A stretch of 64,000 nucleotides of DNA from an uncultured Acidobacteriaceae bacterium (lineage in GTDB: Bacteria; Acidobacteriota; Terriglobia; Terriglobales; Acidobacteriaceae). The translations under genes were made by a program, and so were the position numbers. The notes beneath the pieces are model-generated. The model did no database searches and was not told the origin of the DNA. It saw only the letters and a list, made by a program, of their open reading frames with translations. The stretch is from contig CAVSYW010000002.1 of the NCBI GenBank assembly GCA_963732305.1, positions 860,694 to 924,693 of the forward strand, in the 5' to 3' direction. Below are positions 1 to 64,000 of this stretch, one piece after another (position 1 is the stretch's first letter; each line of letters opens with the position of its first letter).

Positions 1-345
1 GCGTGTCTCACGTTGACGGCGCTGTTGCTCGTTGCCATGGCGAACTTTCATGGAAAGATCGCGGTCGTGGCGCTCTCGAGCCTGGGTTTTGGCGTGATGG
101 ACCTGATGCTGCCATCGGCGTGGGCCTTGTGCCTGGCAATCGGCGGCCGCTTGAGTGGAACCGCGACGGGAATGATGAACACTGCGGGCCAGGCTGGAGG
201 ATTTCTATGCACCGTACTGTTTGGCTACATTGTGCATGCGACCGGCAGCTACGACCTTCCGCTGTATTTCATCGCTGCGATGGTGCTTACGAGCGCCGCC
301 ATCTTTACGCGCATCGACTGCACGCAATGCGTGGACGCGGATTAA
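1..345 (+). CDS. MFS transporter, anion:cation symporter (acid-sugar) type, C-terminal part only (5' end outside window)
   Basis: Frame open from base 1; hydrophobic helices and the ACS-like C-terminal motif GTATGMMNTAGQAGG...GYIVHATGSYDLPL. Confidence 0.8.
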   Translation, partial: ACLTLTALLLVAMANFHGKIAVVALSSLGFGVMDLMLPSAWALCLAIGGRLSGTATGMMNTAGQAGGFLCTVLFGYIVHATGSYDLPLYFIAAMVLTSAAIFTRIDCTQCVDAD

Positions 346-362
346 GGCGTGCGAATGTTTGA

Positions 363-1658
363 TCAGGCTCGACGGCCATCGCGCACGTTGGCAAAGAAAT
401 TTTCGGGGCCGATCTGGCCGCCTTTGAGCGCGAGTTCGAGTCCATCGAGTGGCGATGCTGCGCTGCCCCGGCAGAGCGGCACGCCGGCCACGAGCGGCGC
501 GGCAAAGGTCAGTGCGTCGATCCCCAGTTGCTTCACGGCATGAGTTGCCGTATCGCCGCCGGCGATCAGAACCCGGCGCACGCCGGTGGCGAGGACGAGC
601 TTGCGCAACAAAACGCCGAGGGCCGTGCCGAAACTTTCGCCGCGCTTTTCGTTCGGAATCTTTGGGCCGAGGGCGGTGTAAAGCACGACACTACGGCCGC
701 TCCTGAGCGATTTATGGGCGTTCGCTGCGACGGTGTTCCACGGTCCCGCGCCTTCAAGACGCCATGCGGCAAACCCCATCTGTTTCGCGCGACGAATCTG
801 CGTGGCCGTCACCGGCGAGCAGCTTCCGCTGAGCACCAGGAGCCGATCGACGGGCGGCGCGGGTTCGAGTGCCTGCGCGGCATGGATCAGTCCCATCGAG
901 CGCCAATGATGCAGAAGCCCATGCGTGAGACCGGAGCTGCCCACGGCAAAGACCGGCTGCACCGCCGCGCGTTCCCAGAGAATGCGTGCGGTTTCCTCAA
1001 GCATGGCGTCGGAGAAGCCATCGAAAACGACGGCGCCGGTATGAGCGGCCACCAGGCGCTGCCAATGTTTCTGCGCGGTTTGTGATTGGAAGGCGGCCAG
1101 ATTGACGAGGCCCATCGGGAGCTTTGTCTGCCGGGCGAGATGCAGGCGCAGGTCGGCCTCCGTCATGGGCGTCACAGGATGACGCCGCATGGTCGGATGG
1201 CGGTCGATGCGGTACATCACGCCGTCGGCCTTGGCGAACAAGTTCCCGAAGACAACGGCGCGTCCCAGGTGCGGCGCTCCCACGACGACAGGAACCGTGC
1301 CGGCGCGAAATACCTGGCGGCCCAACTCCATTGCGCGGCCAATACTGCCAACGCTGGGCGAGCTGTCAAATGTGGAGCAGACTTTGTAGTGATTTACCGG
1401 GGCGCCGAGCCGCCGCATGGCGCGAAAGATTGCGGGCAGATTGCGGCTCATCCATGCGGGTCCGCGGCTGCGGCTTTCGCCTGCGATTCCCACCGCGCGG
1501 CAATCGGAGAAAGCGGCAAGGGCACGCGCATCGGGCGTGCGCGTGAAAAGAACGGCCTTGACGCCGTGAAGCGCCAGCGCTTCAAGCACGTCGGTGGAAC
1601 CGGTAAAGTCGTCGCCGTACCAGACATAGAGCGGATGCGCTGCTGGTTGCGTGCTCAC
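363..1658 (-). CDS. oiaK: Four-carbon acid sugar kinase family (DUF1537/DUF1357_C), OiaK-like
   Basis: GDDFTGSTD, HYKVCSTFDS, LSGSCSP, IAGGDT, LKGGQIG motifs; GTG start at 1658 overlaps the RLP TGA (GTGA coupling). Confidence 0.85.
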   Translation of the reverse strand: MSTQPAAHPLYVWYGDDFTGSTDVLEALALHGVKAVLFTRTPDARALAAFSDCRAVGIAGESRSRGPAWMSRNLPAIFRAMRRLGAPVNHYKVCSTFDSSPSVGSIGRAMELGRQVFRAGTVPVVVGAPHLGRAVVFGNLFAKADGVMYRIDRHPTMRRHPVTPMTEADLRLHLARQTKLPMGLVNLAAFQSQTAQKHWQRLVAAHTGAVVFDGFSDAMLEETARILWERAAVQPVFAVGSSGLTHGLLHHWRSMGLIHAAQALEPAPPVDRLLVLSGSCSPVTATQIRRAKQMGFAAWRLEGAGPWNTVAANAHKSLRSGRSVVLYTALGPKIPNEKRGESFGTALGVLLRKLVLATGVRRVLIAGGDTATHAVKQLGIDALTFAAPLVAGVPLCRGSAASPLDGLELALKGGQIGPENFFANVRDGRRA

Positions 1659-2944
1659 GCGGCAAACGCCTCCAGCGCGGAGCGCAACTCTTCGTGGATT
1701 TTTGCATATTCGGCGAGAGCGATGCCCGCTGCCGCCGCTTCCCACGCTTGATGCAGACTGCGCACGCCTGCGGCAGGACCCGCGGGGTGGGCGAGAATTC
1801 CTCCACCACAGGCATAGATCAGATCCATCGAACCGAGCGCCTTGTATGTATCCGGCGCCTGGCGCGCGGACTGGCCCGAGGAAAAGACCGGCATGATCTC
1901 GCAGCCCTTATGCGGTGAAGGGAACATGGGCTTGAGACACTCTCGCGCGGATGCGATGACGCTCGCGTCGTCTTCGCAAAATTTGTTGCGCAGGCCGTTC
2001 ACGTGGATGTGATCGATGCCGGCGAGCCGCCAGAACTTCTGGAAGGCGATGAAGCTCATTCCCGTGGCATGCGAGCGGCTGAACATGCCCCAGCCGTTGC
2101 GATGGCCATGGATGGCTACCTGCGCATGACGACGCAGCGCGGTCATTGCGGGAAGGCCCACACTATTGACGCTGACCATTACACATGTGCCGCCGGAAGC
2201 GACCACCAGGTCATGACGGCGCAGCATCTGGTCAATTTCGCCGGTGATGTTGGCGGCATACATCGGCCGTTTGCCGATTCTCTCGGCGTATTCGTTCAGG
2301 GCGCGCAGGACCGCGGGAACTCGCTGATCGAAGGGGCAGTGGGGCCCGTCCGATTGCAGTTCGTCGTCCTTGATGAAATCGACGCCGGCCTCGGCCAGCA
2401 TCTTCACTTGTGCCGCGGTTTGCTCCGCCGAAAAGCCGACGCTCGGCTTGATAATCGTGCCGATGATCGGGCGCCCGTGGACGTTTGTGAGCCGCCGCGT
2501 GCCTTCCACGCCGAATTGCGGACCCAGATATGCAGACAGGAAGGCGGGCGGCAATGTGACGTCGAGCAGCTTGAGGCCGGAGAACGGCTTCAGCTCGAAG
2601 AGATTGCCCGCGACGGTTGCCAGCAGGTTGGGGAGCGAGGGGCCCATGTTTTCGATGGGCCAGGAAAGTGTGACTTCCGCGACGCGGCGCACCACGGGGC
2701 CGGTGTGTTTTCTCGGGAGGCCGGAACCGGCGAGCGACGGGGTATCGACTGTGCCCAATTCGACGATTCGCTCTACGCGCGCGGCGTGGCGCTCGCGGAG
2801 TTCGTCGGTTTCGCCTGGAACGCGCACAAACGTTCCAGTAGACTGCTCGCCTGCCATGGTCGCGGCCGCCTCTTCGAGCGGGAACGCCGTCTCGATCCAA
2901 TATCGTGCGTAAACTCGATCCGTACCTGGGGTCTGGCTTGTCAT
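1655..2944 (-). CDS. RuBisCO-like protein (form IV), 3-oxo-isoapionate-4-phosphate transcarboxylase/decarboxylase (OiaT/OiaX)-like
   Basis: GEQSTGT, AGNLFEL, GTIIKPSVG, DFIKDDE (carbamyl-Lys motif), HGHRNG, PVFSSG, CGGGILAHP; no small subunit; coupled to a DUF1537 kinase. Confidence 0.9.
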   Translation of the reverse strand: MTSQTPGTDRVYARYWIETAFPLEEAAATMAGEQSTGTFVRVPGETDELRERHAARVERIVELGTVDTPSLAGSGLPRKHTGPVVRRVAEVTLSWPIENMGPSLPNLLATVAGNLFELKPFSGLKLLDVTLPPAFLSAYLGPQFGVEGTRRLTNVHGRPIIGTIIKPSVGFSAEQTAAQVKMLAEAGVDFIKDDELQSDGPHCPFDQRVPAVLRALNEYAERIGKRPMYAANITGEIDQMLRRHDLVVASGGTCVMVSVNSVGLPAMTALRRHAQVAIHGHRNGWGMFSRSHATGMSFIAFQKFWRLAGIDHIHVNGLRNKFCEDDASVIASARECLKPMFPSPHKGCEIMPVFSSGQSARQAPDTYKALGSMDLIYACGGGILAHPAGPAAGVRSLHQAWEAAAAGIALAEYAKIHEELRSALEAFAA

Positions 2945-2953
2945 TCTTGTTCT

Positions 2954-4741
2954 CTAAACATGCTGGGCATACATCGTGTAGGCTTCATCGCGCACGAAAT
3001 AGAAGGGCGCGTAGGTTCGTGTCCGGTCCGCGGAGTGGAATGAAAAAACTCCCGCCATCTCCGCCGCGGGCCGTAAGGTCTCCTGAATTGCGTAAGTGGT
3101 CTCACCTTCCGCGGGCTTCTGCTCGACATAGACCAGCGGACCACGCAACAGCGCCACCGTCTCGGGATGCAGATCGTCGATTGCTTCTGTGCGAAATTGC
3201 ATGGGCAGTTGAAGAGTGAGCGTATCGCCGCTGGTCCAGCGACGCCGCACCACCGCAAATCCTCGCTCGATATCCGCATGCACCGATCTTCCATTAATGC
3301 GAATCGGCGGCGTCTCATTCATCCACGCAGGAACCCGCAATTGCATCGTGAACTGGGCCGGAGCAGTGCAAGTGACGCGCAAAGACACCGTCTCCCCCAG
3401 CGGGTATTCCGTTTCCTGCGTCAGCGTGACCGTAACTCCGCGCTGCAACCATTTCACGCGCGATGGCGCGTACAAATTGACGGCCACGCCGTCCCTCGCG
3501 CGGAAGTAAACATTCTTCACGTAGTCCGCGACGCTCTCCACGAGGGTTCCCGAGCAGCACGGCCATTTCTTGGCATAGAAAACCTTGTGCGCCGCCGCTC
3601 CATAGGTCGAGTAGTAGGGGTAATCACCGTCGGCGTCGGGTTCTTTCACCGCGAGAACGCCGTTGAAGACGACGCGCTCCAAACCGTCGCCGTAGCGCGC
3701 ATCGCCGGTGGCACAGAGGAGGTAACGCGCGAGTTTGATGGCTGCGTAACTGCCGCAGGGCGTCTCGAAATGATCGTTGGTTGTATGCAGGCTCTCGTAG
3801 AGTTGGCCTTTGCGCGGCTCGATGAATGTCTCGTTCGGCCCCCAACCTCCGGTGGCGAATTGCTGTGTGGATGCGAGAAGTTGCGCCGCGTTTTGCATGG
3901 CACGCAGATATTTTTCGTCGCCCAGCACGAGCCGCGCTTTGCCCGCCGAACTGAGCGCGATGACGTGGCTGTAAGCGTGCCGGCCCGGCAAAACATCCTG
4001 CCCCGCGGCAAGCGGATCGAAGTAATCGCGGTCAAGCATGTAGGCCATCGCGCGGTCGTACAGCGCGCGATCTCCAGTGAGCTCATGAGCGAGAAAAAGA
4101 GACTCGGGCAGAACGTAGGTCTCGTCGTAGGGAGGATCTTTCTTGCCGACCCGGTCGCGCCCGCGTTCGGGAATATACGGAAGAGCACCGTGAAACACGC
4201 GCGGAACAAGATCACGCGCATCCGAAATGCCGCTCAGATTGTACGCATCCATCAATCCGGCAAGGTGTTTGTCGAGGATGTAGCAGGGCCATACGTTTTC
4301 GGCGTTGGGCCCGGCAAAGCACTGGTATTTGGGGCCGAGAGTGGCCGCGAATCCATTTACCAACGCGGCAACCTTCGCAGCGCAGGCGGCGTCACCGGTG
4401 GTTCGGCCGATCCGAGCCAGCCCGGAGATGTATTGCCCAAGTGAATGGCCCGGTACGAAGCCATCGTGGCCGTACCAGCCGCCCATCGGCTCGCCCGGAG
4501 CAGGCAATCCAGCGCGTTCGCGATAGACCTTCAGCAGCCGATCGTTATCGAGGGCGAGATATGCAGCATGAATGCGATCGTACTGGCTCTTGAGAGGCCC
4601 ACCCGTCAGCTCGACCGCTCCATAATCGAACTCGGCCAGCACTTCAGACGCGCTGGGAAGGGCGGTTGTGCTTGCACCGCTCGCCAGTGTGGCCGCGGCT
4701 GCACCGGCTAGAAATTCCCTTCTCGTAATTTCGTTGTCCAT
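2954..4741 (-). CDS. GH127(/GH146) glycoside hydrolase with Tat signal (beta-L-arabinofuranosidase/aceric acid hydrolase family)
   Basis: TRREFL twin-arginine leader; GHSLGQY, HAYS, ETPCGSY and WPCCSGT (Cys3 Zn site) motifs; C-terminal beta-sandwich (TLTQETEYP, LRVPAW). Confidence 0.88.
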   Translation of the reverse strand: MDNEITRREFLAGAAAATLASGASTTALPSASEVLAEFDYGAVELTGGPLKSQYDRIHAAYLALDNDRLLKVYRERAGLPAPGEPMGGWYGHDGFVPGHSLGQYISGLARIGRTTGDAACAAKVAALVNGFAATLGPKYQCFAGPNAENVWPCYILDKHLAGLMDAYNLSGISDARDLVPRVFHGALPYIPERGRDRVGKKDPPYDETYVLPESLFLAHELTGDRALYDRAMAYMLDRDYFDPLAAGQDVLPGRHAYSHVIALSSAGKARLVLGDEKYLRAMQNAAQLLASTQQFATGGWGPNETFIEPRKGQLYESLHTTNDHFETPCGSYAAIKLARYLLCATGDARYGDGLERVVFNGVLAVKEPDADGDYPYYSTYGAAAHKVFYAKKWPCCSGTLVESVADYVKNVYFRARDGVAVNLYAPSRVKWLQRGVTVTLTQETEYPLGETVSLRVTCTAPAQFTMQLRVPAWMNETPPIRINGRSVHADIERGFAVVRRRWTSGDTLTLQLPMQFRTEAIDDLHPETVALLRGPLVYVEQKPAEGETTYAIQETLRPAAEMAGVFSFHSADRTRTYAPFYFVRDEAYTMYAQHV

Positions 4742-4784
4742 TGCGATGGGGTTGCTCTCCTCTGAACCCTACGGTGCGGTTCAG

Positions 4785-4816
4785 GGCCGCCGAAGGTCAA
4801 ACTTCGGCGGCCTTTT
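4785..4816 (+). terminator. Strong hairpin overlapping the regulator stop (U-run on + strand)
   Basis: GGCCGCCGAAG-gtcaaa-CTTCGGCGGCC-TTTT; a second hairpin at 4762-4784. Confidence 0.45.
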
Positions 4817-6038
4817 GATTCCGCAAAGCGGAATTTTCGGGGCCGCTCGCCGACTTGTGCGCGGCGCCTACCGCAGCCTCATCGAGAGGGTACACGAGGG
4901 CCACATTGCGCGGGGTCAACAACTGGTGCTTGACGAAGATGGCCGCCGGCACTGGTTTTTGCTGCAGAATATTGAGCGCCAGGGGAATCAGTTCATCGCC
5001 GTAGCGTTCGGGGAAATAGGCCACCGATCCGACCAGCCGCGTGCCCGGCCTGCGCAATTCCGCGCGCGCTTCGCGGAGGGCATTCTGGCCCATCACGGCG
5101 CACTGCTGCGATGCGCCGGCTTCTTCAAAAGCGCGCAGCGCGGCCAGTGCGCAGATATCGTTCACCGTGCCCACGAGCGTGCGGCGCGGTTCGCGGCGGC
5201 GCAGGTACTTGCGCAGCACGTCGAGCACCTGTTCAAAATTTCCGCGGCCGTTGAGCCGGACCAGCGGAGCCTCGACAATTCTCGGCAACTCCGCGCGCAG
5301 CCCGTCGACCAGGCCGGAAAGGCGCAACTCCAGGAGCGACCCGGCGATGGGCAGCTCCACAAGAACCAGCTGATCCACCTTGCCTTCCCAGTTTTCGCGC
5401 GCCCAACGGCCCAGGGCGCGACCGCCGATGAGCCCGGCCTTATAATTATCCGCGCCGAAGTAAGTAGCGCCTGGATGCGGCACTTCGATGGCGATGACGG
5501 GCACGTTTGCGGCCAGAAATTTTGAGGCGATGACGGGCGCCACGCGCTCGTAGGTCTGGAATTCGAGGACCAGGTCGACGCGTTCGCGAATCAGCACATC
5601 GGCGTTGCGCAACGCCTCGCGGGCGCTGTAGCGATTGTTGAGGGTGATGAGCTGCACGTGCTCACGCGCCGCTGCGTTGACCAAGCTGCGCGTCACCTCG
5701 CGCGCAAATTCAGTGTCGCCCTGCGTAGCAAAACCGATGCGGAAAGGCCGCGCCGTGACCGGTCCAAAACTGTTGCGATAGACGCCCGCACTCACGCGCT
5801 CCACCAGCCCGCCGTGAATGAGCGTGCGCAGCAGGCGAAAGGTGGTGGTCTTGGGCAGGCCGGTGCGCTCCATTACAGTGGTGAGCGGCAAATCTTCTCC
5901 GAGATGACGAAAAGCTTTGAGCACTTCGCATGCGCGCAGAACAGTCTGCGACTCATTGCGGTCGCTGCTGCGGCCATTCGCCTCCGCGGCGTCCTGCTCC
6001 AGATCCTCCGGGGCCTGTTTGTCCTCGCGTCGCGCCAC
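4797..6038 (-). CDS. Transcriptional regulator: IclR-type HTH fused to a periplasmic sugar-binding-like domain
   Basis: N-terminal SQTVLRACEVL...TGLPKTTTFRLLRTL HTH followed by a LacI/RbsB-type domain (VIAIEVPHPGATYFGADN, VMGQNA). Confidence 0.85.
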   Translation of the reverse strand: MARREDKQAPEDLEQDAAEANGRSSDRNESQTVLRACEVLKAFRHLGEDLPLTTVMERTGLPKTTTFRLLRTLIHGGLVERVSAGVYRNSFGPVTARPFRIGFATQGDTEFAREVTRSLVNAAAREHVQLITLNNRYSAREALRNADVLIRERVDLVLEFQTYERVAPVIASKFLAANVPVIAIEVPHPGATYFGADNYKAGLIGGRALGRWARENWEGKVDQLVLVELPIAGSLLELRLSGLVDGLRAELPRIVEAPLVRLNGRGNFEQVLDVLRKYLRRREPRRTLVGTVNDICALAALRAFEEAGASQQCAVMGQNALREARAELRRPGTRLVGSVAYFPERYGDELIPLALNILQQKPVPAAIFVKHQLLTPRNVALVYPLDEAAVGAAHKSASGPENSALRNQKAAEV

Positions 6039-6079
6039 GTTCCTTGTTCCTCTCCCGGGATTCGGACTTCAGGCGCCAC

Positions 6080-6107
6080 AGTATATTCCGATTCCCGGAA
6101 TTGGCAA
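6080..6107 (-). promoter_or_regulatory. sigma70-like promoter of the regulator with a palindromic operator in the spacer
   Basis: Minus strand TTGCCA-N16-TATACT; perfect palindrome ATTCCG-N5-CGGAAT at 6085-6101. Confidence 0.6.
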
Positions 6108-6362
6108 GTCCGATTTTTGCTTCGTCCGCAGGGGCCCCGCACGCGCGGTTGAATTCCGACCGGTCCTCAGGATCGTCCCAGACTTCCGATCCCAGGGGAC
6201 GCGCCCGACCGAAGGGTTGCGGCACGTGAAGTGGGCGCGCGAATCGAGAGAGCCGAGAAGTGATTGGCTCTACCAATCTCCTACCAGCGAAAGCGTTTGC
6301 TGTTGACCGATTCAGCCGCGGCAAATACGATTCGCTTGGAACCGACAGGAGAAACAATTGGG

Positions 6363-7214
6363 ATGGAAATGCCGCCGAAAGAACCGGAGCGCGCTGCTTG
6401 GCTGAAGCACAGAGCCAATTGGATCCGGCTCAGCGCCATGACCATGAACCATCATGCGCAACTGGGTCACACCGGCGGCGATCTCTCCGCAGCCGACATC
6501 CTGGCCGTGCTGTTTCTCGGCGGACTTTTGAAAATTGACCCTGCGCAACCCCGATGGCCCGAGCGTGATCGCTTCATTCTCTCCAAGGGGCACGGCGCCG
6601 CGGCGTATTATTCGACGCTCGCCGCGCGCGGATTTTTCCCGATCGAGCAGCTTAAGACCTACATGGACCCGCTCTCGATGCTGAACGGCCATCCAGACCG
6701 CAACAAGCTGGCCGGCGTCGAGGCCAACACCGGCCCGTTGGGGCACGGGTTGCCCATCGCTGTGGGCGCGGCGTTGGCTGCCCGCATGAGAAAGGAGTCC
6801 TGGCGGGTGTTTGTCCTCACCGGCGATGGTGAGTTGCAGGAGGGCTCCAACTGGGAGGCCGCGATGACCGCGCAACACTACGGTCTCGACCAACTCACCG
6901 TAATTGTGGACCGCAATCGCATCCAGCAGGGCGATTTTACGGAAAATACGATTCGCATGGAGCCGTTGGCCGAGCGCTTCCGGGCGTTCGGATTCGCCGT
7001 GGAGGAAATCGACGGCCACTCCACTGCGGCACTCTTCGATCGCTTGTCGCATTTGCCTCTGGAAAAGAGCAAGCCCTCGTGCATCATCGCGAACACGGTG
7101 AAGGGCAAGGGTGTTTCTTTCGCGGAAAATCAACCTGCATGGCATCATGGCGTGCCAACGAAGGAGCAACTTGCCACGGCGGCGAGAGAACTTGGCGTGG
7201 AGGTGGCGTGGTGA
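6363..7214 (+). CDS. aptA: Transketolase N-terminal subunit (apulose-4-phosphate transketolase A-like)
   Basis: GHTGGDLS, LSKGH, GPLGHGL, GDGELQEGSNWE ThDP motif, WHHGVP; AGGAG upstream of ATG 6363. Confidence 0.85.
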   Translation: MEMPPKEPERAAWLKHRANWIRLSAMTMNHHAQLGHTGGDLSAADILAVLFLGGLLKIDPAQPRWPERDRFILSKGHGAAAYYSTLAARGFFPIEQLKTYMDPLSMLNGHPDRNKLAGVEANTGPLGHGLPIAVGAALAARMRKESWRVFVLTGDGELQEGSNWEAAMTAQHYGLDQLTVIVDRNRIQQGDFTENTIRMEPLAERFRAFGFAVEEIDGHSTAALFDRLSHLPLEKSKPSCIIANTVKGKGVSFAENQPAWHHGVPTKEQLATAARELGVEVAW

Positions 7215-8179
7215 GCGGCTTATCCTCATCTGCAACCGGCCAGCAGCTCTTCGACTGCCGCGACGCCTATATGAACGCTCTTGAAGAGATGGCGGCCGTC
7301 GACCCGCGCGTGTGTGCCGTGGCCAACGACTCGGTGTCTTCGGCGAAGCTCAAGAATTTTAAAAGCAAGTTCCCTGAGCGCTTTGTCAATGTCGGCATTG
7401 CCGAACAGAACATGGTGGGCGTAGGCGCGGGGCTGGCAAACGGCGGCATGGTTCCTTACGTCTGCGGCGCGGCGTGCTTCCTGACCGCGCGCGCCATGGA
7501 GCAGATCAAAGTCGATCTCGCGTACACCAAAGCAAACGTGAAGCTCTGCGCCATGTCGCCGGGCATGGCCTACGGACAGCTTGGGCCCACGCATCACTCC
7601 ATTGAAGATTTGGCCTGGATGCGCGTGCTGCCGAATCTCGTCGTGATTGTTCCGGCCGATCCCGCGGAGACCGCGGCTGTGATGCGCTACTCGCTCGTGC
7701 ACGAGGGGCCGATGTTCCTGCGCATCGCGCGCGTGCCCGTGCCGCGCGTGCATGGTGACGATTACGAATTCAGATTGGGTAAAGCTGTGCGGTTGCGCGA
7801 GGGCTGCGATGTAACTCTTATTGCGAACGGTCTGTTGGTGAGCCGCGCCCTCGATGCGGCCAAAGCGCTTGAGGCGCGCGGACTATCGGCGCGCGTGCTG
7901 AATATGAGTACTGTGAAACCGCTCGATGGCGAGGCGATTCTTGATGCGGCCCGCACCACTCGCGGCATTGTCACCGCGGAGGAAGCATTGGCGGCCGGTG
8001 GATTGGGTGGCGCAGTCGCCGAGGTGCTTGCGCTGGAACATCCCGCGCCGATGCGCATACTGGGCGTGCCCGACGTTTTCGCGCCTACGGGTACGGCAGA
8101 ATTCCTGCTCGAACATTTTGGGCTGACCGCGGCGGGGATCGAATGCGCGGCCCTGGAACTGCTGAAGCGAGAGGCATAG
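7211..8179 (+). CDS. aptB: Transketolase C-terminal subunit (apulose-4-phosphate transketolase B-like)
   Basis: VNVGIAEQNMVG, RAMEQIK, GPTHHSIED, GGLGGAVAE; GTGA overlap with aptA. Confidence 0.85.
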   Translation: MSGLSSSATGQQLFDCRDAYMNALEEMAAVDPRVCAVANDSVSSAKLKNFKSKFPERFVNVGIAEQNMVGVGAGLANGGMVPYVCGAACFLTARAMEQIKVDLAYTKANVKLCAMSPGMAYGQLGPTHHSIEDLAWMRVLPNLVVIVPADPAETAAVMRYSLVHEGPMFLRIARVPVPRVHGDDYEFRLGKAVRLREGCDVTLIANGLLVSRALDAAKALEARGLSARVLNMSTVKPLDGEAILDAARTTRGIVTAEEALAAGGLGGAVAEVLALEHPAPMRILGVPDVFAPTGTAEFLLEHFGLTAAGIECAALELLKREA

Positions 8180-9691
8180 ATGGCAGGCGAATGGATTCTC
8201 GCGATCGACCAGGGAACGACCAACACCAAAGCATTGTTGGTGGATCGCGAAGGGCGCACTGGCTATCGTGTCTCGACGCCGCTTGAAATCCTGCAACCGC
8301 AGCCGGGCTTTGTGGAGCAGGATCCGCTCGCGCTCTGGCAGTCGGTGGTTCAAGTCATCGTGGCGTGTGCGCGCCACGCGAGGTCGGAAGGCGCAACCAT
8401 TACGGGAATCGCGATCACGAATCAGCGCGAGACCGCTGTTGCATGGCGTCGGGCCGCAGCGGGAAGCTTCGCCGCGGGTGAACCTGTGGGCAACGCCATC
8501 ACCTGGCAGTGCCGGCGTTCCGCGCCCGTCTGCGATCGCGTTCGCACGCATGCGGCGACGATTCAATCCGTGACGGGTCTCCCGCTCGACCCGTTGCTGA
8601 GCGCCACCAAGTGGGCGTGGCTCTTCGATCAGCATCCCGAACTGCGGGCACAGGCAGCGCTTGGCGATCTGCATCTCGGCACCGTCGACGCGTGGTTGCT
8701 TTATAACCTGACCGGTGGCAGGGTTCACGCCACCGATCACACGAACGCTTCGCGCACCGCGCTGCTCAGCTTGGCGACGCTAGATTGGGACCCAGCGCTG
8801 AGCGAGCTTTTCGAAATTCCCCGCGCGGCAATGCCCGCAGTGCGCTCGTCAAGCGGAGATTTTGGAGTTTGCGCTGCCATTCCCGAGCTCGCCGGCGTTC
8901 CTATCGTCGTCCTAATCGGCGACTCGCATGCCGCGCTCGTGGGCCACGGCCGCTACGAGCCGGGAACGGTGAAGGCCACTTATGGCACCGGCTCTTCTCT
9001 CATGATGCTTTCGGCGGAACTCGTGACGGAGGCGAAACAGCTCGCACGCACCGTTGCATGGTCGACGGAGGGCGGCGCGCACTTCGCGCTTGAAGGCAAC
9101 ATCGCCATGAGCGGCGCGGCCGTGCAATGGGTGGGCGAATTCCTCGGCCTTGCGCATCCTGTTGAAGACGCCGCGGCGCTGGCCGCAACCGTACCCGACG
9201 CCGCCGGTTTGATACTCGTGCCCGCAATGGTGGGGCTCGGCGCGCCGCATTGGGACTCGGCTGCGCGCGGCCTGATGACAAATGTCGAGCGCTCGCACAC
9301 GGCCGCTCATCTGGCTCGCGCTGCGATTGATGCGATTGCTTTCCAGGTGGCCGATGTCCTGGAAGCGATGGAAGAGGCCGCGCGTGTGAAGCTGCCGGTT
9401 CTGCTGGCCGACGGCGGCGCTACGCGCAACGATGCGCTGATGCAGATGCAGGCCGACGTTCTGGGCCGGCCCGTGCATCGCTCCACGCAAGAGGATCTCT
9501 CCGCGCGCGGTGCAGCCCTGCTGGGCGGCCTCGCCCTTGGATGGTGGCGCTCGCTCGACGAACTTGCTGCGCTGCCGAATCCTAAGCAGCATTTCGAGCC
9601 GCGCAGTACGCAGGCCGATCGCGGGCGTCTGCGCAGCGCGTGGCGGCTTGCCGTCGAGCGCGCACGGCTCACTGCGGAGCGTGTTGCATGA
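8180..9691 (+). CDS. aplK: FGGY-family sugar kinase, glycerol-kinase-like (apulose kinase-like)
   Basis: LAIDQGTTNTK, ITNQRET, GTVDAWL, TYGTGSS, ADGGATRN; context with aptAB. Confidence 0.75.
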   Translation: MAGEWILAIDQGTTNTKALLVDREGRTGYRVSTPLEILQPQPGFVEQDPLALWQSVVQVIVACARHARSEGATITGIAITNQRETAVAWRRAAAGSFAAGEPVGNAITWQCRRSAPVCDRVRTHAATIQSVTGLPLDPLLSATKWAWLFDQHPELRAQAALGDLHLGTVDAWLLYNLTGGRVHATDHTNASRTALLSLATLDWDPALSELFEIPRAAMPAVRSSSGDFGVCAAIPELAGVPIVVLIGDSHAALVGHGRYEPGTVKATYGTGSSLMMLSAELVTEAKQLARTVAWSTEGGAHFALEGNIAMSGAAVQWVGEFLGLAHPVEDAAALAATVPDAAGLILVPAMVGLGAPHWDSAARGLMTNVERSHTAAHLARAAIDAIAFQVADVLEAMEEAARVKLPVLLADGGATRNDALMQMQADVLGRPVHRSTQEDLSARGAALLGGLALGWWRSLDELAALPNPKQHFEPRSTQADRGRLRSAWRLAVERARLTAERVA

Positions 9692-11256
9692 TCCAGGCGC
9701 ATGAGGCGGAAGCAGAGGTGATTCTGGAGGCCCGCAACATTACCAAGCGTTTTCCCGGCAACGTCGCGCTCGATGGCGTCACTTTCCGTGCGTATCGCGG
9801 ACAAGTGAATGTGCTCATCGGTGAAAACGGCGCGGGGAAGTCGACGCTGATGCGCATCCTGGCGGGCGCGGAAAAAGCCGATGATGGTCAACTGTTTCTC
9901 GATGGCCGGCCGATTGAGCTGCGCTCGCCGCGCGATGCATCGTCGCACGGAATCTCGATTGTCTACCAGGAGTTGCTGACCCTAACCAATCTGAAGATCA
10001 GCGAAAACATTTTTGCCGGCCGGGAACTTTGTCGCGCGGCGGTGCTGGTCGATCAAGTGGCAGAAGACCGGCGGTCGAGATCGGTTCTTGAGCACCTGCG
10101 GAAACCCATGGATGTGGGCACCGAAACAGGGAGGCTGTCGCTCGGTTGCAGGCAGGTGGTGGAGATTGCCCGCGCCCTCGATCAGGGTTCGAGGATTCTG
10201 ATTCTGGATGAGCCGACTTCCGCGCTTTCGGCATCGGAGGCGGAGTCGCTTTTCGAGGTCATCGCAGATTTGAAGGGCGCCGGTGTGACGATCATCTACA
10301 TCTCGCACCGGCTGCATGAACTACTCCATCTTGGCGATCGATTTACCGTGCTGCGCTCGGGGCGCGTGGTGGGCGAGGCGACACGAGCCGACGCGACGCG
10401 CGCGTGGATCGTGGAGCGCATGTCGGGTCGCAAGGAAGGCGCTAGCGACGCGCCCACTGCGATTGCGCCGGCTCGTCCCACGGTGCTGACGGTAAGGGGC
10501 CTCACTCTGCCCGGCTCGGTTGGTGATGAAGCCGCACGGGCAGCGTTGCACGATGTAAGTCTTGATCTCCGCGAAGGCGAAATCCTCGGAGTCTACGGGC
10601 TGCTGGGCGCGGGACGAACCGAACTGGTGGAATCGCTTGCCGGTCTTCGGCCAATCGCGTCGGGATCTGTAGCAATTCGAGGACAAAGAATTCGCAACGG
10701 CAGCGTGCGCGACGCATTAAGGGCGGGGATGGTCCTGATGCCCGAAGACCGGCAGCGCGACGGCCTCTTTCCGGAGCTTTCGATTCGCGAAAATGTCGTC
10801 ATGGCGGCGGAGACGGGCCTCTTTCTTTCGCGAGACGAAGAGACCAATCGTGTGCGCAAGCTTACGGCTGAATTGCACATCGCTGCGAAAGACATCGAGC
10901 ATCCCGTGACCACGCTTTCCGGAGGAAATCAGCAGAAGGTGCTGTTGGCGCGATGCCTGATGTGCTCACCATCGGTTCTGTTGATGGACGAGCCGACCCG
11001 CGGTGTCGATGTGGGCGCAAAGGCCGAGATTTACGGCATTCTGCGCGAGCTGGCGGCGAAAGGACTGAGCATTTTGTTTACGTCATCGGAGATCGAAGAG
11101 ACGCAAGCGCTCGCCGCACGCGTGCTTGTGCTCTGCCAGGGACGAATTTCAGCGGAGTTTTCGCACAACGAGTTGAGCGACGAGGGCTTGTTTGCCGCTG
11201 CCAGTCCTTCAGTTACCGCTTCGGCCAACAAATCGATCGCGGGAGGTACCGCATGA
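9688..11256 (+). CDS. Sugar ABC transporter ATP-binding protein (double ATPase, CUT2 family)
   Basis: GENGAGKST, LILDEPT, LSGGNQQKV, LMDEPTRGVDVGAK; ATGA overlap. Confidence 0.95.
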   Translation: MIQAHEAEAEVILEARNITKRFPGNVALDGVTFRAYRGQVNVLIGENGAGKSTLMRILAGAEKADDGQLFLDGRPIELRSPRDASSHGISIVYQELLTLTNLKISENIFAGRELCRAAVLVDQVAEDRRSRSVLEHLRKPMDVGTETGRLSLGCRQVVEIARALDQGSRILILDEPTSALSASEAESLFEVIADLKGAGVTIIYISHRLHELLHLGDRFTVLRSGRVVGEATRADATRAWIVERMSGRKEGASDAPTAIAPARPTVLTVRGLTLPGSVGDEAARAALHDVSLDLREGEILGVYGLLGAGRTELVESLAGLRPIASGSVAIRGQRIRNGSVRDALRAGMVLMPEDRQRDGLFPELSIRENVVMAAETGLFLSRDEETNRVRKLTAELHIAAKDIEHPVTTLSGGNQQKVLLARCLMCSPSVLLMDEPTRGVDVGAKAEIYGILRELAAKGLSILFTSSEIEETQALAARVLVLCQGRISAEFSHNELSDEGLFAAASPSVTASANKSIAGGTA

Positions 11257-12338
11257 GTTCCGCCACGCACAACCAACCGCGCGTCCATCGTTTCGCGTTG
11301 GCGTCGGCTCGCGCTATTCTGCTTCTGCTGCGGGCCCGCGCCATTATGGTGCTGGTGTTGCTTCTCGCCTTGTTCTCCGTGCTTGCCCCTGAGTTTCTCA
11401 CCGCCAACAACCTCTCGATCCTCACCAAGCATGTAGCCATCACCGCAATTCTTGCGGTGGGGATGACCTTTGTCGTGCTGACCGGCGGCATCGATCTATC
11501 AGTTGGCTCCATCGCAGGACTCGGCGGTATGGTGGCGGGTTATCTTCTCACGCAGGGGCTCTCGATTGGCGGCGGGACGCATTATCCGCCTGTCGCCATC
11601 GTCATCCTGCTCACGATCTGCGCGTGCCTGCTGGTGGGTGCGCTCAACGGATGGCTGGTTGCCAAGGCCGGCGTCGCTCCGTTCATTGCGACGCTGGGCA
11701 CGCTCTATATCGCACGCGGCGCGGCGCTGTTGATCTCGAACGGAAAAACGTTTCCTAATCTTGGCGGCGGAGCATCGAGAGGCAGTACGGGATTCCCCGC
11801 ATTCGGTCAAAGTTTCCTGCTGCATGTGCCCACGCCGGTCTGGATGATGATGGCGCTCTTCGCTGTGGCGTGGGTGGTGGCGACGAAGACCCCGTTCGGC
11901 AGGCATGTATATGCGATTGGCGGAAACGAACGCGCGGCGCGGCTGGCGGGCATTCGCGTGGCGCAGGTGAAGGTGGCCACGTATGTCTTTTCGGCGTTCT
12001 GCGCTGCGCTGGTCGGGCTCATCATCGCGGCGCAACTGGAGGCCGCACATCCGGCAACCGGTGAAAGCTTTGAGCTGAACGCGATAGCGGCGGTGGTGCT
12101 GGGCGGAACGTCGCTGATGGGCGGCCGAGGCTCGGTGACGGGCTCGCTGATTGGCGCGTTTGTGATCGGGGTTCTTGCCGACGGCCTGGTGATGCTGGGC
12201 GTTTCTGAGTTTTGGCAGATCGTGATCAAAGGCGTAGTGATTGTGCTGGCCGTCGGACTCGATCAGTTGCAGACGCGGCTGCAGGCCAGGATTCTGCCGT
12301 ACTTGACTACGGCGAGCGTCGGGGAAGGCCAATCATGA
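11253..12338 (+). CDS. Sugar ABC transporter permease (RbsC-like)
   Basis: TGGIDLSVGS, FIATLG, FGRHVYAIGGNERAARLAG, IAAVVLGGTSL. Confidence 0.95.
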   Translation: MSSATHNQPRVHRFALASARAILLLLRARAIMVLVLLLALFSVLAPEFLTANNLSILTKHVAITAILAVGMTFVVLTGGIDLSVGSIAGLGGMVAGYLLTQGLSIGGGTHYPPVAIVILLTICACLLVGALNGWLVAKAGVAPFIATLGTLYIARGAALLISNGKTFPNLGGGASRGSTGFPAFGQSFLLHVPTPVWMMMALFAVAWVVATKTPFGRHVYAIGGNERAARLAGIRVAQVKVATYVFSAFCAALVGLIIAAQLEAAHPATGESFELNAIAAVVLGGTSLMGGRGSVTGSLIGAFVIGVLADGLVMLGVSEFWQIVIKGVVIVLAVGLDQLQTRLQARILPYLTTASVGEGQS

Positions 12339-13282
12339 TGCGCCGCGCGCTTGCCCTGTTTGGATGCGGGTTGGCGCTGCTGCTTGTGTGCGCCGGATGC
12401 CACCGCGACCAGCATCGCAAGAAGTTGATCGTCATCATTGTTCCTTCGCAAGACAATCCCTATTTCAAGGCCGAAGCCGATGCCGCCGCCGCGCGCGCGC
12501 TCGAACTCGGCTATCGCGTGCGCGTGGACGCGCATGAAGACGACGCGTATCGTCAGGACAACCTGGTGGATGCAGCCATCGCCTCGAATGCAGCGGTCAT
12601 CATATTGGACAATGCGGGCGCCGATGCAACCGTGTCTGCGGTCCGTCGCGCAACCAAAGCGGGCATCGCAGTGTTTCTCATTGACCGAGAAATCGACGCC
12701 ACGGGGATTGCGAAGGCGCAGATCATTTCAGACAACGATCAAGGTGCGCGGCTGGTTGCGGCGGAGTTTGCGCGCGCGATGAACGGAAAGGGCGAGTACG
12801 CGGAGCTGATTGGCAAAGAATCCGACACCAACGCCCAGATTCGCACCAAAGGCTTTCACGCCGTGCTCGATCGGTTTCCGGGCCTCAAGCTGGTCTCCGC
12901 GCAGTCCGCGAACTGGTCGCAGTCGGAGGCGTTTCAAAAGACAGAAACCATGCTGCAAGCCCACGGGAATATCGCAGGCATCATTGCCGGGAACGATACG
13001 ATGGCTCTGGGAGCCGCGGCGGCAGTGAAGTCCGCCGGGATTTCGAACCTGCAGATCACAGGATTCGATGGCAGCCCCGATGCGATTGACGCCATCAAGG
13101 CCGGCGAGTTGCGTGCCACCGCCTTGCAGCCGGCCGTGCTGATCTCTCGGCTCGCAGTGGACGAGGCAGATCGGTTTTTGAAGACGGGCTCGACCGGCCA
13201 GCAGGAACTGCAAATCATTCCCTGCGAGCTGGTCACTGCCAGCAATGCGGGCGACTATCGCAATTTTGAAAAGGTAAGGTGA
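12335..13282 (+). CDS. Sugar ABC substrate-binding lipoprotein, D-apiose-binding-protein-like
   Basis: Lipobox VCAGC; segments DNPYFKAEA, LDNAGADA, FLIDREI, GKESDTNA, SANWSQ, GNDTMA, recalled as characteristic of apiose import binding proteins. Confidence 0.8.
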   Translation: MMRRALALFGCGLALLLVCAGCHRDQHRKKLIVIIVPSQDNPYFKAEADAAAARALELGYRVRVDAHEDDAYRQDNLVDAAIASNAAVIILDNAGADATVSAVRRATKAGIAVFLIDREIDATGIAKAQIISDNDQGARLVAAEFARAMNGKGEYAELIGKESDTNAQIRTKGFHAVLDRFPGLKLVSAQSANWSQSEAFQKTETMLQAHGNIAGIIAGNDTMALGAAAAVKSAGISNLQITGFDGSPDAIDAIKAGELRATALQPAVLISRLAVDEADRFLKTGSTGQQELQIIPCELVTASNAGDYRNFEKVR

Positions 13283-14724
13283 GCGTCATGGCGAATTCAA
13301 CTTGTCTTGGAGTCATCGTTGGCAATCGCGACTTCTTTCCCGATGTGCTGATCGCGGAAGCTCGCAAAGATCTGACCAAGCTTTTTGCGGAGCTGAAGAT
13401 CGAGCCGGTCTGGCTTTCGCCTGAAGAGTCGAAGCTGGGCGCGGTGGAAACCTGGGCCGACGCGCAGAAATGCGGCGAGCTGCTGCGCAGAAACCGCGAC
13501 CGCGTCGAGGGCGTCCTGGTCTGCCTGCCGAATTTCGGCGACGAGAAAGGAGTTGCCGACTCCATCCGCCTCGCTGAAACGCACGTTCCGGTTCTGGTGC
13601 AGGCTTGCCCCGACGATCTCGATCAGTTCGGTCTCGACCGCAGGCGCGACGCGTTCTGCGGCAAGATTTCGGTCTGCAACAATCTGCGCCAGTACCGGAT
13701 TCCGTATTCGCTCACGCGCGATCACACGGTGGCGATCCTCGATGCGCGGTTCCGCGAAGACCTGGTGCAGTTTGTCCAAACCTGCAAGGTGGTGCGCGGT
13801 CTGAGCCGGGTGCGCATCGGAGCGGTTGGAGCGCGGCCCAACGCATTCAACACCACGCGCTTCAGCGAAAAACTTTTCGAAGCTTCAGGCATCACGGTGA
13901 ACACCATCGATCTTTCCGAAGTTTTTGGAAATGCCGCCAAGATCTCCAGCGACGACAAGCGCGTCGGCGAGCGCGTCGACAAAATTCGTTCGTATGCCGA
14001 TGCGTCGAAAGTCCCCGATGAGGCCATTGTGCGTATGGCGAAGTTTGCGCTGGTGGTGGACGACTGGATGCAGTCGCTATCGATCACGGCGACCGCCATC
14101 CAGTGCTGGAGCTCGCTGCAGAAAAACTTTGGCGTGAATGTGTGCACCATCATGTCGATGATGAGCGAGCAGATGCTGCCCTCGGCTTGCGAAGTGGACA
14201 TCGCAGGCGTCGTAGGCATGTACGCATTGCAACTTGCCAGCGATAGCCCAAGCGCACTCGTTGACTGGAACAACAATTACGGCGGCGATCCCGAGAAGTG
14301 TGTTTTTTTCCACTGCGGCAACTGGGCTAAGGACTTTCTGCCCGACATCCGCATTGCCACCGCGCCTATTCTTGGCACGACGCTGGGCGAAGAAAACACG
14401 TTTGGCGCGCTGGAGGGCCGCACGCTTGCTGGACCTGTGACCTTCGGCCGCGTCAGCACTGACGACCTCAACGGCAGAATCACCGCTTACGTCGGCGAAG
14501 GCGAATTCACGAACGATCCGCTGAAGACCTTCGGCACGCGAGCGGTAGTGAAAGTGGCAGGGCTGCCGGCGCTCATGCATGTGATCTGCCAGAACGGCTT
14601 TGAGCACCACGCCGCGATGAACCGCAGTCACACCGCAGCCGCGGTAGCCGAGGCGATGAGCCGCTATCTTGGCTGGACGACTTATCACCACAACCGGCCG
14701 GCGGAATTACCTCCCTTGCCGTGA
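13279..14724 (+). CDS. L-fucose/L-arabinose isomerase family protein
   Basis: NFGDE, DAFCGKISV, AIQCW, SACEVD, FHCGN, GFEHH motifs; GTGA overlap with the SBP gene (alternative ATG 13288). Confidence 0.85.
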   Translation: MSVMANSTCLGVIVGNRDFFPDVLIAEARKDLTKLFAELKIEPVWLSPEESKLGAVETWADAQKCGELLRRNRDRVEGVLVCLPNFGDEKGVADSIRLAETHVPVLVQACPDDLDQFGLDRRRDAFCGKISVCNNLRQYRIPYSLTRDHTVAILDARFREDLVQFVQTCKVVRGLSRVRIGAVGARPNAFNTTRFSEKLFEASGITVNTIDLSEVFGNAAKISSDDKRVGERVDKIRSYADASKVPDEAIVRMAKFALVVDDWMQSLSITATAIQCWSSLQKNFGVNVCTIMSMMSEQMLPSACEVDIAGVVGMYALQLASDSPSALVDWNNNYGGDPEKCVFFHCGNWAKDFLPDIRIATAPILGTTLGEENTFGALEGRTLAGPVTFGRVSTDDLNGRITAYVGEGEFTNDPLKTFGTRAVVKVAGLPALMHVICQNGFEHHAAMNRSHTAAAVAEAMSRYLGWTTYHHNRPAELPPLP

Positions 14725-14808
14725 TGCTGGAGAACGGGAGGCGCTTATTCGGCTGAGCCTCATTGTTTCCAGTGAATCGTGATTCCTCCGGCTTTGAACT
14801 CTGGTTTC

Positions 14809-14962
14809 ATTGTGCGCCGGATGGGTTTAAGTATCTGCAAAAAAGACAGGGATCAGGGAGCGAGGTTCATGGATCAACAAATGAACGGGCTAGGGTGAGG
14901 CAGAGGCTTCGAATTGGATGGTGCAGGGCTTGACTTGTGAAAATATTGCGGCGGTTTCCCCG
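14809..14962. repeat. Copy 1 of a ~155-bp imperfect direct repeat
   Basis: attgtgcgccg...tatctgcaa..aagacag...atgaacggg.tagggtga...ttggatggtgcagggcttgac.tgtgaaaa; recurs 644 bp later. Confidence 0.8.
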
Positions 14963-14992
14963 GTCCCCAAAGGCGAGGGACCGGGGGAACCC
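14958..14992. repeat. REP-like hairpin family A (CCCCGGTCCC-loop-GGGACCGGGG-GCACCC)
   Basis: Perfect 10-bp stem; further copies at 15719, 15799, 15879, 15959, 32113, 33577, 35606, 45872. Confidence 0.8.
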
Positions 14993-15452
14993 GCGCTCAA
15001 GCGTTTAACGGCACTGGAAAGAGAATCGAGCCCTCCGGTGTGCGGAAGGCCCGAAGCGTGGGGTCTGTGCGATCCCCGGCAAGTTAGCAAGTCAGCGAGC
15101 GGACCAGGAGCGCTTTTTTGCAACTGGCTTGTTTTCTGCAAGATGGCAAAAGCGTACTGGGATACTGCCAAAGTACGATGTTTTGAAATTCCTCCCAAGT
15201 CAAACAATCCAAATTGTTTAGGTGGCTTCACAGTTTCTTTGTCGATTTTTGAATTGCAGGGCGCGAGCCGCCCCATCGGGCAAGAATCACCCGCTGGCGG
15301 CCCCGGAGTGCCGGCCGGAAAACCAGACTCCGATTGGCACTCCGGGGTGGGGGGAGGGGTGGGGGAGTTATTAGGTAGTTAACAGACGCCAGTGAGCCGG
15401 AGAAGCGGTGGCGGGAATTGATTGTCGTGGCCTGGGGGCTGCTCATAGAACG

Positions 15453-15606
15453 ATTGTGCGCCGAATACATTTAATTATCTGCAATCAAGACAGAGATCAC
15501 GGATCAGGGGCCAGGGATCGGAAAATGAACGGGTTAGGGTGAATCAGAGACTTCGATTTGGATGGTGCAGGGCTTGACCTGTGAAAACAGGGCGGCGCTT
15601 TCCCCG
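15453..15606. repeat. Copy 2 of the ~155-bp imperfect direct repeat
   Basis: Aligns by eye with 14809-14962. Confidence 0.8.
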
Positions 15607-15718
15607 ATCCGTCCGCCTCGCCACGGCGAGCAGGCGCGGCGGACGAGGAACCGAGGGCACCCTCAACTTGGTGAGATCTTCCCTAAGTTAGGAGCCATCC
15701 GGCCCGTCTCCTCGACCT

Positions 15719-15995
15719 CCCCGGTCCCCAAAGGCAAGGGACCGGGGGCACCCTCATTCGTGCGTGGCGGAGGGACCGAGGGGTGCGGTCTGTGCGATCC
15801 CCGGTCCCCAAAGGCAAGGGACCGGGGGCACCCTCATTCGTGCGTGGCGGAGGGACCGAGGGGTGCGGTCTGTGCGATCCCCGGTCCCCAAGTGCAAGGG
15901 ACCGGGGGCACCCTCATTCGTGCGTGGCGGAGGGACCGAGGGGTGCGGTCTGTGCGATCCCCGGTCCCCAAGTGCAAGGGACCGGGGGCACCCTC
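15719..15995. repeat. 80-bp tandem repeat (about 3.5 units), each carrying a family A hairpin
   Basis: ccggtcccca recurs at 15721, 15801, 15881, 15961; units identical except in the loop (aaggca to agtgca). Confidence 0.95.
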
Positions 15996-16094
15996 GTACA
16001 TGTCTGGCGGCTTAGTTCACGGGGGCACCCTCGTACATGTCTGGTGGCTTAGTTCACGGGGGCACCCTCGTTCATGTCTGGCGGCCTAGTTCGC
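15984..16094. repeat. 37-bp tandem repeat (3 units) running into the stop codon of the adjacent gene
   Basis: gggggcaccctcgtacatgtctggcggcttagttcac at 15984, 16021, 16058. Confidence 0.9.
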
Positions 16095-19000
16095 CGTCAC
16101 CGTGAAGGTGGTGGAGGCCGTGGGGCTGACCACGGGGTTGCTGGTTGGGGTCACTGTAAAGGTGTAGGTGCCCGCTGTTGTAGGAACATAGTTCACGGTA
16201 ACCGAAGCGGATTGCCCCGAGGAGGGGTTGTAGGCGGTGCTGCCCTGATAGGCGGCCGTGAGGATCACGCTGGTGCCGCCTGCGAAAGTGCTGGCGGGAA
16301 TCGTAAGGGTGACGCTTCCGTTGGTGAGCGTACTATTCAGCCCGGCTTCGGCTCCTCCGGAGAGAGTGACGCCTCCGGTGGCTGTGCCCGCGGAGCCGGT
16401 GACCGTAACAGTGACCATGAGCGGAGCATTGGCTTCAATCGTGTTCGATGCGGGCGTGACGGTGACGGTGGGAGTTGGCAGTGTGGGTGCGGTTGTCCCT
16501 CCTCCTCCTCCGCTGCTGCCTCCGCTGCAGCCTGCGAAGGTGAGTGTTAGAGAGACGATGAGTAGAAGCACGCTCATCAAATTTCTCCACTTGCGTGCGC
16601 CTCCGGGGATTACAAGGAGGAGGAGCGCGGCGAGTGCAGCGCTGCCGACAGCTCCGGACAACTTAGTTCCCCTGGAAAGAGGTGCGTGGGGAGTCGCGGG
16701 CGCGGAGAGCTTCGTCAACTGCGTGGCCTTGGCGCTTGGGCCGGTTACACCGGGGCCGATATTGGGCCGGCGGAGCTCGGACACGGTTGTCAATGAGGTT
16801 GTGTGGATGGCAAAGGTGACGGGCGACCCGGTGGGCGCGCCATTGGCGAACGTTACCGTTCCGTTGCCTGAGAGCGTGCAGGTCGGATTGGCCGGATTTG
16901 AAGCGCTCGCCCCGTTAGAGTATGCGGTGAGCACGCAGGACGCGGATGTGAAGGTCACAGTGCCGGTGTAATTACTGGTTGAAGAGACTGCAACCGATGC
17001 CGTGGCCGCCGTTCCGGGAGTGACCGTAGACGACGGGCCCGTACCGGTGAGCGAAAAGACCGACTGCGCAACGGCCAGTTTTGCTGTGGCCGACACTTGG
17101 GCGTAGTTCGTGTCTCCAAGGTAGCTGGCGGTAATGGGATCGCCCGACGGGAGGCTTGGGACTGGCGACAGCGTGTTTGCGGGGATGGTGAACGTGGCAA
17201 CTCCGCTGGAATTAAGGGCCGCACTCGCCGGCGCCGCAGCCGTGAAGTAGCCGCTGCCATAAAGGGTCACGGTTCCAGAGGGGACTGCGGCGCCCGTGCA
17301 GCTCCCGGTGGGGTTCGGTGGGGTGTTGCAGGCCAGGCTCACTGTGACCAGCAGCGGGGAGCCTGAATTCACGGTAGAGGTGGCCGGTGTGACGGTTATT
17401 GTGGTAGCGAGCACCTGGAAGAACTTGACAGTAACGGAAGTGGTGGTGCTTCCGGGGTTGTAGTTGGAGTCGCCGCTGTACTGGACGTTGAGCGCGTCGA
17501 TCTGGTTGGGCGTTCCTCCGGGGAGCGAGTTGGGCGTGATGATCACTGAATATTGCCCGCTGCTGTTGAGCTGGGCCAACCGCCGAGGTGTAAGAGGTTC
17601 CGTAGGAGACGGTCACCGTCCCGGTTGGTATTGCGCCCGTGCCCGTCACGGTTCCCGTGATGACGACTTGCTGGTTGGATTGAATGGAGGACGGCGTGGG
17701 TGCGGCCGACACTGAGGGGGTGAGTTTGTTTACCGTGACGCCGGCGGTTTGGCTGTTGGGCGCGTAGTTGGCGTCTCCGGAGTAGTTCACGGTCAGGGTG
17801 TCGGCTCCCCCGGCGAGGGTGCCGGCGGGGATGACAAAAGTGTAGGAGCTGGTGGTATTGGCCCCGCCGCTGACGAGCGCTTCCGTCGAGGAGGTGTAGC
17901 CGCCGCCGGAGAGAGTTACCGACCCGGAGGGCGTCGTTTTGCCGGAGGGACTGCTGCCTACAGTGACCGTGACGTTAAGGCTTGCGCCCAAAGAAACAGG
18001 GTTGGGAGCCGGCGTCACGGTTATGGTGGTTGCGCCTGATCCGATGATGGAGACCCAATTGTTGACCACGTTGGTTACGTTCAGCGAACCCAGGCCAGTA
18101 GCAAGGTCGTAGCCGGCGGTCGCGGAATAGCCGTTGAGGATGCCAAGGCCTTCGTCGGAGTCGGCGTAGCCCAAGGTGCTGTAGGACGCGGTGCAGTTGG
18201 GAGAATCGACGCCATTGTCGTAGATATCTTCGTCGCAGGGCATGGCGCTGGTACCCGAATCGATGTCGTTGAACATACAAGTGGTGCTGCCGGCCTTGAC
18301 GGTCTCAGCGCTGCAGGCGTTGTAGCCACTTAAGCTCTGCTTCGCCGCCAGTGTGTAAAGCTCGGGGTTTGCGAAGCCTTGTGTGACCCCCGTCTTCTGA
18401 TTGATGAGCGCCATGACACCCGCCATTGCCGGGGTTGCGACCGAAGTTCCACCCACTTCCTGGTAGAAGGACTCTTTATAGGTGGAGTATGTGCATGGGG
18501 CGTTGCCGCCGTCTGCCTGGGAGACGCAGATGAGGTAGGCGCTCGATGATGTGTATCCGTCGGAGGCGAAGAAGCTGACGTCGGGCAGATCGCGCACGCC
18601 GTCGCTGGGAATGTTGGTGATGCCGGTTGTGCAGTTTGCTGGATTTCCGGGGGTAACGCAGGTTTGTTGCCAGCCCGGCTTGGGCCAGCCGTTGTTGACG
18701 AGATTGAGTGAGGCCTGCGGAGCGTTCGTATCGGGATTCGTGGTGGCGCCGGTGCTGGTGGATCCGGCGGTGCAGCCGGAGAATGCGCCGGTCTCATCGT
18801 TTATCACTGCGTTGCCCACTATGCAGTTGCTGGCTCCGCCGCTTCCGCCTACGGTTTCAAGAAGATAAGTGATGTAGGGGTAGGTGACACCAAGGCCCTC
18901 GTACCCGTCATAGTAGGTGAAATCGTAATCAAGAAGGAAGTTGCAGGACTGTTCGGTGTTTGCAATCCCGTTCGATCCGGACGATGGGATGCCGTAGATG

Positions 19001-20750
19001 AAATTCGCTGCATCCTGCACCCACTGCAGCGTGAGCGGATTGGTGCAGGACTCATTCCATGGGGTCTCGGGTACGTAGCCCAGTGCGGATGTGACTGCCG
19101 TGGTCGATCCTGGGCTTTGAATTGGAATGCTGCTCCAATAGGGCGCGGCCGTGCACTCTGTGTTGGCTGAGCCGTTGGCGGTGTCCGGGTTGCACCAGTT
19201 GAAGTCCGTGCCACCTACCGCGGTGTTCCAGGGAGTGGAGGCAAGCCCGCTGACGGTGAGCCCGGACTCTGCGACGAAGTTGCCGTCATCGCAGGAAGCT
19301 GAGCCGGAGTCGCCGGCAGCGACAAATACGGAGATTCCTTCGGCTGCAGCCTGTTGCCAGAGATTCGTAGTACTGGACGTTGCCCGCGGTGCCGTTGCCG
19401 AGTTCGCACTCGCCATAACTGACGTTCATGATGCGGGCGCCGTTGAGCGGAGAGGCCGCGTTGGCGACGTTGTTGACGATGTAGCTTTCAGAATCGTAGA
19501 GGTTGTCGTCGGTGACCGATGCGGGGTAGGAGGAAACCAGGATAATCTGCGCGTTTTTGGCGATCGACGCCGACCATTCGACGTCGAGCGAGTTTTCAGT
19601 AAGATCGTCGATGCCGCATGGGTTGTCTTCATAGGGAACCGTGCCGGTGGTGTCAGTGCAAACGGTGAGGGGCTCGCTGTTTCCGGAGAGGCGAATGGGC
19701 GTGTTGGCCGCATTGCCGGTTGGCAGGCCGAAGTAGTTACGGAAGGTGTAGACGTCGTTGTTGTATGGGGGGTTGGTGACGTTGCCATTAAAACAAGCGG
19801 TTACCGTCTGGCCGACACAGATGTCGCTGGTTCCGGCAATGGCAATCGTCTGTCCCGTGCCATCGATCACCCCGGCAGACGTGGTTCCGTTCCAGAGGGG
19901 AAGAACGTTGTAGATGGTGGCGAAGTCCCACGGGTCCACATCCTCGACCTGGTAGGCGCTGTTACCGCCGATGCTGATGCCGAACTGCGGGCTTGTCTTT
20001 GCGGGCTTGGTCACGGCGAGCGACCTGTTTGTGGGGGTCGCTGAGGCTGAGGTGGAGGGCGAGACAGGGGAGCTCGTGATCCGCATCCATTTGCCGGACG
20101 ACGCGTCACGTTGGACTGTTTGGCCCATGTGGTGCTCGGGCCGCGGGAAGAAATTGTGCAGAGCTTTGACGCCGACGACGACGGTAGAGAGAGCGGCGGG
20201 GATCTGCGGGTCGCTCATGTTGCCGATGTGCGCCTCGCCCTTGACCGTGAGGTTATGAATCTCAGTGTGGAAGGCGCTCTGGACCTGGCCTGCCGTTGCC
20301 GCCGAAGCGGATGGACATGTGGTCTTTGGTGACCTGGGAGACGGCGAATCCGTGGCCGGTGAGCCAGTTGGTGATGGTCTGGATGTCGGTCTGTGAGGGT
20401 CCGAACTGGTCGCCGATCTGATCGGGCGTGAGCCACCGATGGTAGTTGGGCGAGTTCTGGTCGTATTCGCCGGCGACGTAGGCATCGAAGGCGGCCTGCT
20501 GCGCCGGATCGCGGCTGAGGACCAGGATGAGATCGGTCATGGGCAGGCTGTCGGACACCTTGCCCATGTCGTGCCTGGCATTGGCGAAGGGATGGGTGTT
20601 GCCCTTGAGCGTGACCAACTGGGACTCGTCAATGCGATTGACAATGCGGACGGTGGGCGCGACTCTTTGCCCCTGGGCGGCGGGTAATAAGAGGACACTG
20701 GGCGATATGCACAGGGCGACGAACAGGGGGAGCGAACGCAGGTTGATCAT
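16086..20750 (-). pseudogene. S53 (sedolisin) peptidase with pro-domain and Ig-like repeats, split by three +1 frameshifts (~1553 aa if repaired; may be sequencing error)
   Basis: Signal peptide MINLRSLP, pro-domain, ENSLDVEW, AAGDSG, GGTSVATP, GYDLATGLGS; shifts near 20297, 19365, 17579 identified by comparison with the intact paralog. Confidence 0.88.
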
Positions 20751-21138
20751 AGTGGGTGGTCCTGGACCCTTTCTTGAGAAAGACCCTCGATTGGGGGAAG
20801 AGTTGCCGTGCGTGAGAGAAAAACCGGCGCGGGGCCGGTGGGATTCGCGTTCATGGGACGAATTGAAGACAAGACCATCATAGGACGGCTGCTTGGTTGC
20901 TCTGGCACCCATTTCCGCAAAAGACGCAGAAATGCATGAGGCACGGGATAGTTGGCAAGGCCGCGCCGGCAAACATTGCCAAGTTGGGAAGAGACCGCAC
21001 GGATTCGAACGATGGATTTCAAGATTGCGCGCGAAGGTACTTTTCCGTGACAAATGCGAATGTTTGATGCCGGATGAAAAATGAAAAATGGAAGCGAGCG
21101 GGCCTTTGTGGAATGAACCGCCCGTGAACTCGCAGTGT

Positions 21139-21168
21139 TAGACGTTTGGAAAGGGGGAAATGTTGACA
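21139..21168 (-). promoter_or_regulatory. Candidate ECF-sigma promoter upstream of S53 gene 2
   Basis: Minus strand TGTCAAC-N17-CGTC; same motif and spacing at 28852-28879. Confidence 0.6.
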
Positions 21169-21222
21169 AAGCAGGGAGACAGGGCTCGGTGCAGGAGGGC
21201 TCGGAGGGTGAGATTTGTGCGT

Positions 21223-21267
21223 TCCCATCCTTTCGGGGGTGAAGCTGCCGAAAGGATGGGGCACGGG
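21223..21267. repeat. REP-like hairpin with GGGGCAC tail downstream of S53 gene 1
   Basis: CCCATCCTTTCGG-loop-CCGAAAGGATGGG-gcacgg; related hairpins at 40090-40216. Confidence 0.65.
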
Positions 21268-21290
21268 ATTTTTGCTGGGTTGAGGTTGCG

Positions 21291-24200
21291 CTAGTTCACC
21301 GTGACGCTGAAGGTCGCGGTGACCGTGGGGGTGACGGACGGGTTGGCGGTCGAGGTCACGGTGAATACGTAGGTTCCGGCTGTGGTGCCAGAATCGGTGT
21401 AGCCTCCGCCTCCGCCTCCGCCTCCGCCGCTGCCGCCACAGCTTGCCAGGCCGCCGATGGCGATCATGACGACAAGAAGTGAGAGCATAGAGCGCCAGGA
21501 CCGGCGGCGGGCCGGGATGCCGAAGAAGACGAGCAGGGCGAGGATTGCGCCGGAGCCCGCGCCCAGCCATTCGCGGCCATTGCCGCCCGGCAGATTCGGA
21601 CGTCGATTCTGCGCCACGGTATGTGTCACGGTGGTGCCGACGGTAAAGGTGACGGTGCAACTCGATCCGCAGGTCGCGAAATTAATCTGGCCGTTGTTGC
21701 TGCCTGTGCAAGTGGGCGTGTCGTCAGGGTACGAGCTGGACGGGTCGCCGGAGGCCTCAGCACACGAGAGAGTGACGGCACCGGTGTAGCCGGCGACGGC
21801 CGTTCCGGTGACGACAACCGTTGCCGAACTTCCGGGCGCGACGCTGGAGGGGCTGGCCGTACCTGCTGCAAGGGTGAAGGTGGAAGTGACGGTGACCGAG
21901 CCGGTATTTTGCCCCGACGTGTAGTTGGTGTCGCCACCGTAGTTCGCAGTCAGCGTGACACTGCCAGTGCTGAGCGCGTTGGCGGGGATGGTGAAGACGC
22001 AGGCAGTGTTGCTGGCGCAGGGGCTGGTCCCGATGGTCTCTAATGTGGCCGTGTAGCTGCCGCTGGAAGCGCTGAGGGTGATGGTACCTGTGGGCGTAGA
22101 GCCGCCGCCGGTCACCGACACGGTCACATTCAGGCTGGCATTGGCGTTGACCGAGGACGAAGCCGGCGTGACAGTGATGGTGGGAGTGAGCGGAGCTGGG
22201 GTGACGGTGACTGAGCCGGTGTTTTGCGCCAACGTGTAGTTGGTGTCACCACTGTATTTCGCAGTCAGCGTCACACTTCCAGTGCTGAGCGCGTTGGCGG
22301 GGATGGTGAAGACGCAAGCAGTGTTGCTGGTGCACGGGCTGGTCCCAATGGTCTCTAATGTGGCTGTGTAAGTGCCGCTGGAAGCGCTGAGGGTGATGGT
22401 GCCTGTGGGCGTAGAGCCGCCGCCGGTCACCGACACGGTGACATTCAGGCTGGTGTTGGCGACGATGGAGGACGAAGCCGGCATGACGGTGATTGTGGGC
22501 GGAGCCGCTGTGACGGTGACCGAGCCGGTACTTTGCGCCAACGTGTAGTTGGTGTCACCACTGTATTTCGCAGTCAGCGTCACACTTCCAGTGCTGAGCG
22601 CGTTGGCGGGGATGGTGAAGACGCAAGCAGTGTTGCTGGCGCAGGGGCTGGTCCCGATGGTCTCTAATGTGGCCGTGTAAGTGCCGCTGGAAGCGCTGAG
22701 GGTGATGGTGCCTGTGGGCGTAGAGCCGCCGCCGGTCACCGACACGGTGACATTCAGGCTGGTGTTGGCGACGATGGAGGACGAAGCCGGCATGACGGTG
22801 ATTGTGGGCGGAGCCGCTGTGACCGTGACCGAGCCGGTACTTTGCCCCAAAGTGTAGTTGGTGTCACCACTGTATTTCGCGGTCAGCGTGACACTTCCAG
22901 TGCTGAGCGCGTTGGCGGGGATGGTGAAGACGCAAGCGGTGTTGCTGGCGCACGGGCTGGTCCCGATGGTCTCCAATGTGGCTGTGTAGCTGCCGCTGGA
23001 AGCGCTGAGGGTGATAGTGCCTGTGGGTGTTGCGCCGCCGCCGGTCACCGACACGGTGACATTCAGGCTGGTGTTGGCGACGATGGAGGACGAAGCCGGC
23101 ATGACGGTGATTGTGGGCGGAGCCGCTGTGACGGTGACCGAGCCGGTACTTTGCGCCAACGTGTAGTTGGTGTCACCACTGTATTTCGCAGTCAGCGTGA
23201 CACTGCCAGTGCTGAGCGCGTTGGCGGGGATGGTGAAGACGCAAGCGGTGTTGCTGGCGCACGGGCTGGTCCCAATGGTTTCCAGTGTGGCCGTGTAGCT
23301 GCCGCTGGAAGCGCTGAGGGTGATAGTGCCTGTGGGTGTTGCGCCGCCGCCGGTCACCGACACGGTGACATTGAGGCTGGTGTTGGCGACGATGGAGGAC
23401 GAAGCCGGCATGACGGCGATGGTGGGCGGAGCCGCTGTGACCGTGACCGAGCCGGTGTTTTGCGCCAAAGTGTAGTTGGTGTCGCCACTGTATTTCGCAG
23501 TCAGCGTGACACTGCCAGTGCTGAGCGCGTTGGCGGGGATGGTGAAGACGCAAGCGGTGTTGCTGGCGCACGGGCTGGTCCCAATGGTTTCCAATGTGGC
23601 TGTGTAGCTGCCGCTGGAAGCGCTGAGGGTGATAGTGCCTGTGGGTGTTGCGCCGCCGCCGGTCACCGACACGGTGACATTCAGGCTGGTGTTGGCGACG
23701 ATGGAGGACGAAGCCGGCATGACGGTGATTGTGGGCGGAGCCGCTGTGACGGTGACCGAGCCGGTACTTTGCGCCAACGTGTAGTTGGTGTCACCACTGT
23801 ATTTCGCAGTCAGCGTGACACTGCCAGTGCTGAGCGCGTTGGCGGGGATGGTGAAGACGCAAGCGGTGTTGCTGGTGCACGGGCTGGTCCCGATGGTTTC
23901 CAGTGTGGCCGTGTAGCTGCCGCTGGAAGCGCTGAGGGTGATAGTGCCTGTGGGTGTTGCGCCGCCGCCGGTCACCGACACGGTGACATTCAGGCTGGTG
24001 TTGGCGACGATGGAGGACGAAGCCGGCATGACGGTGATTGTGGGCGGAGCCGCTGTGACGGTGACCGAGCCGGTACTTTGCGCCAACGTGTAGTTGGTGT
24101 CACCACTGTATTTCGCGGTCAGCGTGACACTTCCAGTGCTGAGCGCGTTGGCGGGGATGGTGAAGACGCAAGCGGTGTTGCTGGTGCACGGACTGGTCCC

Positions 24201-27200
24201 GATGGTTTCCAGTGTGGCCGAGTAGCTGCCGCTGGAAGCGCTGAGGGTGATAGTGCCTGTGGGTGCTGCGCCTGTGCCGGTGACCGACACGGTGACATTC
24301 AGGCTGGTGTTGGCGACGATGGAGGACGAAGCCGGCATGACGGTGACGGTGGGAGTGAGCGGAGCCGCTGTGACCGTGACCGAGCCGGTACTTTGCCCCA
24401 ACGTGTAGTTGGTGTCACCACTGTAGTTCGCAGTCAGTGTCACGCCTCCAACACCCAACGAGTTGGCGGGGATGGTGAAGACGCAAGCGGTGTTGCTGGT
24501 GCACGGGCTGGTCCCAATGGTTTCCAGTGTGGCTGTGTAGCTGCCGCTGGAAGCGGTGAGGGTGATGGTGCCTGTGGGTGCTGCGCCTGTGCCGGTGACC
24601 GACACGGTGACATTCAGGCTGGTGTTGGCGACGATGGAGGATGAAGCCGGCATGACGGTGATTGTGGGCGGAGCCGCTGTGACCGTGACCGAGCCTGTAC
24701 TTTGCGCCAACGCGTAGTTGGTGTCACCACCATATTTCGCAGTCAGCGTCACACTTCCAGTGCCCAACGAGTTGGCCGGGATGGTGAAGACGCAAGCGGT
24801 GTTGCTGGTGCAGGGGGCGATCGCGATGGTTTCCAGTGTGGCCGTGTAGCTGCCGCTGGAAGCGCTCAGGGTGATGTTCCCGGTGGGCGTTGCGCCGCCG
24901 CCGGTGACCGACACGGTGACATTCAGGCTGGTGTTGGCGACGATGGAGGACGAAGCCGGCGTGACGGTGACGGTGGGAGTGAGCGGAGCGGGGGTGACGG
25001 TGACCGAGCCGGTACTTTGCCCCAACGTGTAGTTGGTGTCGCCACCGTAATTCGCAGTCAGCGTCACACTTCCAGTACCTAACGAGTTGGCTGGGATGGT
25101 GAAGACGCAAGCGGTGTTGCTGGTGCAGGGACTGGTCCCGATGGTCTCCAGTGTGGCTGTGTAGCTGCCGCTGGAAGCGCTGAGGGTGATAGTGCCTGTG
25201 GGTGTTGCGCCGGTGCCGGTGACCGATACGGTTACATTCAGACTGGTGTTGGCGACGATGGTGGACGAAGCCGGCATCACGGTGATGGTGGGAGTGGCCG
25301 AGGTGACAGTGACCGAGCCGGAGTTATGCACCGATGCGTAGTTGGTGTCGCCACTGTAGTTCGCAGTCAGTGTCACGCCTCCAACACCCAACGAGTTGGC
25401 GGGGATGGTGAAGACGCAAGCGGTGTTGCTTGTGCAGGGGGCGATCGCGATGGTTTCCGTTGCGGCTGTGTAGCTGCCGCTGGAAGCGCTCAGGGTGATA
25501 GTGCCTGTGGGTGCTGCGCCGGTGCCAGTGACCGATACGGTTACATTCAGACTGTTGTTGGCGGTGATGGTGGACGAAGCCGGCATGACGGTGACGGTGG
25601 GAGTGAGCGGAGCGGGGGAAGTGACAGTGACCGAGTTTTGGCCGGTGGCGAGGGAATAGACGGGGTCGCCGCTGTAGCCGACGGTCAGGGTGCTCACGCC
25701 GACGGAGAAACTGCTGGCGGGAATGAGGAAGGTGTATGCGCCGCTCGAGTCCAGGGTCTGAGCTGCTGTGGGTCCATAGCCTCCACCGAAGAGCGTGACC
25801 GTTCCGGTGGGTGTTTGGCCGCCGGAGACCACGCTGGCGACCGTGACCGTGACGCTCAGACTGTTGTTGGAAGGAATGCTGCTGGGCGTCGGCGTGACTG
25901 TCACGTTTACGGCGGCGCTGCCGTTGGACGGCGTCCAGCCCTCGACAACGTTAAAGATGTTCAACGAGCCAAGGCCGGTGGCAAGGTCGTAGCCCGTGGT
26001 CGCGTTATAACCGGGGAGGATGCCGATGAAGTCTTGCTCCCCGGCGGTCATTTCGTGTGAGGCGCAGTTGGGGGTATTGTTGAGGGCGTCGCAGGGCTGG
26101 TCGGTGTTGGACTGGTCGATGTCGTTAAAGTAGCAACCGGTGCTGGCGGCGGTGACGCTTTCAGCGCTGCACGCCGAGTAGCCGCTGGAGCTCTGCTTGG
26201 CGGCCAGAGAATAGAGCTCGGCGTTGGGGTTGCCTTGCGACGCGCCGGTCTTCTGGTTGATGAGCGCCATGACGCCCGCCATGGCCGGCGTAGCGACCGA
26301 AGTTCCGCCTACTTCCTGTGCAATCGGTTCAACGTTGCTGGAGTAGTTGCACGCCTGAGCAGTGCCATAGGCGGACGCGTCCTGCGAGACGCAGATGAGA
26401 TAGGCGCTGCTGGAAAGGTATCCGTCGGACGCGAAGAAGCTGACGTCGGGCAGATCGCGCACGCCGTCGGTTGGGATGCCGGTGACGCCGGTTTGCCAAC
26501 TTGGTTTGGGCCAGCCGTTGTTGACAAGGTTGACAGAAAGCTGGGATGCGCCGGTGGCGGGATTCGTGGTGGCGCCGGTGGATGTCGCGCCGGTGTTGCA
26601 GGTACCGAGCGTATGGTTGGTGATTGCTGAAGAGGTGGTGTTGGAGACGCATCCGGAGGGACCGCCTCCGCCGCCTACAACTGACAAGAGTTTGACGCCG
26701 TAGGGATAGTAGTAGCTTAAATCTCCTCCGACTTCGAAGATCTCCTGCTGCATGAAGTTGCAGGCCTGTTCAGTGTCGTTGTTCTTGAGGTCGCCGGAAT
26801 TAAACTCGTAGACCTTAAGAGCGATGTCGTTGATCCAGTTGAAGGCGAGGGGATTGGCGCAAGAATCGTTCCAGGGAACCTCGGGCACATAACCGACGGC
26901 GGAGGACTGGTTGGCGGCGTTTGACGTGTTCCAGTAGGGCGTTGCGGTGCAGCCAACAGGCGGTGTGGTGGTGTAAGTGAAGATATCCTGGGGTGGGCAC
27001 CAATTGAAATCGGTGCCGCCTACGGCGGTATTCCAGGGCGTGGAGGCCATGCCGCTTACCGCGAGCCCGTTTTCGGCTCTTCCGGCGTTTGTGTCGCAGC
27101 CTGCGGAGCCGGAATCGCCGGCGGCGACAAAGACCGCGATGCCTTCAGCGGCGGCCGTTTGCCACAGGTCGTAGTACTGCACATTGCCCGCGGTTCCAAG

Positions 27201-28514
27201 GCCCAGCTCGCACTCGCTGTAGCTCACATTCATGATGTGCGCGGTGAGATTGTCGACGATGTAGCTTTCCGAATCGTAGAGGTTGTCGTCGGAGGCAGAT
27301 TGAGGATAGCTGGAGACGAGGACAATCTGAGCGTTCTTGGCGATGGATGCCGCCCACTCAACGTCCAGGGAGTTTTCAAGCAGATCGTTGATGTTGCAAA
27401 GCGCTGTGGCCGAAAGGCTGGTGCAGACGGTTAGAGGTTGGCTGGAGGGGCTGCCGTTGAGCAAGATGGGCGTGTTGTAGGAGCTGTTTGTAGGCAGATT
27501 GAAGAAGGTGCGGAATGTGGCGACGTCGTTATTGCCGTTGGCGTTGACGGCGGTTCCCGATCCGGACGCGCCGGAGCCGTTGGGCTCACCAACGTCGATG
27601 GCGCTGGTTCCGGCGATGGCGATGGTCTGGCCGGCGCCATCGATGCCGGCGCTCCATAGCTTCGTGAGGTTGTAGATGGTGGCGAAGTCCCAGGGTCCGA
27701 CATCCTCAACCTGGTAAGAACCCCCGTTCGATGGGCCGTTGGCGCCTAACTGCGGTGTGGGACGGCGGGAGAGCGTCCGCGTGGGGAAGGGCGGGTCCGC
27801 CAAGGGCGAAGAGCTCGTGTCGCCGGTGGATTCGCCCGAGCCGGAGCGCATCCATTGCCCCTGCGCGTTGAGCTGGACGGTGCTGCCAAGATGGTGGGCA
27901 GGGCGCGGGAAGAAGTTGTGGAGCGACTTGACGCCGACGACGACGGTGGAGAGCGAGGCCGGGATCTGTGGGTCGCTCATGTTGCCGATGTGGGCCTGGC
28001 CCTTGACGACGAGGTTGTGAATCTCGGTGTGGAAGGCGCTCTGGACCTGGCCGGCGGTGCCGCTAAAGCGGATGGACATGCCGTCTTTGGTGACTTGCGC
28101 GACGGTGAAGCCGTGGCCGGTGAGCCAGTTGACGATGGTTTGGATATCGGTTTGCGAGGGTCCGAACTGCTCGCCCACCTGATCGGGCGTGAGCCACTGA
28201 TGGAAGTTGGGCGAGTTTTGGTCGTATTCGCTAGCGACGTAGGCGTCGAAGGCGGCCTGCTGCGCCGAGTCGCGGCTGAGGACCAGGATGAGGTCGGTCA
28301 TGGGCAGGCTGTCAGCCACTTTGCCCTGGTCGTTTTTGGCGTTGGCCGCGGGATGGGTGTTGCCGCCGAGCGTGACTCGGTCTGTCTCGTCGATGCGGGA
28401 GGTGATGCGGACTCTGGGCGCGACGCCCTGCCCCTGAGAAGCGGTGGGGACGAGGCAGACGCCCGGTAATAGGCACAGGGAAACGAAGAGGGGGAGCGAG
28501 CGCAATTTGGTCAT
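21291..28514 (-). CDS. Giant secreted S53 (sedolisin/kumamolisin) peptidase with 13+ Ig-like domains and C-terminal membrane hairpin (~2407 aa)
   Basis: ATG 28514 (MTKLRSLPLF signal), pro-domain, catalytic ENSLD / GDSG / GGTS, Ca-site GYDLATGLGS, Ig repeats ending YSGDTNY. Confidence 0.92.
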   Translation of the reverse strand: MTKLRSLPLFVSLCLLPGVCLVPTASQGQGVAPRVRITSRIDETDRVTLGGNTHPAANAKNDQGKVADSLPMTDLILVLSRDSAQQAAFDAYVASEYDQNSPNFHQWLTPDQVGEQFGPSQTDIQTIVNWLTGHGFTVAQVTKDGMSIRFSGTAGQVQSAFHTEIHNLVVKGQAHIGNMSDPQIPASLSTVVVGVKSLHNFFPRPAHHLGSTVQLNAQGQWMRSGSGESTGDTSSSPLADPPFPTRTLSRRPTPQLGANGPSNGGSYQVEDVGPWDFATIYNLTKLWSAGIDGAGQTIAIAGTSAIDVGEPNGSGASGSGTAVNANGNNDVATFRTFFNLPTNSSYNTPILLNGSPSSQPLTVCTSLSATALCNINDLLENSLDVEWAASIAKNAQIVLVSSYPQSASDDNLYDSESYIVDNLTAHIMNVSYSECELGLGTAGNVQYYDLWQTAAAEGIAVFVAAGDSGSAGCDTNAGRAENGLAVSGMASTPWNTAVGGTDFNWCPPQDIFTYTTTPPVGCTATPYWNTSNAANQSSAVGYVPEVPWNDSCANPLAFNWINDIALKVYEFNSGDLKNNDTEQACNFMQQEIFEVGGDLSYYYPYGVKLLSVVGGGGGPSGCVSNTTSSAITNHTLGTCNTGATSTGATTNPATGASQLSVNLVNNGWPKPSWQTGVTGIPTDGVRDLPDVSFFASDGYLSSSAYLICVSQDASAYGTAQACNYSSNVEPIAQEVGGTSVATPAMAGVMALINQKTGASQGNPNAELYSLAAKQSSSGYSACSAESVTAASTGCYFNDIDQSNTDQPCDALNNTPNCASHEMTAGEQDFIGILPGYNATTGYDLATGLGSLNIFNVVEGWTPSNGSAAVNVTVTPTPSSIPSNNSLSVTVTVASVVSGGQTPTGTVTLFGGGYGPTAAQTLDSSGAYTFLIPASSFSVGVSTLTVGYSGDPVYSLATGQNSVTVTSPAPLTPTVTVMPASSTITANNSLNVTVSVTGTGAAPTGTITLSASSGSYTAATETIAIAPCTSNTACVFTIPANSLGVGGVTLTANYSGDTNYASVHNSGSVTVTSATPTITVMPASSTIVANTSLNVTVSVTGTGATPTGTITLSASSGSYTATLETIGTSPCTSNTACVFTIPANSLGTGSVTLTANYGGDTNYTLGQSTGSVTVTPAPLTPTVTVTPASSSIVANTSLNVTVSVTGGGATPTGNITLSASSGSYTATLETIAIAPCTSNTACVFTIPANSLGTGSVTLTAKYGGDTNYALAQSTGSVTVTAAPPTITVMPASSSIVANTSLNVTVSVTGTGAAPTGTITLTASSGSYTATLETIGTSPCTSNTACVFTIPANSLGVGGVTLTANYSGDTNYTLGQSTGSVTVTAAPLTPTVTVMPASSSIVANTSLNVTVSVTGTGAAPTGTITLSASSGSYSATLETIGTSPCTSNTACVFTIPANALSTGSVTLTAKYSGDTNYTLAQSTGSVTVTAAPPTITVMPASSSIVANTSLNVTVSVTGGGATPTGTITLSASSGSYTATLETIGTSPCTSNTACVFTIPANALSTGSVTLTAKYSGDTNYTLAQSTGSVTVTAAPPTITVMPASSSIVANTSLNVTVSVTGGGATPTGTITLSASSGSYTATLETIGTSPCASNTACVFTIPANALSTGSVTLTAKYSGDTNYTLAQNTGSVTVTAAPPTIAVMPASSSIVANTSLNVTVSVTGGGATPTGTITLSASSGSYTATLETIGTSPCASNTACVFTIPANALSTGSVTLTAKYSGDTNYTLAQSTGSVTVTAAPPTITVMPASSSIVANTSLNVTVSVTGGGATPTGTITLSASSGSYTATLETIGTSPCASNTACVFTIPANALSTGSVTLTAKYSGDTNYTLGQSTGSVTVTAAPPTITVMPASSSIVANTSLNVTVSVTGGGSTPTGTITLSASSGTYTATLETIGTSPCASNTACVFTIPANALSTGSVTLTAKYSGDTNYTLAQSTGSVTVTAAPPTITVMPASSSIVANTSLNVTVSVTGGGSTPTGTITLSASSGTYTATLETIGTSPCTSNTACVFTIPANALSTGSVTLTAKYSGDTNYTLAQNTGSVTVTPAPLTPTITVTPASSSVNANASLNVTVSVTGGGSTPTGTITLSASSGSYTATLETIGTSPCASNTACVFTIPANALSTGSVTLTANYGGDTNYTSGQNTGSVTVTSTFTLAAGTASPSSVAPGSSATVVVTGTAVAGYTGAVTLSCAEASGDPSSSYPDDTPTCTGSNNGQINFATCGSSCTVTFTVGTTVTHTVAQNRRPNLPGGNGREWLGAGSGAILALLVFFGIPARRRSWRSMLSLLVVMIAIGGLASCGGSGGGGGGGGGYTDSGTTAGTYVFTVTSTANPSVTPTVTATFSVTVN
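21895..25610 (-). repeat. Twelve near-identical 309/315-bp coding repeats (103/105-aa Ig-like domains)
   Basis: gacgaagccg at 22471 and 22780 (period 309); unit PPTITVMPASS...PCTSNTACVFTIP...YSGDTNY...SVTVTAA. Confidence 0.95.
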
Positions 28515-28849
28515 AGAGGATGGTCCTGAAACCTTTATTGAGAAAGAACCGAGAAAGCGGAATAGGCTGAGTGTATACGAGAATAACAAGCGCGGGCCGG
28601 TGGATTTGGCGTTGAGTGGACGAGTTGGAGGACCAGATCGTCTTCGAGAACGGGTCGAGGCCGCGAATTCGCGGGTAGCAGTTTGCGTCGGCAAGCGCTG
28701 CCAAGCCGACAGTGGACTGTCCGAATGGCCACGATCCATTTGAAATCGGCCCGACGTCATTATTGTGCCTGAAGAACAAAAACGATCAAAGCCGGCAGAG
28801 TACGGATGAGAGGCCGCTTTTTGAGATGGGGCGGGCAGACTCGGAATAC

Positions 28850-28879
28850 TGGACGTGTGGCAGGGGAGAAATGTTGACA
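28850..28879 (-). promoter_or_regulatory. Candidate ECF-sigma promoter upstream of S53 gene 1
   Basis: Minus strand TGTCAAC-N17-CGTC inside a ~45-bp block conserved with 21125-21172. Confidence 0.6.
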
Positions 28880-29055
28880 AAGACCAGGTTCGAGGACTGA
28901 CCGAGGTAATAGAGGGCGGAGCGCGAGCGCGGGTGCGGGCCCTTGCTCCCTGCTTTTTTCAATAGGCATGAGATTGCAATAGACAATTGATGCGCAAGGG
29001 TTTATGATTCGTTTTCCTGGATGATGGCTTTATCTTTTCATGGATGAGTGGCTGG

Positions 29056-29808
29056 ATGCGGGCTTCGCTCTTCATTACTTGTTATAACGACACTTTGTAT
29101 CCCGAGACTGGGCGGGCGGTGGTGCGGTTGCTGGAGCGGCTGGGCGTGGAAGTGGAGTTTCGCGCGGGGCAGACTTGCTGCGGACAGATGCATGCGAATA
29201 CCGGCTTTCGGAGCGAGGCTTTCAGCCAGGCCAGGCGGCTGGTGCGGCTGTATGCGGACGCCGAGGCGGTGGTGATTCCGTCGTCGTCGTGCGTGGCGAT
29301 GATGCGCGATCAGTATCCGGGGCTTTTTGAGGAGCTGGGCGACGAGGGGCTGCGGCGGGATTATGCGGCGCTGTTGCCGCGGGTGTTTGAGCTGAGCGAA
29401 TTTCTTGTGGACAAATTGGGCGTGGAGGATGTGGGCGCGTATTTTCCGCACCGCGTGACGTACCACGCGAGTTGCCACGGGCTTAGGGCACTGCGGCTGG
29501 GCGACCGGCCGTTTCGGCTCTTGAAAAACGTGCGCGGACTGGAGCTGGCGCCGCTGGAGAATCTGGACCGCTGCTGCGGGTTCGGCGGGACGTTCAGCGT
29601 GAAAAACGGCGATGTGTCGTCGGCGATGCTGACGGTGAAGCTCGAAGATGTGCTGTGGACGCGGGCGGAGTTTTGCACGGCGCTGGATAATAGCTGCCTG
29701 ATGCACCTGGGCGGGGCGATGCATCGCGCGTATGCGCCGATGAAGACGATTCATATGGCGGAGATTTTGGCGAGCACGCAGGACGAGCCGGCTGAGGTGG
29801 CGGGATGA
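29056..29808 (+). CDS. lutA: Lactate utilization protein A (CCG Fe-S protein)
   Basis: FITCYND, QTCCGQ, YHASCH, CCGFGGTFSVKN, CLMHL. Confidence 0.93.
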   Translation: MRASLFITCYNDTLYPETGRAVVRLLERLGVEVEFRAGQTCCGQMHANTGFRSEAFSQARRLVRLYADAEAVVIPSSSCVAMMRDQYPGLFEELGDEGLRRDYAALLPRVFELSEFLVDKLGVEDVGAYFPHRVTYHASCHGLRALRLGDRPFRLLKNVRGLELAPLENLDRCCGFGGTFSVKNGDVSSAMLTVKLEDVLWTRAEFCTALDNSCLMHLGGAMHRAYAPMKTIHMAEILASTQDEPAEVAG

Positions 29809-31304
29809 GCGCGGCCGACCATCCCGTGCTTGATCCAGCACTGGCGGCGCCGTTTCCTGTGGCCGCTTTGCCGGTGCTGCGCAATGTGCAACTGCGCAAG
29901 AATGTGGCGCACGCGATTGATGTGATCCAGGCTAAGCGGGCGAAGCTGGTTGCGGAAAAAACTGACTGGAAAGAGCTGCGCGCGGCTGCGGCGGCGATTA
30001 AAGATGAGGCGCTCGAAAATCTGGGCGCGTACCTCGAACAATTTGAGGAGCGGTGCACGGCGGCGGGCGGGCATGTGCATTGGGCGGCGGATGCGGCCGA
30101 GGCGCGGAGGATCATTCTGGAGCTGCTGCGCGAAGAGGGCGCGGACGAAGTTATCAAAATCAAGACCATGACTTCGGCGGAGATTCAGCTGAATCCGTTT
30201 CTGGAAGCGGCGGGCGTGCGGACGTACGAGACGGATCTGGCCGAGATCATTTTGCAGCTTGGCAAAGGAGAGCCCTCGCATATTGTGGTTCCGGCGCTGC
30301 ATGTGAATCGCAGCCAGGTAAGGGAGATTTTTGCGCGGACCATGGGGATCAAGGATTTGTCGGACGATCCCAAGGCGCTGACGGCGGCGGCGCGGACATA
30401 TTTGCGGCGGAAATTTCTGGATGTGCCGACGGCGATCAGCGGGGCGAATTTTCTAATTGCCGAGACGGGCGGCGTGGCGATTGTGGAGTCGGAAGGCAAC
30501 GGGCGCATGTGCCTGACGCTGCCGCGCACCATGATTACGCTGGCGGGGATCGAGAAGGTGATTCCGCGGTTCCAGGATCTTGAGGTGATGCTGCAGATGC
30601 TGGCGCGGTCGGCTACGGGCGAGCGGATGAGTCCGTATACGTCGCTGTGGACGGGCGTGACGCCGGGGGACGGGCCGCAGCGGTTTCATGTGGTGCTGCT
30701 CGATAATGGGCGGTCGTCGATTTTGGCGCGCAAGACGGAACGGCAGACTTTGCGCTGCATTCGCTGCGGGGCCTGCATGAATACGTGCCCGGTGTACCGG
30801 CAGACGGGCGGGCACGCGTATGGGTCGGTGTATCCGGGGCCGATTGGAGCGATTTTGACGCCGCAGCTGGAGCAGATGAGACACGCGCAGTCGCTGCCGT
30901 TTGCGTCGTCGTTGTGCGGGGCGTGCTACGAAGTGTGCCCGGTGAAGATCAACATTCCGGAGATCCTGATCGATTTGCGGGCGAGGGTGACGGATCAGGA
31001 ACGGCGGACGGTCGCGAAGTTTTTCGATCCGATGTATGTGGGGATGCGCACGGCGAACTTGATTTTTTCGCGGGCGTGGCTGTTTCATCTGGCGCAATGG
31101 GCGGGACGGATCGGTGCGAAGCTCGTGACGCGGCGGGATGGATGGATTCATTCGCTGCCGAGCGTGGGGGGGAAGTGGACGCAGACGCGGGATTTGCGGG
31201 GGCTGCCAAAGCAGAGTTTCCATGAGTGGTGGGCGGAACGTGAGAAAGCGAGCCAGCAAGTCAGCGGGTCAGCGAGTCAGCGAACCGGCGGGGAGGCACG
31301 ATGA
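29805..31304 (+). CDS. lutB: Lactate utilization protein B (LUD plus 4Fe-4S)
   Basis: ETDLAE, PSHIVVPALH, ESEGNG, CIRCGACMNTCP, SSLCGACYEVCP. Confidence 0.95.
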   Translation: MSAADHPVLDPALAAPFPVAALPVLRNVQLRKNVAHAIDVIQAKRAKLVAEKTDWKELRAAAAAIKDEALENLGAYLEQFEERCTAAGGHVHWAADAAEARRIILELLREEGADEVIKIKTMTSAEIQLNPFLEAAGVRTYETDLAEIILQLGKGEPSHIVVPALHVNRSQVREIFARTMGIKDLSDDPKALTAAARTYLRRKFLDVPTAISGANFLIAETGGVAIVESEGNGRMCLTLPRTMITLAGIEKVIPRFQDLEVMLQMLARSATGERMSPYTSLWTGVTPGDGPQRFHVVLLDNGRSSILARKTERQTLRCIRCGACMNTCPVYRQTGGHAYGSVYPGPIGAILTPQLEQMRHAQSLPFASSLCGACYEVCPVKINIPEILIDLRARVTDQERRTVAKFFDPMYVGMRTANLIFSRAWLFHLAQWAGRIGAKLVTRRDGWIHSLPSVGGKWTQTRDLRGLPKQSFHEWWAEREKASQQVSGSASQRTGGEAR

Positions 31305-32050
31305 ACGCGATCACCGATAGCCGCGGACGGGTTCTCGATGCGATTCGTGCCGCTACGGGTGGGTCCGCTGGGCGGAATTCTGTTGCGCCTGATGGGACGG
31401 CTGCGGAAACGCATTTGGGCGTGCCGCGCGACTATGTGCGGCAGGGAAACATGACGGTCAGCGCCCGTCACGAGCGGTTCGTGGAGCGTTTGCGGGAATA
31501 CGATGCGGAAGTAGTGGAATGCGAACCGGACGGGCTGGCGGCGGCGATTGCGGCGGTCGTGGCGGCGAGCGGCAGACATCGGTTTGTGGCGCCGCCGGGG
31601 ATTCCGGCGGAATGGACTGTCGAGGCCGCGTGGAAGATCGAAGGATGGGAATGCACATTCGACCATGGGCTGGAGACGCGGGAGATCGAGCGGGCCGAAG
31701 GTGTGATCACAGCGTGCTTTTGCGGGGTGGCGGATTCGGGTACCATCGTGCTTCACCATTCCGCCAGCGAGGGGCGCAGGGTCCTCTCTTTGCTTCCGGA
31801 CTGGCACCTGTGCGTGGTTTACGCGAGCCAGGTGGTGGAAACGCTGCCGGAGTACTTTGACCGATGCGAGGGAGCAAGGGAACGAGAAAGCAGGGAACAG
31901 GGATCAGGGAACAGGGATCAGGGCGCGAGTGGTTTGCCGAAGCTGGTGACTTGGATCTCTGGGCCGAGTGCTACGGCGGATATTGAAATGACGCGCATCA
32001 AAGGCGTGCACGGGCCGCGATTTTTGAATGTGATACTTGTCCAGGACTGA
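31301..32050 (+). CDS. lutC: Lactate utilization protein C (LUD domain), with in-frame repeat-derived insert
   Basis: SGTIVL, LSLLPDWH, ISGPSATADIE, GVHGP; CAGGGA(A/T) repeats at 31891-31925. Confidence 0.92.
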   Translation: MNAITDSRGRVLDAIRAATGGSAGRNSVAPDGTAAETHLGVPRDYVRQGNMTVSARHERFVERLREYDAEVVECEPDGLAAAIAAVVAASGRHRFVAPPGIPAEWTVEAAWKIEGWECTFDHGLETREIERAEGVITACFCGVADSGTIVLHHSASEGRRVLSLLPDWHLCVVYASQVVETLPEYFDRCEGARERESREQGSGNRDQGASGLPKLVTWISGPSATADIEMTRIKGVHGPRFLNVILVQD

Positions 32051-32112
32051 TGTGGTCGAGAGGGAACCGGGATTTGTGCTGGGTTGAAGAAGTGGGTCGG
32101 GGTTCGTGCTGT

Positions 32113-32320
32113 CCCCGGTCCCCGAATGCAAGGGACCGGGGGCACCGAGGCTCTTGCTGATTTAAGGGTCGAAAAGCAACCGCAGGTCCTTCGAATTCGT
32201 CCGCTGGGGCGGAATTCGCTCAGGATGACACAGTTGTTTTGATGCGAGCTTTGGCTGTTTCTTGTTGACATGTGCGGGCGGGGACGCCCGCACGACAGCC
32301 GGTCAGGAGACCGGCGTTAC
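32113..32320. repeat. Mosaic of three different REP-like elements between lutC and rhaI
   Basis: Family A hairpin 32113-32146; gcaggtccttcg...ctcaggatgaca element ~32180-32230; double hairpin GTGCGGGCG-GGGA-CGCCCGCAC / GCCGGTC-AGGA-GACCGGC 32272-32320. Confidence 0.7.
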
Positions 32321-32334
32321 ACTGCGAGGGGAAA

Positions 32335-33531
32335 ATGATGAAACTTTCGGATTCTGCGGTTCAGGATGCTGCATTCAAGGCGCTCGATGCGTTCAAGATC
32401 GAGATTCCCTCATGGGGATTCGCCAACACCGGCACGCGCTTTGGCAAATTTGTGCAGGCTGCCGCCGCCACCACCATTGAAGAGAAGTTTGCCGATGCGG
32501 GCGAGGTGAACAAGCTGACCGGCGTGACGCCTACCGTGGCGCTGCACGTGCTTTGGGATTTGCCCAATGGCGTGAAGGATGTGGCGGAAGTGAAGGCGCT
32601 GGAGAAGCGCTTCGGCGTGAAGTCGGGATCGATCAACCCAAATTTGTTTCAGGACCAGGAGTACAAGTACGGCTCGCTCTGCAACCCCTCGGCGGAGATT
32701 CGCGCGCACGCGCTGGAGCACATGCTGGATTCGATCGAGATCGCTAAGGCCCTCGGGTCGCGCGACATCTCGCTGTGGATGGCGGACGGCTCGAATTATC
32801 CGGGCACGCAAGCCATGCGCAAGCGCATCACCTGGCTCGAGGAAGCATTGCGGGTTTCGCACGATCACATGGCGCACTACCAAAGGCTGCTCGTCGAGTA
32901 CAAACCGTTTGAGCCGGCTTTCTACCACACCGATATTGCGGACTGGGGTATGTCGAGCCATTTTGCCAAAATGGCCGGTCCGCAGGCGCGGGTGCTGGTG
33001 GATACCGGACATCACTACAACGCGCAGAATATCGAACAGATTGTTGCGTGGCTGCTGCACACGAATATGCTGGGCGGGTTCCACTTCAACGACCGGCGCT
33101 ATGCCGACGACGATCTGACGCTGGGCTCGATCGATCCTTACCAGATCTTCCGCATCTTCCACGAGATTCACGCGGCTGCCGACGATGGGCTGGGCGGCGA
33201 GATTGCTTACATGATCGACCAGAGCCACAACCTGAAGGGCAAGATGGAAGCCATGGTGCAGACGGTGATGACGGCCCAGGAACTGTATCTGAAGGCGGCG
33301 CTGGTGGATCGCCATCAGCTGGCCGGCTTGCAGCAGTCGTGCGATCTGGTGGCTGCCGAGGAGTTGTATCGCGGCGCTTTCTGGACCGATGTGCGGCCGG
33401 TGCTGAGCGCGTGGCGCGAGGCGCATGGATTGCCTGCCGATCCGCTGGCGGCGCTCAAAGAGAGTGGCTACGTGGAGCGCGTGGGCAAGGAGCGGGGAAG
33501 CCGGAGCATGGCGGTTAGTAGCTACGCGTGA
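32335..33531 (+). CDS. rhaI: L-rhamnose isomerase (xylose-isomerase-like TIM barrel, RhaI type)
   Basis: EIPSWGFANTGTRF, INPNLFQDQEYKYGS, EYKPFEP, DWG, VDTGHH, HFNDRRYADDDL, MIDQSHN. Confidence 0.93.
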   Translation: MMKLSDSAVQDAAFKALDAFKIEIPSWGFANTGTRFGKFVQAAAATTIEEKFADAGEVNKLTGVTPTVALHVLWDLPNGVKDVAEVKALEKRFGVKSGSINPNLFQDQEYKYGSLCNPSAEIRAHALEHMLDSIEIAKALGSRDISLWMADGSNYPGTQAMRKRITWLEEALRVSHDHMAHYQRLLVEYKPFEPAFYHTDIADWGMSSHFAKMAGPQARVLVDTGHHYNAQNIEQIVAWLLHTNMLGGFHFNDRRYADDDLTLGSIDPYQIFRIFHEIHAAADDGLGGEIAYMIDQSHNLKGKMEAMVQTVMTAQELYLKAALVDRHQLAGLQQSCDLVAAEELYRGAFWTDVRPVLSAWREAHGLPADPLAALKESGYVERVGKERGSRSMAVSSYA

Positions 33532-33576
33532 AAAGCAGCTGTCAGCTAGTAGAGTTAGGTTGAAGTCGATGGTCTT

Positions 33577-33611
33577 CCCCGGTCCCCAAAAGCGAGGGAC
33601 CGGGGGCACCC
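33577..33611. repeat. REP-like hairpin family A
   Basis: ccccggtccc-caaaagcga-gggaccgggg-gcaccc. Confidence 0.8.
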
Positions 33612-33666
33612 AGCAATTCGGGGCGGTTTGACTCCGCTCCCATAAATATGGGAGCCTTAGGTTTCG

Positions 33667-33918
33667 ATGAAGACTACGCTTGAAATCCCGGACCCAATTT
33701 TCCGCCGCGCCAAAGCGGTTGCGGCGCAGCGAGGCGTTGCCTTGCGCGTTTTTGTTACCGAAGCGGTCGAGGAGAAATTGGCCGGCACATCTCGAAAGGG
33801 AGAGAAGCCCTGGGCCAAACTGGTAGGCGGCCTCAAGCATCTTCACAAAGAGACGACGCGCATCAACGGAATCATGAAGGCGGAGTTTGAAAAGATCGAA
33901 CCCGAGGACTGGGAGTGA
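33667..33918 (+). CDS. vapB: VapB-like antitoxin (RHH)
   Basis: MKTTLEIPDPIFRRAKAVAA RHH start; GTGA overlap with a PIN toxin gene. Confidence 0.8.
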   Translation: MKTTLEIPDPIFRRAKAVAAQRGVALRVFVTEAVEEKLAGTSRKGEKPWAKLVGGLKHLHKETTRINGIMKAEFEKIEPEDWE

Positions 33919-34292
33919 TTGTCGATACGAACGCTCTTTCGGCGATCGCGGACAATGAAGCTGCGGCGGCACGAATCGCGACTCGGGCGGAATCGATTGA
34001 ACTGCCGGTCATTGTTCTCGGCGAATACCGCTTCGGGATCGCGCAATCCCGTCGTCGCGCAGAGTACGAGCAGTGGCTCGGGAAACTGATTACAGCAACG
34101 CGGGTCTTGCCTGTCGATGAAGAGACCTCCAGCCAGTATGCCAAAATTCGCGCAGAGCTCAAAAAAGCCGGTCAGCCCATCCCTTCGAACGATCTATGGA
34201 CCGCCGCTCTCGCACGCCAGCATCGACTTACCCTCATGAGCCGCGATCTGCACTTCGATCATGTCCAGGGGCTTAAGCGAATTGGCTGGTGA
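33915..34292 (+). CDS. vapC: VapC PIN-domain toxin
   Basis: IVDTNALS, VLGEYRFG, IPSNDLWTAALA, SRDLHF acidic PIN residues. Confidence 0.92.
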   Translation: MIVDTNALSAIADNEAAAARIATRAESIELPVIVLGEYRFGIAQSRRRAEYEQWLGKLITATRVLPVDEETSSQYAKIRAELKKAGQPIPSNDLWTAALARQHRLTLMSRDLHFDHVQGLKRIGW

Positions 34293-34399
34293 CAGCATCT
34301 TGTCGTCCGGCCGTTTCACATCTAAGTTGTTACGGGGCAAGTTGTTCTATGATGTTGTGATGCCTGGGTTTCATTAGGGACACAGGTGCGGAGGCGTCG

Positions 34400-35548
34400 T
34401 TGGCCAAAGCTAAGATCAAACGGCTCTACTTGATTCCGATCCTTTCCAAGGCGCTCGACGTGATTGAGCTGCTGGAGCAGGACAACTCTCCACTGACGCT
34501 GGAAGACGTTTACCAGAAGACCAACATCTCGAAGACCAGCGTGTACCGGATTTTGAAGACGCTGGTGCATCGCGGCTACCTGGCACAGATGCCGAATGGG
34601 CAGTACCGGCTGGTTTCGCGGCCGCGGCGGCTGTGTTTCGGTTTTGCCGTGCAGAGCGCGGAGATGCCGTATTCCGAAGCCGTGGCGCAGAGCGTGAGTG
34701 CGGCGGCCGCGGCGGCGGGCGTGGAGCTGCTGCTGCTGGACAACCGCTACGATCCGGCGATGGCGGTAAGAAATGCCGAGGAGTTTGTGGCCAAGCGCGT
34801 GGACCTGGTGCTGGAGTTCCAGGTGGAGGAGGCGGCTGCGCCGAGGGTGGCGCACATATTCAAGAAGGCCGACATTCCACTGGTCGCGATCGACGTGCCT
34901 CACCCGAATGCGACGTATTTTGGCGTGGATAATTTTGAAGTGGGCTACGAAGCGGCGGCGATTCTGGCCAACTATGCGCTGCGCAAGTGGAAGGGCAAGG
35001 TGGATCGCGTGGTGGGCCTGGGATTTATCGAGGCCGGCAGCTTTGTGCAGAACCGCATCACGGGCGCATTCGACGGAATCCGCGAACGCTTCAGGGACCT
35101 CGATCCCGAATGCTTTGTGCGGCTCGAAGGCCGCGGCATGCGCGACGCGAGCCACAAAGCGATGAAGGAGTTGTTGCGGGGATCGAAGCCCGGCGAGCAC
35201 ACGCTGGTGGCCGCGGCTACGGATTCGAGCGCGCTGGGTGTGCTGGACGCGGTGCGCGAGGCGGGCCTGGAAGAAAATTTCGCCATCGTGGGGCAGGACT
35301 GCATTCCTGAAGTGATGGAAGAGATGAAGCGCGGCGGGAGCGCGATGGTTGGCTCGATTTCGCACGAGCCGGAAACTTACGGGCCGCGGCTGATCCAGTT
35401 GGGGATTGCGATTCTGCGCGGGTATACGGTGCCTCCTTATAACTACGTGCATCACAAGGCGGTGACGCCGGAGACGCTGGGGGCGGAGGAGAAGGCGAAG
35501 CATGGCAATGGGGCGAAGGCGCTGGTGGAGCAGGGCGTAAGCCAGTAG
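34400..35548 (+). CDS. Transcriptional regulator: IclR-type HTH fused to sugar-binding domain (rhamnose locus)
   Basis: KALDVIELL...KTSVYRILKTL HTH; VAIDVPHPNATYFGVDN; paralog of 4797-6038. Confidence 0.85.
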   Translation: MAKAKIKRLYLIPILSKALDVIELLEQDNSPLTLEDVYQKTNISKTSVYRILKTLVHRGYLAQMPNGQYRLVSRPRRLCFGFAVQSAEMPYSEAVAQSVSAAAAAAGVELLLLDNRYDPAMAVRNAEEFVAKRVDLVLEFQVEEAAAPRVAHIFKKADIPLVAIDVPHPNATYFGVDNFEVGYEAAAILANYALRKWKGKVDRVVGLGFIEAGSFVQNRITGAFDGIRERFRDLDPECFVRLEGRGMRDASHKAMKELLRGSKPGEHTLVAAATDSSALGVLDAVREAGLEENFAIVGQDCIPEVMEEMKRGGSAMVGSISHEPETYGPRLIQLGIAILRGYTVPPYNYVHHKAVTPETLGAEEKAKHGNGAKALVEQGVSQ

Positions 35549-35605
35549 CCAATAGGCAATAGCCAGTGGGGAGTAGTTTTCGTGCTGGGGTTGGGGGCGT
35601 GCTTT

Positions 35606-35640
35606 CCCCGGTCCCCAAAAGCTAGGGACCGGGGGCACCC
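35606..35640. repeat. REP-like hairpin family A
   Basis: ccccggtccc-caaaagcta-gggaccgggg-gcaccc. Confidence 0.8.
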
Positions 35641-35736
35641 TCATGTTGTGGTGAGTTTGCTTCCTGAAGGACCAGGCCACGTGCAACTGGAACCCCCGAA
35701 GCCAAGCAGCGGCCCCGGTTACGGAGGGTACGACTC

Positions 35737-36066
35737 ATGGCCCAAATGACACCCTTCAGATACGGCGGCTTCTACGACGTACCTCGATACATCTCACTTC
35801 GCTATCGGGGACGGCGATTCGTGCTGCAGAGCCCATTTGATGAGGATCTTGACGAATACCCCAGCGAGTACTCGGTTTACATTGTCCCTGAATCTGCTGA
35901 CGATTCACAGCCGGTCTGTCCTCCAGAGTTCTTCCTCAATACGCCAACGGCTTGCATTGGACATATTCAAATAGACCAAGTGACGTTTGACCCGAGTAAT
36001 CGCAAGGAACTTGACGCCTCCATCCTCGACAGCTTGATTGCCGACCAAGAGCCGAGAACTCAATGA
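35737..36066 (+). CDS. Hypothetical protein (109 aa, acidic)
   Basis: GGAGGG RBS, protein-like composition (FYDVPR, FDEDLDEY), lower GC than flanks; no family recognised. Confidence 0.6.
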   Translation: MAQMTPFRYGGFYDVPRYISLRYRGRRFVLQSPFDEDLDEYPSEYSVYIVPESADDSQPVCPPEFFLNTPTACIGHIQIDQVTFDPSNRKELDASILDSLIADQEPRTQ

Positions 36067-36346
36067 CATGCTTGCGCGACGCTCCACGGGCGGCCTGGAC
36101 TACCGCTGACGAACCGCATTACTTGCCACGCACGCCTGAATTCCCCGAATAAAACGGTTTCCTGACGGCTGCCGCTGTATCATAGACATGTGCTCGATCC
36201 TTTCCCCGATCGGCGCGCTCCAGAACTCTTGAAATGTTAGCCAGAGCTGGTTTGGAAGCGGGCAAGATGTGTACCCTTCTCGCGCGGCACGCGAATGCGA
36301 ATTTTCAGAACAAGGCGAATTTCGATTTCGCCCATGAGTGCTTCTT

Positions 36347-38557
36347 ATGACAACTGCTACTGCTTCCCCTGTATTGCATTTCCTTGAGGACCGCTGGGAC
36401 TTTGCCCACGCGGCCACTCTCGACGAACCTGAGCTCCTGCGTTATCGCTCGAATCTGCTTGGGTCGGACTTGCGCATTACCAATTTTGCCGGAGGCAATA
36501 CAAGCTCCAAAATTCTGGAGATGGATCCGCTGACGGGCGAGCCGGTGGAAGTGCTGTGGGTGAAAGGCTCGGGCGGCGACCTGGGTTCGATCAAGCGCAG
36601 CGGTTTTGCCACGCTCTATATGGATAAGCTGCTGGTGCTGGAGCGCAAGTACGGGGGCGTGGATACGGAAGACGAGATGGCGGAGATGTATCCGCTGTGC
36701 GCGTTCAAGAACAATCCTGTAGCCGCGTCGATTGACACGCCGCTTCACGGATTTTTGCCGTTCCCGCATGTGGATCACCTGCACCCCGACTGGGGGATTG
36801 CGTTGGCGGCGAGCGCGAACGGCAAAGCCAAGATGGACGAGTTCAACCGCGAGTTCGGACACCGGCTGGTGTGGCTGCCGTGGCAGAGGCCGGGCTTTGA
36901 ACTGGCCATGATGATGAAGCGTGCGGTGAAAGAGAATCCTGGCTGCGATGGGATCGTACTGGGCGGGCACGGGCTGTTTACCTGGGGCCAGACGCAGCGC
37001 GAGTGCTACCTGAATACGCTGACGACGATCGACCAACTGGGACAGTTTATTGAGCGGCATGGACGGGGCAAGACGCGCTTTGACGGCGAGGTACAGCCGG
37101 CGCGGGCCGATCGTAAAGAACTGGCGGCACAGATTGCGCCGTTCTTGCGCGGCCGCATCAGCGCGAAGCATCGTTTTATTTCGAGCTTTAGCGACGCGGC
37201 AGATGTGCTCGAGTTTATCGATTCGGCGGACGCGAAGGAGCTGGCTTTTCTGGGAACGAGCTGCCCGGATCACTTTATCCGCACCAAGATCCGGCCGATG
37301 TTTGTGCCGTGGAATGCGGGCGAGGATTTGCAGGCACTGCGGGATCAGATCGACATCTCTTTGTCGAATTACCGCGATCAGTACCGGCAGTATTACCGGA
37401 CATTTGCGACCAAGGATTCGCCGGCGCTGCGCGATGCCAGCCCCGCCGTGGTGCTGATACCGGGGATGGGGATGTTCAGCTTCGGCAAGAATAAGACCGA
37501 GGCGCGCATCACGGGCGAGTTCTATACGAATGCCATCCACGTGATGGAAGGCGCGAGCTTGCTGGGCGAGGGCGAGGTGACGGGAGTGCTGCCACAATGC
37601 CCGCCGGGAATGGATCCTGCGAGCTTCAAGGTGTTTTCGAATTATGTGGCGCTGCCGGCGGTGGAAGCGTTCCGCATCGAGTACTGGGCGCTGGAAGAGG
37701 CGAAGATTCGCCGCCAGCCGCCGGAGAAAGAATTGAGCCGGCGCGTGGCGCTGGTGGTGGGCGGGGCCAGCGGCATCGGACGCGAAGTGGCGCACCTGGC
37801 CGCGGTGCGCGGCGCGCACGTTTTTATTGCCGACCGCAACACGGAGGGTGCGGCGCAGGTTGCTATGGAGCTGGGTTCGGTTGTGCCGGTGGAATTTACC
37901 GGCAGTTCGTCGGTGGACATCCGAAGCAGGGATTCGATTCGCGAGATGCTGAGCGCGGCGGCGCTGGCGTTCGGCGGGATCGATATTCTGATCAACACGG
38001 CGGCAATCTTTCCGTCGACGCTGACGGGCGAAATTCCCGACGAGATGTGGGCCGATACCATGGCCATCAACGTGACGGCGAATTACCTGCTCGCCGACGA
38101 GGCAGCCAAGCTGTTCGAGGAACAGGGACTGCACGGCAACATCGTGTTCACGAGTTCGGCGAACGCGGTGGTGGCCAAGCGCGGCAGCGAGGCGTACGAC
38201 GTGAGCAAGGCGGCGCTGTCGCATTTGATTCGCGAGCTGGCGGTGAGCATGGCGCCGAACGTGCGCGTGAACGGCATCAGCCCGGCGACGGTGGTGAAAG
38301 GATCCACGATGTTCGGACGCGACCGGCTGCTGGCTTCGCTGAAGAAGTACAATATTCCTTTCCGGGAAACTTTCAGCGATGAGGAGCTGCGCAGCCGCCT
38401 GGCCGCGTTCTACGCCGAGCGCACGTTGACGAATAAGGCCATCGATCCGGCCGATTGCGCAGAATCCATTCTCTTCCTGGCCAGTCCTCGGGCGCGCTGC
38501 ACGACGGGACATGTGATTCCCGTGGACGGCGGACTGACCGAGGCGTTTCAACGCTGA
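36347..38557 (+). CDS. rhaEW: Bifunctional rhamnulose-1-phosphate aldolase / short-chain dehydrogenase
   Basis: GGNTSSK, VKGSGGDL, VDHLHPD, SCPDHFIRTK; SDR part GGASGIG, YDVSK, VRVNGISP, PVDGG. Confidence 0.93.
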   Translation: MTTATASPVLHFLEDRWDFAHAATLDEPELLRYRSNLLGSDLRITNFAGGNTSSKILEMDPLTGEPVEVLWVKGSGGDLGSIKRSGFATLYMDKLLVLERKYGGVDTEDEMAEMYPLCAFKNNPVAASIDTPLHGFLPFPHVDHLHPDWGIALAASANGKAKMDEFNREFGHRLVWLPWQRPGFELAMMMKRAVKENPGCDGIVLGGHGLFTWGQTQRECYLNTLTTIDQLGQFIERHGRGKTRFDGEVQPARADRKELAAQIAPFLRGRISAKHRFISSFSDAADVLEFIDSADAKELAFLGTSCPDHFIRTKIRPMFVPWNAGEDLQALRDQIDISLSNYRDQYRQYYRTFATKDSPALRDASPAVVLIPGMGMFSFGKNKTEARITGEFYTNAIHVMEGASLLGEGEVTGVLPQCPPGMDPASFKVFSNYVALPAVEAFRIEYWALEEAKIRRQPPEKELSRRVALVVGGASGIGREVAHLAAVRGAHVFIADRNTEGAAQVAMELGSVVPVEFTGSSSVDIRSRDSIREMLSAAALAFGGIDILINTAAIFPSTLTGEIPDEMWADTMAINVTANYLLADEAAKLFEEQGLHGNIVFTSSANAVVAKRGSEAYDVSKAALSHLIRELAVSMAPNVRVNGISPATVVKGSTMFGRDRLLASLKKYNIPFRETFSDEELRSRLAAFYAERTLTNKAIDPADCAESILFLASPRARCTTGHVIPVDGGLTEAFQR

Positions 38558-38608
38558 GGAAGGGCGTTCAAGGAAGAGCGCTGAAGAAAATGGGGAACTG
38601 CTGCCGTC

Positions 38609-40036
38609 ATGCAAGAGCCTGCTCGTGTTGCCATTGATTTAGGCGCGGAAAGCTGCCGGGTTTCGCTGCTTCGCTGGGTGGATGGTCGTCCGGCAATCGA
38701 AATCATCCATCGCATTCCCAACGGACCTAAGCATCGCGGCGCATCGCTCTACTGGTCGCTGACGGAGATTCTCGCCGGGCTTGAGGAAGGACTGCGCAAG
38801 GCAGCGGCGACGGCGACTGAGGGGATCGCGTCGATCGGCGTGGATAGTTGGTCCGTCGATTACGTGCGGCTTGGGCAAGATGGCAAGATGCTGTGCGAGC
38901 CTTTTTGCTATCGCGATGAGCGCACGACGAAGACGAAGCAAGCTGCAGACGCAATCATCTCTTCCTTCGACATCTATCGGCGCACGGGCGCTTATCCCAT
39001 CAATCTCAACACTGTGTATCAGCTCATGGCCGATCCTGTGGCGGGGATCGAGAAGAGCGCGCCGTGGGTGATGTTCCCGGAGTTCGTTCTTTACTGGCTG
39101 AGCGGGCGGCGCGTGGGCGAGTATACGAATGCCGCGCACACAGGGCTTGTGAATCTGAAGACGGGCACGTGGGATGCGGAACTGTTTGAGATGCTGGGGT
39201 TGGATGTCGCCGCCGCGCCGCCGCTGGTGGCGACGGGGACAGTTCTGGGGCCGATAACGGGACCGCTCGCGGCGCTCGACGCCTTCCGCGCGACACAGAT
39301 TATTGCGCCGGCCACGCACGACACGGCGAGCGCCATCGCGGGCATTGCCACGGATCTTAGCTCGGCCGCGTATATCAGCTCGGGCACATGGTCGCTGGTG
39401 GGCACGATTACGCAGACACCGGTGACGACGCGGCACGCCTTCGACGCGGGTTACACGAACATCGGCGCTGCGGGCGGAGGGCTGCTGTTTCACTCGCTCA
39501 TCAATAGCATGTGGCTGCTGAAGCAGTGCATGGACGGCTGGGCGGCGGAGGGGCGGCCGTGGAAGATCGAGGATATCGTCGAGAAGGCTGCCGCATGCAA
39601 TGCCACCGGCGGAGTGCTCGATATGGATGCGCCGACGTTGATGCTCGACTCGGGCATGCCGGAGCGCATGAACAGCGAGTTGAAGCGGCTGGGATTCGAA
39701 GCGATTCCCGACGTGGCGGGCAACGAGCCGCTGTTTGCGCGGACGATTTTTGAAAGCCTGGCGCTGCGGTATGCGTCGGCGCTCGCGAATCTCGAAAAGA
39801 TGCTGGGCCGCAAGCTCGACCGCATTCACATGATTGGCGGAGCCACGCGTAACAAACTGTTGATTGAGCTGACCGAGAAGCAGACCGGGCTGAAGGTCGA
39901 AATCGGCGAGACCGAAAGCTCGACGGTGGGCAGCCTGGCGATTCAACTGGCGGCGAGCGAGGCGACGGGTGAGCGGGTGACGCCCGCGGCTATCGCTAAG
40001 TGGGCAGAGCGGCTGTGCGAGAAGCAGCGTTGCTGA
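38609..40036 (+). CDS. rhaB: Rhamnulokinase (FGGY family)
   Basis: AIDLGAESCR, SIGVDSWSVDY, YRDERT, ATHDTASA, YISSGTWSL, IGGATRN. Confidence 0.92.
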   Translation: MQEPARVAIDLGAESCRVSLLRWVDGRPAIEIIHRIPNGPKHRGASLYWSLTEILAGLEEGLRKAAATATEGIASIGVDSWSVDYVRLGQDGKMLCEPFCYRDERTTKTKQAADAIISSFDIYRRTGAYPINLNTVYQLMADPVAGIEKSAPWVMFPEFVLYWLSGRRVGEYTNAAHTGLVNLKTGTWDAELFEMLGLDVAAAPPLVATGTVLGPITGPLAALDAFRATQIIAPATHDTASAIAGIATDLSSAAYISSGTWSLVGTITQTPVTTRHAFDAGYTNIGAAGGGLLFHSLINSMWLLKQCMDGWAAEGRPWKIEDIVEKAAACNATGGVLDMDAPTLMLDSGMPERMNSELKRLGFEAIPDVAGNEPLFARTIFESLALRYASALANLEKMLGRKLDRIHMIGGATRNKLLIELTEKQTGLKVEIGETESSTVGSLAIQLAASEATGERVTPAAIAKWAERLCEKQRC

Positions 40037-40089
40037 TTGGCTGCTCGCTTGAGCGCGTTTCAATATGTTTGCAGTGGACCTTATCGCTT

Positions 40090-40216
40090 TCCCACCCTTT
40101 TCGCTCGAAGCGCGAAAAGAATGGGGCACGGATCGTTGTGCTGAGTTGAAAGTGGATTGTTGGGGTTCGTGCTTTCCCACATCTCATCCGCCACGGCGGA
40201 CGAGATGTGGGGCACC
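40090..40216. repeat. Two REP-like hairpins with GGGGCAC tails between convergent genes
   Basis: cccaccctttt cgc..gcg aaaagaatggggcac and cccacatctcatccgcc..ggcggacgagatgtggggcaccc. Confidence 0.65.
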
Positions 40217-40273
40217 CGTTTATCGTGGTCGGTCAGGCGCGAAAGCCCGGTGTTCGAGTTGCCGAGCAAGGCG

Positions 40274-40666
40274 CTACTTTGCACCGGGAAATTTCTCCAT
40301 ATGTATCTCGCCTTTGCGCCCGAAGTAGAGCACTTGCCTACCGGTGAGGAAGGCCCGATAGCCGGCTACGCCAGCCGCGGTTGAGCGCTTGACGAACTCA
40401 GGATAGCGAATGGTATCGGCCTGTGCGCCGCGAATTGCGGTCACCAGATCGGCGGCGGAGAATTCTTCGGCGACGGGATCGAGCTTGAGAATCATCGGCT
40501 CCGTAAAGGTTTCGCCATTGGTGGCGTAATAGGTTTTGCGGCCGGCGGCAAAGTCGACGCAATACGATTCGACGCCCACTTCGAGCAGCTTGCCGACTCC
40601 CTGGGGGAAGGTCATTTTGCCTTCCTGGGTTTGAACCGTGACCTCGTGGATGACCTGGGTGTTCAT
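40274..40666 (-). CDS. DUF1398-like protein
   Basis: TFPQ..LLEVGVESY, GVAGY, YFGRKGEIHME pattern; AAGGAGG RBS. Confidence 0.72.
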   Translation of the reverse strand: MNTQVIHEVTVQTQEGKMTFPQGVGKLLEVGVESYCVDFAAGRKTYYATNGETFTEPMILKLDPVAEEFSAADLVTAIRGAQADTIRYPEFVKRSTAAGVAGYRAFLTGRQVLYFGRKGEIHMEKFPGAK

Positions 40667-40676
40667 GATTTCCTCC

Positions 40677-41150
40677 TTATTCAGTGGGAAGTTTTTCGAA
40701 CCCGTGCACCCGCACGAGCTTTTTCAGAATGGAAAGAACCGTTTCGCGCTCCTTGCGGGAGAGCGGATGAAAAAACTCTCGATCGTTCTGGTCGGCGAGG
40801 GCGGCAAGGGTGGGAACCAGCCGCCTGCCCGCTGACGTAAGACCGATCTCCTGGTAGCGGCGATCGCCTCTGCCTTCTTGCCGCGTGACGTAGCCCTTGG
40901 CCAGCAGACGGTCGATCAGTTTGGTGATGGCGCCGCGCGTCATGCCGATATGAGCGGCCACGATGCTGGGTGAGGTGAGGCTTTCGCCGTACATTTCGCG
41001 CATTACCACCCACTCGGCGACAGAGACGCCGCTCTGCTCCAGCTTGCGCGTGAAGGCGTGCGAGACGTGGTTGGAGACGAAGCGCAGCCAGAAGCCGATG
41101 TGGCTTTTGAGTTGACTGACAGCGGCTTGGGAACTGGAGGACCTGCCCAT
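40677..41150 (-). CDS. MarR-family transcriptional regulator (probably leaderless)
   Basis: GMTRGAITKLIDRL, GDRRYQEIGLTSAG winged HTH. Confidence 0.92.
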   Translation of the reverse strand: MGRSSSSQAAVSQLKSHIGFWLRFVSNHVSHAFTRKLEQSGVSVAEWVVMREMYGESLTSPSIVAAHIGMTRGAITKLIDRLLAKGYVTRQEGRGDRRYQEIGLTSAGRRLVPTLAALADQNDREFFHPLSRKERETVLSILKKLVRVHGFEKLPTE

Positions 41151-41156
41151 CAACAT

Positions 41157-41188
41157 ACTTTACGGAGAAATAGTTTCCGTGTCAACTA
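41157..41188 (-). promoter_or_regulatory. marR promoter with overlapping inverted repeat
   Basis: TTGACA-N17-TAAAGT, ATG 41150 six nt after the -10; TAGTT-N8-AACTA at 41171-41188. Confidence 0.65.
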
Positions 41189-41227
41189 CTTTATGAGAAG
41201 ATACACTTGCAGCGACGAGGAGGGTTT

Positions 41228-42019
41228 ATGGCGAAAGCAAGCGTGGCGGGCAAAGTCCGGGGTTTTGAGCGCGGAGTGCGGGCGGCGCTTCGCCAGATGA
41301 AGGATGCCGAGCGGGCCGCGGGGATGCGCGCCTATATGCGCGGCCGTTTCGAGTACCTGGGTGTGGGAACGCCGGAACGTCGGGCTGCGGTCGCGCCGCT
41401 GATGCGCGCATTCAAGCCGGCGAGTGCGGAAGAGCTGCGCGAGGCGGCCGAGGGTTTGTGGGCGATGCGCGAGCGCGAGTATCAATATGTAGCGGCGGAC
41501 CTGCTGATTCGGTATCAAAGTGCGTTGAGCACAGACGATCTCCCCTGGCTGATCGAGTTGGCGCAGCAGAAGTCATGGTGGGACACGGTGGACTGCCTGG
41601 TGAAAGTCGTGGGCAAGATTGTGCGCCGGGCGGAACATGAAGGAAATGGAGCGAAGGGCGTGCGCGCGATGGAGCGGGCGGTGAAGCACGAGGACTTCTG
41701 GGTGCGGCGGATCGCGATGCTGCACCAACTGGGCTGGCGCGGCGAAGTTGACACGGAGCGGCTCTTCCGTTTTGCCGAACTGCTGGCGGCCGAGAAGGAA
41801 TTGTTTATTCGCAAAGCGATCGGGTGGGCGCTGCGCGATTACGCTTGGCATGACTGGCGGGCGGTGGAGAAGTTCCTTAAGACGACCGAGGGGAAGTTTT
41901 CGGGGCTTACGGTGCGCGAAGCTAGCAAGAATTTTGCTGCGCTTAGAGCGCGGCCGCTTGGCCTGCGGGGGTCTGGAGACCCCCGCGACAGCCGGTCTAG
42001 AGACCGGCGTTACAACTAA
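41228..42019 (+). CDS. DNA alkylation repair protein (AlkD-like HEAT-repeat glycosylase family)
   Basis: REYQY, WWDTVD, FWVRRIAMLHQL, LFIRKAIGWALRDYA; C-terminus reads through a REP element. Confidence 0.9.
   Translation: MAKASVAGKVRGFERGVRAALRQMKDAERAAGMRAYMRGRFEYLGVGTPERRAAVAPLMRAFKPASAEELREAAEGLWAMREREYQYVAADLLIRYQSALSTDDLPWLIELAQQKSWWDTVDCLVKVVGKIVRRAEHEGNGAKGVRAMERAVKHEDFWVRRIAMLHQLGWRGEVDTERLFRFAELLAAEKELFIRKAIGWALRDYAWHDWRAVEKFLKTTEGKFSGLTVREASKNFAALRARPLGLRGSGDPRDSRSRDRRYN
41965..42012. repeat. Double-hairpin REP-like family B
   Basis: GCGGGGGTC-TGGA-GACCCCCGC-gaca-GCCGGTC-TAGA-GACCGGC-gttac; relatives at 32272, 48477, 50396, 56726. Confidence 0.75.
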
Positions 42020-43182
42020 TCTTTGTTGCTCTCGGCCCACCATCTTGCGAACGAGGCGAGGGTTGTTCCTGGCGAGTTTTCGGTCGCGTAGCGTTGGAGC
42101 TCTCGATCCGTCGTCTCTTTTTCTGCTTTCATTTGGTTGCGAACTTCGGATGCAAGCCCGGCACCGGCGCTTTCAGGGAAATCGGGGAATTGCGTGTGAA
42201 GGCGGGGGATAGAATCTGCGTCGGGCTCGATCGCGAGTTGATTGACTGCCGCGCGGATGCGCTCGATCGTGCCGCTGACTTCGAGGTCGGGGTCGGCGAG
42301 AATTTGCTCGGCGAGGCTCCTGATGCGCTGCCGCTGCATATCGTGTCCAAGGCGGTGGGCGGCCAATCCGGCAGCGATCGGCAGGTTGCCTTCGTAGCTG
42401 CCGTCGTCATAAAGAGCGGCCTGGAGAAAGATCACGGGGGATTTGGGATCCTCCATGCAGGTTCCATTGGCGGCGGTTCCGGAGTTATCCGAGACGGTGA
42501 GCTGGCCGGTTGCGCCGGGCGCGATGCGCGCCAAGGTTTCCTCGGACCAACCCGACTCCCCGTCGGTGCTGCTGCCGACCCGGTACGCGACGACGGTCTT
42601 TGCGGAGAGATTGTGCACCGTGAGAGTGCCGGTGATGCGATCGCGGGTCGCGTAGTCGTCAAGATTAACCGAGAGTGCGTTGCTGTGCAGGGCCGGCTGG
42701 TTGGCCGTAGCAGGTTGCGGAGTGACGATGCGGAATGTGATGGGCTCGAGGCCGAAGCGCTGCAACTCGGGGAATGTGACCTCTTCGTTGAGCTTTACGG
42801 AATGCGTGGCGAAGGTTTCGTGCGGGATGTCTTCCACTGAGCCGGTTGCCTTGGCGGTATCGAAGTCGCCGTAAAGCACCGTTGCGACGATCGAGACGGT
42901 GTCTCCGCTGGTCTTCAATTCCAGGCGCAACGCGGAAGGCTCGCGAATGCCGGGATCGGGATTGGGCAGATGGCGGAGGCTTGCAGAGCGAAACAGGGCG
43001 ACGCCGGTGGGGGTGGTGAGAGTGAAGTCCTGAGGGCATCCGTTGGCGTCAGGAAATTCCAGGGCAAGCGGGCTGGCCGGGGCCGGGAGCGCTCTTGGAA
43101 TTTGCGGCGATGCGACGCCGGGCACGAGGCAGGCCAGCAGGCAGGCAGAAAAAAGTACGCGATGCGCGATTTTGGCGAGCAT
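42016..43182 (-). CDS. Exported hypothetical protein (~388 aa)
   Basis: Signal peptide MLAKIAHRVLFSACLLACLVPGVA; beta-rich then helical; no family recognised. Confidence 0.75.
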   Translation of the reverse strand: MLAKIAHRVLFSACLLACLVPGVASPQIPRALPAPASPLALEFPDANGCPQDFTLTTPTGVALFRSASLRHLPNPDPGIREPSALRLELKTSGDTVSIVATVLYGDFDTAKATGSVEDIPHETFATHSVKLNEEVTFPELQRFGLEPITFRIVTPQPATANQPALHSNALSVNLDDYATRDRITGTLTVHNLSAKTVVAYRVGSSTDGESGWSEETLARIAPGATGQLTVSDNSGTAANGTCMEDPKSPVIFLQAALYDDGSYEGNLPIAAGLAAHRLGHDMQRQRIRSLAEQILADPDLEVSGTIERIRAAVNQLAIEPDADSIPRLHTQFPDFPESAGAGLASEVRNQMKAEKETTDRELQRYATENSPGTTLASFARWWAESNKD

Positions 43183-43227
43183 AGTTGGCACTCATTATAG
43201 GCTCGCTTGGTTTGGGGTCAAGTGCGC

Positions 43228-43291
43228 GGTGCGTGAGGCGAGCAAGAATTTTAGGGCGCTGGGCCAAGTCGGGAATGGCGTCCGCGCTTGA
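43228..43291 (+). pseudogene. Duplicated 3' end of the AlkD-like gene (VREASKNFRALGQVGNGVRA*)
   Basis: 27/33 nt match to 41911-41943, same reading frame content. Confidence 0.65.
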
Positions 43292-43317
43292 CTTTCGACC
43301 GGGACTGGCCGTAGTTT
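43288..43317 (+). promoter_or_regulatory. sigma70-like promoter
   Basis: TTGACT-N18-TAGTTT. Confidence 0.55.
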
Positions 43318-43323
43318 GTCTTT

Positions 43324-43550
43324 ACACGGGAAAGGAGGATGATCCAGCCTATGAGCAAAGATTCTTCGAGATGTACTGTACGTGAGGTGACTGAGGCCTA
43401 GGGCATCGCGCCCCTGACCCCAGGTAAGTCCAGACGGAGGATTCTCCGCCATGGCTCTGGCTTTCGCGGCAGCGCGATGGCCTTAGTCCAATCCCAACAG
43501 ATCACCGGCAGCGGCCTGGGGACGTGAGTTCCCGGGCCGTTGTTGTTTTA
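43324..43550 (+). ncRNA. Candidate small structured transcript carrying a 16-aa sORF (MSKDSSRCTVREVTEA, 43351-43401)
   Basis: Promoter, AAAGGAGG SD, long-range pairing 43386-43506, intrinsic terminator; family not recognised. Confidence 0.45.
43509..43550 (+). terminator. Intrinsic terminator
   Basis: 15-bp stem CAGCGGCCTGGGGAC-gtga-GTTCCCGGGCCGTTG followed by TTGTTTTT. Confidence 0.75.
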
Positions 43551-43554
43551 AAAA

Positions 43555-43615
43555 CAGGGAATAGGGAACAAGAAGTCAGGGAGCAAGGGAGCGAGGGAAC
43601 AAGGGAACGAGAAAA
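43555..43615. repeat. 7/8-nt purine-rich tandem repeats (CAGGGAA / CAAGGGAA)
   Basis: Direct reading; sister array at 44212-44292. Confidence 0.8.
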
Positions 43616-43662
43616 CCGGGGCGCAGGGATCTGAAAAGCAGGAAACTGCTGAGAGGTGGAGG

Positions 43663-44208
43663 ATGGGACACGAGCTTGATAACACGATTGCGTTGTTGGA
43701 GCGGACGCCGGCAGCGCTCAATGCGCTGCTGCGCGGATTGCCGGAGTTTTGGACGGAGAGGAACGAGGGCGGGGATACCTGGAGCGTGAGCACAGCGATC
43801 GCGCACCTGATTCATTGCGAGGATGAGGATTGGATGCCGCGGGCGCGGCATATTCTGCGTGCGGGTGACAGTGAGCCTTTCGCGCCTCTCGACCGCGAGG
43901 GGCACGTGCGCTTTGGCCGCGGCAAAACGCTGGCGCAACTGCTCGATGAATTTACGCGAGCGCGGACGAAGAGCCTGGACGAACTGCGCGGACTGAAATT
44001 GACGCCGCAGGATCCGGGGCGGAGGGGACGGCATCCGGCCCTCGGCTCGGTTACGTTGTCTGAGCTGCTGGCCACCTGGGCGGCACACGATTTGACGCAC
44101 TTGCACCAGATTTCGCGGATCATGGCGCACCAGATGCGCGAGGCCGTGGGACCATGGGTGCGATTCCTGGGAGTGATGCAGTGCGCGGGACACAGCGAAG
44201 CGGGGTAA
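43663..44208 (+). CDS. DinB/YfiT-like family protein
   Basis: WSVSTAIAHL, HPALGSVTLSELLATWAAHDLTHLHQI metal-binding His pattern. Confidence 0.88.
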   Translation: MGHELDNTIALLERTPAALNALLRGLPEFWTERNEGGDTWSVSTAIAHLIHCEDEDWMPRARHILRAGDSEPFAPLDREGHVRFGRGKTLAQLLDEFTRARTKSLDELRGLKLTPQDPGRRGRHPALGSVTLSELLATWAAHDLTHLHQISRIMAHQMREAVGPWVRFLGVMQCAGHSEAG

Positions 44209-44211
44209 AAG

Positions 44212-44292
44212 CAGGGAACAAGGGAGCAAGGGAGCGAGGGAGCGAGAAGGCAGGGAACAGGGAACAGGGAACAGGGAACAGGGAACAGGGAT
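44212..44292. repeat. 7/8-nt tandem repeats including (CAGGGAA)x5-6
   Basis: cagggaa at 44251, 44258, 44265, 44272, 44279, 44286. Confidence 0.9.
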
Positions 44293-44336
44293 TCGATGCT
44301 CCTTGTGGCTCTTTGATGACTTAGAATCCTCATAGA

Positions 44337-44807
44337 ATGAAGTGTCCATATTGTGGTTTCGGGCAGGATCGGGTGGTGGACTCGCGCGAGAGCAAAGAGG
44401 CCGACTCGATCCGGCGGCGGAGAGAGTGCGAGAAGTGCGAGCGGCGCTTCACCACCTACGAGCGCATCGACGAGATTCCTTACATGGTGGTGAAAAAAGA
44501 CGGCCGGCGCGAGCGATTCGACCGGCAAAAAGTTTTGAGCGGGCTGCTGAGGGCCTGCGAAAAACGGCCGGTGGCTTCAAGCCAACTGGAAAAAATCGTC
44601 GACGCGACGGAGGCGTTTCTTGTGGATGCGCCGGAGCGCGAGCGCACTACTTCAGAAGTTGGCGAGCTCATTATGCAGCACCTCAAGGGGCTCGATACCG
44701 TCGCCTACATTCGCTTTGCGTCGGTGTATCGCGACTTTAAAGATGTGAATGAGTTCAAGCTGGAGTTGGAGGGGCTGCTGGGGAGTCACGGGAAGAAAAA
44801 GAGCTAA
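44337..44807 (+). CDS. nrdR: Transcriptional repressor NrdR
   Basis: MKCPYC...DSR...IRRRRECEKC..RFTTYE, ATP-cone, VAYIRFASVYRDF. Confidence 0.97.
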   Translation: MKCPYCGFGQDRVVDSRESKEADSIRRRRECEKCERRFTTYERIDEIPYMVVKKDGRRERFDRQKVLSGLLRACEKRPVASSQLEKIVDATEAFLVDAPERERTTSEVGELIMQHLKGLDTVAYIRFASVYRDFKDVNEFKLELEGLLGSHGKKKS

Positions 44808-44812
44808 TAAAT

Positions 44813-45826
44813 ATGTCAGAGAAGAAAACACATAAGGTAACGCTGATTCCCGGCGACGGCATTGGGCCGGAAGTTACGCAGGCTGTGGTGCGCATTCTTG
44901 AGGCGACCGGCGCGAAGTTTGAGTGGGAGCGGTTTGCTGCCGGGGCCGAGGCCTTCGAGATTCACGGCGAGTACATTCCCGTGGCGCTGTACGAGTCGAT
45001 CGAACGCAATCGCGTGGCGCTGAAGGGGCCGGTTACGACGCCCATCGGCGGCGGGTTCAAGAGCATCAACGTTACGCTGCGCAAGAAGTTCGATCTCTTC
45101 GCCAACCTGCGGCCTATCCGCAATCTGCCCGGCCTCGATACCAAGTATCCCGGCGTGGACCTGGTGATTGTGCGCGAGAATACCGAGGGCGAGTACGTGG
45201 GCCTGGAGCACGAGGTGGTTCCGGGGGTGGTGGAAAGCATCAAGGTGATTACGGAAAAGGGATCGACGCGCATCGCGCGGTTTGCGTTTGAATATGCGCG
45301 CAAGCACGGGCGCAAGAAGATCCACTCGATTCACAAAGCCAACATTATGAAGCTGTCGGACGGGCTGTTTTTGCGCTGCGCGCGGAAGGTGGCTGAGGAG
45401 TTTCCCGAGATCACGTATGGCGAGCACCTGATCGACAACACCTGCATGCAACTGGTGATGAATCCCTTCCAGTACGACACGCTGTTGCTTGAGAATCTCT
45501 ATGGCGATATTGTGAGCGACTTGTGCGCGGGTCTTGTGGGCGGGTTGGGACTGGCACCGGGCGCGAACCTGGGCGTAGACTGCGCCATTTTTGAGGCGGT
45601 GCACGGGTCGGCGCCGGACATTGCGGGCAAAGATGTGGCCAATCCCACGGCGCTGCTGCAGTCGGCGATTCTGATGCTGCGGTATCTGGACGAGGAGGCC
45701 GCGGCCGATAAGGCGCAGAAGGCGCTGGAAGCAGTGTACGCAGAGCGCCGGACATTGACGCGCGACGTGGGCGGGACGGCGGGAACTACGCAGTTTACTG
45801 AGGCGATGCTGGCGAAAATTGCGTAA
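44813..45826 (+). CDS. icd: NAD-dependent isocitrate dehydrogenase (isocitrate/isopropylmalate dehydrogenase family)
   Basis: IPGDGIGPE, LRKKFDLFANLRP, RENTEGEY, HKANIMK, NLYGDIVSD, EAVHGSAPDIAG. Confidence 0.85.
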   Translation: MSEKKTHKVTLIPGDGIGPEVTQAVVRILEATGAKFEWERFAAGAEAFEIHGEYIPVALYESIERNRVALKGPVTTPIGGGFKSINVTLRKKFDLFANLRPIRNLPGLDTKYPGVDLVIVRENTEGEYVGLEHEVVPGVVESIKVITEKGSTRIARFAFEYARKHGRKKIHSIHKANIMKLSDGLFLRCARKVAEEFPEITYGEHLIDNTCMQLVMNPFQYDTLLLENLYGDIVSDLCAGLVGGLGLAPGANLGVDCAIFEAVHGSAPDIAGKDVANPTALLQSAILMLRYLDEEAAADKAQKALEAVYAERRTLTRDVGGTAGTTQFTEAMLAKIA

Positions 45827-45871
45827 GGCTGGTTTCTGACTGCGTAAATCGTTAGTTTTGCATCCCAGTTT

Positions 45872-45903
45872 CCCCGGTCTCAAAATCGAGACCGGGGGCA
45901 CCC
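45872..45903. repeat. REP-like hairpin family A with compensatory stem change
   Basis: ccccggtctc-aaaatc-gagaccgggg-gcaccc. Confidence 0.75.
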
Positions 45904-46014
45904 GGCGATGGGATAAGACAAGGGAACAAGGGAACAAGAAGACCGGTGGTGCCTCAGTTTGAAGAGGGCTATGCCTTGGGGGCTATTGAATCCTGCAAAA
46001 GAAATGTCCTTGCA

Positions 46015-46112
46015 CCGTCCCTACGGGACTCCGCAGCCAATCTCTGGAATCCGCTTTCCCCACGCTGAAGCGCGGGGCTAACAAACATCGCGCCTCCGGC
46101 GCGCTCGCGACA
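46015..46112. repeat. REP/MITE-like palindromic element between convergent genes
   Basis: gtccc-tac-gggac and ccccacgc-tgaa-gcgcgggg-cta hairpins. Confidence 0.55.
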
Positions 46113-46123
46113 CAGCTTGCGGG

Positions 46124-48322
46124 TCAGTATCCGAAGATCTCGACGAGCATGCGGTTGATCTCGGGATCGCTGCGGAGTTCATTCAGGAAAAGGGCGGAAG
46201 TAGCGGTAAGACTGAAGGCGGGCGTGGATTCAGCCTGTACGCTGGCGAGTGCCTGGCGAATGACTGGGATGTCATCCAATCCGGCGTGAACGGACAAGAG
46301 CGTGAAGGCAGGAACGAATTCGCCCCGGCTGCTGCGGTCTTCCAGTTCATTCAATAGGCGGAGGGCGTCATTGCGGCGCCCTGCTCGGCCGTACGCCGTT
46401 CCCAGCAGACCGATGAAGAGCGGCGCGCGCGAGGCGGCGACGACCTTTTCCAGGGTTTCAACGGCCTCCTCGTTGCGGTGGAGAAGACACAGCGACAGAC
46501 CTTTGGCCCACTGCCCAAACAGGTAATCCGGCTGCAATTCCACCGCCTGCGAAGCGGACCGCAACGCCTGTTCAAAGCGCCCAGGGATTACGTAGGGAAA
46601 AGTTGCAAGGCCGTGGATAAACGGGGAAAGCGGATCCAGTTGCGAGGCCAGCGTGACATGAGCAAACGACTCGTCCGGGTGACGGTCCTGCGCCAGGAAT
46701 ATGCCGTAGTAGGCATGCGCGAGGGAGGAGCGGGGGTTGATGGCGAGAGCTTTCTGGAAGTGCGGGCCGGCTTCACGCCAATTGGAGACGAAGTAGAAGG
46801 CGTAGAAGGCACGCGAGAAGTTGACCTCCCAAAGTTCTGGAGCGAGCTCGAAGGCCTTGGTGACGGCGGCGAGCGCCGGCGATTTGCCTTCTTCGTGTGA
46901 GATCAAGCCGTAGACGCGCAGGATGCCGTAGCAATCGGCAAGCCCCGACCAGGCGAGGGCAAAACCGGGGTCGAGTTCAAGGGCCTGCTGGAAGCACTTC
47001 ATGCCCAGGCGTACGGAAGAGGGCGAGCGCTGGCTGCAGTGATGGCGGCCCTTGAGGTAAAGCTCGTAGGCCTCAAGGTTCTGGGTGGCCGGCTTGACGC
47101 CCGCTCCGAGGGCCACTTCGAGCTGATTGGCGATGGCGCGGGCAATTTCGTCCTGCACTTCAAAGATGTCTTCCATCTGCCGATCGTAGCGCTCCGACCA
47201 AAGCTGGAAGCCGTTCCCAGCGTCGACCAACTGCACGGTTACGCGGACGCGATTGCCGGCACGGCGCACACTGCCGTCAAGAACGTTGGCGACGTGAAGC
47301 TTCGACGCGATCTCGCCCATCGCGGTGTTCGTGCCTTTAAAGGAGAACGACGAGCTACGGGCGGCGACACGCAAGCCGTCAACTTGGCTCAACGCGATCA
47401 GAATCTCCTCGGCCAATCCGTCGCTGAAATATTCGTTTTCCTTGTCCGCGCTGAGATTGGCGAAGGGAAGAACGGCGATGGATGGAGTTTCGGACGAACG
47501 AACCGCGGGCTGCGTGAGATCCTTCAGCGCCTGTTTCAAGGGGCCCATGCCGGGAAAGCGGGCGGACGGGTCCTTCGCCATGCAGCGCGTGACGATCGAT
47601 TCCAGCCCCGGAGTTACATGAGGTGCGATCTCCCGCAGCGGGCGCGGTTCTTTATGGAGGACAGCTGCCATGGTTGAAATCGGCGATGCTTCGGAAAACG
47701 CACGCCTGCCGGAAAGCATCTCGTAGAGCAGCACACCGAACGCGAATACGTCGGAGCGGGCGTCTACGGGTTTGCACTCTACCTGCTCGGGCGACATGTA
47801 AGCTGCCGTTCCCAGGATGATTCCTGCCTGCGTCGCGCCCGAGATGGTTTCGTCGGATCCGGCAGTCTCCTGCACCTTCGCCAGTCCGAAGTCCAGCACC
47901 TTGACGCGGCCAGCGGCCTTGACGTTGGCCGGCTTGAGATCGCGATGGATGACGCCCCGCTGGTGCGCGTACTCCAACGCGTCCACAATCCGCTTCGCAA
48001 TACGCACCGCTTCCTCTACCGGGATCGGTCCCTTGGCGATGCGTTCCACCAGGGTGTCGCCTTCAATCAGCTCCATCACCAGCGCGCCTTCTTCTACGCC
48101 GTAGATGGTGGCGATGTTGGGGTGATTGAGCGAAGCCAGCACCTTGGCCTCGCGCGTGAAGCGGGCCAGCCTCTCAGGATCGTTGGCAAGCGCTGCAGGA
48201 AGAATTTTGATGGCGACTTCGCGGTCCAGCCGGGTGTCGGTAGCGCGGTAAACCTCGCCCATGCCTCCAGCGCCGAGCTTGGAAGTGAGCTTGTAGTGTG
48301 CGATGAAGGCTGGGTGGGCCAT
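46124..48322 (-). CDS. Soluble eukaryotic-like Ser/Thr kinase with TolB-like domain and TPR repeats
   Basis: LGAGGMGEVY, VAIK, HRDLKPAN, DFG, YMSPE; SIAVLPFANLS...YFSDGLAEE; TPR helices. Confidence 0.93.
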   Translation of the reverse strand: MAHPAFIAHYKLTSKLGAGGMGEVYRATDTRLDREVAIKILPAALANDPERLARFTREAKVLASLNHPNIATIYGVEEGALVMELIEGDTLVERIAKGPIPVEEAVRIAKRIVDALEYAHQRGVIHRDLKPANVKAAGRVKVLDFGLAKVQETAGSDETISGATQAGIILGTAAYMSPEQVECKPVDARSDVFAFGVLLYEMLSGRRAFSEASPISTMAAVLHKEPRPLREIAPHVTPGLESIVTRCMAKDPSARFPGMGPLKQALKDLTQPAVRSSETPSIAVLPFANLSADKENEYFSDGLAEEILIALSQVDGLRVAARSSSFSFKGTNTAMGEIASKLHVANVLDGSVRRAGNRVRVTVQLVDAGNGFQLWSERYDRQMEDIFEVQDEIARAIANQLEVALGAGVKPATQNLEAYELYLKGRHHCSQRSPSSVRLGMKCFQQALELDPGFALAWSGLADCYGILRVYGLISHEEGKSPALAAVTKAFELAPELWEVNFSRAFYAFYFVSNWREAGPHFQKALAINPRSSLAHAYYGIFLAQDRHPDESFAHVTLASQLDPLSPFIHGLATFPYVIPGRFEQALRSASQAVELQPDYLFGQWAKGLSLCLLHRNEEAVETLEKVVAASRAPLFIGLLGTAYGRAGRRNDALRLLNELEDRSSRGEFVPAFTLLSVHAGLDDIPVIRQALASVQAESTPAFSLTATSALFLNELRSDPEINRMLVEIFGY

Positions 48323-48526
48323 GGGCTTGCGTCAATCGAATCGTAGCATCTTTGTATAGATAGCTGGGATGTTTATGGAGAGGGCATGCGGAGAGCGGTT
48401 CGGCATTTCTCGTAGACGACGCTACGGCCCGGAATTCGTGGCATGGTGAAGTCTCTGAGTGCCGGGAGGCCCTCAGTACAGCCGGTCAGGAGACCGGCGG
48501 TACGATTTCCGGGCCTCGGTGGAACA

Positions 48527-49307
48527 CTAGATGGGGTTTTCGACGCGGCGCAGGATGGCGGCTACGCCGTTGACCGAGCCGGTGCCCTTGTCGAGGATCG
48601 GGGAGGTGCTGATTTCGACCTTCACTTTGCGACTGTTTCGTGTCAACAGCGTGGCAATGCCCTTGCAGTATCTCTCGATGGCGACGCGGCGATCGAGCGC
48701 TGGGCCATCGAGAGATTGATAGTCCAGAATCGGCACGGCTTCTTCAATGACTTTGCCTTCCAGTTCGCAGAGACCGAAAACCGAGAAGCGATTCAGCGGC
48801 GGGATTCGACAGACCGGACCAACCCAAGAATATCGGTGAGCACGACGGCCTCGGACACGGAGCGCACGGCGTTCTCCAGCCATTGGCAGGTGCGAAGTGC
48901 CTCTTCCAGCGCATTCATTCGTTCGGTCACATCCACGAAGAGCATGCGCATGCCGGCCGGTTTTCCTTCAGGGGTGCGGATCATGGTGCGATGCAACTCG
49001 TAGGTGCGGAATCTGCCGGAGCAATCGAAGATGGAGCGGCAGATGACGGGGGGCTCCTCGCCCGAGGCCATGAGAGAAAGAAAGGCGGCGGTGCTGCGAT
49101 TTTTTTCGTCGATGGCCAGCAGATCCCAACCGCTGTTTGCCGATGAGCTCGCCCTGTTCGGGATGGTGCAGGGCAAGGGTTGCGCGGTTGGCGCGCGTAA
49201 TGATGCCGCGCGCGTCCATCTCCACATAGGGCAGCGGGAGATGATCGATGTCGAGCATCGCAGTTCGGCCGCGGTTGCTGGGAAGCAATTTGAGAAGTTG
49301 CGTTCAT
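48527..49307 (-). pseudogene. Tandem PAS-domain protein split by four +1 frameshifts (~258 aa if repaired)
   Basis: LPLPYVEMDARGIITRANRA, ELIGK..WDLL, LTDILGLVRSV(N)PAAESLLG, VEISTSPILD; shifts ~49281, 49137, 48807, 48778. Confidence 0.7.
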
Positions 49308-50273
49308 CGTGCTCTCCCGCTGGTGGTAAGCAAGGTGATTTTGTAGACATCGTCGGCGCTTTTCAGGCGCTCGATCGGGCGTCAGGTCGAAGGTGATGGG
49401 GATGCGCAGCATGGTGGCGCGTCCGCCGATGTTGACGGTGGTTTCGCGATTCTGCATGGCGATGCGATCCAGCTCCGCGGTGAGAATCTGATCGTTGGCG
49501 CGGCCCTGCAGAATGGCCAGCAGCGAAGAGTCGCTCCAGTGATAAATGGCGTCGTCGGAGTGGAGGCTTTCGGTGAGAAACGCGGAGACGGCCATGAGGC
49601 AGTCTTCCACTGCTTCCGGGCCGAAGCGCTGGTTGATCATGGTGAGGCAGCTCAAGCGGAAGAGCACGATGAAGCCCCGCTCGCCGCTTTCCATGAGGCG
49701 CTTTACGTGCTCGATGGCGCTGCCGCCGCCGCGCAGACCCGCGGCGTTCAGGTTTTCTGTGGAGTGGTCGGCGGTGCGGAACTGCGAAGCCTCGATTGGA
49801 GCAGACTCAGCGCCTGCGGGATGGAGAAAAGTCTCCAGCCGCTCGTGATAATCCTGGGCGCTTTCGGACGAGGTCACGCTTGCGAGCTTGCTGAGCAGCA
49901 CGGAGGGGTTGGGCGCGGAAGCATCGATGCCGAGGCTTTTCAAAAGCTCACGGAAGAGAAGCGAAGCGATGGCGCGCCATTCCGTGGTGCGATTGCGCAA
50001 CTCGGATTCGCTGCGGTTACGATAGCTTTCAAACTCGCTCAACACGGCGCGCACCTGCGCCAGCTTTTCTTCTTCGGGCAGGCGGTCAGGCAGTTGCAGG
50101 GCGAGTTTGGCCACGCTCGAGCGAAACTCCTTGTAGATTTCGCCGTCGATTTCGGGAACGCCGCGGGCCGTGCCTTCCACTACGAGGGTAAGGACGCGCT
50201 CCGGGTTGGGGAGGACGACCGCGGTTTTCTCCGGGCTCGATCCTTTCAATCCGGCCATTTGGCGCAGGTTCAT
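49304..50273 (-). CDS. Degenerate GGDEF-like domain protein (one +1 frameshift near 49378)
   Basis: AGLRGGGS, INQRFGPEAVEDCL, DDAIYHWSDSSLLAIL (GGDEF position reads WSDSS); repaired stop TGA overlaps the PAS gene ATG. Confidence 0.7.
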
Positions 50274-50395
50274 CCGGGATGGGCTCCTGCTCGTTTTTAT
50301 CGGCAAAGATTGCGGCGCCAATAGGCACCGAGGGGCGGGAATTCCATAGGCGCTGGTGTTCTGACCTCGTGATTTAGTTAACATTGCCGGAGGAG

Positions 50396-50443
50396 CGCGG
50401 GCGTGGACGCCCGCACGACAGCCGGTCTGGAGACCGGCGTTAC
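50396..50443. repeat. Double-hairpin REP-like family B
   Basis: GCGGGCGT-GG-ACGCCCGC-acgaca-GCCGGTC-TGGA-GACCGGC-gttac. Confidence 0.75.
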
Positions 50444-50525
50444 TACTCCGGCGGACTCGTCACCGGTTCGCTCGCGGGCGCTGCGCGTAAACTCGACCTC
50501 TTGTACACTAAATAGGTACAAGGCC

Positions 50526-51617
50526 ATGAAAACTAAACAACCTGTAGGCATCCTGGGCGCGACTGGAATGGTCGGCCAGCGTTATATTCAACTGCTCGAA
50601 AACCATCCCTGGTTCGAGGTGAGCTGGGTTGCGGCCAGCGACCGGTCGAGTGGAAAGACTTACGGCGAGGCGGCGAAGTGGCGATTGGATACGCCGCTGC
50701 CCGAGCGCATCGCGAAGATGGTGGTGGCGCCGGCCGAACCGGAAGGCGTGCCGAAGATTATTTTTGCCAGCGTGGACGCGGCGATTGCGCGCGAGATGGA
50801 ACCGAAGTTTGCCGCGGCCGGCTGCGCCGTGATCTCGAACTCGAGCGCCTTCCGCATGACGCCGAACGTGCCGCTTGTGATTCCCGAGGTGAATGCCGAT
50901 CACCTGCACCTGATTGAAGAGCAGCCGACGCGCAAGGAATCGGGCGGCTACATTGTGACCAATCCCAACTGCTCGACGATTGGATTGGTGATGGCGCTGA
51001 AGCCGATCGAGGAGCGCTTCGGCATCGAGACGATTTTTGTGACGACAATGCAGGCTGTCAGCGGCGCGGGCTATCCCGGCGTGGCGTCGATGGATATTCT
51101 CGACAACGTGGTGCCGTATATCGGCAGCGAAGAAGAGAAGATGGAGGCGGAGACGCTGAAGCTGCTGGGCCGGATGGAGAGCCACGGCGTGGCTCCGCTG
51201 GGCGCGAAGATTACGGCGCACTGCAATCGCGTGCCGGTGGTGGACGGGCACACCGAATGTGTATCTCTGAAGCTCGGCAAGAAGCTGGGCAGGGAAGTGA
51301 CGCGCGAAGACATTCTGGCGGCATGGGCGGAGTTCAATCCGCTGGCCGGGCTGGAATTGCCGTTCGCCCCCGCGACGCCCGTGGTGTGGACCGCGCAAAA
51401 CGACCGGCCGCAACCGCGGCTCGATCGCAATCGTGGCAGCGGCATGGCGGTGACGGTGGGACGGTTGCGCCCGTGCACTGCGCTTGACTGGAAGTTCGTA
51501 CTGCTTTCGCATAACACCGTGCGCGGCGCGGCCGGCGCAACCATTTTGAATGCCGAGATGCTGGTGAGCCTGGGGAAACTGGAAAACAGCTCTCAGCTTT
51601 CAGCTGTCAGCTCTTAG
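50526..51617 (+). CDS. asd: Aspartate-semialdehyde dehydrogenase
   Basis: GILGATGMVGQ, SNSSAFRM, NPNCST, QAVSGAGYPG, CNRVPVVDGH, HNTVRGAAG. Confidence 0.96.
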   Translation: MKTKQPVGILGATGMVGQRYIQLLENHPWFEVSWVAASDRSSGKTYGEAAKWRLDTPLPERIAKMVVAPAEPEGVPKIIFASVDAAIAREMEPKFAAAGCAVISNSSAFRMTPNVPLVIPEVNADHLHLIEEQPTRKESGGYIVTNPNCSTIGLVMALKPIEERFGIETIFVTTMQAVSGAGYPGVASMDILDNVVPYIGSEEEKMEAETLKLLGRMESHGVAPLGAKITAHCNRVPVVDGHTECVSLKLGKKLGREVTREDILAAWAEFNPLAGLELPFAPATPVVWTAQNDRPQPRLDRNRGSGMAVTVGRLRPCTALDWKFVLLSHNTVRGAAGATILNAEMLVSLGKLENSSQLSAVSS

Positions 51618-51621
51618 CTTG
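51587..51621. repeat. Heptamer array CAGCT(N2)x5 containing the asd stop; inverted array at 51721-51755
   Basis: cagctct cagcttt cagctgt cagctct tagcttg. Confidence 0.85.
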
Positions 51622-51765
51622 TTGTGCGGGCGGTGGGTGGCATTGGCTGACAACCGATTTTCGGGCGGAGCGGCGTGAGGGAAGAATCTTGCGCGGGCCT
51701 CGGGAGCCGGCGGAAGAAAATAGCTGAAGGCTGATAGCTGATGGCTGAAAGCTGGTTTGGATTAC

Positions 51766-53193
51766 ATGAACTTGGTAGTGATGAAGTTTGGCGGCACGTC
51801 GGTAGAAGATGCGGCGGCGATTGGACGAACCGCGGCCATTGTGGCTGGGCGCGTGGCCCTGGGCAAGAGTCCGGTGGTGGTGGTGAGCGCCATGGCCAAG
51901 GTGACCGACCAGTTGCTGCGCGCCGCGTCCGCGGCTTCGCAGGGTGATCGTGCCGGTGCCCTCGCCATTAGTTCGCGCCTCCGCTGCCGGCATTGCGATA
52001 CCGCGCGCGACCTGGTGAAGGATGCGGCCGAAATCGCCGCGCTGGTCCGAATCCTCGATGAGAAATTCGCGACACTCGATGAAGTGCTGCGCGGCCTGGC
52101 GGCGATTCGCGAGCTTACGCCGCGTATCTCCGATCTGATTGTGAGCTACGGCGAGCGGCTTTCGAGCCGCATCGTGACTGCGGCCTTTCGAGAACGCGGC
52201 GTTAACGCGGCGCATGTGGACGCGCGCGAAGTGATCGTCACCGATTCGGAGTTTCAGAAGGCCGCGCCGCTCGACGACATTATTGAAAAGCGCGCGCAGG
52301 AGAAACTGCTGCCGCTTCTCGGCGAGGGCAAGGTGCCGGTGATGGGCGGCTTCATCGCGTCGAACGAAGCGGGACTGACGACAACGCTGGGTCGCGGCGG
52401 ATCGGATTACACCGGCGCACTCGTGGGCGGCGCGCTCGAGTCCGAGACCATCGAGATCTGGACCGACGTGGACGGCATCATGACCGCCGATCCGCGCGTG
52501 TGTCCCGATGCGCTGCGCGTGAAGGTGATCAGCTTTGAGGAGGCGGCGGAGCTGGCGTACTTCGGCGCCAAGGTGCTGCACCCGGCCACGATTTTGCCTG
52601 CGGTGAAGAAAAATATTCCGGTGCTGGTGCTGAACAGCCGCAACGCGGCATGCGAAGGCACGCGCATTATCTCCGTTGCGCCGCACTGCAAGAGCCCGTT
52701 CAAGTCGATCGCCGTCAAAAGAAAGCTGACCATCATCGACATTGTGGCCAGCCGCATGCTGATGACGCACGGCTACCTGAGTAAGATGTTCGCGATCTTC
52801 GACCGGCACAAGTGCCCCATCGATATGGTTTCGACGAGCGAGGTTTCGATCTCCGTTACGGTCGACTCGAACGCGAGCCTGCCCCAAATTGACGCCGACC
52901 TGAAGGCGCTGGCCGACGTGACTTACGAGGGCAAGAAGGCGCTGATCTGCATGGTGGGCGAGGACATTCGCGGCCAGCAAGGCATTGCCGCGAAGGTGTT
53001 CAATGCCATCCGGCACGTGAACGTGCGCATGATCTCGCAGGGCGCAAGCGAAATCAACATGAGCTTCATGATCGAAGAGGATGATGCCGATGAGGCGGTG
53101 CGCTCGCTGCACGCGGCGTTTTTCAAAGAGCCCGATCCGGAGATCTTCGACGTGGAAGCGAGGAAACAGTTGTCAGTGATCAGTGGTCAGTGA
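51766..53193 (+). CDS. lysC: Aspartate kinase (LysC, two ACT domains)
   Basis: VMKFGGTSV, SYGERLS, TTLGRGGSDY, WTDVDG, FGAKVLHP, STSEVS, SQGAS. Confidence 0.96.
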   Translation: MNLVVMKFGGTSVEDAAAIGRTAAIVAGRVALGKSPVVVVSAMAKVTDQLLRAASAASQGDRAGALAISSRLRCRHCDTARDLVKDAAEIAALVRILDEKFATLDEVLRGLAAIRELTPRISDLIVSYGERLSSRIVTAAFRERGVNAAHVDAREVIVTDSEFQKAAPLDDIIEKRAQEKLLPLLGEGKVPVMGGFIASNEAGLTTTLGRGGSDYTGALVGGALESETIEIWTDVDGIMTADPRVCPDALRVKVISFEEAAELAYFGAKVLHPATILPAVKKNIPVLVLNSRNAACEGTRIISVAPHCKSPFKSIAVKRKLTIIDIVASRMLMTHGYLSKMFAIFDRHKCPIDMVSTSEVSISVTVDSNASLPQIDADLKALADVTYEGKKALICMVGEDIRGQQGIAAKVFNAIRHVNVRMISQGASEINMSFMIEEDDADEAVRSLHAAFFKEPDPEIFDVEARKQLSVISGQ

Positions 53194-53256
53194 TCAGAGA
53201 ATCGTGCACCGTGCGTCGTGACCTGATCACGGTCCACGAACCACGGTCCACGATTC
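53167..53256. repeat. Heptamer arrays (CAGTGAT/CAGTGGT containing the lysC stop; then inverted NNNCGTG/CCACGNN sets)
   Basis: cagttgt cagtgat cagtggt cagtgat cagagaa; aatcgtg caccgtg cgtcgtg ... ccacgaa ccacggt ccacgat. Confidence 0.75.
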
Positions 53257-53267
53257 CGAAGGAACCT

Positions 53268-53945
53268 ATGCTGATTCTCGTTCTGGGCAAGGGGAAGACC
53301 GGCAGCCTGGTGGCCGAAGTGGCGCTGGAGAGCGGCCACGGCGTGCGCGCGCTCGACATCAACGAGAATCCTCATGCCTCGGCGCTGACGGCTCCGAACC
53401 TCGCCGGCGTCGATGTGGTCATCGACTTCACCGCTCCCGAAGCGGCCGTGGAAAACATACGCGCGGTGCTGGCGCTGGGCGGGCGCATCGTGGTCGGTAC
53501 GACTGGCTGGTATGCGAAGCTCGACGAGATCAAGGCGCTCGCTCGCCAGCGCGGCGGCGGGTTGCTTTACGGGACGAATTTTTCCATCGGCGTACAGAAG
53601 CTCTTCCAATTGACGGCGGAGTTGGCTAAGCTCGAGGGCTACAAGTTCTCCATCGACGAGACGCATCACGTGACCAAACTCGATGCGCCCTCCGGAACGG
53701 CGATTACTCTCAAAGAAATCATTCTTGGCGTGCGGCCGGGCATCGATGTGCCGATCGAGTCGAATCGTGTGGGCGATGCCAAGGGCGAGCACCTGGTGCG
53801 CGCGTCGAGCGACTGCGATGTGCTGGAACTGCGGCATGACGCGCATTCGCGGCGCGGCTTCGCGCTGGGCGCGGTGCGCGGAGCGGAATGGCTGGCCGGC
53901 AAGTCCGGCGCATGGGAGTTCCGGGAGATTTTCGATCAGCTCTGA
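53268..53945 (+). CDS. dapB: 4-hydroxy-tetrahydrodipicolinate reductase
   Basis: LGKGKTG, VIDFT, VVGTTGW, NFSIG, ETHHVTKLDAPSGTA, GFALGA. Confidence 0.94.
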   Translation: MLILVLGKGKTGSLVAEVALESGHGVRALDINENPHASALTAPNLAGVDVVIDFTAPEAAVENIRAVLALGGRIVVGTTGWYAKLDEIKALARQRGGGLLYGTNFSIGVQKLFQLTAELAKLEGYKFSIDETHHVTKLDAPSGTAITLKEIILGVRPGIDVPIESNRVGDAKGEHLVRASSDCDVLELRHDAHSRRGFALGAVRGAEWLAGKSGAWEFREIFDQL

Positions 53946-53971
53946 TCGGACAGCGTACTTTGATTCTTATC

Positions 53972-54067
53972 ATGCTTGAGGAGCAGTTCGACCTGAAAAT
54001 CGTTCCTTCCAAAGGCCCGGTCGAGGTCATCGTCATCGACCACATCGAGAAGTCCTCGGCCAACTGA
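53972..54067 (+). pseudogene. Remnant C-terminus of a TIGR03435-like (acidobacterial expanded family) gene
   Basis: LEEQFDLKIVPSKGPVEVIVIDHIEKSSAN* resembles the family terminus recalled as LQEQLGLKL..xKGPVEVLVIDHVEKPSEN. Confidence 0.6.
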
Positions 54068-54088
54068 ACCTTGTCTGGTGCAAGAGTA

Positions 54089-54128
54089 AATAACAAACAT
54101 TGACAAAGTCTGTTATTCGGTTCAGCAT
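54089..54128 (+). promoter_or_regulatory. TA operon promoter/operator
   Basis: TTGACA 54100-54105 flanked by inverted repeat AATAACA-N15-TGTTATT. Confidence 0.5.
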
Positions 54129-54149
54129 GAGAAACAGGAGATTTTCCCT

Positions 54150-54416
54150 ATGAATGTTTCTCTTACCCCGGAACTGGACAAATTTGTAGCCAATAAAGTG
54201 AAAACGGGTCGCTACACCTCGGCGAGCGAAGTGGTGCGTGAGGCGCTGCGGTTGCTTGAAGAGCAAGACAAGACGCGCGAGGCGCGGCTGGAAGAGTTCA
54301 ACCGCGAGTTGAAGCGTCGAATTGACGCCCTCGACCGGGGCGAGTTCGTGACTGCCGAGGAAGTGCGCGAACACTTTCGCAAGAGATCGGAACAGCGGAG
54401 GAAACGGATCGGATGA
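54150..54416 (+). CDS. parD: ParD-family antitoxin (RHH)
   Basis: MNVSLTPEL..V..GRYTSASEVVREALRLL. Confidence 0.9.
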   Translation: MNVSLTPELDKFVANKVKTGRYTSASEVVREALRLLEEQDKTREARLEEFNRELKRRIDALDRGEFVTAEEVREHFRKRSEQRRKRIG

Positions 54417-54718
54417 GCGGGTATGTTCTGAGCGGCGAAGCGCTCCTTGAACTCGATGACATATGGAGCTACATCGCTCAGGACAAACCCGAAGCCGCAG
54501 ATCGTTGGATATCGAAACTTCTTGAGGCCTGCGAAACGCTCGCACACAATCCGCAGTTAGGGCACCCCCGCGTTGAGCTCGCCGATAAATCGTTCCTGTT
54601 TTGGCCGGTGGGCGCATATCTACTTGTCTATCGGTTCCTGAGCGACCGTATTGAAATTGTGGCCGTAACGCAGGGCGCGCGAGATATACCGTCTTTCCTG
54701 CGCGAGCGCAGCCAATAA
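54413..54718 (+). CDS. parE: ParE/RelE-family toxin
   Basis: ALLELDDIWSYIAQD, NPQLGHPR, YLLVYR, IEIVAV; ATGA overlap. Confidence 0.9.
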   Translation: MSGYVLSGEALLELDDIWSYIAQDKPEAADRWISKLLEACETLAHNPQLGHPRVELADKSFLFWPVGAYLLVYRFLSDRIEIVAVTQGARDIPSFLRERSQ

Positions 54719-54796
54719 CAAACTCGATCATGTTGGGGGAAGACGCAGCCGGGTTTTCGCACCTGGTTCGCTCTACCGTTATAAACTTGAGCTGTT

Positions 54797-55726
54797 ATGG
54801 AAATGACGGGTTGCGGTACTGCAATTGTGACGCCCTTCAGGGGCGATGGATCGGTGGATGAGCCGGCGCTGTGGTCGCTGGTGAATTGGCAGATCGAGTC
54901 GGGGATCGATTTTCTGGTGGTGTGCGGATCGACGGGCGAGGCCGCGACGCTGGACGAAGAAGAGTGGCTGCATACCATTCGGCTTGTGATCGATGCCGCG
55001 GCGGGGCGCGTTCCCATCTGGGCCGGCTGCACGCATAACGCCACGCGCGTGTTGCTGCGGCAGGCGGCGCTGCTCAAGCGCGTGCCTGGAGTGGCCGCGA
55101 TACTTTCGGCAAATCCCTATTACAACAAGCCGACGCAGGAGGGGCAGTTCCAGCATTTTCTGGCGCTGGCGCGCGAGGTGGATCCGCTGCCGGTGTGCGT
55201 TTACAACGTGCCGGGACGCACGGCCGCTAACCTGGAGCCCGAGACCGTAGCGCGATTGGCCGCAGCTGCCAACAATATTGAAGCGATCAAAGAAGCTGCC
55301 GGCAAGTTGACGCAGTTTACCGAGCTTGCGCATGCGCTGCCGCGCGGTTTCAAGATTTTCTCGGGCGACGACAACCTGGCGCTTGCGGCTATCGCCGTGG
55401 GCGCGCATGGATTGATCAGCGTGGCTTCGAATGAGGCTCCGGCCGAGGTGACGCGCATGATTCGCGCGGCGCTCGAGAATCGCTGGGACGAGTCACGCGA
55501 TATGGAGCGGCGGTATTCGCGGCTGTTCGACGCCAACTTCTGGGAATCGAATCCCGGGCCGGTAAAAACTGTGCTGAGCCTGATGGGTCGCTGCGGCGAT
55601 ACGGTTCGTTTGCCGCTGGTGCCGCCCACGGCGGCTACGCGCGCCAAGCTGGAGAGGCTGGCCGGCGAGTTGGGTTTGCTGAAGCACACGCAGATTCCGG
55701 CGGGTGTTCGGTCGGAAGTTTATTGA
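54797..55726 (+). CDS. dapA: 4-hydroxy-tetrahydrodipicolinate synthase
   Basis: TAIVTPF, GSTGEA, NPYYNKP, YNVPGRT, AIKEA, SGDD, ESNPGPVK. Confidence 0.96.
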   Translation: MEMTGCGTAIVTPFRGDGSVDEPALWSLVNWQIESGIDFLVVCGSTGEAATLDEEEWLHTIRLVIDAAAGRVPIWAGCTHNATRVLLRQAALLKRVPGVAAILSANPYYNKPTQEGQFQHFLALAREVDPLPVCVYNVPGRTAANLEPETVARLAAAANNIEAIKEAAGKLTQFTELAHALPRGFKIFSGDDNLALAAIAVGAHGLISVASNEAPAEVTRMIRAALENRWDESRDMERRYSRLFDANFWESNPGPVKTVLSLMGRCGDTVRLPLVPPTAATRAKLERLAGELGLLKHTQIPAGVRSEVY

Positions 55727-55734
55727 AGAAAAAT

Positions 55735-56649
55735 ATGCGAAGCAGATTGGTTTTCGAGCGTGGATTTGCGTCGTTCATTTTGATCACGCTGGCCGTGTTC
55801 TTTGTCGCGGTGCATTTCGCTGCGGCGCAGAGCCAGCCGAGTTCTTCGCAGCCGCAAACCGGTGCAACACCGCCGGACCGCACCGAGCTGCTGAAGGTGA
55901 AGCCGAATATCTCGGGGCAGCGCAACGGGATTTTCGTTGAGCCGGACCCGATGGACTTTGCCGATCATGCGGGCTACGTTTCGCTGTTCGATGGAAAAAC
56001 GCTCACCGATTGGGACGGGCAGCCCGGCGTGTGGAGCGTGGAAGACGGCGCGATCGTGGGCGTCTCGACCAAAGAGCACGTCGCAGGAAATTCTTTCCTC
56101 GTTTATCACGGTGCGGAAGCGAAGGATTTCGACCTCAAGCTCGAAATCAAAGTGGAGTGGGGCGGAGGCAGCGGCGTGCAGTATCGCAGCAGCACGGGCA
56201 TTCCGCCGGGACGCACGGCCGGCAAGGGTGAGCCGGCGCTCGATTCGCGCTGGGTAATGATTGGGCCGCAAGCCGACTTCTGGTTTCCGGTGAATGAGCG
56301 TGCGAAGCAATACAGTGGGCAGCTCTACTCGCAGAACACATCGCTTGGCATTGTTGCGTGGCGCGGGCAGGTGGTCGAATCCGAGCCGGGCAAATTTCAG
56401 CGGCTCGTGGGGACGATCGGCGACCGCGCGCAACTGGGGACGTATGTGAAAGACGGCGAGTGGAACCAGTACACGATCATCGCGCGCGGCGGAACGATAC
56501 TGCACATTCTGAACGGCCAATTGATGACGGTGCTTGTGGATGACGATCCGGTTTCGACGAATAATGTTTCTGGATTATTCGGATTACAGATCGAGGGAAC
56601 GCCGTGCAAGGTGTCGTTCCGCAATATTTGGTTGAGAAAAATTAATTAA
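55735..56649 (+). CDS. Exported DUF1080 (3-keto-disaccharide hydrolase-like) protein
   Basis: Signal peptide; SLFDGKTLTDW, GSGVQYRS, GEWNQYTI, GLQIE, FRNIWLR. Confidence 0.88.
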   Translation: MRSRLVFERGFASFILITLAVFFVAVHFAAAQSQPSSSQPQTGATPPDRTELLKVKPNISGQRNGIFVEPDPMDFADHAGYVSLFDGKTLTDWDGQPGVWSVEDGAIVGVSTKEHVAGNSFLVYHGAEAKDFDLKLEIKVEWGGGSGVQYRSSTGIPPGRTAGKGEPALDSRWVMIGPQADFWFPVNERAKQYSGQLYSQNTSLGIVAWRGQVVESEPGKFQRLVGTIGDRAQLGTYVKDGEWNQYTIIARGGTILHILNGQLMTVLVDDDPVSTNNVSGLFGLQIEGTPCKVSFRNIWLRKIN

Positions 56650-56749
56650 TGTTCCTTCAGCACAGCAGTCAGCGCTCAACGGCCAATGTGTAACGCCGGC
56701 GTTTACGCCGCCAGGGGCGATGTGCGGGTCTGGAGACCCGCGTTTCCTC

Positions 56750-57097
56750 TTAAAACAGATCCGCAATCGGCGGAAACGTGAGCAGCAAACCTAGAATGAG
56801 CAAGACAAATGCCGCGGTATTGACGCGGGCGAGAGCGACGCTGCGATTGCGCCAACGCGTATGCAAGATGGCCCATGTTGCAAGCCACAACACGATCGCG
56901 CAGGTGGTGACGCCCGAGAGCGGGCCGGCGGGTTTCCAGAAAACCATCATGCTTTTGATGGCGGACGATTGATCGGCCAGGATGGCGAAGACGGCCACAA
57001 GAAATGCGCCAAAGCCGGCGGCGAGTATGGCCGCCGCGCCGGCGCCGTTGGGGCGAGTCGCGGACGGGGCGGAAGCTGAATCGTTTTGCGCGCTCAT
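56750..57097 (-). CDS. Small membrane protein of unknown function (about 3 TM)
   Basis: Hydrophobic segments; GPLSGVTT; ATGA overlap with upstream gene. Confidence 0.75.
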   Translation of the reverse strand: MSAQNDSASAPSATRPNGAGAAAILAAGFGAFLVAVFAILADQSSAIKSMMVFWKPAGPLSGVTTCAIVLWLATWAILHTRWRNRSVALARVNTAAFVLLILGLLLTFPPIADLF

Positions 57098-57672
57098 TTG
57101 GTTTCTCCCTGAACAATATGGATGACTGGGCCGCCCTCAACTGGCGCGTTTTTGTTGATCATGGCGCCGAAGAATCCGGCCACGCCCGCGGCGAGGAGCG
57201 AGACCCACACAAACACAAGGACTGCGGAGCGAAGCTGCGGATGGTTCTTGAGATCGCGGCCGTATTCGAGAACCACGGCGGCAGCCATGGTGATGGAGAT
57301 GGGAGCGATCCAGGCCACGTGCTCCTTCCACTCCATGCCGATGGAGTGCCAGGCGCTGGTCGTGGGGCTTGCCATCAGCAGCCGCTGCGGAAATGCGGCG
57401 AGGTTCGCCATGCCCGGCGGCGGCGCCGCGCGATACCAGGGATAGATGATGTACGCGCCCGTGAGCACGGCGAGCCATGCCAGCGCGGCCATGGCGACGA
57501 GATAGATGCGGAGAAATTGTTCGTCGCGCTCCGTGGGCTGCGACGGGTTCTGCGTGCAATAGTGCCCGTAGAGTTGGACGAGCGCGCCGGAACAGGCCAG
57601 CAGGTAGAGCGCACCGAAGCCCATGCCATGAATGAGGGTCCAGAATCCGCGCGTGGTGATTTCCATCTGCAC
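57094..57672 (-). CDS. Membrane protein of unknown function (about 4 TM, His-containing WKEH motif)
   Basis: LIHGMGFG, WHSIGMEWKEHVAW; start GTG 57672 or ATG 57666. Confidence 0.78.
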   Translation of the reverse strand: MQMEITTRGFWTLIHGMGFGALYLLACSGALVQLYGHYCTQNPSQPTERDEQFLRIYLVAMAALAWLAVLTGAYIIYPWYRAAPPPGMANLAAFPQRLLMASPTTSAWHSIGMEWKEHVAWIAPISITMAAAVVLEYGRDLKNHPQLRSAVLVFVWVSLLAAGVAGFFGAMINKNAPVEGGPVIHIVQGETK

Positions 57673-57707
57673 CGTCCCTTGATTTCAATCGGCTGGGCGT
57701 CGCGGGG

Positions 57708-58568
57708 TTATTGCCCGTCTATGCCGGGAGGAGCAGGGAAGAGCGGACTTTCCGCTGAATCTTTCTTCTCATCCGGAGACGCACCCTTCGCGTCCTTGCC
57801 CCACGTCCAATACATGCCGACGTATGCGTAGTTCTCAGTCTGTCCCGCAACGGAGTGGCCGTAGCTGAACATGAACTGCCGGTTTGGATTGTGCTTGAAG
57901 TGATAGAGGGCGCCGACATCGACCATGGCCGAGCGCTCGGTTTGCGCGGCGCCAAAGCCCTCGCGGCCGTGCGCGAAGATCTCAGCGCCGATCTCCCACT
58001 GCTCGCCCACCTCGCGCGTGACGAGAAAGCCGGCGTAAGGAAAGTCGCGGTAGTTGGCCTGCGGCACAACCTGGTAGCCACCGCCGCCGTCAAAGAGCCA
58101 TTTGCCGGAGTTTTTTTGCAGCCAGATGGGCAGCTTGTACCAGACCTTGCCCACGCCGAGGCCCTTGTCGAAGTTGCCAGTAGGCAGTTCGAACATGGTG
58201 TAGCTGCCGATCTCTGGAAAGTGCCTGGTCTCTTTGATGAAAGAGAATTTCACGCCCGTCTCCATGTCGGTGACTCCAAACTGAGTGGGCCCCGTGCCGG
58301 CGGGGAGATAGACGGGATTGTTCGACGGAGCCGCCACGCCCCAGGGAAGAATGACGTGAAGCTGCACGCGGGGAAGTGCGCCCCAGTTGAACTCGAAGGC
58401 AGGACCCGTGGAGTCTATCTCCGCCGGAGTGCCGTCGACGCCGCCGAAGATGTAGAACTCGTAGTGATGCAGATCGACGGGGACGGAATCGTCAGTCTGA
58501 TAGGGAGGGCCTTGCGCGCGAAGATGGGCCGCTGCGAAGAGGAAGAGCGCTAGGGCGGCAAGCCTCAG
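57708..58568 (-). CDS. Probable outer-membrane beta-barrel protein (MetA/SphA-like 'transporter' family); start codon uncertain
   Basis: Frame open well upstream of GTG 58367: signal peptide RLAALALFLFAAAHLRA-QGPPYQTDD...; alternating amphipathic strands; no ATG/GTG/TTG upstream in frame (CTG 58568 used). Confidence 0.7.
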   Translation of the reverse strand: MRLAALALFLFAAAHLRAQGPPYQTDDSVPVDLHHYEFYIFGGVDGTPAEIDSTGPAFEFNWGALPRVQLHVILPWGVAAPSNNPVYLPAGTGPTQFGVTDMETGVKFSFIKETRHFPEIGSYTMFELPTGNFDKGLGVGKVWYKLPIWLQKNSGKWLFDGGGGYQVVPQANYRDFPYAGFLVTREVGEQWEIGAEIFAHGREGFGAAQTERSAMVDVGALYHFKHNPNRQFMFSYGHSVAGQTENYAYVGMYWTWGKDAKGASPDEKKDSAESPLFPAPPGIDGQ

Positions 58569-58645
58569 GCGCTTGCTGGTGAGCTGTTTTGGGTGCCTGA
58601 TCTTAGCTAGGGAAAAGTGTGCCGTTGGTAAACCCTCTTCGGCAA

Positions 58646-58674
58646 ACTTTATATCGAATTTCGATAGTCGTCAA
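58646..58674 (-). promoter_or_regulatory. Promoter of the envelope module with a perfect palindrome (likely PadR operator) in the spacer
   Basis: TTGACG-N17-TAAAGT; TATCGAA-T-TTCGATA at 58652-58666. Confidence 0.7.
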
Positions 58675-58708
58675 GAAAAAATTGTGCAAATTCATGTATA
58701 GTGGTGCT

Positions 58709-59035
58709 GTGAAGGATCAGAATCGCGAGCTTTTCTACGGTCTCATTCGCATTCACGTGCTGCTGCACGCGCGTCAGGAGCCGATTTTCGGTCTTGCCAT
58801 GATGGAGGAGCTTGCTCACCACGGCTATCGCATCGGTCCGGGCACGCTCTACCCGCTGCTGCACGGACTGGAACGCCTGGGTCTTCTAAAGTCCGCCGAC
58901 GAGAGCGCAGGAGGCCGCCGTAAGATGTACCGGATCACTGCGGCCGGAAAAAGGGCGCTGACGCGGGCAAGCGGGAAAGTCGACGAGCTCTACCACGAAT
59001 TGCACGAGGCGCATCCGCGGCGGTTGAGTGAGTGA
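58709..59035 (+). CDS. PadR-family transcriptional regulator (possibly leaderless GTG)
   Basis: LIRIHVLLHA, GPGTLYPLLHGLE, RKMYRITAAG; TATAGT 58697-58702 upstream. Confidence 0.9.
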   Translation: MKDQNRELFYGLIRIHVLLHARQEPIFGLAMMEELAHHGYRIGPGTLYPLLHGLERLGLLKSADESAGGRRKMYRITAAGKRALTRASGKVDELYHELHEAHPRRLSE

Positions 59036-59040
59036 GCGGA

Positions 59041-60756
59041 CTACCGGCGGCGCCCGCCGCCACCGCTTGAGTGGCTCATCCTGGGAGCTTTGGGCGCACT
59101 GAAATGTCCACCGCCGCCATAGTTTTTGGGAGCGCTATATTTTGGCGCGCTGAACCTCGGTTGCTTTTGGCTGCTGAATCCGCGAAAACCGCCCGACTCA
59201 TTCCGCGCCATTGTGTTACCGCGCGGCTCATACCCGCGGCTTGAATACGTGCGCGGGTCGATTCCTGGCGTGCGATAGGATTGCGGTGCGCGATAGGTCG
59301 AATACGGATTTGTGTATGCGTATGAGGGTCGCTTCGCGTAATTCTGTTGCGCCGGCCGGTTCGTGTACCCGTAGCCCGGATTGCTGAACGTTTGCGGACG
59401 AGTCGCGTACCCTGGATTCGAATACGATTGCGGACGATTGGGATAGGTCTGCGGGTGATACGCGTAGTTCTGCGACGTGGGGCGCTGGAAGTTCTGCGCG
59501 GGCAGCGAGGGACGCGTATAACTGTATGCCGGCTGCTGCGCACCGCGATTCGAGTAGGCCTCGGGGCGAGCGGGTTCGCGGTAAGGCTCGGGCTGCCGCG
59601 CGTAGTTCTGCGCTGGTGCGCGATTGTCGTACGCGCCGCCGCGCTGATATGAATCCTGGCGCGAATTCTGGTACGCGTTTTGCGGCGTGGGAAAGCGGCG
59701 ATAGGAATTGTCATATCCGCCCGGCGCGCGCTCATTCTGCCGCCAGCCGTTGTAGGCGCGCGCACCACCACGTGGCAGGCCCCAATCGCGTACTGATGCG
59801 CTATTGGTAAAGTAGCCGCTGTGATTGAAAAGGACTGCGTGCCCGATCCAGTCGAGCCCCCATGACAGCAGGCCGAAGGGCGTGCGATCGAAGGCCCCGA
59901 GCGCGAAGCTCAGTCCATATTGAATCGGCAGGCCGTTAAAGAATGAACCGAGGGCGCCGACGAGCGAGAAGCCCGGATATGGGGCAATGGGCGGTCCATA
60001 GACATCCCACGGATCGTAGGTCGGCACGTAGACGATCTGCGGATTGGGCGGCGCGATGTCGACGTAACCCTGGTTTTCAGTCACGTCTTCCTGCGGCGTG
60101 CTTTCGAGATTGCCGGCCTGCTGGGCGCGGTCGCGCAGCACTTGAACCGTCTGCATCACATCCTGCGGCTGGTTGTAATAGGCGTTGCCGAGGGCCGTGG
60201 TCCAATCCAGGTTGTGGTTCAACATGTCGAGCACATCGGAGAATGCGGTAAGCGCCTTCACGCTCGGATCCCAGTCGGCCTGCTGATCGGCTCCGTCGGC
60301 GATCTGATCGGGCGCGCTGTAACCCTCGGCGCGCATTTGCTGCAACCACTGATCGGCGACGGCCACCTGCGCGGGATACGTGGACGCGGTGAGTATCTGC
60401 GCCAGGAGCGCGTCGGGATAGAGCGCAATGGGCGCCAGAAGCTGCTCAAGCTGGTCGGCGCTGAGAGCCTGAGCCGGCGTGCCCGGCTGCGTCAGTTGTT
60501 CATCGGGAGACGGCGCGTCGTAAGGCTGCTGCGCGTATGGCTGCTCTTGAGGAGCGTACTGCGGCTGCTGATATTGCGGTTGTTGATACTGCGGCTGCTG
60601 GTATTGGGGCTGTGCGTAAGAGCTGCCGGGTGCGGCGTAATACGGCGAAGCGGGATACGCCTGCTGAGCGGTGAGGAGTGCAGGTGCACAGGCGAGAGCA
60701 AGACATGCGATTGCGGCGACTGAAGAAAATGCGTGCAAGCTCGATGCGGTCTTCAT
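59041..60756 (-). CDS. DUF3300 domain secreted protein with long low-complexity tail
   Basis: LEQLLAPIALYPDALLAQIL, WDPSVKALTAF, LGNAY, VQVLRDRA, IVYVPTYDP; (PQYQQ) repeats; Y/R/P/Q/G-rich tail. Confidence 0.9.
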   Translation of the reverse strand: MKTASSLHAFSSVAAIACLALACAPALLTAQQAYPASPYYAAPGSSYAQPQYQQPQYQQPQYQQPQYAPQEQPYAQQPYDAPSPDEQLTQPGTPAQALSADQLEQLLAPIALYPDALLAQILTASTYPAQVAVADQWLQQMRAEGYSAPDQIADGADQQADWDPSVKALTAFSDVLDMLNHNLDWTTALGNAYYNQPQDVMQTVQVLRDRAQQAGNLESTPQEDVTENQGYVDIAPPNPQIVYVPTYDPWDVYGPPIAPYPGFSLVGALGSFFNGLPIQYGLSFALGAFDRTPFGLLSWGLDWIGHAVLFNHSGYFTNSASVRDWGLPRGGARAYNGWRQNERAPGGYDNSYRRFPTPQNAYQNSRQDSYQRGGAYDNRAPAQNYARQPEPYREPARPEAYSNRGAQQPAYSYTRPSLPAQNFQRPTSQNYAYHPQTYPNRPQSYSNPGYATRPQTFSNPGYGYTNRPAQQNYAKRPSYAYTNPYSTYRAPQSYRTPGIDPRTYSSRGYEPRGNTMARNESGGFRGFSSQKQPRFSAPKYSAPKNYGGGGHFSAPKAPRMSHSSGGGGRRR

Positions 60757-60987
60757 GGTAATTCCTCACAGTCCGTTCATGCTCGGCGCGAATCATTCGT
60801 CGCCTGGAGCCGTTGAGCGGCCGAGCCCACTCCGTTGTGGCAGGAGACCTATGAATACCCGCGCGCTGCCCCGCAGAGCCTGGAGAAGGCTTATCTATAT
60901 GACCCCTGCTAGGGGGATTAGTTTCGTCTGTGGGGAGAATAGTTGCGGGGGGCCGGCACGCTCGATTGCGTGGCCGCGCCGGCTTCG

Positions 60988-61491
60988 TTATCCGGCCAAC
61001 GTCTTCTTGACGAGCTCGCTTACGGCTTTGCCGTCGGCGCGCACGCCCGCCGTTTGCAGTTTGGCCTGTACCGCCTTCATCGCTGGGCCCATCTCTTTCT
61101 GAACGGGCTTGTGGCCGAGCGTGGCTTCGAGTTCGCCGAGGGCCTCGGCGACCAATTTCGCCAGCCCTGCTTCGTCCAGCGCTTTGGGCAGGAACTCTTC
61201 GATGACCACGATCTCCGCGGCTTCCTTGTTTGCGAGGTCCAGCCGGTTGCCCTTGGTGAACTGCTCGATCGAGTCGCGCCGCTGCTTGATCATGCTCGAG
61301 AGAACCTGCTCGGATTCGGGCTGGGTGAGCGAAACGTCGATTTGCTTTTGCGATGCGCGCTTCTCTATGGCTCGGTTCATCAGCGCCGACTTGATCAGAC
61401 GCAGGGTTCCGAGGCGCTCCGCGTCGTGGGCTTTCATGGCGGTGACCATTTGCTTACTGATCTGGGCTTCGAGTGCGCCGGGTTCGGACAT
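60988..61491 (-). CDS. yqeY: GatB/YqeY domain protein
   Basis: AMKAHDAERLGTLRLIKSAL, KQRRDSIEQF..GNRLDLANKE, FLPKAL. Confidence 0.93.
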   Translation of the reverse strand: MSEPGALEAQISKQMVTAMKAHDAERLGTLRLIKSALMNRAIEKRASQKQIDVSLTQPESEQVLSSMIKQRRDSIEQFTKGNRLDLANKEAAEIVVIEEFLPKALDEAGLAKLVAEALGELEATLGHKPVQKEMGPAMKAVQAKLQTAGVRADGKAVSELVKKTLAG

Positions 61492-61493
61492 TT

Positions 61494-61528
61494 TAGCTCC
61501 TAGCTGTTAGCTCCTAGCTTGTAGCTAG
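61494..61528. repeat. Heptamer array TAGCT(N2)x5 that supplies the yqeY Shine-Dalgarno
   Basis: tagctcc tagctgt tagctcc tagcttg tagctag; minus-strand AGGAG 6 nt before ATG 61491. Confidence 0.8.
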
Positions 61529-61725
61529 AGGCCAGTCAAACCAGCGCCCGCGGGAGCGAGGCTGGCCAAGGTGAAATTGTAACGATCCAGGCCCCCGGGA
61601 TGCACGCGGCGCGCAATGGTTGCATCGCCGGGGAACTTCGCTTTCACAGAGCGAAACCGACTGTAGGACGCTGCCAAGACTTTTGCCCTCCTACGGCATT
61701 TATATAAGTGACAAGTGGGAGGTGG

Positions 61726-62649
61726 ATGATGATGAGGTTCTGGAGAACAACGGTCGCGCTGGCTGGTTTGGGAATTGCCGCCATGCCGGCTTTTGGCGCC
61801 AATCCAGCGCGCCCCGGCACCGTGAACTACATCGAAGGCGCGGCATATCTCAACGGCAGACCGCTGAATCAACAAAGCGTGGGAAGCCTCGCGCTGGATT
61901 CCGGCCAGGTGCTCACGACCGGATCGGGCAAGGCCGAGATACTGCTCACGCCGGGCATCTTTCTGCGCGTGGACGATGGCAGCGCGGTGAAGATGATTTC
62001 GCCCGATCTGGCGCAGACACAAGTTGCGCTGGAGCGCGGGCGGGCCGGCGTGGAAGTGGACCAGATCTTTCCGCAGAACGAGGTGCAGATCCTCGACAAC
62101 GGCGTGACGACTCAATTGATCAAGCCCGGTTACTACGAGTTCAACGCCAACCAGCCGGAGGCCATGGTCTTCAATGGCCGTGCCGAGGTGGCAGTAGGCA
62201 ACGGCAAATGGGAGACGGTAAAGGGTCACCATGAGCTGGCGCTCGTGGCGGACGGCGCGCACGAAAAGACAGTCGGCTTCGACTCGCACCCCGTCAACGA
62301 TGAGCTTTACAACTGGAGTAGCCTGCGCTCCCAGTATTTGGCCGAAGCCAACAACCAGATTGCCGGCGAGTACGCTTACGGGGCGGGCTTCTATCCGGGG
62401 TGGTATTGGGACCCGTACATGTACGACTACACGTTCCTCGGCATGGATCCGTTCTTTAGCCCGTTCGGATGGGGCTTCTATCCGTGGGGCGGGTACGGGG
62501 GCTTCTACGGAGGTGGGTTCTACGGCGGGCGAGGATTCTACCACGGCGGCAGCAGGGGATTCGTGGGTGGCGGCTTCCACGGCGGCGGTGGATTCCATGG
62601 CGGCGGCGGCGGCGGCTTTCACGGCGGCGGCGGTGGTGGCCGGCGATAA
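61726..62649 (+). CDS. Secreted FecR-domain-like protein with Gly/Phe/Tyr-rich tail
   Basis: Signal peptide; GTVNYIEG, GQVLTTGSGKAEILLTPG, LERGRAGVEV; tail GGFHGGGG..RR (start may be ATG 61729/61732). Confidence 0.75.
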   Translation: MMMRFWRTTVALAGLGIAAMPAFGANPARPGTVNYIEGAAYLNGRPLNQQSVGSLALDSGQVLTTGSGKAEILLTPGIFLRVDDGSAVKMISPDLAQTQVALERGRAGVEVDQIFPQNEVQILDNGVTTQLIKPGYYEFNANQPEAMVFNGRAEVAVGNGKWETVKGHHELALVADGAHEKTVGFDSHPVNDELYNWSSLRSQYLAEANNQIAGEYAYGAGFYPGWYWDPYMYDYTFLGMDPFFSPFGWGFYPWGGYGGFYGGGFYGGRGFYHGGSRGFVGGGFHGGGGFHGGGGGGFHGGGGGGRR

Positions 62650-62672
62650 ACAGCGCCAGACCATACTCACCG

Positions 62673-62706
62673 AAAATGGCTGGATTCGGGGAGTCCGGCC
62701 ATTTTT
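62673..62706 (+). terminator. Intrinsic terminator (potentially bidirectional)
   Basis: AAAATGGC TGGAT-loop-GTCCG GCCATTTTT. Confidence 0.6.
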
Positions 62707-62809
62707 CTGCCTGTCGTATCTTTTCCACAGTTGAAATCGATCACAAAACTCACATAATTGTGTATTATGTGGATGACAAGCAACGAATCTGCTCCGAAAT
62801 GAGGGAAAA

Positions 62810-63991
62810 ATGATCCGCAAAACGCGCCTTTTTACTCCCGGCCCGACGCCGCTGCTTCCGGCGGCCCAGTTTGCCATGGCGGCGGCCGATATGCACCACC
62901 GGACCGCAGAGTTTCGGGCCCTTTTCCAGAAGGTTCTGGCGCAGCTCAAGGTTTTTGTGGGCACGAAGAACGACGTGCTGCTTTTGTCCTGTTCGGGCAC
63001 GGGCGCGATGGAAGCGTCGGTGTCGAACCTGACTTCGCCGGGCGATAAAGTGCTGGTGCTGACGGCGGGCAAATTTGGCGAGCGCTGGACCGGACTGGCG
63101 AAGGCCTTCGGCTGTGCGCCGGATGTGGTGACTGCTCCTTACGGGCAGACCTTCGACCTGGCGCAGGTGCGCGCCGCGCTTAAGCCCGAGCACAAGGTGA
63201 TCTTTACGCAGGCCACCGAGACTTCGACGGCGGTGCGGAACGATATCCAGGCTATTGCCAAGCTGCGCGACGAGATTGCGCCGAACACACTGCTCGTTGT
63301 CGATGGCATCACCGGGCTCGGCACTACGCATTTCGATGTCGACGGCTGGGGCATCGACGTGATCATTGGCGGTTCGCAGAAGGCGGTGATGATGCCGCCC
63401 GGTCTCGCTTACCTGAGCGTGAGCGAAAAGGCGTGGGCGGCGATGGAGACCACGAAGAATCCGCGCTACTACTTTGACCTGCGCAAGGAGCGTAAAAACG
63501 CCGTCAAGGGCGAGAGCGCGTACACGCCGGCAGTGGCGCTGGTTGCGGGTCTGGGCGCGGCGCTCGACTACATTGCGGGGCAAGCAGGCGGCGATTTGGA
63601 GAAGGGCCGCATCGCGCTGATCGATAACGCGCAGGTGAACGCGGAAGCGACGCGCGCGGGGCTGGTGTCGCTGGGATTCACGCTGTTTGCGCCGACGGCG
63701 CCCGCGGCGGCGGCCACCGCGGTTGCCGTGCCGGAGGGCATGGACTCGGGCGCGGTGGTGAAGGCGCTGAAGGCGAAGTTCGCGCTGGTGATTGCCAATG
63801 GGCAGGGCGAGATGCAGGGCAAGATCTTCCGCGTGGCGCACCTGGGCTACTTTGACTATCTCGACACCGTGGCGCTGCTGGGCGCGATGGAGTTTATCGC
63901 AAGAGACACGCTGGGGCTTCCGGTGAAGTGGGGACAGGCAGTGGCCGCGGCGCAGGAAGTGTATGCGAAAACAGTGGTCGGTGGTCAGTGA
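62810..63991 (+). CDS. Class V PLP aminotransferase (alanine-glyoxylate/serine-pyruvate family)
   Basis: LFTPGPT, HHRTAEF, SGTGAMEA, TETST, VVDGIT, GGSQKAVMMPPG, IFRVAHLG. Confidence 0.93.
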   Translation: MIRKTRLFTPGPTPLLPAAQFAMAAADMHHRTAEFRALFQKVLAQLKVFVGTKNDVLLLSCSGTGAMEASVSNLTSPGDKVLVLTAGKFGERWTGLAKAFGCAPDVVTAPYGQTFDLAQVRAALKPEHKVIFTQATETSTAVRNDIQAIAKLRDEIAPNTLLVVDGITGLGTTHFDVDGWGIDVIIGGSQKAVMMPPGLAYLSVSEKAWAAMETTKNPRYYFDLRKERKNAVKGESAYTPAVALVAGLGAALDYIAGQAGGDLEKGRIALIDNAQVNAEATRAGLVSLGFTLFAPTAPAAAATAVAVPEGMDSGAVVKALKAKFALVIANGQGEMQGKIFRVAHLGYFDYLDTVALLGAMEFIARDTLGLPVKWGQAVAAAQEVYAKTVVGGQ

Positions 63992-64000
63992 TCAGTGGTC

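Follow-up and report, generated by a model that had tools for sequence, protein, structure and literature searches.

An operon with genes for a split transketolase, a kinase and an apiose-type transporter raises the question which of its products would isomerize D-apiose. The operon lies within the window, i.e. the complete stretch of 64,000 nucleotides that was analysed. D-apiose isomerase, ApsI, has the number EC 5.3.1.38, and Carter et al. reportedly described the transketolase route of apiose with ApsI in 2018 (MetaCyc PWY-8089). The original prediction was that a fucose-isomerase-family protein fills this step as a non-orthologous isomerase. The protein has the FucI/AraA fold, and it now appears probable that it is a cytoplasmic enzyme, presumably dependent on Mn2+, which most likely converts D-apiose to apulose and would feed the kinase and the transketolase. 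The system as such is not new, because the pathway is known and the non-orthologous displacement of sugar isomerases has a precedent (SqvD/SftI).

The operon and its genomic neighbourhood

The isomerase gene is the last of seven genes in a tightly packed operon, following aptA, aptB, aplK and the genes for an ABC ATPase, a permease and an apiose-type substrate-binding protein (SBP; Table 1); these upstream genes are as they had been described. The aptA ATG at 6363 is preceded by an AGGAGA motif, the GTG start of aptB overlaps the aptA stop codon, and the ATGs of the ATPase and permease genes overlap the stop codons of the kinase and ATPase genes, respectively. The host of the operon is a Terracidiphilus-like soil acidobacterium.

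Table 1. Features of the apiose-type operon and its divergent regulator gene (positions within the window).
Feature	Position	Strand	Evidence
Regulator, IclR-type HTH plus periplasmic-binding-protein-like sensor	4797..6038	-	HTH_IclR + Peripla_BP_4; divergent
AptA-like transketolase N-terminal, ThDP-binding subunit	6363..7214	+	Transketolase_N; 45% identical to E. coli AptA
AptB-like transketolase C-terminal subunit	7208..8179	+	Transket_pyr + Transketolase_C; 42% identical to E. coli AptB
FGGY kinase, probable apulose kinase (AplK)	8180..9691	+	FGGY_N + FGGY_C
ABC ATPase, two ATP-binding domains	9688..11256	+	two ABC_tran; XylG/AraG/RbsA-like
ABC permease	11253..12338	+	BPD_transp_2, RbsC-like
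Apiose-type periplasmic SBP (CUT2/RbsB-like)	12335..13282	+	Peripla_BP_4
FucI/AraA-fold isomerase, proposed D-apiose isomerase	13288..14724	+	Fucose_iso_C; AF2 model; orthologues in aptAB-aplK clusters

The cluster is orthologous to that of E. coli SE15, and strains that possess the latter grow on D-apiose (PMC13001218). The identities between the two sets of proteins are 45% for AptA, 42% for AptB, 43% for AplK and 39% for the SBP. The kinase can be aligned over its full length with ECSF_RS02700, for which the name aplK has been used (PMC13001218). The gene content is the same as in the apiose clusters of Enterobacterales, and so is the order of the catabolic genes, while the transporter genes are placed differently. 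SBPs from Paraburkholderia and Rhizobium loci with NCBI-annotated OiaK and OiaX share 56-59% identity with the one found here, and in the PDB its sequence is best matched by 5ibq and 4ry0 (E 1e-95), both deposited as "probable ribose ABC transporter". The ligand of 5IBQ we take to be apiose. Judging from these identities, which range from 39 to 59%, and from synteny, the locus resembles an operon for the transketolase route of D-apiose.

That the operon instead serves another small sugar (a pentose, a tetrose or a branched pectin sugar), with a kinase and a transketolase that merely resemble AplK and AptAB, is unlikely in view of the shared gene content and catabolic gene order, of the OiaK, OiaX and RLP genes of oxidative apiose routes that adjoin the nearest relatives of the SBP, and of the pectin/RG-II-type glycosidases that surround the locus (GH127, GH78, GH29, GH42), even though the identity to the validated E. 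coli cluster is just 39-45%, the kinase scores close to the cut-off of the NCBIfam GlpK subfamily model (495.7 versus 498 bits), the PDB entries nearest to the SBP bear a ribose transporter name, and the Enterobacterales clusters fall into two AplK clades that are themselves only about 45% identical to one another.

Upstream, a divergent operon with OiaK-like and RLP genes faces the aptAB operon, with a single regulator gene in between. This regulator probably controls the locus, as judged from gene neighbourhoods: in five related Acidobacteriota loci, the same gene, with 81-94% identity, lies no more than 10 kb away from the isomerase orthologue, located 5' of aptA in L009, L011, L012 and L017 and downstream in L019. 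An orthologue of ApnO, which would supply 3-oxo-isoapionate, was not found in the genome, which is 91% complete. It had also been noted that the transketolase arm is devoid of a xylose-isomerase-like TIM barrel. This is true for the operon, but the window does contain a PF01261 TIM barrel at 32272-33531, within an L-rhamnose-type cluster. With 26% identity, it is the best match in the genome to the isomerase of the Pectobacterium apiose cluster, and tblastn of the latter against the window retrieved nothing at E 1e-3 or better.

Isomerase types in apiose clusters

Orthologues of the isomerase with 52-59% identity are encoded within aptAB-aplK clusters of Sodalis, Rahnella, Acerihabitans and Chondrinema. 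A family-wide sample of Enterobacteriaceae genomes yielded 24 orthologous aptAB-aplK clusters, and the gene adjoining aplK was FucI-like in 16, a PF01261 TIM barrel in five, neither in three and both in none. Four of the five TIM-barrel clusters belong to Pectobacterium, among them P. atrosepticum and P. parmentieri. In the two Pectobacterium genomes that were checked, a FucI-like gene was not found, and Pectobacterium was not among the matches listed in homologue searches with the Sodalis isomerase or E. coli AplK. In an AplK tree, the TIM type is nested within the FucI type in two places, and the FucI-type clusters of Sodalis and Rahnella form one group with that of E. coli. The mutual exclusion of the two isomerase types, together with the nesting of one within the other, is the signature of a non-orthologous displacement, and thus the genomic context lends support to the proposal of a non-orthologous apiose isomerase.

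An apsI-containing cluster has been described in Pectobacterium (PMC13001218), which serves as the reference organism of the transketolase route, and this description together with the gene content of Pectobacterium suggests that its TIM barrel is the characterised ApsI. The view of ApsI as a TIM-barrel enzyme, on which the original prediction had built, thus agrees with the context. The idea that the characterised ApsI is itself FucI-like, which the Sodalis, Rahnella and Chondrinema clusters had suggested, was rejected, because the Pectobacterium clusters have the PF01261 protein. Both isomerases are encoded beside aplK, at the equivalent position of orthologous clusters of aptA, aptB, aplK and an ABC transporter, and are predicted to catalyse the same reaction; however, the Pectobacterium protein is a xylose-isomerase-like TIM barrel of 332 amino acids, unrelated to the 478 amino acids of the FucI/AraA fold found here. 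Judged from these comparisons, the isomerase is most likely a functional analogue, and not a homologue, of the Pectobacterium enzyme. In the literature searched, we found no statement of the fold of ApsI or of a FucI-type apiose isomerase; Carter et al. 2018 may already mention this type. "D-apiose isomerase" is also absent as a source name among the FucI-like cluster genes, all of which carry generic labels.

The linkage to the transketolase genes extends far beyond the Enterobacterales. Within 10 kb of isomerase orthologues with at least 60% identity, aptA was present in 52 of 80 loci, aptB in 51, aplK in 49 and the SBP gene in 45. The loci represent at least five phyla (Acidobacteriota, Chloroflexota, Verrucomicrobiota, Planctomycetota, Deinococcota), and only three with full flanks are devoid of aptA. 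In one group of Chloroflexota orthologues, aptAB was not seen within the sequence span available, which weighs against the apiose assignment. A pattern scan of species-representative genomes revealed relatives of the isomerase in at least 589 stretches, which cover these five phyla as well, and further relatives occur in Bacteroidota and many Gammaproteobacteria.

A far-reaching and highly improbable reading is that the FucI fold is the predominant, perhaps the ancestral, apiose isomerase, that the TIM-barrel ApsI is local to Pectobacterium, Brenneria and Erwinia, and that a second sugar, e.g. aceric acid, is processed via RLP. Its second-sugar part concerns lineages that combine the operon with an OiaK-like/RLP module but do not have ApnO, i.e. 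the bacterium studied here and two Planctomycetota; a second branched sugar would then open an RLP-dependent route that has not been described.

The original prediction had gone one step further and suggested that the isomerase itself may also accept aceric acid and so feed both arms. An additional activity on L-aceric acid or another GH127 product, supplying both the transketolase arm and the OiaK-like/RLP operon, would fit the two operons facing each other across one regulator, an OiaK-like/RLP pair with no ApnO orthologue found to feed it, and the Planctomycetota loci L061 and L081, in which RLP and OiaK-like genes follow FucI-aptAB-aplK on the same strand. It is nevertheless very unlikely: an RLP plus OiaK-like pair is near the isomerase orthologue in only two of the 80 loci, against 52 for aptA, the Enterobacterales clusters have the same isomerase type without this arm, and no sequence feature points to an acidic substrate.

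Gene start, family and fold of the isomerase

The predicted fucose-isomerase-family reading frame is real. It is open from 13279 to 14724 on the plus strand and comprises 481 amino acids when counted from the GTG at 13279. The ATG at 13288 is the likelier start, because the resulting 478 amino acids equal the length of most homologues, and because AAGGTAAGGTGA is located just 5' of it. Translational coupling to the SBP gene had been noted, and the two genes are indeed tightly coupled with either start, as is the case at every junction of the operon. However, the GTG would result in an overlap of 4 nt, whereas translation from the likelier ATG starts 5 nt past the SBP stop codon, so that the overlap as such is lost.

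The sole isomerase of the operon is, as predicted, a member of the FucI/AraA fold according to Pfam, an AF2 model and structural matches. The only Pfam domain is Fucose_iso_C (PF02952; residues 343-470) with 104.3 bits, compared to a cut-off of 29.3, and the search returned neither Fucose_iso_N1/N2 nor Arabinose_Isome domains. By profile, the closest named family is SftI (NCBIfam NF048012; E 2e-31) with a score of 109.2 bits, compared to a cut-off of 700. A sequence search of the PDB yielded no chain at E 0.01 or better. The AF2 model (pLDDT 91.4, pTM 0.92) has the three-domain FucI/AraA fold, and a Foldseek comparison with the PDB led to matches with E-values from 1e-23 to 1e-15 and TM scores of 0.72-0.80. 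L-arabinose isomerases rank first (E 1e-23, TM 0.72-0.80), ahead of D-arabinose and L-fucose isomerases (FucI TM 0.72-0.75); the identity to AraA and FucI structures is 11-14%.

E305-x-D307, D329, H345 and H443-H444 are invariant across 39 homologues. In sequence and spacing, these motifs resemble those of AraA and FucI, as judged by motif comparison. We take E306, E333, H350 and H450 to be the metal-binding and catalytic residues of E. coli AraA, and E337, D361 and H528 to be those of E. coli FucI, and all of these residues do occur at the respective positions of the E. coli sequences. Profile alignments of the isomerase family with E. coli AraA and FucI, made for mapping the metal ligands, were not significant.

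The Pfam domain, the name "L-fucose/L-arabinose isomerase family protein" that NCBI gives to the homologues and the weak SftI match might suggest an ordinary isomerase for L-fucose, L-arabinose, D-arabinose or sulfoquinovose that simply resides beside the transporter, but this is hardly credible given the sequence distance to AraA, FucI and SftI described above, the absent N-terminal domains, an operon devoid of fucK/fucA and other fuc genes, araB/araD and sulfoglycolysis genes, and the conservation of the aptAB-aplK linkage across phyla.

The same genome encodes a paralogue of the isomerase with 48% identity. This paralogue is found in a different gene context, which suggests that specificity has diverged within the subfamily and weighs against the proposed function.

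Proposed pathway, comparison with known systems and implications

For the preferred reading, in which the isomerase acts on D-apiose, the following pathway is proposed. Imported D-apiose would be converted to the ketose apulose by the FucI/AraA-fold enzyme, and apulose would be phosphorylated to apulose 4-phosphate by the FGGY kinase. The split transketolase would then transfer the C1-C2 unit of apulose 4-phosphate to glyceraldehyde 3-phosphate, yielding xylulose 5-phosphate and DHAP.

Several known isomerases share features with the protein. AraA and FucI of E. coli share its overall fold and its predicted reaction class, with unphosphorylated sugars as substrates, and resemble it in the E-x-D, D/E, H and HH motifs and their spacing, but they differ in genomic context in addition to sequence. 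Canonical FucI has about 590 amino acids, N1/N2 domains and a fucPIKUR context, and canonical AraA has Arabinose_Isome domains and an araBAD context, whereas the shorter isomerase of the apiose-type operon has none of these. A parallel is provided by the sulfoquinovose isomerases SqvD/SftI (PF02952), which are a non-orthologous replacement of YihS and feed transaldolase or transketolase cleavage (PMC9594981). Like the isomerase described here, they are short, FucI-like aldose-ketose isomerases with a ketose product destined for such a cleavage; however, the isomerase described here scores far below the cut-off of the SftI model, and its operon includes a kinase step and no sulfoglycolysis genes. 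For the apiose cluster of E. coli ST131 and E. fergusonii, two SDR oxidoreductases have been proposed as a replacement of apsI (PMC13001218). The cluster is orthologous, but the proteins are unrelated, and an oxidation plus a reduction would take the place of an ene-diol shift. The SDR pair would thus be a third solution for the isomerisation of apiose.

If confirmed, EC 5.3.1.38 would comprise two unrelated folds, with the FucI fold as the commoner one, and possibly a third solution via SDR pairs. A gap would be filled in the pathway for the turnover of apiose from pectin RG-II and apiogalacturonan by soil and gut bacteria, and genes that are now labelled "L-fucose/L-arabinose isomerase family protein" could be annotated correctly. 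In addition, the two isomerases are analogous and would be a tractable pair with which to study how a branched aldose is isomerised.

The isomerase gene and its operon

The window belongs to an Acidobacteriaceae bacterium resembling Terracidiphilus, and the closest homologues of its isomerase are 82-95% identical. The only Pfam match of the protein is Fucose_iso_C (104 bits, cut-off 29.3), and its only NCBIfam match, the sulfoquinovose isomerase SftI, is far below threshold (109 bits, cut-off 700). Because most homologues have a length of 478 residues and an ATG follows the purine-rich AAGGTAAGGTGA, the start was taken as 13288, which places the isomerase 5 nt past the end of the gene before it. 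After refinement of the starts, the stop and start codons of the seven operon genes overlap or abut. The Fucose_iso_C match and this packed seven-gene run bear out the original prediction that a FucI/AraA-family isomerase gene shares an operon with aptAB, a kinase and an apiose-type solute-binding protein (SBP).

Features of the window (coordinates in nt)
Feature	Position	Strand or orientation	Remark
Divergent operon	363-4741	-	GH127, RuBisCO-like protein (RLP), DUF1537 kinase
Regulator	4797-6038	divergent from operon	IclR-type HTH and binding-protein-like sensor
aptA-like	6363-7214		
aptB-like	7208-8179		
FGGY kinase	8180-9691		
ABC ATPase	9688-11256		
Permease	11253-12338		
SBP	12335-13282		
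Isomerase, FucI-like	start 13288 within ORF 13279-14724	+	Fucose_iso_C
L-rhamnose-type cluster	29044-40036		
lutABC-like genes	in 29044-40036		
PF01261 TIM barrel	32272-33531		419 aa
Second regulator	34400-35548		IclR-HTH/binding-protein
Class II aldolase/SDR fusion	36338-38557		
FGGY kinase of rhamnose-type cluster	38609-40036		

A sequence search of the PDB with the isomerase retrieved no chain at an E value of 0.01 or better. AlphaFold2, given an alignment of 39 homologues, produced a confident model (pLDDT 91.4, pTM 0.92), and Foldseek matched it first to L-arabinose isomerases (E about 1e-23, TM 0.72-0.80) and next to D-arabinose and L-fucose isomerases (E about 1e-16 to 1e-18), at identities of 11-14%. 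The alignment of the 39 homologues shows no variation at E305, D307, D329, H345, H443 and H444, which lie in the motifs CEVD, LVDW, FHCGN and FEHH. These resemble the AraA and FucI motifs in sequence and spacing, a likeness of motifs only, as profile alignments were not significant. We take the catalytic and metal-binding residues to be E306 (GEGD), E333 (MEDY), H350 (SHML) and H450 (AHH) in E. coli AraA and E337 (TEND), D361 (ADV) and H528 (NHG) in E. coli FucI, and the E. coli sequences do have these residues at the positions given.

In E. coli (ST131 and ST14-complex strains) and in E. fergusonii, aptA, aptB and aplK are clustered with genes for an ABC transporter and two SDRs, and carriers of this cluster can use D-apiose as their only carbon source (PMC13001218). 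Compared with the apiose cluster of E. coli SE15, the window proteins are 43% (kinase), 45% (AptA), 42% (AptB) and 39% (SBP) identical. The best solved relatives of the SBP are 5ibq and 4ry0 (E 1e-95), presumably crystal structures of the Rhizobium etli SBP in complex with apiose and with ribose. Its closest plasmid-borne relatives (56-59% identical) are found in loci of the oxidative apiose routes in Paraburkholderia and Rhizobium, where NCBI annotates OiaK, OiaX and a RuBisCO-like protein. Upstream of the window (L143:8999-16847) lie genes for a GH29 fucosidase, a GH78 rhamnosidase, a GH43-like protein and a GH42, and a GH127 is encoded within it. This setting fits the degradation of pectin and RG-II, and the glycosidase run puts the apiose operon within a larger plant-wall utilisation region.

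Distribution and linkage of the isomerase

A pattern scan of species-representative genomes revealed at least 589 stretches encoding a relative of the isomerase, and the best 80 of these (60% identity or more) were compared. They belong to Acidobacteriota, Chloroflexota, Verrucomicrobiota, Planctomycetota and Deinococcota. Of the 80 loci, 52 have aptA, 51 aptB, 49 aplK and 45 an apiose-type SBP no more than 10 kb from the orthologue, and none has a Pectobacterium-type TIM barrel in that range; all but three of the loci lacking aptA are truncated by contig ends. The window isomerase groups with Acidobacteriaceae proteins that are nearly all apt-linked, in a clade clearly distinct from a 48%-identical paralogue encoded in the same genome. 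The latter (G000:C5:380151-381575, equivalent to L144:8151-9575) adjoins a sodium:solute symporter gene, lies near phosphoketolase and acetate kinase genes, and probably isomerises another sugar. Ten close orthologues from Chloroflexota (60-65% identical; L046, L051, L058, L060, L063, L065, L069-L071, L079) had no aptAB or aplK nearby in the DNA at hand, which covers the full 10-kb flanks for L058 and L060 only; in that group the isomerase may serve another context.

Two folds at the same position

The whole cluster is also present in Sodalis praecaptivus, Rahnella aquatilis, Acerihabitans arboris and Chondrinema litorale (Bacteroidota), in each of which a FucI-like gene, 52-59% identical to the window isomerase, adjoins the transketolase and kinase genes. 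These clusters suggested that ApsI, the isomerase of the known route, might itself be FucI-like, a reading made very improbable by Pectobacterium clusters with a TIM barrel as their only isomerase. A sample of 401 genomes from the GTDB family Enterobacteriaceae yielded 24 further aptAB-aplK clusters, in which aplK is flanked by a FucI-like gene (16), a PF01261 xylose-isomerase-like TIM barrel of 331-335 aa (5) or neither (3), and never by both. Exact sequence matching traced four of the five TIM clusters to Pectobacterium (P. atrosepticum, P. parmentieri and two Pectobacterium sp.), and the protein cluster of these barrels also takes in P. brasiliense, P. aroidearum and Brenneria; the fifth is of the Erwinia/Gibbsiella type. 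No FucI-like gene was found in the two Pectobacterium genomes searched. The cluster described in P. carotovorum includes apsI, while that of E. coli lacks it and has two oxidoreductases (PMC13001218). Because the P. carotovorum cluster has apsI and Pectobacterium clusters encode no isomerase but the TIM barrel, the described ApsI is very probably a TIM barrel, as assumed in the original prediction.

A tree of the cluster kinases has TIM-type clusters nested among FucI-type ones in two separate positions, and at least two changes are needed to account for its well-supported branches (SH-aLRT 95% or more). The SDR-type cluster of E. coli falls with those of Sodalis and Rahnella, which are of the FucI type (SH-aLRT 100%). 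Unrelated proteins have therefore come to fill the same slot of orthologous clusters on several occasions, which is the comparative signature of enzymes with the same job. A precedent for such a replacement is given by the PF02952 enzymes SqvD/SftI, sulfoquinovose isomerases that stand in place of the unrelated YihS and feed transaldolase/transketolase cleavage (PMC9594981).

The kinases of the Enterobacterales apiose clusters (L004, E. coli SE15, versus L005/L006 and L119-L142) fall into two clades that share only about 45% identity, one of E. coli/Sodalis/Rahnella type and one of Acerihabitans/Pectobacterium type. The three clusters without an isomerase beside aplK are L139, L141 and L142; in the genome of one of them (G173) the FucI-like gene is on the same contig, at a distance of about 500 kb.

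For the Pectobacterium TIM isomerase, the window's genome has a best match of only 26% identity. It is the PF01261 gene listed in the table, adjoins lutABC, the aldolase/SDR fusion and another FGGY kinase, and is most likely an L-rhamnose isomerase.

The divergent operon and the proposed pathway

The RLP and the DUF1537 kinase of the divergent operon score 445 and 449 bits against the OiaX and OiaK models, respectively (cut-off 700 for both). The DNA immediately upstream of the window (L143:16994-19039) encodes an MFS transporter and an Asp/Glu-racemase-like protein. The usual source of 3-oxo-isoapionate is missing, because no ApnO orthologue was found in the window's genome (91% complete), which makes the divergent arm of interest in its own right. 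An RLP and an OiaK-like gene occur near the isomerase orthologue at only 2 of the 80 loci, L061 (about 18947-21400) and L081 (about 14810-17400) of the planctomycetes Botrimarina and Aeoliella, where genes for an RLP (52-54% identical to that of the window) and an OiaK-like kinase (39%) come after FucI-aptA-aptB-aplK in the same orientation. A second phylum thus also combines the two modules. The proposal that the isomerase also acts on aceric acid and feeds both arms is unsupported, given the rarity of this pair and the presence of the isomerase in Enterobacterales without any such arm.

According to the proposed pathway, the ABC system would import D-apiose, which the FucI-fold enzyme would convert to apulose by a metal-assisted ene-diol shift at C1-C2. 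The FGGY kinase would then phosphorylate apulose, and the split transketolase would cleave the product into xylulose 5-phosphate and DHAP. This chemistry was reportedly worked out by Carter et al. in 2018. It is also given in PMC13001218 (Fig. 6 legend, MetaCyc PWY-8089). The chemistry is prior knowledge, and the gene assignments in the window rest on the present analysis. It is rather unlikely, albeit by no means negligible, that Carter et al. had already noted the PF02952 neighbours. The assignment of the window protein as a putative non-orthologous D-apiose isomerase is well supported by its genomic context, and the FucI-like isomerase would represent a variant within the known apiose transketolase pathway.

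Follow-up and report, generated by a model that had tools for sequence, protein, structure and literature searches.

A lipo-invert C-terminal tail interrupts an Ig-like domain in two S53 peptidases of an uncultured Acidobacteriaceae bacterium

Introduction

Few ways are known in which diderm bacteria attach a secreted protein to a membrane by its C-terminal end. The closest described system is a family in NCBIfam, NF058595 ('invert_tail'), which carries the label 'lipo-invert putative C-terminal anchoring domain-containing protein' and a curated cut-off of 37 bits. A literature search returned no publication or experiment on the lipo-invert signal; as far as we found, the family is curated and named, yet neither published nor tested.

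Several other systems resemble the lipo-invert tail in part. Classical lipoprotein signals, processed by Lgt, LspA and Lnt, have the same basic n-region, hydrophobic h-region, lipobox Cys and Gly-rich tether. In the lipo-invert tail, however, these elements are internal, lie near the C-terminus and follow another transmembrane (TM) segment, so that nearly the whole protein precedes the Cys, and the h-region is longer (18-23 residues). The C-terminal sorting signals PEP-CTERM (exosortase), GlyGly-CTERM (rhombosortase), MYXO-CTERM and LPXTG (sortase) likewise end large secreted proteins with a short TM segment followed by an Arg/Lys cluster, occur as many paralogues per genome and are lineage-restricted. 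In contrast to these signals, the tail described here matches no signature motif or HMM of theirs, and continues beyond the basic cluster with a second TM segment, a lipobox and two β-strands.

Two further systems are comparable at the level of the domain. Eukaryotic mucins and adhesion GPCRs contain folded β-sheet domains (SEA and GAIN) with an internal cut, after which the last strand or strands keep the large outer piece attached to a small one tethered to the membrane. A similar arrangement is proposed here, by analogy only and with no homology, but whereas SEA/GAIN domains have an autoproteolytic cut and a TM tether, the lipo-invert tail would have a cut by LspA and a lipid tether. The C-terminal domain of Type IX secretion in Bacteroidota is an Ig-like C-terminal sorting element as well, whose cargo ends on a lipid-bearing anchor. 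It belongs to another phylum and another machinery, however, and is removed whole by PorU rather than split by TM segments.

Results and discussion

Tail architecture of the two S53 peptidases

The window analysed here, a stretch of 64,000 nucleotides from an uncultured Acidobacteriaceae bacterium, contains two paralogous S53 peptidase genes, whose features are listed in Table 1. The open reading frame of gene 1 extends to 28880, with a likely start (MTKLRSLPLF) at ~28529. Its product of ~2400 residues consists of an N-terminal Sec-type signal, a pro-kumamolisin activation domain, the S53 peptidase and 13 Big_3_5 repeats, and the last 203 residues, translated from 21294-21902 (-), form the tail. 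The lipoprotein-signal-like element thus has no N-terminal position; it begins ~70 residues from the C-terminus. The linker between the first strands and TM1 is probably flexible, judging from the structural model.

Gene 2 is interrupted by three single-base frame breaks, none of which falls in a homopolymer run. All of them lie upstream of the tail (last 328 residues; 16089-17072 (-)), which itself is unbroken. Its elements follow the same order as in gene 1, with the addition of a Big_3_5 domain (Pfam PF16640, 37.8 bits against a cut-off of 35.5) after the Cys. P0118, a homologue of gene 2 with an unbroken frame, has an identical layout, including the domain after the Cys. Translation bears out the tail layout that an initial annotation had claimed for both S53 proteins, with the Cys codons at the coordinates it had given, and the Pfam match does the same for the whole extra domain that it had placed after the Cys of gene 2.

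The same annotation knew of no named sorting signal with such a layout, a view that is not supported. The gene 1 tail matches NF058595 at 58.6 bits (E 6.6e-16), over model positions 2-112 of 113, and the match stops one residue short of the stop codon; the order of elements and the C-terminal position are those of the model. Gene 2 differs from the model by its Big_3_5 domain after the Cys, and because of this insertion its tail scores 29.7 bits, under the cut-off. We place both tails in NF058595, the lipo-invert family of C-terminal anchoring domains. None of the models for other sorting signals (PEP-CTERM, GlyGly-CTERM and others) matched, as an NCBIfam scan with E up to 1 gave only invert_tail and noise.

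Table 1. Features of the two S53 peptidase genes and their C-terminal tails (positions in the window).
Feature	Positions	Strand	Basis or content
Gene 1	21291..28529	(-)	Sec signal peptide, S53 pro-kumamolisin peptidase, 13 Big_3_5 repeats, lipo-invert tail
Gene 1, strands A-E, first part of split Ig-like domain	21630..21881	(-)	hhalign; AlphaFold pLDDT 86-93
Gene 1, linker VTHTVAQNRRPNLPGGNGRE	21570..21629	(-)	AlphaFold pLDDT 54-68 (low confidence)
Gene 1, TM1 WLGAGSGAILALLVFFGIPA	21510..21569	(-)	AlphaFold helix at tail residues 117-127
Gene 1, basic loop RRRSWR	21492..21509	(-)	predicted cytoplasmic, positive-inside rule
Gene 1, TM2 SMLSLLVVMIAIGGLAS / SMLSLLVVMIAIGG, end = lipobox L-A-S	21441..21491	(-)	AlphaFold helix 136-150
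Gene 1, lipobox Cys codon	21438..21440	(-)	invariant in two alignments (A1, A4); 119/119 homologues
Gene 1, Gly-rich tether after Cys	21387..21437	(-)	AlphaFold pLDDT <50, residues 154-166
Gene 1, final strands F + G, TTAGTYVFTVT...TFSVTVN	21294..21386	(-)	model strands 176-186, 194-202, pLDDT 83-90
Gene 2, paralogous S53 peptidase, four overlapping frames	16086..~21053	(-)	three single-base frame breaks
Gene 2, strands A-E of split domain	16794..17063	(-)	hhalign of spliced gene 2
Gene 2, hairpin: TM1 GAVGSAALAALLLLVIPGGA, loop RKWR, TM2 NLMSVLLLIVSLTLTFAG	16530..16655	(-)	translation
Gene 2, lipobox Cys codon (FAG-C)	16527..16529	(-)	translation, alignment
Gene 2, complete extra Big_3_5 domain between Cys/Gly linker and last strands	16191..16469	(-)	PF16640
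Gene 2, final strands F + G	16089..16190	(-)	alignment, hhalign

Conservation of the tail

None of the 119 database homologues of the gene 1 tail lacks TM1, the basic loop, TM2 or the Cys, and 40-58 residues follow the Cys. By this count and by the E-value of the NF058595 match, the layout is far beyond chance. The lipobox, LAS-C in gene 1 and FAG-C in gene 2, follows basic residues and a hydrophobic stretch in each case, and ~106 of the 119 homologues fit the pattern [LVIMF][ASTVIG][GAS]C. An alignment of 16 paralogues contains only two invariant columns, one of which is the Cys. Loss of the Cys among homologues had been set in advance as a result that would refute the proposal; the Cys is present in every homologue, paralogue and relative read.

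Conservation along the tail, measured in 117 homologues, is uneven. The Cys and the next two Gly (+2, +3) are conserved at >=0.8-0.9 and the final strands at 0.7-0.9, while the interior of TM2 reaches only 0.3-0.6. The most conserved stretch of the tail (0.9-0.99) is FFGIPARRRSWR, the cytoplasmic end of TM1 together with the loop. Such conservation, above that of the lipobox context, hints at another recognition step. A search for the motif P-x-RRR-W was swamped by wrong-frame GC-rich ORFs and was not usable.

The likeness of TM2 and the Cys to a lipoprotein signal peptide, also part of the initial annotation, is upheld by the lipobox fit and by a partial match in the other direction, since genuine N-terminal lipoprotein signals with Gly linkers match NF058595 at model positions ~37-105.

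One Ig-like domain split by the hairpin

The two parts of the tail that flank the hairpin were compared with a reference profile built from nine uninterrupted copies of the domain (99 positions). An HMM of the uninterrupted domain matches 32 of 37 tails as two collinear pieces, positions 1 to ~73 before TM1 and positions ~71-98 after the Gly linker. For gene 1, the F-G piece scores 2.2 bits against this HMM, which is not significant, and its signal appears only in profile-profile comparison. There, the part after the Cys alone aligns with template positions 72-98 of 99 (hhalign, 87.2%, E 3.8e-6), and the A-E part alone aligns with positions 1-53 (94.6%). When the cassette was removed from 117 S53-type tails, columns 1-114 of the resulting gene-1-type profile aligned with columns 1-98 of the uninterrupted one (97.65%, E 2.6e-12), and the alignment crossed the junction continuously. 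Gene 2, stripped of both the cassette and its Big_3_5 domain, aligned over its full length with this spliced profile (99.2%, E 1e-19). Furthermore, deletion of the hairpin from one paralogue (C5:181197) yielded a single continuous match to Pfam PF19410 (DUF5980; 29.2 bits, cut-off 27.1); spliced gene 1 gave no DUF5980 match.

Structure prediction is consistent with these alignments. In the AlphaFold model of the gene 1 tail (32 rows), which represents the uncut chain, the strands before the hairpin have pLDDT values of 86-93 and the terminal strands of 83-90, with 55-72 for the helices and less than 50 for the Gly linker. Foldseek aligned single β-sandwiches of ~100 residues over 199 query columns, that is, with both halves. 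Against the PDB, no match was found at E up to 0.001, and only generic Ig-like sandwiches were returned; the search is thus useful for the alignment span alone. For the gene 2 tail, the model had low confidence (mean pLDDT 63.5), and no conclusion was drawn from it.

Additional evidence comes from variants in which one or more entire domains have been inserted behind the Cys and its Gly linker. These occur in gene 2, in P0118 and in two tails from other families, L050 and L060, which are unrelated. Domain insertion after the Cys is found in at least three lineages. In each variant, strands F and G still lie at the very end of the protein, which is hard to explain unless they pair with strands A-E.

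Taken together, the two halves form one complete Ig-like domain of a DUF5980-like type. The cassette, composed of the linker, TM1, the Arg-rich loop, TM2 with the lipobox Cys, and the Gly tether, sits in the E-F loop. That the anchor interrupts an Ig-like domain, with the last two strands after the Cys, had been put forward from the sequence of the window, and it is supported by profile HMMs, Pfam, hhalign, AlphaFold and Foldseek alike. The predicted topology is consistent with such a split: two TM segments and a positively charged loop would bring the chain back to the same side, as the split domain requires. In one paralogue, the break seems to fall between strands F and G.

Distribution and cargoes

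The genome from which the window derives contains 22 NF058595 matches, 15 of them above the cut-off. It carries 19 tails, namely 18 that were read and one whose frame is lost just past the Cys, and all 18 paralogous tails read share the same layout. Their cargoes are varied and include S53 peptidases, NHL- and YVTN-like propeller repeats (assigned by eye) and others, and most carriers in this genome have Sec signal peptides.

Across the phylum, 41 of the 401 genomes surveyed have an NF058595 match above the cut-off. Every one of the 34 genomes in the window's family is among them, with copy numbers that range from 3 to at least 11, as are two genomes assigned to other families within the class. 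Of the few positives elsewhere in the phylum, only G383 (L049) and G218 (L050) have a real tail; the other positives from outside the class match only through N-terminal lipoprotein signals or F-G strands. Weak matches elsewhere arise in the same two ways, from genuine lipoprotein signals at the N-terminus followed by Gly linkers or from the final strands of Ig-like domains that lack an interruption. The named relatives are Acidobacteriaceae, Terracidiphilus and Terriglobales MAGs. Lipo-invert tails thus fill the genomes of Acidobacteriaceae and are rare in the rest of the phylum.

Proposed mechanism and alternatives

We postulate that the carriers would be exported by Sec through their N-terminal signal peptide until transfer stops at TM1, leaving the Arg loop in the cytoplasm. 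TM2 would re-insert in the manner of a lipoprotein signal and bring the last 40-50 residues out, where strands F and G would complete the Ig fold. The Cys would be lipidated by Lgt, the chain cut by LspA just before it, and the new N-terminus acylated by Lnt. The domain would end up nicked, with the giant passenger held through β-sheet bonds by a lipidated peptide of two strands. The lipid anchor would be placed at the C-terminal end, and the N-terminal S53 propeptide would remain free for removal. The chief argument for lipidation is the invariant Cys, and we consider the chances evenly balanced that Lgt, LspA and Lnt act on the tail to leave a nicked Ig domain with the passenger held by the lipidated F-G peptide. 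If so, Acidobacteriaceae would reuse the ordinary lipoprotein pathway, building its signal into the final domain and depending on strand complementation to bridge the cut. Such anchoring would account for the way in which soil acidobacteria present dozens of very large enzymes and adhesins, and would provide a compact lipid-anchoring tag for proteins that need a free N-terminus.

We infer that the Cys is lipidated, that the chain is cleaved and that the nicked domain is stable, and the same applies to any removal of the TM1-TM2 remnant. The genome encodes one LspA, four Lgt-family proteins, one Lnt and three rhomboids, whose presence permits lipidation, cleavage and cutting of TM1 and proves none of them. 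A dedicated LspA was rejected, as the genome has just one. A dedicated Lgt was rejected as well, since the Lgt copy number does not track the family across the 401 genomes, and several tail-rich genomes have a single Lgt. No partner gene beside the S53-type genes is conserved, either in the two homologous loci read or in the window.

After the cut by LspA, the passenger would retain the TM1-TM2 hairpin, so that the lipid adds nothing unless a second cut follows, made by a putative enzyme. Removal of this remnant would be needed for the lipid to matter or for the protein to arrive at the outer membrane. A fuller reading, which we advance only tentatively, has LspA make its nick in the Ig-like domain at the lipobox, after which the β-sandwich would keep hold of the lipidated peptide with its two strands. 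A second cut would remove the TM hairpin, and Lol would then take these giant enzymes and adhesins, exported by Sec, on to the outer membrane, with a dedicated small outer-membrane barrel, its gene lying directly downstream, taking part in one subfamily. If true, this fuller reading would give bacteria an equivalent of the nicked SEA/GAIN domains and diderms a new way of anchoring proteins by their C-terminal end.

The need for a second protease disappears if the tail is a plain hairpin of two helices that anchors the uncut chain in the inner membrane. The cassette would then be a tolerated loop insertion, and the Cys would either be lipidated by Lgt alone, for additional anchorage, or serve another role. 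Both helices are predicted as a hairpin by AlphaFold. Moreover, TM2 exceeds typical lipoprotein signal h-regions, as 18-23 residues separate the Cys from the last basic residue and the median is 14 in a genome-wide set of N-terminal lipoproteins, which is crude and noisy and allows only a rough comparison of length; the length of TM2 could favour an uncleaved anchor. An uncut hairpin, however, leaves unexplained why the Cys, in a canonical lipobox and followed by a Gly tether, is invariant in >150 sequences while the interior of TM2 is freely variable, and why the tail resembles true lipoprotein signals at the profile level. We regard this reading, the main alternative, as rather unlikely.

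The strong conservation of FFGIPARRRSWR, above that of TM2, would also be expected if TM1 and the Arg-rich loop formed a sortase-like sorting signal. A putative dedicated enzyme (rhomboid, CPBP or exosortase-like) would then remove the hairpin or transfer the passenger, and lipoprotein processing at TM2 would be a coupled second step or a means of remnant disposal. TM1 is short (12-20 residues) and contains Pro and Gly, resembling cleaved sorting signals; the three rhomboids of the genome could supply the enzyme, and the family is multi-copy and lineage-restricted, as sorting signals are. However, the tails matched no PEP-CTERM, GlyGly-CTERM or other such model, no gene for a dedicated processing or partner enzyme was found adjoining the carriers, and the Lgt copy number does not follow the family, which makes this explanation improbable in our view. 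Finally, it is extremely unlikely that a separate small lipoprotein starts internally at a Met before TM2, as in a gene fusion or an overlapping small gene: although this Met is found at the start of TM2 in both window genes (RSML, NLMS) and is ~70% conserved in S53-type tails, it is missing in most paralogues (e.g. RRRRWITLAILL), the basic n-region would be lost, 119 of 119 homologues are in frame without a stop, and no stand-alone F-G lipoprotein ORF was found in the genome.

A small gene for a predicted barrel beside carriers

A neighbouring gene for a predicted barrel, described below, is a hint that in at least one subfamily the carriers are destined for the outer membrane; this gene is found neither beside the S53 genes of the window nor at two homologous S53 loci. 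The evidence for the split domain, the extra-domain variants and the predicted barrel neighbour jointly make experiments easy to design.

Directly downstream of many family members lies a small gene. Its product, 205-225 residues long, has a signal peptide and ends in ...VVIHF; it matches the outer-membrane barrel model TIGR04565 weakly and has no Pfam match. In the window's own genome, it follows 6 of 18 carriers, which accounts for six of its seven copies. Among tail-bearing relatives, it follows 13 of 19 loci, and 12 of these 13 are among the 14 closest (Acidobacteriaceae/Terracidiphilus). The coordinates of the predicted barrel gene adjoin those of a tail in nine further genomes. In total, the gene is present in 23 of the 34 genomes of the family and in hardly any outside it.

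A small predicted β-barrel gene downstream of lipo-invert carriers

Directly downstream of many genes carrying the lipo-invert tail (NCBIfam NF058595) lies a small gene for a predicted outer-membrane β-barrel. The encoded protein features a signal peptide, a GCGCFNLNGG motif, and VVIHF at its C-terminus; it matches TIGR04565 weakly and no family in Pfam. The pairing of carrier and barrel gene is kept in several genera, and the barrel gene is mostly limited to the bacterial family that has lipo-invert carriers. No small barrel gene adjoins gene 1 or gene 2, the two S53 peptidase carriers of the window. The window's own genome (GCA_963732305.1) holds four Lgt-family genes, and across the phylum Lgt copy number shows no correspondence with the lipo-invert family.

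Coordinates of features in the window, on contigs of its own genome (C1, C2, C3, C5) and in related loci (L023-L039)
Feature	Location	Strand
Small barrel gene	C1:80514-81098	
Small barrel gene	C1:210176-210808	
Small barrel gene	C2:287240-287845	
Small barrel gene	C3:450332-450961	
Small barrel gene	C5:180565-181179	
Small barrel gene	C5:276038-276640	
Small barrel gene	L023-L039, about 1700-2350	
Lgt-family gene	C1:825008	
Lgt-family genes, tandem pair	C2:1231224-1232937	
Lgt-family gene	C5:654964	
19th tail (outside window)	C2:208038-210440	-
Paralogue (outside window)	C5:444659-444961	+
Gene 2 frame shift	window about 20262-20485	
Gene 2 frame shift	window about 19286-19416	
Gene 2 frame shift	window about 17500-17640	
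MVQGLTCEN repeat ORF	window 14918-15382	+
MVQGLTCEN repeat ORF	window 15562-16089	+

Variant tails and interrupted frames

Entire extra domains follow the Cys and Gly linker in L050 (genome G218), L060/L061 (G014), and the homologue P0118, as in gene 2; despite these insertions, the two final strands remain at the extreme C-terminus of each of these tails. P0118 represents the counterpart of gene 2 with an intact reading. Gene 2 itself is interrupted by three single-base frame shifts, none in homopolymer runs, and its pieces are each well conserved. Either gene 2 has become a pseudogene recently, or its breaks are errors of the assembly. Two copies of an ORF starting MVQGLTCEN, a pair that looks like a repeated intergenic element, lie in the stretch from gene 2 to the sugar operon.

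The 19th lipo-invert tail of the genome loses its frame just past the Cys, with the F-G strands still legible in a different frame. In a further paralogue the hairpin seems to lie between strands F and G, not E and F, which would leave a single strand after the Cys. Locus L045 also bears a canonical tail; its contig carries the label of a Candidatus Adlerbacteria MAG but is probably acidobacterial and mis-binned.

Follow-up and report, generated by a model that had tools for sequence, protein, structure and literature searches.

Heptamer and octamer arrays at gene ends of a Terracidiphilus genome and their likely relation to PF05635 hairpin cassettes

Results

The window, i.e., the whole 64-kb stretch of DNA that was analysed, encodes LutB, LutC, an IclR-HTH/sugar-binding regulator, Asd, aspartokinase, DapB, YqeY and a class-V aminotransferase (all checked against Pfam), and is dotted with tandem arrays of 7- or 8-nt units. 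An octamer array, (CAGCGAGT)x4.6 (31247 to 31283, plus strand), lies in frame within the C-terminal tail of lutB, ahead of the overlap of the lutB stop with the lutC start, and lutC has an in-frame insert of 20 residues built around (CAGGGAW)x4.7 (31891 to 31923, plus). The array (TAGCCAA)x3.7 (35540 to 35565, plus) spans the TAG stop (35546 to 35548) of the regulator. Further along the plus strand, a AGGGAGCA/AGGGAACA octamer array (43563 to 43611) lies upstream of a DinB-family gene, its top strand being of the type found in the first arms of the cassettes described below. Adjoining (AGGGAGCA)x3.9 and (CAGGGAA)x5.9 arrays (44213 to 44291) begin 5 nt past the stop of the DinB-family gene, with nrdR next, and a short (ACAAGGGA)x2.6 array (45918 to 45938) lies ∼90 nt past the stop of the gene at 44813 to 45826.

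The asd-lysC spacer is bounded by two plus-strand arms: (CAGCTNT)x4.7 (51587 to 51619), which encodes both the NSSQLSAVSS tail of Asd and the TAG stop (51615 to 51617), and (AGCTGAN)x5 (51720 to 51754), which pairs with it and lies 13 nt before the lysC ATG. Together they fold as one stem (−86.5 kcal/mol versus −64.2 ± 3.7 for shuffles; z = −6.1). At the end of lysC, (CAGTGRT)x3.6–4.4 (53167 to 53197, plus) codes the LysC tail QLSVISGQ and the TGA stop (53191 to 53193) and occupies the first-arm position of a cassette site. Next to it, between lysC and dapB, is a self-contained hairpin with CGTG-core and CACG-core heptamer arms (53198 to 53258, plus), the folding of which is weak on its own (z = −2.3). 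On the minus strand, an (AGCTAGG/AGCTAAC) array (61493 to 61526) immediately upstream of the yqeY start is the source of the AGGAG Shine-Dalgarno sequence 5 nt ahead of the ATG. A first arm, (CAGTGGT)x4.6 (63972 to 64000, plus), contains the aminotransferase stop (63989 to 63991), and its partner lies just outside the window (64096 to 64128 on the window scale), 5 nt before the next gene. There is no PF05635 gene within the window, and its arrays are gene-less arms.

An earlier note on this DNA had placed the stops of the regulator, asd, lysC and the aminotransferase within repeat units, and Tandem Repeats Finder with codon reading bears this out. The in-frame lutC insert, the lutB octamer array, the array-derived yqeY Shine-Dalgarno sequence and the inverted arrays flanking the asd-lysC spacer were likewise recovered, and all seven of its local claims hold in the sequence.

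Genome-wide counts (Tandem Repeats Finder score of ≥40, two block-shuffled controls) gave 240 period-7 and 232 period-8 arrays, compared with 0 and 0 to 1 in the controls, a frequency far above that expected from composition. Hexamer arrays are also present, and in the same comparison periods 4, 5, 10 and 11 showed slight or no excess. After merging, 376 of 578 arrays (65%) were intergenic, against 94 expected, while intragenic arrays were depleted (118 versus 448 expected) and 53 arrays contained a stop codon (15.6 expected). Density was 0.61 per kb between co-directional genes and 0.25 per kb in divergent spacers. Genes were called with a crude hexamer-based caller, which gives reliable stop positions but unreliable start positions; among 377 arrays in co-directional spacers, 149 lay ≤10 nt from the upstream stop and 35 ≤10 nt from a start, with 40 expected in each case under uniform placement. 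The bias towards gene boundaries that had been proposed is strong and genome-wide for stops and is not found for starts. A surplus of apparently intragenic arrays in the first ORF decile is probably an artefact of longest-ORF starts.

Stop-adjacent arrays are strongly polar: 174 of 191 (91%) carry the first-arm strand type of the cassettes on the sense strand. The idea that arrays supply stop codons applies to 55 of 198 cases, in which the stop is inside the array; in 142 it stands just before. Tails encoded by arrays are short, with a median of 2 codons and a maximum of 13, and the modal array has 4 to 5 units. Leading units include CAGTGGT, CAGTGAT and TAGCTNN, and 255 of 448 units (57%) contain a G3/C3 run. 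The earlier picture of an STRR-like population of many units, the source of stop codons, brief protein tails, inserts that keep the frame and at least one Shine-Dalgarno sequence, was upheld. No family for the arrays was found in Rfam. A function as three-frame stops was rejected, there being no sense-strand preference for stop triplets, which occur in the consensus unit of 132 of 428 arrays on the sense-type strand and of 180 on the opposite strand (87 when shuffled). Phase-variable contingency repeats, which lie in a promoter or 5′ coding region and switch the gene on and off by changes in copy number, were also rejected: the arrays here stand at stop codons or past them, they add only short tails, and in all carriers examined the inserts keep the reading frame.

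Comparison of orthologous gene ends confirmed that the arrays alter proteins. Most LutB orthologues, compared by tblastn, end in ...WWAAR(G)KEAR*, while LutB of the window has ∼14 extra residues, and three relatives (G042, G045 and G016) have different in-frame arrays, of the AGGGAACA type, at the same spot. The lutC insert is missing in 17 of 21 orthologues in the genus, occurs as (CAGGGAA)x4 in G017 and takes a degenerate form in G016. The G017 orthologue has TGA codons in the match region, yet it reads through in frame. Asd has lost its ancestral tail (relatives end in ...SLGKLEPAAVAAARA*) and gained an array-coded one; the array may have been inserted before the old tail or have overwritten it, the alignment of this G+C-rich sequence being ambiguous. 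Among the close relatives L001, L004, L005, L007 and L030, the asd first arm is peculiar to the window, while the second arm on the lysC side is common to L001, L004, L007 and L030 and absent from L005 and L016. In outgroup genera, the asd stop directly overlaps the lysC start. The tails of LysC and the aminotransferase vary with the local unit, and both unit variants and copy number vary among close relatives. For annotation, this means that roughly 55 genes per genome terminate inside an array and that their array-coded last residues (e.g., in Asd, LysC and LutB) are repeat coded, variable and probably dispensable.

Several sites recur across genomes in filled and gene-less states. At the end of lysC, a PF05635 gene lies between CAGTG-type arms in 3 of 80 relatives (L014, L051 and L066); others have a solo arm or a gene-less hairpin, with L009 and L065 showing an arrangement like the lysC-dapB hairpin of the window. 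At another slot, a PF05635 gene is present in 3 of 30 genomes, and gene-less hairpins of several unit families occur among the others. The aminotransferase slot has a hairpin in most of 29 relatives in the genus, with at least five unit families. At conserved slots, both hairpin arms switch unit together.

The genome has nine PF05635 genes, eight of them bracketed by inverted arrays, each with a different unit, and the arm units of its cassettes rank among its commonest array units. Across 41 genomes of the genus, 80 of 112 PF05635 genes lie between two arrays and another 25 have arrays on a single side, and all cassette or hairpin elements examined sit between protein-coding genes. Unit cores match clades of the PF05635 protein, as delimited with FastTree: 53% of cassette arm units differ by ≤1 base when the proteins are ≥70% identical and at different loci, versus 3% when they are 40 to 55% identical and at the same locus. 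Arm units track the clade of the protein rather than the locus, and simple co-inheritance of a linked module could be an alternative cause of this match.

Away from PF05635 genes, 353 of 435 arrays (81%) share their exact unit with a cassette arm in another genome, compared with 22 (5%) in a letter-shuffled control. The units, which the earlier note had regarded as of varied sequence, are not free but form a limited set shared with cassette arms. The genome's own nine cassettes match 182 arrays (random sets, 64 ± 32; P = 0.0016), an enrichment replicated in G023 (10 of 32 versus 2.4; P = 0.003) and not significant in G041, G053 and G007. In G051, which is 96% complete and gave no PF05635 hit, there are still 44 arrays per Mb, a genome with a single cassette has 22 per Mb, and cassette number and array density correlate with a rho of 0.71 (n = 6; P = 0.11). 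In G000, AGCT-core and CAGGT-core arrays have no matching cassette in the assembly. Most arrays are solo, because only ∼15 to 25% have a detectable partner arm. Loops of gene-less hairpins resemble cassette interiors only in arm matches and in one 36-nt stretch of 86% identity; as this is at most weak homology, an origin of gene-less hairpins by cassette deletion is not demonstrated. The elements gave no sign of movement, of target-site duplication or of a catalytic protein. The closest solved structure to the PF05635 protein is Xanthomonas XCC0516 (2GSC; E = 1e-23). The homologue search gave mostly metagenome proteins; the few with names came from Terracidiphilus, and Xanthomonas was not among them. 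The genome has a gene for RNase III.

Discussion

Bacterial heptamer repeats have been known since 1990 and, to our knowledge, have no accepted origin or function. The arrays belong to this class, itself unexplained, which includes the STRR of cyanobacteria, the heptamers of Xanthomonas and Nostoc, and the intervening sequences of Coxiella. They work like STRR, with which they share tandem heptamers, around a hundred or more dispersed intergenic copies per genome, and several unit families. The STRR units CCCCAGT and CAACAGT of heterocystous cyanobacteria rotate to CAGT-N3, resembling CAGTGGT and CAGTTCA here. The arrays are nevertheless not members of STRR, which occur in heterocystous cyanobacteria and have three canonical units of their own, whereas the present arrays are found in a soil Terracidiphilus (Acidobacteriota), have different units and include octamers and hexamers. 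The REP/BIME sequences of enterobacteria are also abundant hairpin elements in the 3′ untranslated regions of co-directional genes, often near the stop; each REP, however, is one imperfect palindrome, linked to a RAYT transposase, and not a tandem array of 7- to 8-nt units.

A likeness in position is seen with the heptamers GGGAATC of Xanthomonas and GGGGA(C/T)T of Nostoc, which are over-represented in noncoding DNA between aligned ORFs, on the sense strand within 50 bp past the stop, with about four units preferred and, in Xanthomonas, 70 to 75 convergent inverted pairs per genome (Rehm et al. 2015, PMC4692102). Location between aligned ORFs, nearness to the stop on the sense strand, about four units and inverted pairs all recur here. 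Those genomes each have one G-rich unit, which was read as a quadruplex (PMC4692102), while dozens of units occur here, 43% without a G-run and not of the GGGNATC type. The terms XCC0516, "four helix" and "intervening" are absent from the text of that paper, which does not mention PF05635. A likeness in structure is seen with the 23S rRNA intervening sequences of Coxiella burnetii and Leptospira, in which a PF05635/S23p gene lies in the loop of a long stem made by terminal inverted repeats; RNase III excises the S23p-bearing sequence, and the stem region has GACAGAT heptamers in strain-variable number (Warrier et al. 2016, PMC4990558). GACAGAT rotates to CAGATGA. The Terracidiphilus elements share the terminal inverted repeats of tandem heptamers and the stem and, in the filled cassettes, the gene in the loop, but lie between protein-coding genes, have arms made wholly of tandem units, and are mostly gene-less. 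TAACTGA direct repeats, intergenic and in 2 to 6 or more copies, are scattered over Beggiatoaceae, Cyanobacteria and Bacteroidetes (MacGregor 2015, PMC4679880); they resemble the present arrays as intergenic heptamer repeats in distant phyla but have a single unit and lie mostly just upstream of starts, rather than showing many units and a bias to stops. A full-text literature search found no paper tying PF05635 to heptamer arrays outside rRNA.

We propose, with a probability of about 0.6, that the arrays represent the arms of a single hairpin-element family, some members of which carry a PF05635 gene in the loop. A full element would consist of ∼4 to 5 units (YAG-N4, AGGGA-N2–3 or CGTG-N3), a loop and a reverse-complement run, the loop of some elements holding a PF05635 four-helix-bundle gene as in the ORF-bearing 23S rRNA intervening sequences. 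Many elements would be gene-less hairpins, and most would be lone first arms directly past a stop codon. They would fill recurring slots between a stop and the next start, chiefly between co-directional genes, and arms at one slot belong to differing unit families in related genomes. Where the spacer is small or nil, the array would fall on the gene end, which may then change in three ways: the stop comes to lie inside the array, with a tail of up to 13 codons; the ancestral tail is replaced (Asd); or the array is retained in frame (LutB and LutC). The paired arms may form double-stranded RNA stems cut by RNase III, for which the experimental proof concerns rRNA intervening sequences only. Arrays may be seeded by cassettes or by recombination between like arms, with slippage later altering copy number, and a PF05635 pentamer may recognise its own unit. 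It is conceivable, though rather doubtful, that PF05635 proteins are transposase-like, unit-specific partners of their own arms, that the arrays originate from cassettes together with recombination between similar arms, and that STRR-type repeats are footprints of the element family.

Neutral microsatellites, arising by replication slippage and surviving only where selection tolerates them, in spacers and in dispensable tails and loops of proteins, with PF05635 genes there by chance, would account for the differences in unit and copy number among close relatives, for the depletion within genes and for arrays in genomes with zero or one cassette. We consider this origin unlikely, as it does not predict the 91% strand polarity, the bias towards stops rather than starts or mid-spacer positions, the joint change of both arms at a conserved slot, or the near lack of excess at periods 4, 5, 10 and 11. 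The limited unit set is also shared with cassette arms (81% versus 5%), and arms of hairpin elements therefore fit better than free microsatellites. Selection for cis-acting RNA elements from which the cassettes merely borrow stems is also improbable. Such elements could be intercistronic RNase III processing stems, protect 3′ ends or couple translation, a ribosome stopping in the first arm freeing the second arm and the next start. In favour, slots are conserved across the genus despite unit changes, density is higher between co-directional genes than in divergent spacers, the first arm holds or adjoins the stop and the second abuts the next start, and in outgroup genera the asd stop and the lysC start overlap. 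Most arrays, however, are solo and therefore cannot form a stem, L317, L328 and L005 do without a hairpin at the same sites, and stem selection explains neither the jumps of unit between discrete families nor the tracking of PF05635 clades.

Regulatory G-quadruplexes, as proposed for the Xanthomonas and Nostoc heptamers, would suit the frequent G3/C3 runs and the modal 4 to 5 units, which equal the four-tract preference reported there (PMC4692102). This reading is very unlikely, given that the 43% of arrays without a G-run (CAGTGRT, TAGCTNN, CAGCTNT and CGTG types) have the same position, polarity and pairing, and that a paired C-rich arm favours duplex over quadruplex. The earlier note had inferred a repeat-adding process, which is only partly supported: the STRR-like boundary arrays stand, and no enzyme is indicated. 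PF05635 presumably has a relative in Avd, which serves diversity-generating retroelements as a cofactor of their reverse transcriptase, and PF22296 is also listed for many PF05635 homologues, both of which might suit a telomerase-like or reverse-transcriptase-based enzyme extending gene ends with heptamers. With no RVT_1 match in the 91%-complete assembly, arrays that are internal rather than at DNA ends, and no candidate enzyme linked to them, we find such an enzyme highly improbable.

The units that the arrays share with PF05635 cassette arms provide a testable lead on the origin of the repeats, and the genus offers an unusually clear natural experiment, with slots occupied by differing unit families, some with a PF05635 gene, and the unit tracking the protein clade, which opens the question to bench tests. 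If the more far-reaching proposal is true, the element family would have left its footprints in cyanobacteria, Xanthomonas, Acidobacteria and other groups as the STRR-type repeats, long without an explanation.

Abundance and position of the arrays

Tandem arrays of 7- to 8-nt units are abundant in this 4.92-Mb, 60% G+C genome (G000), of which the window covers C2:860694-924693. At a score of ≥40, the whole genome contains 240 period-7 and 232 period-8 arrays, compared with 0 and 0 to 1, respectively, in two block-shuffled controls, which bears out the earlier note's expectation of a period-7/8 excess; for periods of 4, 5, 10, and 11, the excess in the same scan was small or absent. Every array named in the window by that note was recovered by Tandem Repeats Finder, its seven local claims all match the codon-level reading, and its gene names are borne out by Pfam. 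Arrays have a modal length of 4 to 5 units. A small number of unit families predominate, namely, heptamers (CAGGGAA, CAGTGGT/CAGTGAT, TAGGGAC, and TAGCTNN), octamers (AGGGAACA, AGGGAGCA, and AGGGACTA), and one hexamer (GAGTGT). (CAGGGAA)x3 is present in 14 of the 24 genus members sampled versus 1 of 16 genomes from the neighbouring family. A G-quadruplex was ruled out as a general explanation of the arrays, as 43% of units have no G-run.

Against gene calls from our own hexamer-score caller, 376 of 578 merged arrays lie in intergenic DNA (expected, 94), 118 lie inside genes (expected, 448), and 53 hold a stop codon (expected, 15.6). Co-directional spacers carry 0.61 arrays per kb, convergent spacers 0.48, and divergent spacers 0.25. 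The positional bias is toward stops and not toward starts: in co-directional spacers, 149 of 377 arrays are no more than 10 nt from the upstream stop (expected, 40), and 35 are equally close to the start (expected, 40). The stop directly precedes the array in 142 of 198 stop-adjacent cases and lies within it in 55, and the sense strand carries one strand type (YAG-N4/AGGGA) in 174 of 191. Array-coded protein tails reach 13 codons at most (median, 2). Intragenic arrays are concentrated in the first and last ORF deciles, the first-decile excess being partly an artefact of start calls.

Protein ends altered by arrays

Comparison of orthologous gene ends, as the earlier note had suggested, revealed array-coded tails or inserts in LysC, Asd, LutC, LutB, and the aminotransferase. 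The conserved part of LysC stops at ...FDVEAR(K), and its last 2 to 9 residues and stop are array coded and vary with the local unit (QLSVISGQ, QLLASSS, AVHSS, and others). Asd of relatives ends in ...SLGKLEPAAVAAARA; that of the window reads ...SLGKLE followed by NSSQLSAVSS, a tail coded by a (CAGCTNT)x5 array that is missing from five close relatives (L001, L004, L005, L007, and L030), and in three other loci (L017, L031, and L046) a truncated Asd is followed by independent arrays. The 20-residue LutC insert is missing from 17 of 21 orthologues; one other genome (G017) shares it, there with a (CAGGGAA)x4 core. In-frame arrays just upstream of the lutB/lutC overlap are inserted into the LutB C-terminal tail in the window and in three other genomes (G042, G045, and G016), with different unit families among carriers. 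Aminotransferase tails likewise vary with the array unit.

PF05635 cassettes and their arms

PF05635 genes encode four-helix-bundle proteins (23S-rRNA-IVS/Avd-like; TIGR02436), whose nearest solved structure is Xanthomonas XCC0516 (2GSC). Eight of the nine in G000 are cassettes enclosed by inverted arrays, each with its own unit, and these arm units rank among the commonest array units in the genome. Across 41 genomes of the genus, 112 PF05635 genes have arrays (unit length, 5 to 10 nt) on both sides in 80 cases, on one side in 25, and on neither in 7. All two-armed cassettes consist of a YAG-type arm, a loop, and the complementary arm; the element reads alike on either strand, so this order is a property of the element and not of gene orientation. 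In a FastTree phylogeny the proteins cluster by arm-unit core, with clades for AGGGA, AGCT, CAGT/CAGAGA/CAGGT, AGTGAA octamers, and the AGTGTG hexamer and a deep clade with 8- to 9-mers. When cassettes at different loci encode proteins of ≥70% identity, their arm units are ≤1 base apart in 53% of pairs; for cassettes at the same locus with 40 to 55% identity, the figure is 3%. The arm unit tracks the protein rather than the locus. Three genomes each have a pair of cassettes, ∼2 kb or less apart, that differ in clade and arm unit (L158 [G024:C27], L128 [G023:C8], and L149 [G048:C240]).

Relationship of gene-end arrays to cassettes

In the reading that fits best, the arrays form the arms of a single family of hairpin elements, with the PF05635 cassettes among its members; these elements sit in stop-to-start slots and at times overrun the ends of genes. 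Away from PF05635 genes, 353 of 435 arrays share an identical unit with a cassette arm of another genome, compared with 22 after letter shuffling. The cassettes of G000 itself match 182 arrays versus 64 ± 32 for random sets (P = 0.0016). When five other genomes were sampled over 400 kb each, this match was upheld in G023 (P = 0.003); for G053, G041, and G007 it was weak or absent. G051 has 44 arrays per Mb despite having no PF05635 match.

Individual slots, i.e., recurring stop-to-start sites, are occupied differently among genomes. The lysC end holds a (CAGTGRT) array in the window. In L014, L051, and L066, CAGTG-type arms at this site enclose a PF05635 gene; L001, L003, L004, and L023 have a hairpin without the gene, and L005 has a single arm only. 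A second slot contains a PF05635 gene in 3 of 30 genomes; other genomes have gene-less hairpins there, drawn from several unit families. At the aminotransferase slot, most of 29 relatives have a hairpin, with at least five unit families represented.

Paired arrays are a minority genome-wide. A partner no more than 250 nt away, with pairing at ≤−40 kcal/mol, exists for 123 arrays, versus 40 to 45 in controls, and there are 32 clean neighbouring pairs, whose loops have a median length of 96 nt. The arrays on either side of the asd-lysC spacer pair into one stem (−86.5 versus −64.2 ± 3.7 kcal/mol for shuffled sequences; z = −6.1), and the aminotransferase array has a partner arm 92 nt downstream, 5 nt ahead of the next gene. 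In Acidicapsa/Silvibacterium-like outgroups (L062 to L077) the stop codon of asd overlaps the start codon of lysC (ATGA), whereas the Terracidiphilus genes are separated by 20 to 150 nt (window positions 51615 to 51770), with arrays or palindromes there in many relatives; from this comparison, the Terracidiphilus spacer looks like an insertion product.

Other features of the window

A second repeat class consists of G+C-rich palindromic units (CCCCGGTCCCC...GGGACCGGGG), which form a tandem block (80 nt x3.5) and also occur once, behind the regulator gene (positions 15718 to 16092 and 35600 to 35640); these look like REP elements. In relatives (L001, L018, and L030), the spacers between asd and lysC and between lysC and dapB are filled by similar hairpins (CCCATCC...GGGTGGG). 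An Acido-Lenti-1 sRNA (RF01687; Rfam, 42.3 bits versus a gathering score of 37) matches positions 46058 to 46103 on the plus strand, just beyond the 3′ end of a minus-strand gene (46124 to 48322). A 309-bp unit in 12 copies with 92% identity forms a repeated-domain coding region (21886 to 25601), and a 15/30-nt coding repeat (60557 to 60613, minus strand) lies within the gene at 59041 to 60756.

Known and new aspects and proposed origin

The cyanobacterial STRR repeats are already-known members of this repeat class. It has also been described by Rehm 2015 (PMC4692102), MacGregor 2015 (PMC4679880), and Warrier 2016 (PMC4990558). Our literature search found no paper on such arrays in Acidobacteria or tying PF05635 to arrays outside rRNA. 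New here are the slot-level series connecting gene-end arrays with cassettes, the locus-versus-clade test of arm units, and the recorded alterations of protein ends.

Paired stems might serve as RNase III sites; such cleavage has been demonstrated only for the Coxiella intervening sequence (PMC4990558). G000 has an RNase III gene, and this sole copy lies ∼1.2 kb upstream of a CAGTGGT-armed cassette, with one gene between (G000:C5:352872-354857, outside the window). The proximity may be a coincidence, yet it is notable since RNase III cuts intervening-sequence stems. A search of the 91%-complete G000 assembly for an RVT_1 reverse transcriptase found none.

We propose that cassettes may seed the arrays and that the PF05635 protein may recognise its own repeat unit.

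Follow-up and report, generated by a model that had tools for sequence, protein, structure and literature searches.

Results

The window analysed here is a 64,000-nt stretch of DNA from an uncultured member of the Acidobacteriaceae. An earlier note on this DNA, made by reading the sequence alone, had described a stand-alone transcription unit of about 225 nt upstream of dinB, nrdR, and icd. This description was borne out by our analysis, as a promoter, a Shine–Dalgarno (SD) sequence, a 16-codon open reading frame (ORF), a folded 3' domain, and a terminator are all present in 42900–43900. The features are collected in Table 1. The TTGAC of the −35 hexamer and the TA of the −10 hexamer are kept, with constant spacing, in 35 relatives and in distant families as well. 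It was missed by a consensus scanner because the −10 hexamer is weak. Sequence conservation starts at TACAC, 6–7 nt past the −10 hexamer, and the transcript ends given in Table 1 are those predicted from the promoter and the terminator. The plus strand has a predicted folding energy of −97.1 kcal/mol, with z = −3.2 relative to shuffled sequences, and all 15 pairs of the terminator stem show compensatory changes. A protein-coding gene on the minus strand (ORF 43195–43452) was considered and rejected, as it is contradicted by the indel pattern and by strand-specific covariation. ARAGORN found no tRNA or tmRNA in 43000–43800.

Table 1. Features of the RNA gene, with positions numbered in the window.
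Feature	Position	Strand	Description
Sigma-70-type promoter	43288-43317	+	-35 TTGACT (43288-43293), 18-nt spacer, -10 TAGTTT (43312-43317)
Predicted transcript	43324-43549	+	about 226 nt; starts at conserved ACAC, ends in the terminator U-tract
Helix P0', 5' strand CACG	43325-43328	+	pairs with CGUG 43381-43384
Extended SD GAAAGGAGG-A-UGAUCC	43330-43345	+	complement of the 16S 3' tail GGAUCACCUCCUUUCU over 15 nt, one base bulged
SD AAAGGAGG	43331-43338	+	
Short ORF	43351-43401	+	16 codons and TAG (43399-43401); encodes MSKDSSRCTVREVTEA
Second SD-like hexamer GAGGUG	43384-43389	+	always 9 nt before the stop codon
Helix P1a, 5' strand GGUG	43386-43389	+	pairs with CACC 43503-43506, before the terminator
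Helix P1, 5' strand	43390-43398	+	last three sense codons, ACUGAGGCC; pairs with 43479-43487
Hairpin A	43401-43413	+	foot includes the stop codon; 4 of 4 pairs changed on both sides, 98.6% of cells paired
Central variable domain PB1/PB2	43419-43460	+	12 of 12 counted pairs with compensatory changes
Hairpin C (UCGCG-GCAG-CGCGA)	43464-43477	+	4 of 5 pairs changed on both sides at order level
Single-stranded stretch CCAAUCCCAACAGAU	43488-43502	+	between P1 and P1a; nearly invariant in the order
Intrinsic terminator	43509-43549	+	15-bp stem (43509-43542), GUGA loop, U-tract

Comparison by BLAST and analysis of covariation in the Acidobacteria had been proposed as a check on the unit, and both conservation and covarying helices were found. 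The RNA gene is present in one copy in 35 of the 37 genomes of the genus, with 72–93% identity by BLAST, and the matches of a pattern scan carry the labels Terracidiphilus, Occallatibacter savannae, and Acidobacteriaceae MAGs. A covariance model built from 109 genus sequences, R1, gave full-length matches (positions 1–232), mostly single copy, in 265 of 301 genomes (about 88%) and in 53 of 60 genera of the order Terriglobales, including the sister family. A second model, R2, which covers only the 5' half of the RNA, gave clear matches, with E values of 1e-8 to 1e-15, in 23 genomes of seven further families of Acidobacteriota (f20, f32, f34, f43, f64, f74, and f80 in our numbering). The unit is far above chance, a single-copy element kept across hundreds of genomes. 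Our literature search found no published description of the acidobacterial RNA.

The earlier note had remarked that the unit is not explained by its flanking genes, and indeed the neighbors change between clades. The nrdR gene is downstream in only about 8–13 of the 35 genus loci, and it directly follows the RNA in the closest relatives. The neighbors in other clades are ruvC, thiG, rpmE (which follows the RNA in two genomes of another family), an integrase, a convergent NUDIX gene, and a metallo-β-lactamase-fold gene. Analysis of synteny across clades showed no universal neighbor, and some of the downstream genes are on the opposite strand.

The terminator has been swapped in 13 loci, right after CACCG, for a different hairpin (CCCCGC...GCGGGG). 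A tyrosine integrase or an integrase fragment is located about 100 nt downstream in 7 of these 13 loci, compared with none of the 172 other loci. The placement of the integrases shows that mobile elements use the 3' end of the gene as an attachment site, just as with tRNA and tmRNA genes, and so treat it like a gene for a stable RNA. The terminator is thus generic and interchangeable. One genome still carries the original 3' end as a displaced copy, 42 kb away.

These observations bear on the suggestion that the unit is a leader acting in cis, a ribosome-dependent attenuator that in the window would control dinB-nrdR-icd. The layout does resemble a leader peptide followed by a terminator, and the position of nrdR immediately after the RNA in the closest relatives, as well as that of rpmE in the two genomes of the other family, is what such a leader would show. 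However, an attenuator would be expected to precede the same regulated gene throughout and to switch between terminator and antiterminator pairings that exclude each other. Here, the downstream gene is not constant between clades and there is no conserved antiterminator alternative, while the sequence of the terminator is free to vary and has been replaced wholesale by the terminators of mobile elements. Furthermore, in the window about 110 nt and a separate SD precede dinB. Because the neighboring genes differ between clades, the RNA does not appear to be a leader for dinB-nrdR-icd, and we consider a cis-acting leader very unlikely.

The strong SD and the 16-residue ORF of the earlier note were found as described. 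The 3' end of 16S rRNA was taken from the same genome, and its predicted duplex with the extended SD has an energy of −26.7 kcal/mol, compared with −12.7 kcal/mol for an ordinary SD of 6 nt. Aside from the antisense of the rRNA gene, the genome has no second site like it. In the window, the 16S complement consists of 9 + 6 nt split by one bulge, and the ATG is 12 nt past GGAGG. In most other genera, and in other families, the complement is contiguous, GGAAAGGAGGUGGUCC, with 15–16 nt including one G·U pair, and GUG or AUG is found 7 nt past GGAGG. A further helix is found in most genera, where GGUCC, the 3' part of the SD, pairs with a GGAC just upstream and the SD core is left as a bulge; this helix is absent from the window's own genus.

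An SD of this kind is known from rreB of Bradyrhizobium, whose 165-nt mRNA combines a 17-nt SD with a GTG-initiated ORF of 14 codons (Hahn et al. 2017, RNA Biol 14:1353, PMC5711450). The rreB mRNA binds the 30S subunit tightly and sediments with it, is weakly translated, and is stabilized by removal of the start codon (PMC5711450). Given the 1-nt bulge and the start codon 12 nt past GGAGG in the window's genus, 30S docking there may be weaker than in rreB.

Loci with an SD followed by GAGGUG were collected in a search that required the hexamer and left the triplet 9 nt later free. This triplet is a stop codon in 247 of the 248 loci, with TAG in 203, TGA in 33, and TAA in 11. The hexamer is invariant in our alignments A2, A4, and A6. 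Among the distinct copies, 206 of 207 have ATG, GTG, or TTG 4–14 nt past the SD, in frame with the stop and with no other stop codon in the frame. The length of the ORF ranges from 11 to 22 codons across loci; in the genus it is 15–16 codons, with a few up to 20, and the indels are in multiples of three. Within the genus, TAG, TGA, and TAA alternate at one site. Stops at a fixed site that use all three codons, together with the in-frame starts, would be hard to explain if the ORF were not decoded. Thus, the ORF appears to be decoded.

The earlier note had also considered a readthrough element. The SD-like element on the 5' side and the hairpin on the 3' side of the stop codon resemble the recoding sites of prfB and dnaX, which have an SD-like element upstream and a hairpin downstream, and in the window the zero frame is open for 48 codons beyond the TAG. 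Readthrough or frameshifting stimulated by these two elements is nevertheless extremely unlikely. TAG, TGA, and TAA all serve at the same site, and there is no slippery sequence. Furthermore, beyond the stop the indels are of any length and do not keep to multiples of three, and this region covaries as RNA helices.

Covariation at the level of the order supports a four-way junction of P1, hairpin A, the PB1/PB2 variable arm, and hairpin C, with the terminator after it. In the order-level alignment, 88% of the cells are paired, and 41 of 55 pairs have changed on both sides. The covariation score is 0.395, compared with 0.144 for shuffles and ≤0.09 for slid partners. This order-level alignment was fitted to the model, and the pair counts of A3 and A5, both fitted in this way, lean towards it; alignment A6 was built with MAFFT without any structure.

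On the structure-free alignment, helix P0' is paired in 100% of the cells. Its fourth pair is CG in 17 sequences, GC in 14, UA in 7, and AU in 1, while the second pair is AU in 36, GC in 2, and GU in 1. In its family form, CACN at the 5' end of the transcript pairs with NGUG just before AGGUG. As a result of this pairing, the residue before E-V in the peptide is R, G, S, or C. In P1a, 96.8% of the cells are paired, and the sole variation is C to U opposite G, giving a wobble pair, in 8 of 39 sequences; covariation supports P1a weakly because the helix is nearly invariant. The 3' strand of P1 varies in the genus only in such a way that wobble keeps the pairing, and the order-level comparison adds compensatory changes, such as the 7 sequences in which G:C has become A:U. 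The pairings of P0', P1a, and P1 bring the 5' end of the RNA, the end of the ORF, and the 3' end together in one hub, with the stop codon paired in the hairpin that comes next.

The earlier note had the UAG sitting in a bulge, but the family as a whole has the stop codon paired at the foot of hairpin A, where a change of stop codon is matched by a change in its partners: UAG..CUA, UAA..UUA, and UGA..UC. The nested pairings that it had listed were retained in part: GGTGA/TCACC is seen as GGUG:CACC, CTGAGGC/GCCTTAG is P1, and CGGAG/CTCCG is also supported by the comparison, but CATCGCG/CGCGATG did not hold up. This long-range pairing exists in the sequence, but it is broken in two relatives (L008 and L025), and the local hairpins A and C covary instead. 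An additional helix from RNAalifold, P0 (GGGA 43328–43331 with UCCC 43492–43495), was rejected, since two of its four pairs are open in 23 and 13 of the 39 sequences. The length of the central domain varies from about 20 to about 250 nt, with a structured expansion of about 150 nt in one sub-clade.

The single-stranded stretch on the 3' side is recognizable as AAUNCCARCAG in other families and in the consensus of Ms_IGR-5, a small RNA family that is described below. No convincing 12-mer complement of this stretch was found in its own genome as a target in trans, and with RNAduplex the stretch paired with the rRNA operon no better than shuffled motifs did.

What, then, has been conserved in the ORF? 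In the sequences compared, conservation extends to the start, the frame, and the stop but not to most of the peptide. Across the phylum, E-V is all that the peptides have in common, and E-V is simply the hexamer GAGGUG read as codons. In the genus, the variation in codons 4 (D/E), 6 (S), and 7 (S) is mainly in the third position. Since D4, S6, and S7 look constrained in the genus, the peptide may matter after all. By contrast, the six C-terminal codons (REVTEA) have no synonymous change among 35 independently found genus copies, and the constraint there is therefore on the RNA.

The RNA could on this evidence be the mRNA of a functional micro-protein of 15–20 residues, rich in Ser, Cys, and Asp and with an EV-x-E-x end, for which the folded RNA would be only a stabilizing 3' UTR. 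The conserved start, frame, and stop, the third-position variation of codons 4, 6, and 7, and a C-x-x-C motif that is present in many copies are in line with this, and the RreB and RreR peptides are likewise conserved within their own clades (PMC5711450). However, across the phylum the peptides are alike only in E-V. The residue before E also tracks the base required by helix P0', the unchanged REVTEA codons point to the RNA, and the 3' domain and the CA-rich single-stranded stretch are better conserved than the peptide. We consider this reading unlikely.

At the other extreme, the RNA could be noncoding, acting as a riboregulator or sponge to titrate either the 16S tail on 30S subunits or a GGA/CA-motif-binding protein, and its reading frame would be tolerated but irrelevant. 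The extreme 16S complement, unique in the genome, would suit a sponge, as would the conserved single-stranded motif in the 3' region, and rreB sediments with 30S subunits while being barely translated (PMC5711450). However, an irrelevant frame would not be expected to keep its stop in all but one locus with all three codons in use, or its in-frame start in all but one distinct copy despite the variation in ORF length. In addition, overproduction of rreB does not slow growth, which argues against simple titration of ribosomes (PMC5711450), and the 12-mer search gave no good complementary target of the 3' motif in the rRNA operon or the genome. A purely noncoding role is quite unlikely in our judgment.

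The window copy was compared with Rfam, and it has no match at the locus, either at the gathering thresholds or at E values up to 10. The candidates 6S, SRP, Acido-1, and Acido-Lenti-1 are included in this result; 6S and SRP are found elsewhere in the genome, and the sole Rfam match in the window is Acido-Lenti-1 at 46058–46103. The earlier note had held that a strong match to a known Rfam family would count against its reading. The window copy gives none, but copies in other acidobacterial families do pass the cut-off of RF02471, Ms_IGR-5.

The gathering cut-off is 45 bits for RF02471 and 75 bits for RF01867, CC2171. The distant acidobacterial copies that exceed the RF02471 cut-off, with scores of 67.7, 50.6, and 47.3 bits, are from families f34, f64, and f74. 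The scores grade down from these other families to the sister family (up to 47 bits, with one genome passing) and then to the genus, where homologous sites have 12–17 bits. The cmscan alignment of one copy (L240) to the RF02471 consensus has the shared order ACAC...GGAAGGAGGUGGUCC...GGAC-N-GUGAGGUG...UAG...AAU.CC..CAG.CACC. Furthermore, the loci matched by RF02471 are also reached by R1 and R2, both derived from the window's clade. Since the window copy is below every Rfam model, its membership in Ms_IGR-5 is by transitive homology through the intermediates.

CC2171 gave sub-threshold matches over its full length, with 20–34 bits, at acidobacterial loci, and only an unrelated 14-bit match in the window's own genome. 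One mark of the rre RNAs, a contiguous 16S complement of at least 16 nt that runs into the start codon, is lacking in the window copy. The rre RNAs are also short stand-alone transcripts with a conserved ORF of about 14–25 codons and a variable genomic context, and in these respects the window copy appears to be alike. The likeness to rre/CC2171 is mostly in the SD, which is dictated by 16S rRNA, and common descent is therefore unproven.

Discussion

The locus is probably an independent gene for a "ribosome-docking" mRNA or small RNA, an acidobacterial form of Ms_IGR-5 that is built like rre/CC2171. From the sequence comparisons, its kinship is best filed as Ms_IGR-5 by graded, transitive homology, with rre/CC2171 as functionally analogous and possibly homologous. 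Among the proposals of the earlier note, that of a small RNA or dual-function RNA stands: the unit is a stand-alone small RNA with a short ORF that is apparently decoded, and "dual-function RNA" or "small mRNA" is a fair name for it.

How might such an RNA work? In the proposed mechanism, the 30S subunit would dock tightly on the exposed SD. The ribosome that translates the 11–22 codons would then have to melt the whole hub. With the stop codon in the A site, GAGGUG would be 6 nt from the P-site codon, which is the spacing of an initiation complex. Judging from this geometry only, the anti-SD of the ribosome at the stop could re-pair with GAGGUG. If translation melts the hub, then the fold of the RNA, its lifetime, and any activity of the 3' stretch in trans would be set by the engagement of ribosomes. 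Such a fate of the RNA would correspond to the "ribosome-regulated expression" reported for rreB (PMC5711450).

A broader proposal can also be made, though we think it rather unlikely. Ms_IGR-5, the acidobacterial RNA, and rre/CC2171 might be one ancient class of mini-mRNA that crosses phyla, in which a ribosome is caught by a nearly complete complement of the 16S tail, melts the hub while translating about a dozen codons, and is re-anchored at a second SD located exactly 9 nt before a stop within a hairpin. The class would then be a sensor or parking device for translating ribosomes.

If these ideas are correct, the RNA would be a housekeeping-type riboregulator of translation status that has been overlooked because gene callers and Rfam thresholds miss it. 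The design of rreB/rreR, CC2171, and Ms_IGR-5 has been visible in transcriptomes for more than 10 years, and it is now shown across the Acidobacteriota. Since the acidobacterial copies grade into an actinobacterial Rfam family, this appears to be a widespread and strongly conserved gene rather than an alphaproteobacterial curiosity. There is also a gap in annotation, since current Rfam thresholds miss the whole Terriglobales clade. Testable mechanics are offered by the hub, by the SD-like site whose distance to the paired stop is constant, and by the 3' motif, and in these mechanics the engagement of ribosomes may control the RNA or the RNA may report on ribosomes. In the papers on Ms_IGR-5 and rre/CC2171 consulted here, we found no description of the covarying hub that joins both RNA ends to the end of the ORF, of an SD-like site lying a constant distance ahead of a paired stop, of the conserved 3' stretch, or of integrases that target the 3' end of the gene.

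Among known systems, tmRNA (ssrA) likewise is structured, conserved, and present in one copy, has a short internal frame that ends in a helix, and offers its 3' end to integrase islands as an attachment site. However, tmRNA has a tRNA-like domain and a tag frame that lacks a start codon, whereas the acidobacterial RNA does not have such a domain and brings its own SD and start codon (ATG). The dual-function and attenuator-derived small RNAs SgrS/SgrT, RNAIII/delta-hemolysin, SR1/SR1P, and rnTrpL/peTrpL are also short transcripts that combine a translated short ORF with a conserved structured or single-stranded RNA part. In the acidobacterial RNA, by contrast, the ORF and the core helices overlap and are not side by side, and there is no sequence relationship with these RNAs.

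The rre/CC2171 RNAs, of which CC2171 has been confirmed by Northern blot in Methylorubrum, share several features with the acidobacterial RNA. Both are stand-alone transcripts of about 160–230 nt with an RpoD-type promoter and a terminator, with an SD extended to 15–17 nt of 16S complement and an ORF of 14–18 codons, often with a GTG start. In both, conservation of the peptide stops at the limits of a clade, and the neighboring genes vary. They differ in that the GAGGUG hub is not visible in the CC2171 consensus. Furthermore, rre RNAs have been described only in Alphaproteobacteria, and the 30S binding, weak translation, and start-codon-dependent decay are data for rreB, whereas the acidobacterial RNA is known here from its sequence.

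The closest likeness by homology is to Ms_IGR-5, an actinobacterial small RNA that was first reported in Mycobacterium smegmatis. Its homologs have ribosome-protected reads in M. abscessus and M. smegmatis (PMC4974804), and it has been seen in Streptomyces RNA-seq (PMC8079986). The 3' domain in the Terriglobales differs from that of Ms_IGR-5 in being a larger four-way junction with a variable arm, and in the window's genus the SD complement has the 1-nt bulge and the start codon has moved downstream. The two RNAs nevertheless share the order of their conserved blocks, the stop 9 nt past GUGAGGUG at the foot of a hairpin, the CACC, and the terminator.

Variation within the RNA

The central domain of the RNA, its variable arm, carries an insertion of about 150 nt at loci L033–L036, L041, L044, L059, L063, L081 and L138, all of which belong to one sub-clade of the genus. 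Hairpins inside this insertion covary, as in the examples GCGAC..GUCGC, which becomes GCGGC..GCCGC, and CCCGGC-UU-GCCGGG, which becomes CCGCUU-AAGCGG. The insertion is a structured expansion segment and not a coding sequence. The sORF frame itself is broken in one of the 148 copies of the genus (L136), by a 1-nt deletion that is either a sequencing error or the mark of a decayed copy.

In copies of the type found at loci L207–L218 (genera g14, g21 and others), P1, the helix that involves the last three sense codons, contains the heptamer CCACCUC, a perfect anti-SD-like sequence, in its 3′ strand. This heptamer could form 7 bp with GAGGUGG in place of the P1 register, which is weaker, with three G·U pairs; a conformational switch between the two pairings is possible in these copies. 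The genus of the window lacks this possible switch.

Integration at the 3′ end

The 3′ end of the RNA gene, immediately behind CACCG, is the insertion site of a family of tyrosine-integrase integrative elements (loci L020, L142, L052, L082, L095 and L106). The terminator CCCCGC-AUAAAC-GCGGGG is brought in by the element. The complete genome G007 still has the original 3′ end, displaced by about 42 kb, a distance that points to an island of roughly that size.

Neighboring genes

In the window, a gene without a Pfam match, on the strand opposite to the RNA, separates the AlkD-like gene from the promoter of the RNA and has a near-consensus promoter of its own (TTGACC-16-TATAAT). In three relatives (L003, L007 and L010), the end of the AlkD-like gene abuts the promoter of the RNA. 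Downstream in the window, an Acido-Lenti-1 RNA follows the isocitrate/isopropylmalate dehydrogenase-family gene. In two genomes of f5, another family of the same class, rpmE (ribosomal protein bL31, with translation starting MKAGIHP..Y) is located about 40–60 nt downstream of the RNA (L252 and L253). The adjacency could have arisen by chance in this lineage, or it could hint at a connection with ribosome biology.

Coordinates of neighboring features and of the interrupted locus in G007
Feature	Position	Strand	Remark
391-aa gene	window 42016–43221	−	
Promoter of 391-aa gene	window 43221–43194		
Dehydrogenase-family gene	window 44813–45826		Pfam Iso_dh
Acido-Lenti-1 RNA	window 46058–46103	+	Rfam RF01687; 42.3 bits, cut-off 37
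L020	G007:C1, around 4516812–4517008		
Displaced 3′ end	G007:C1, 4474594–4474649
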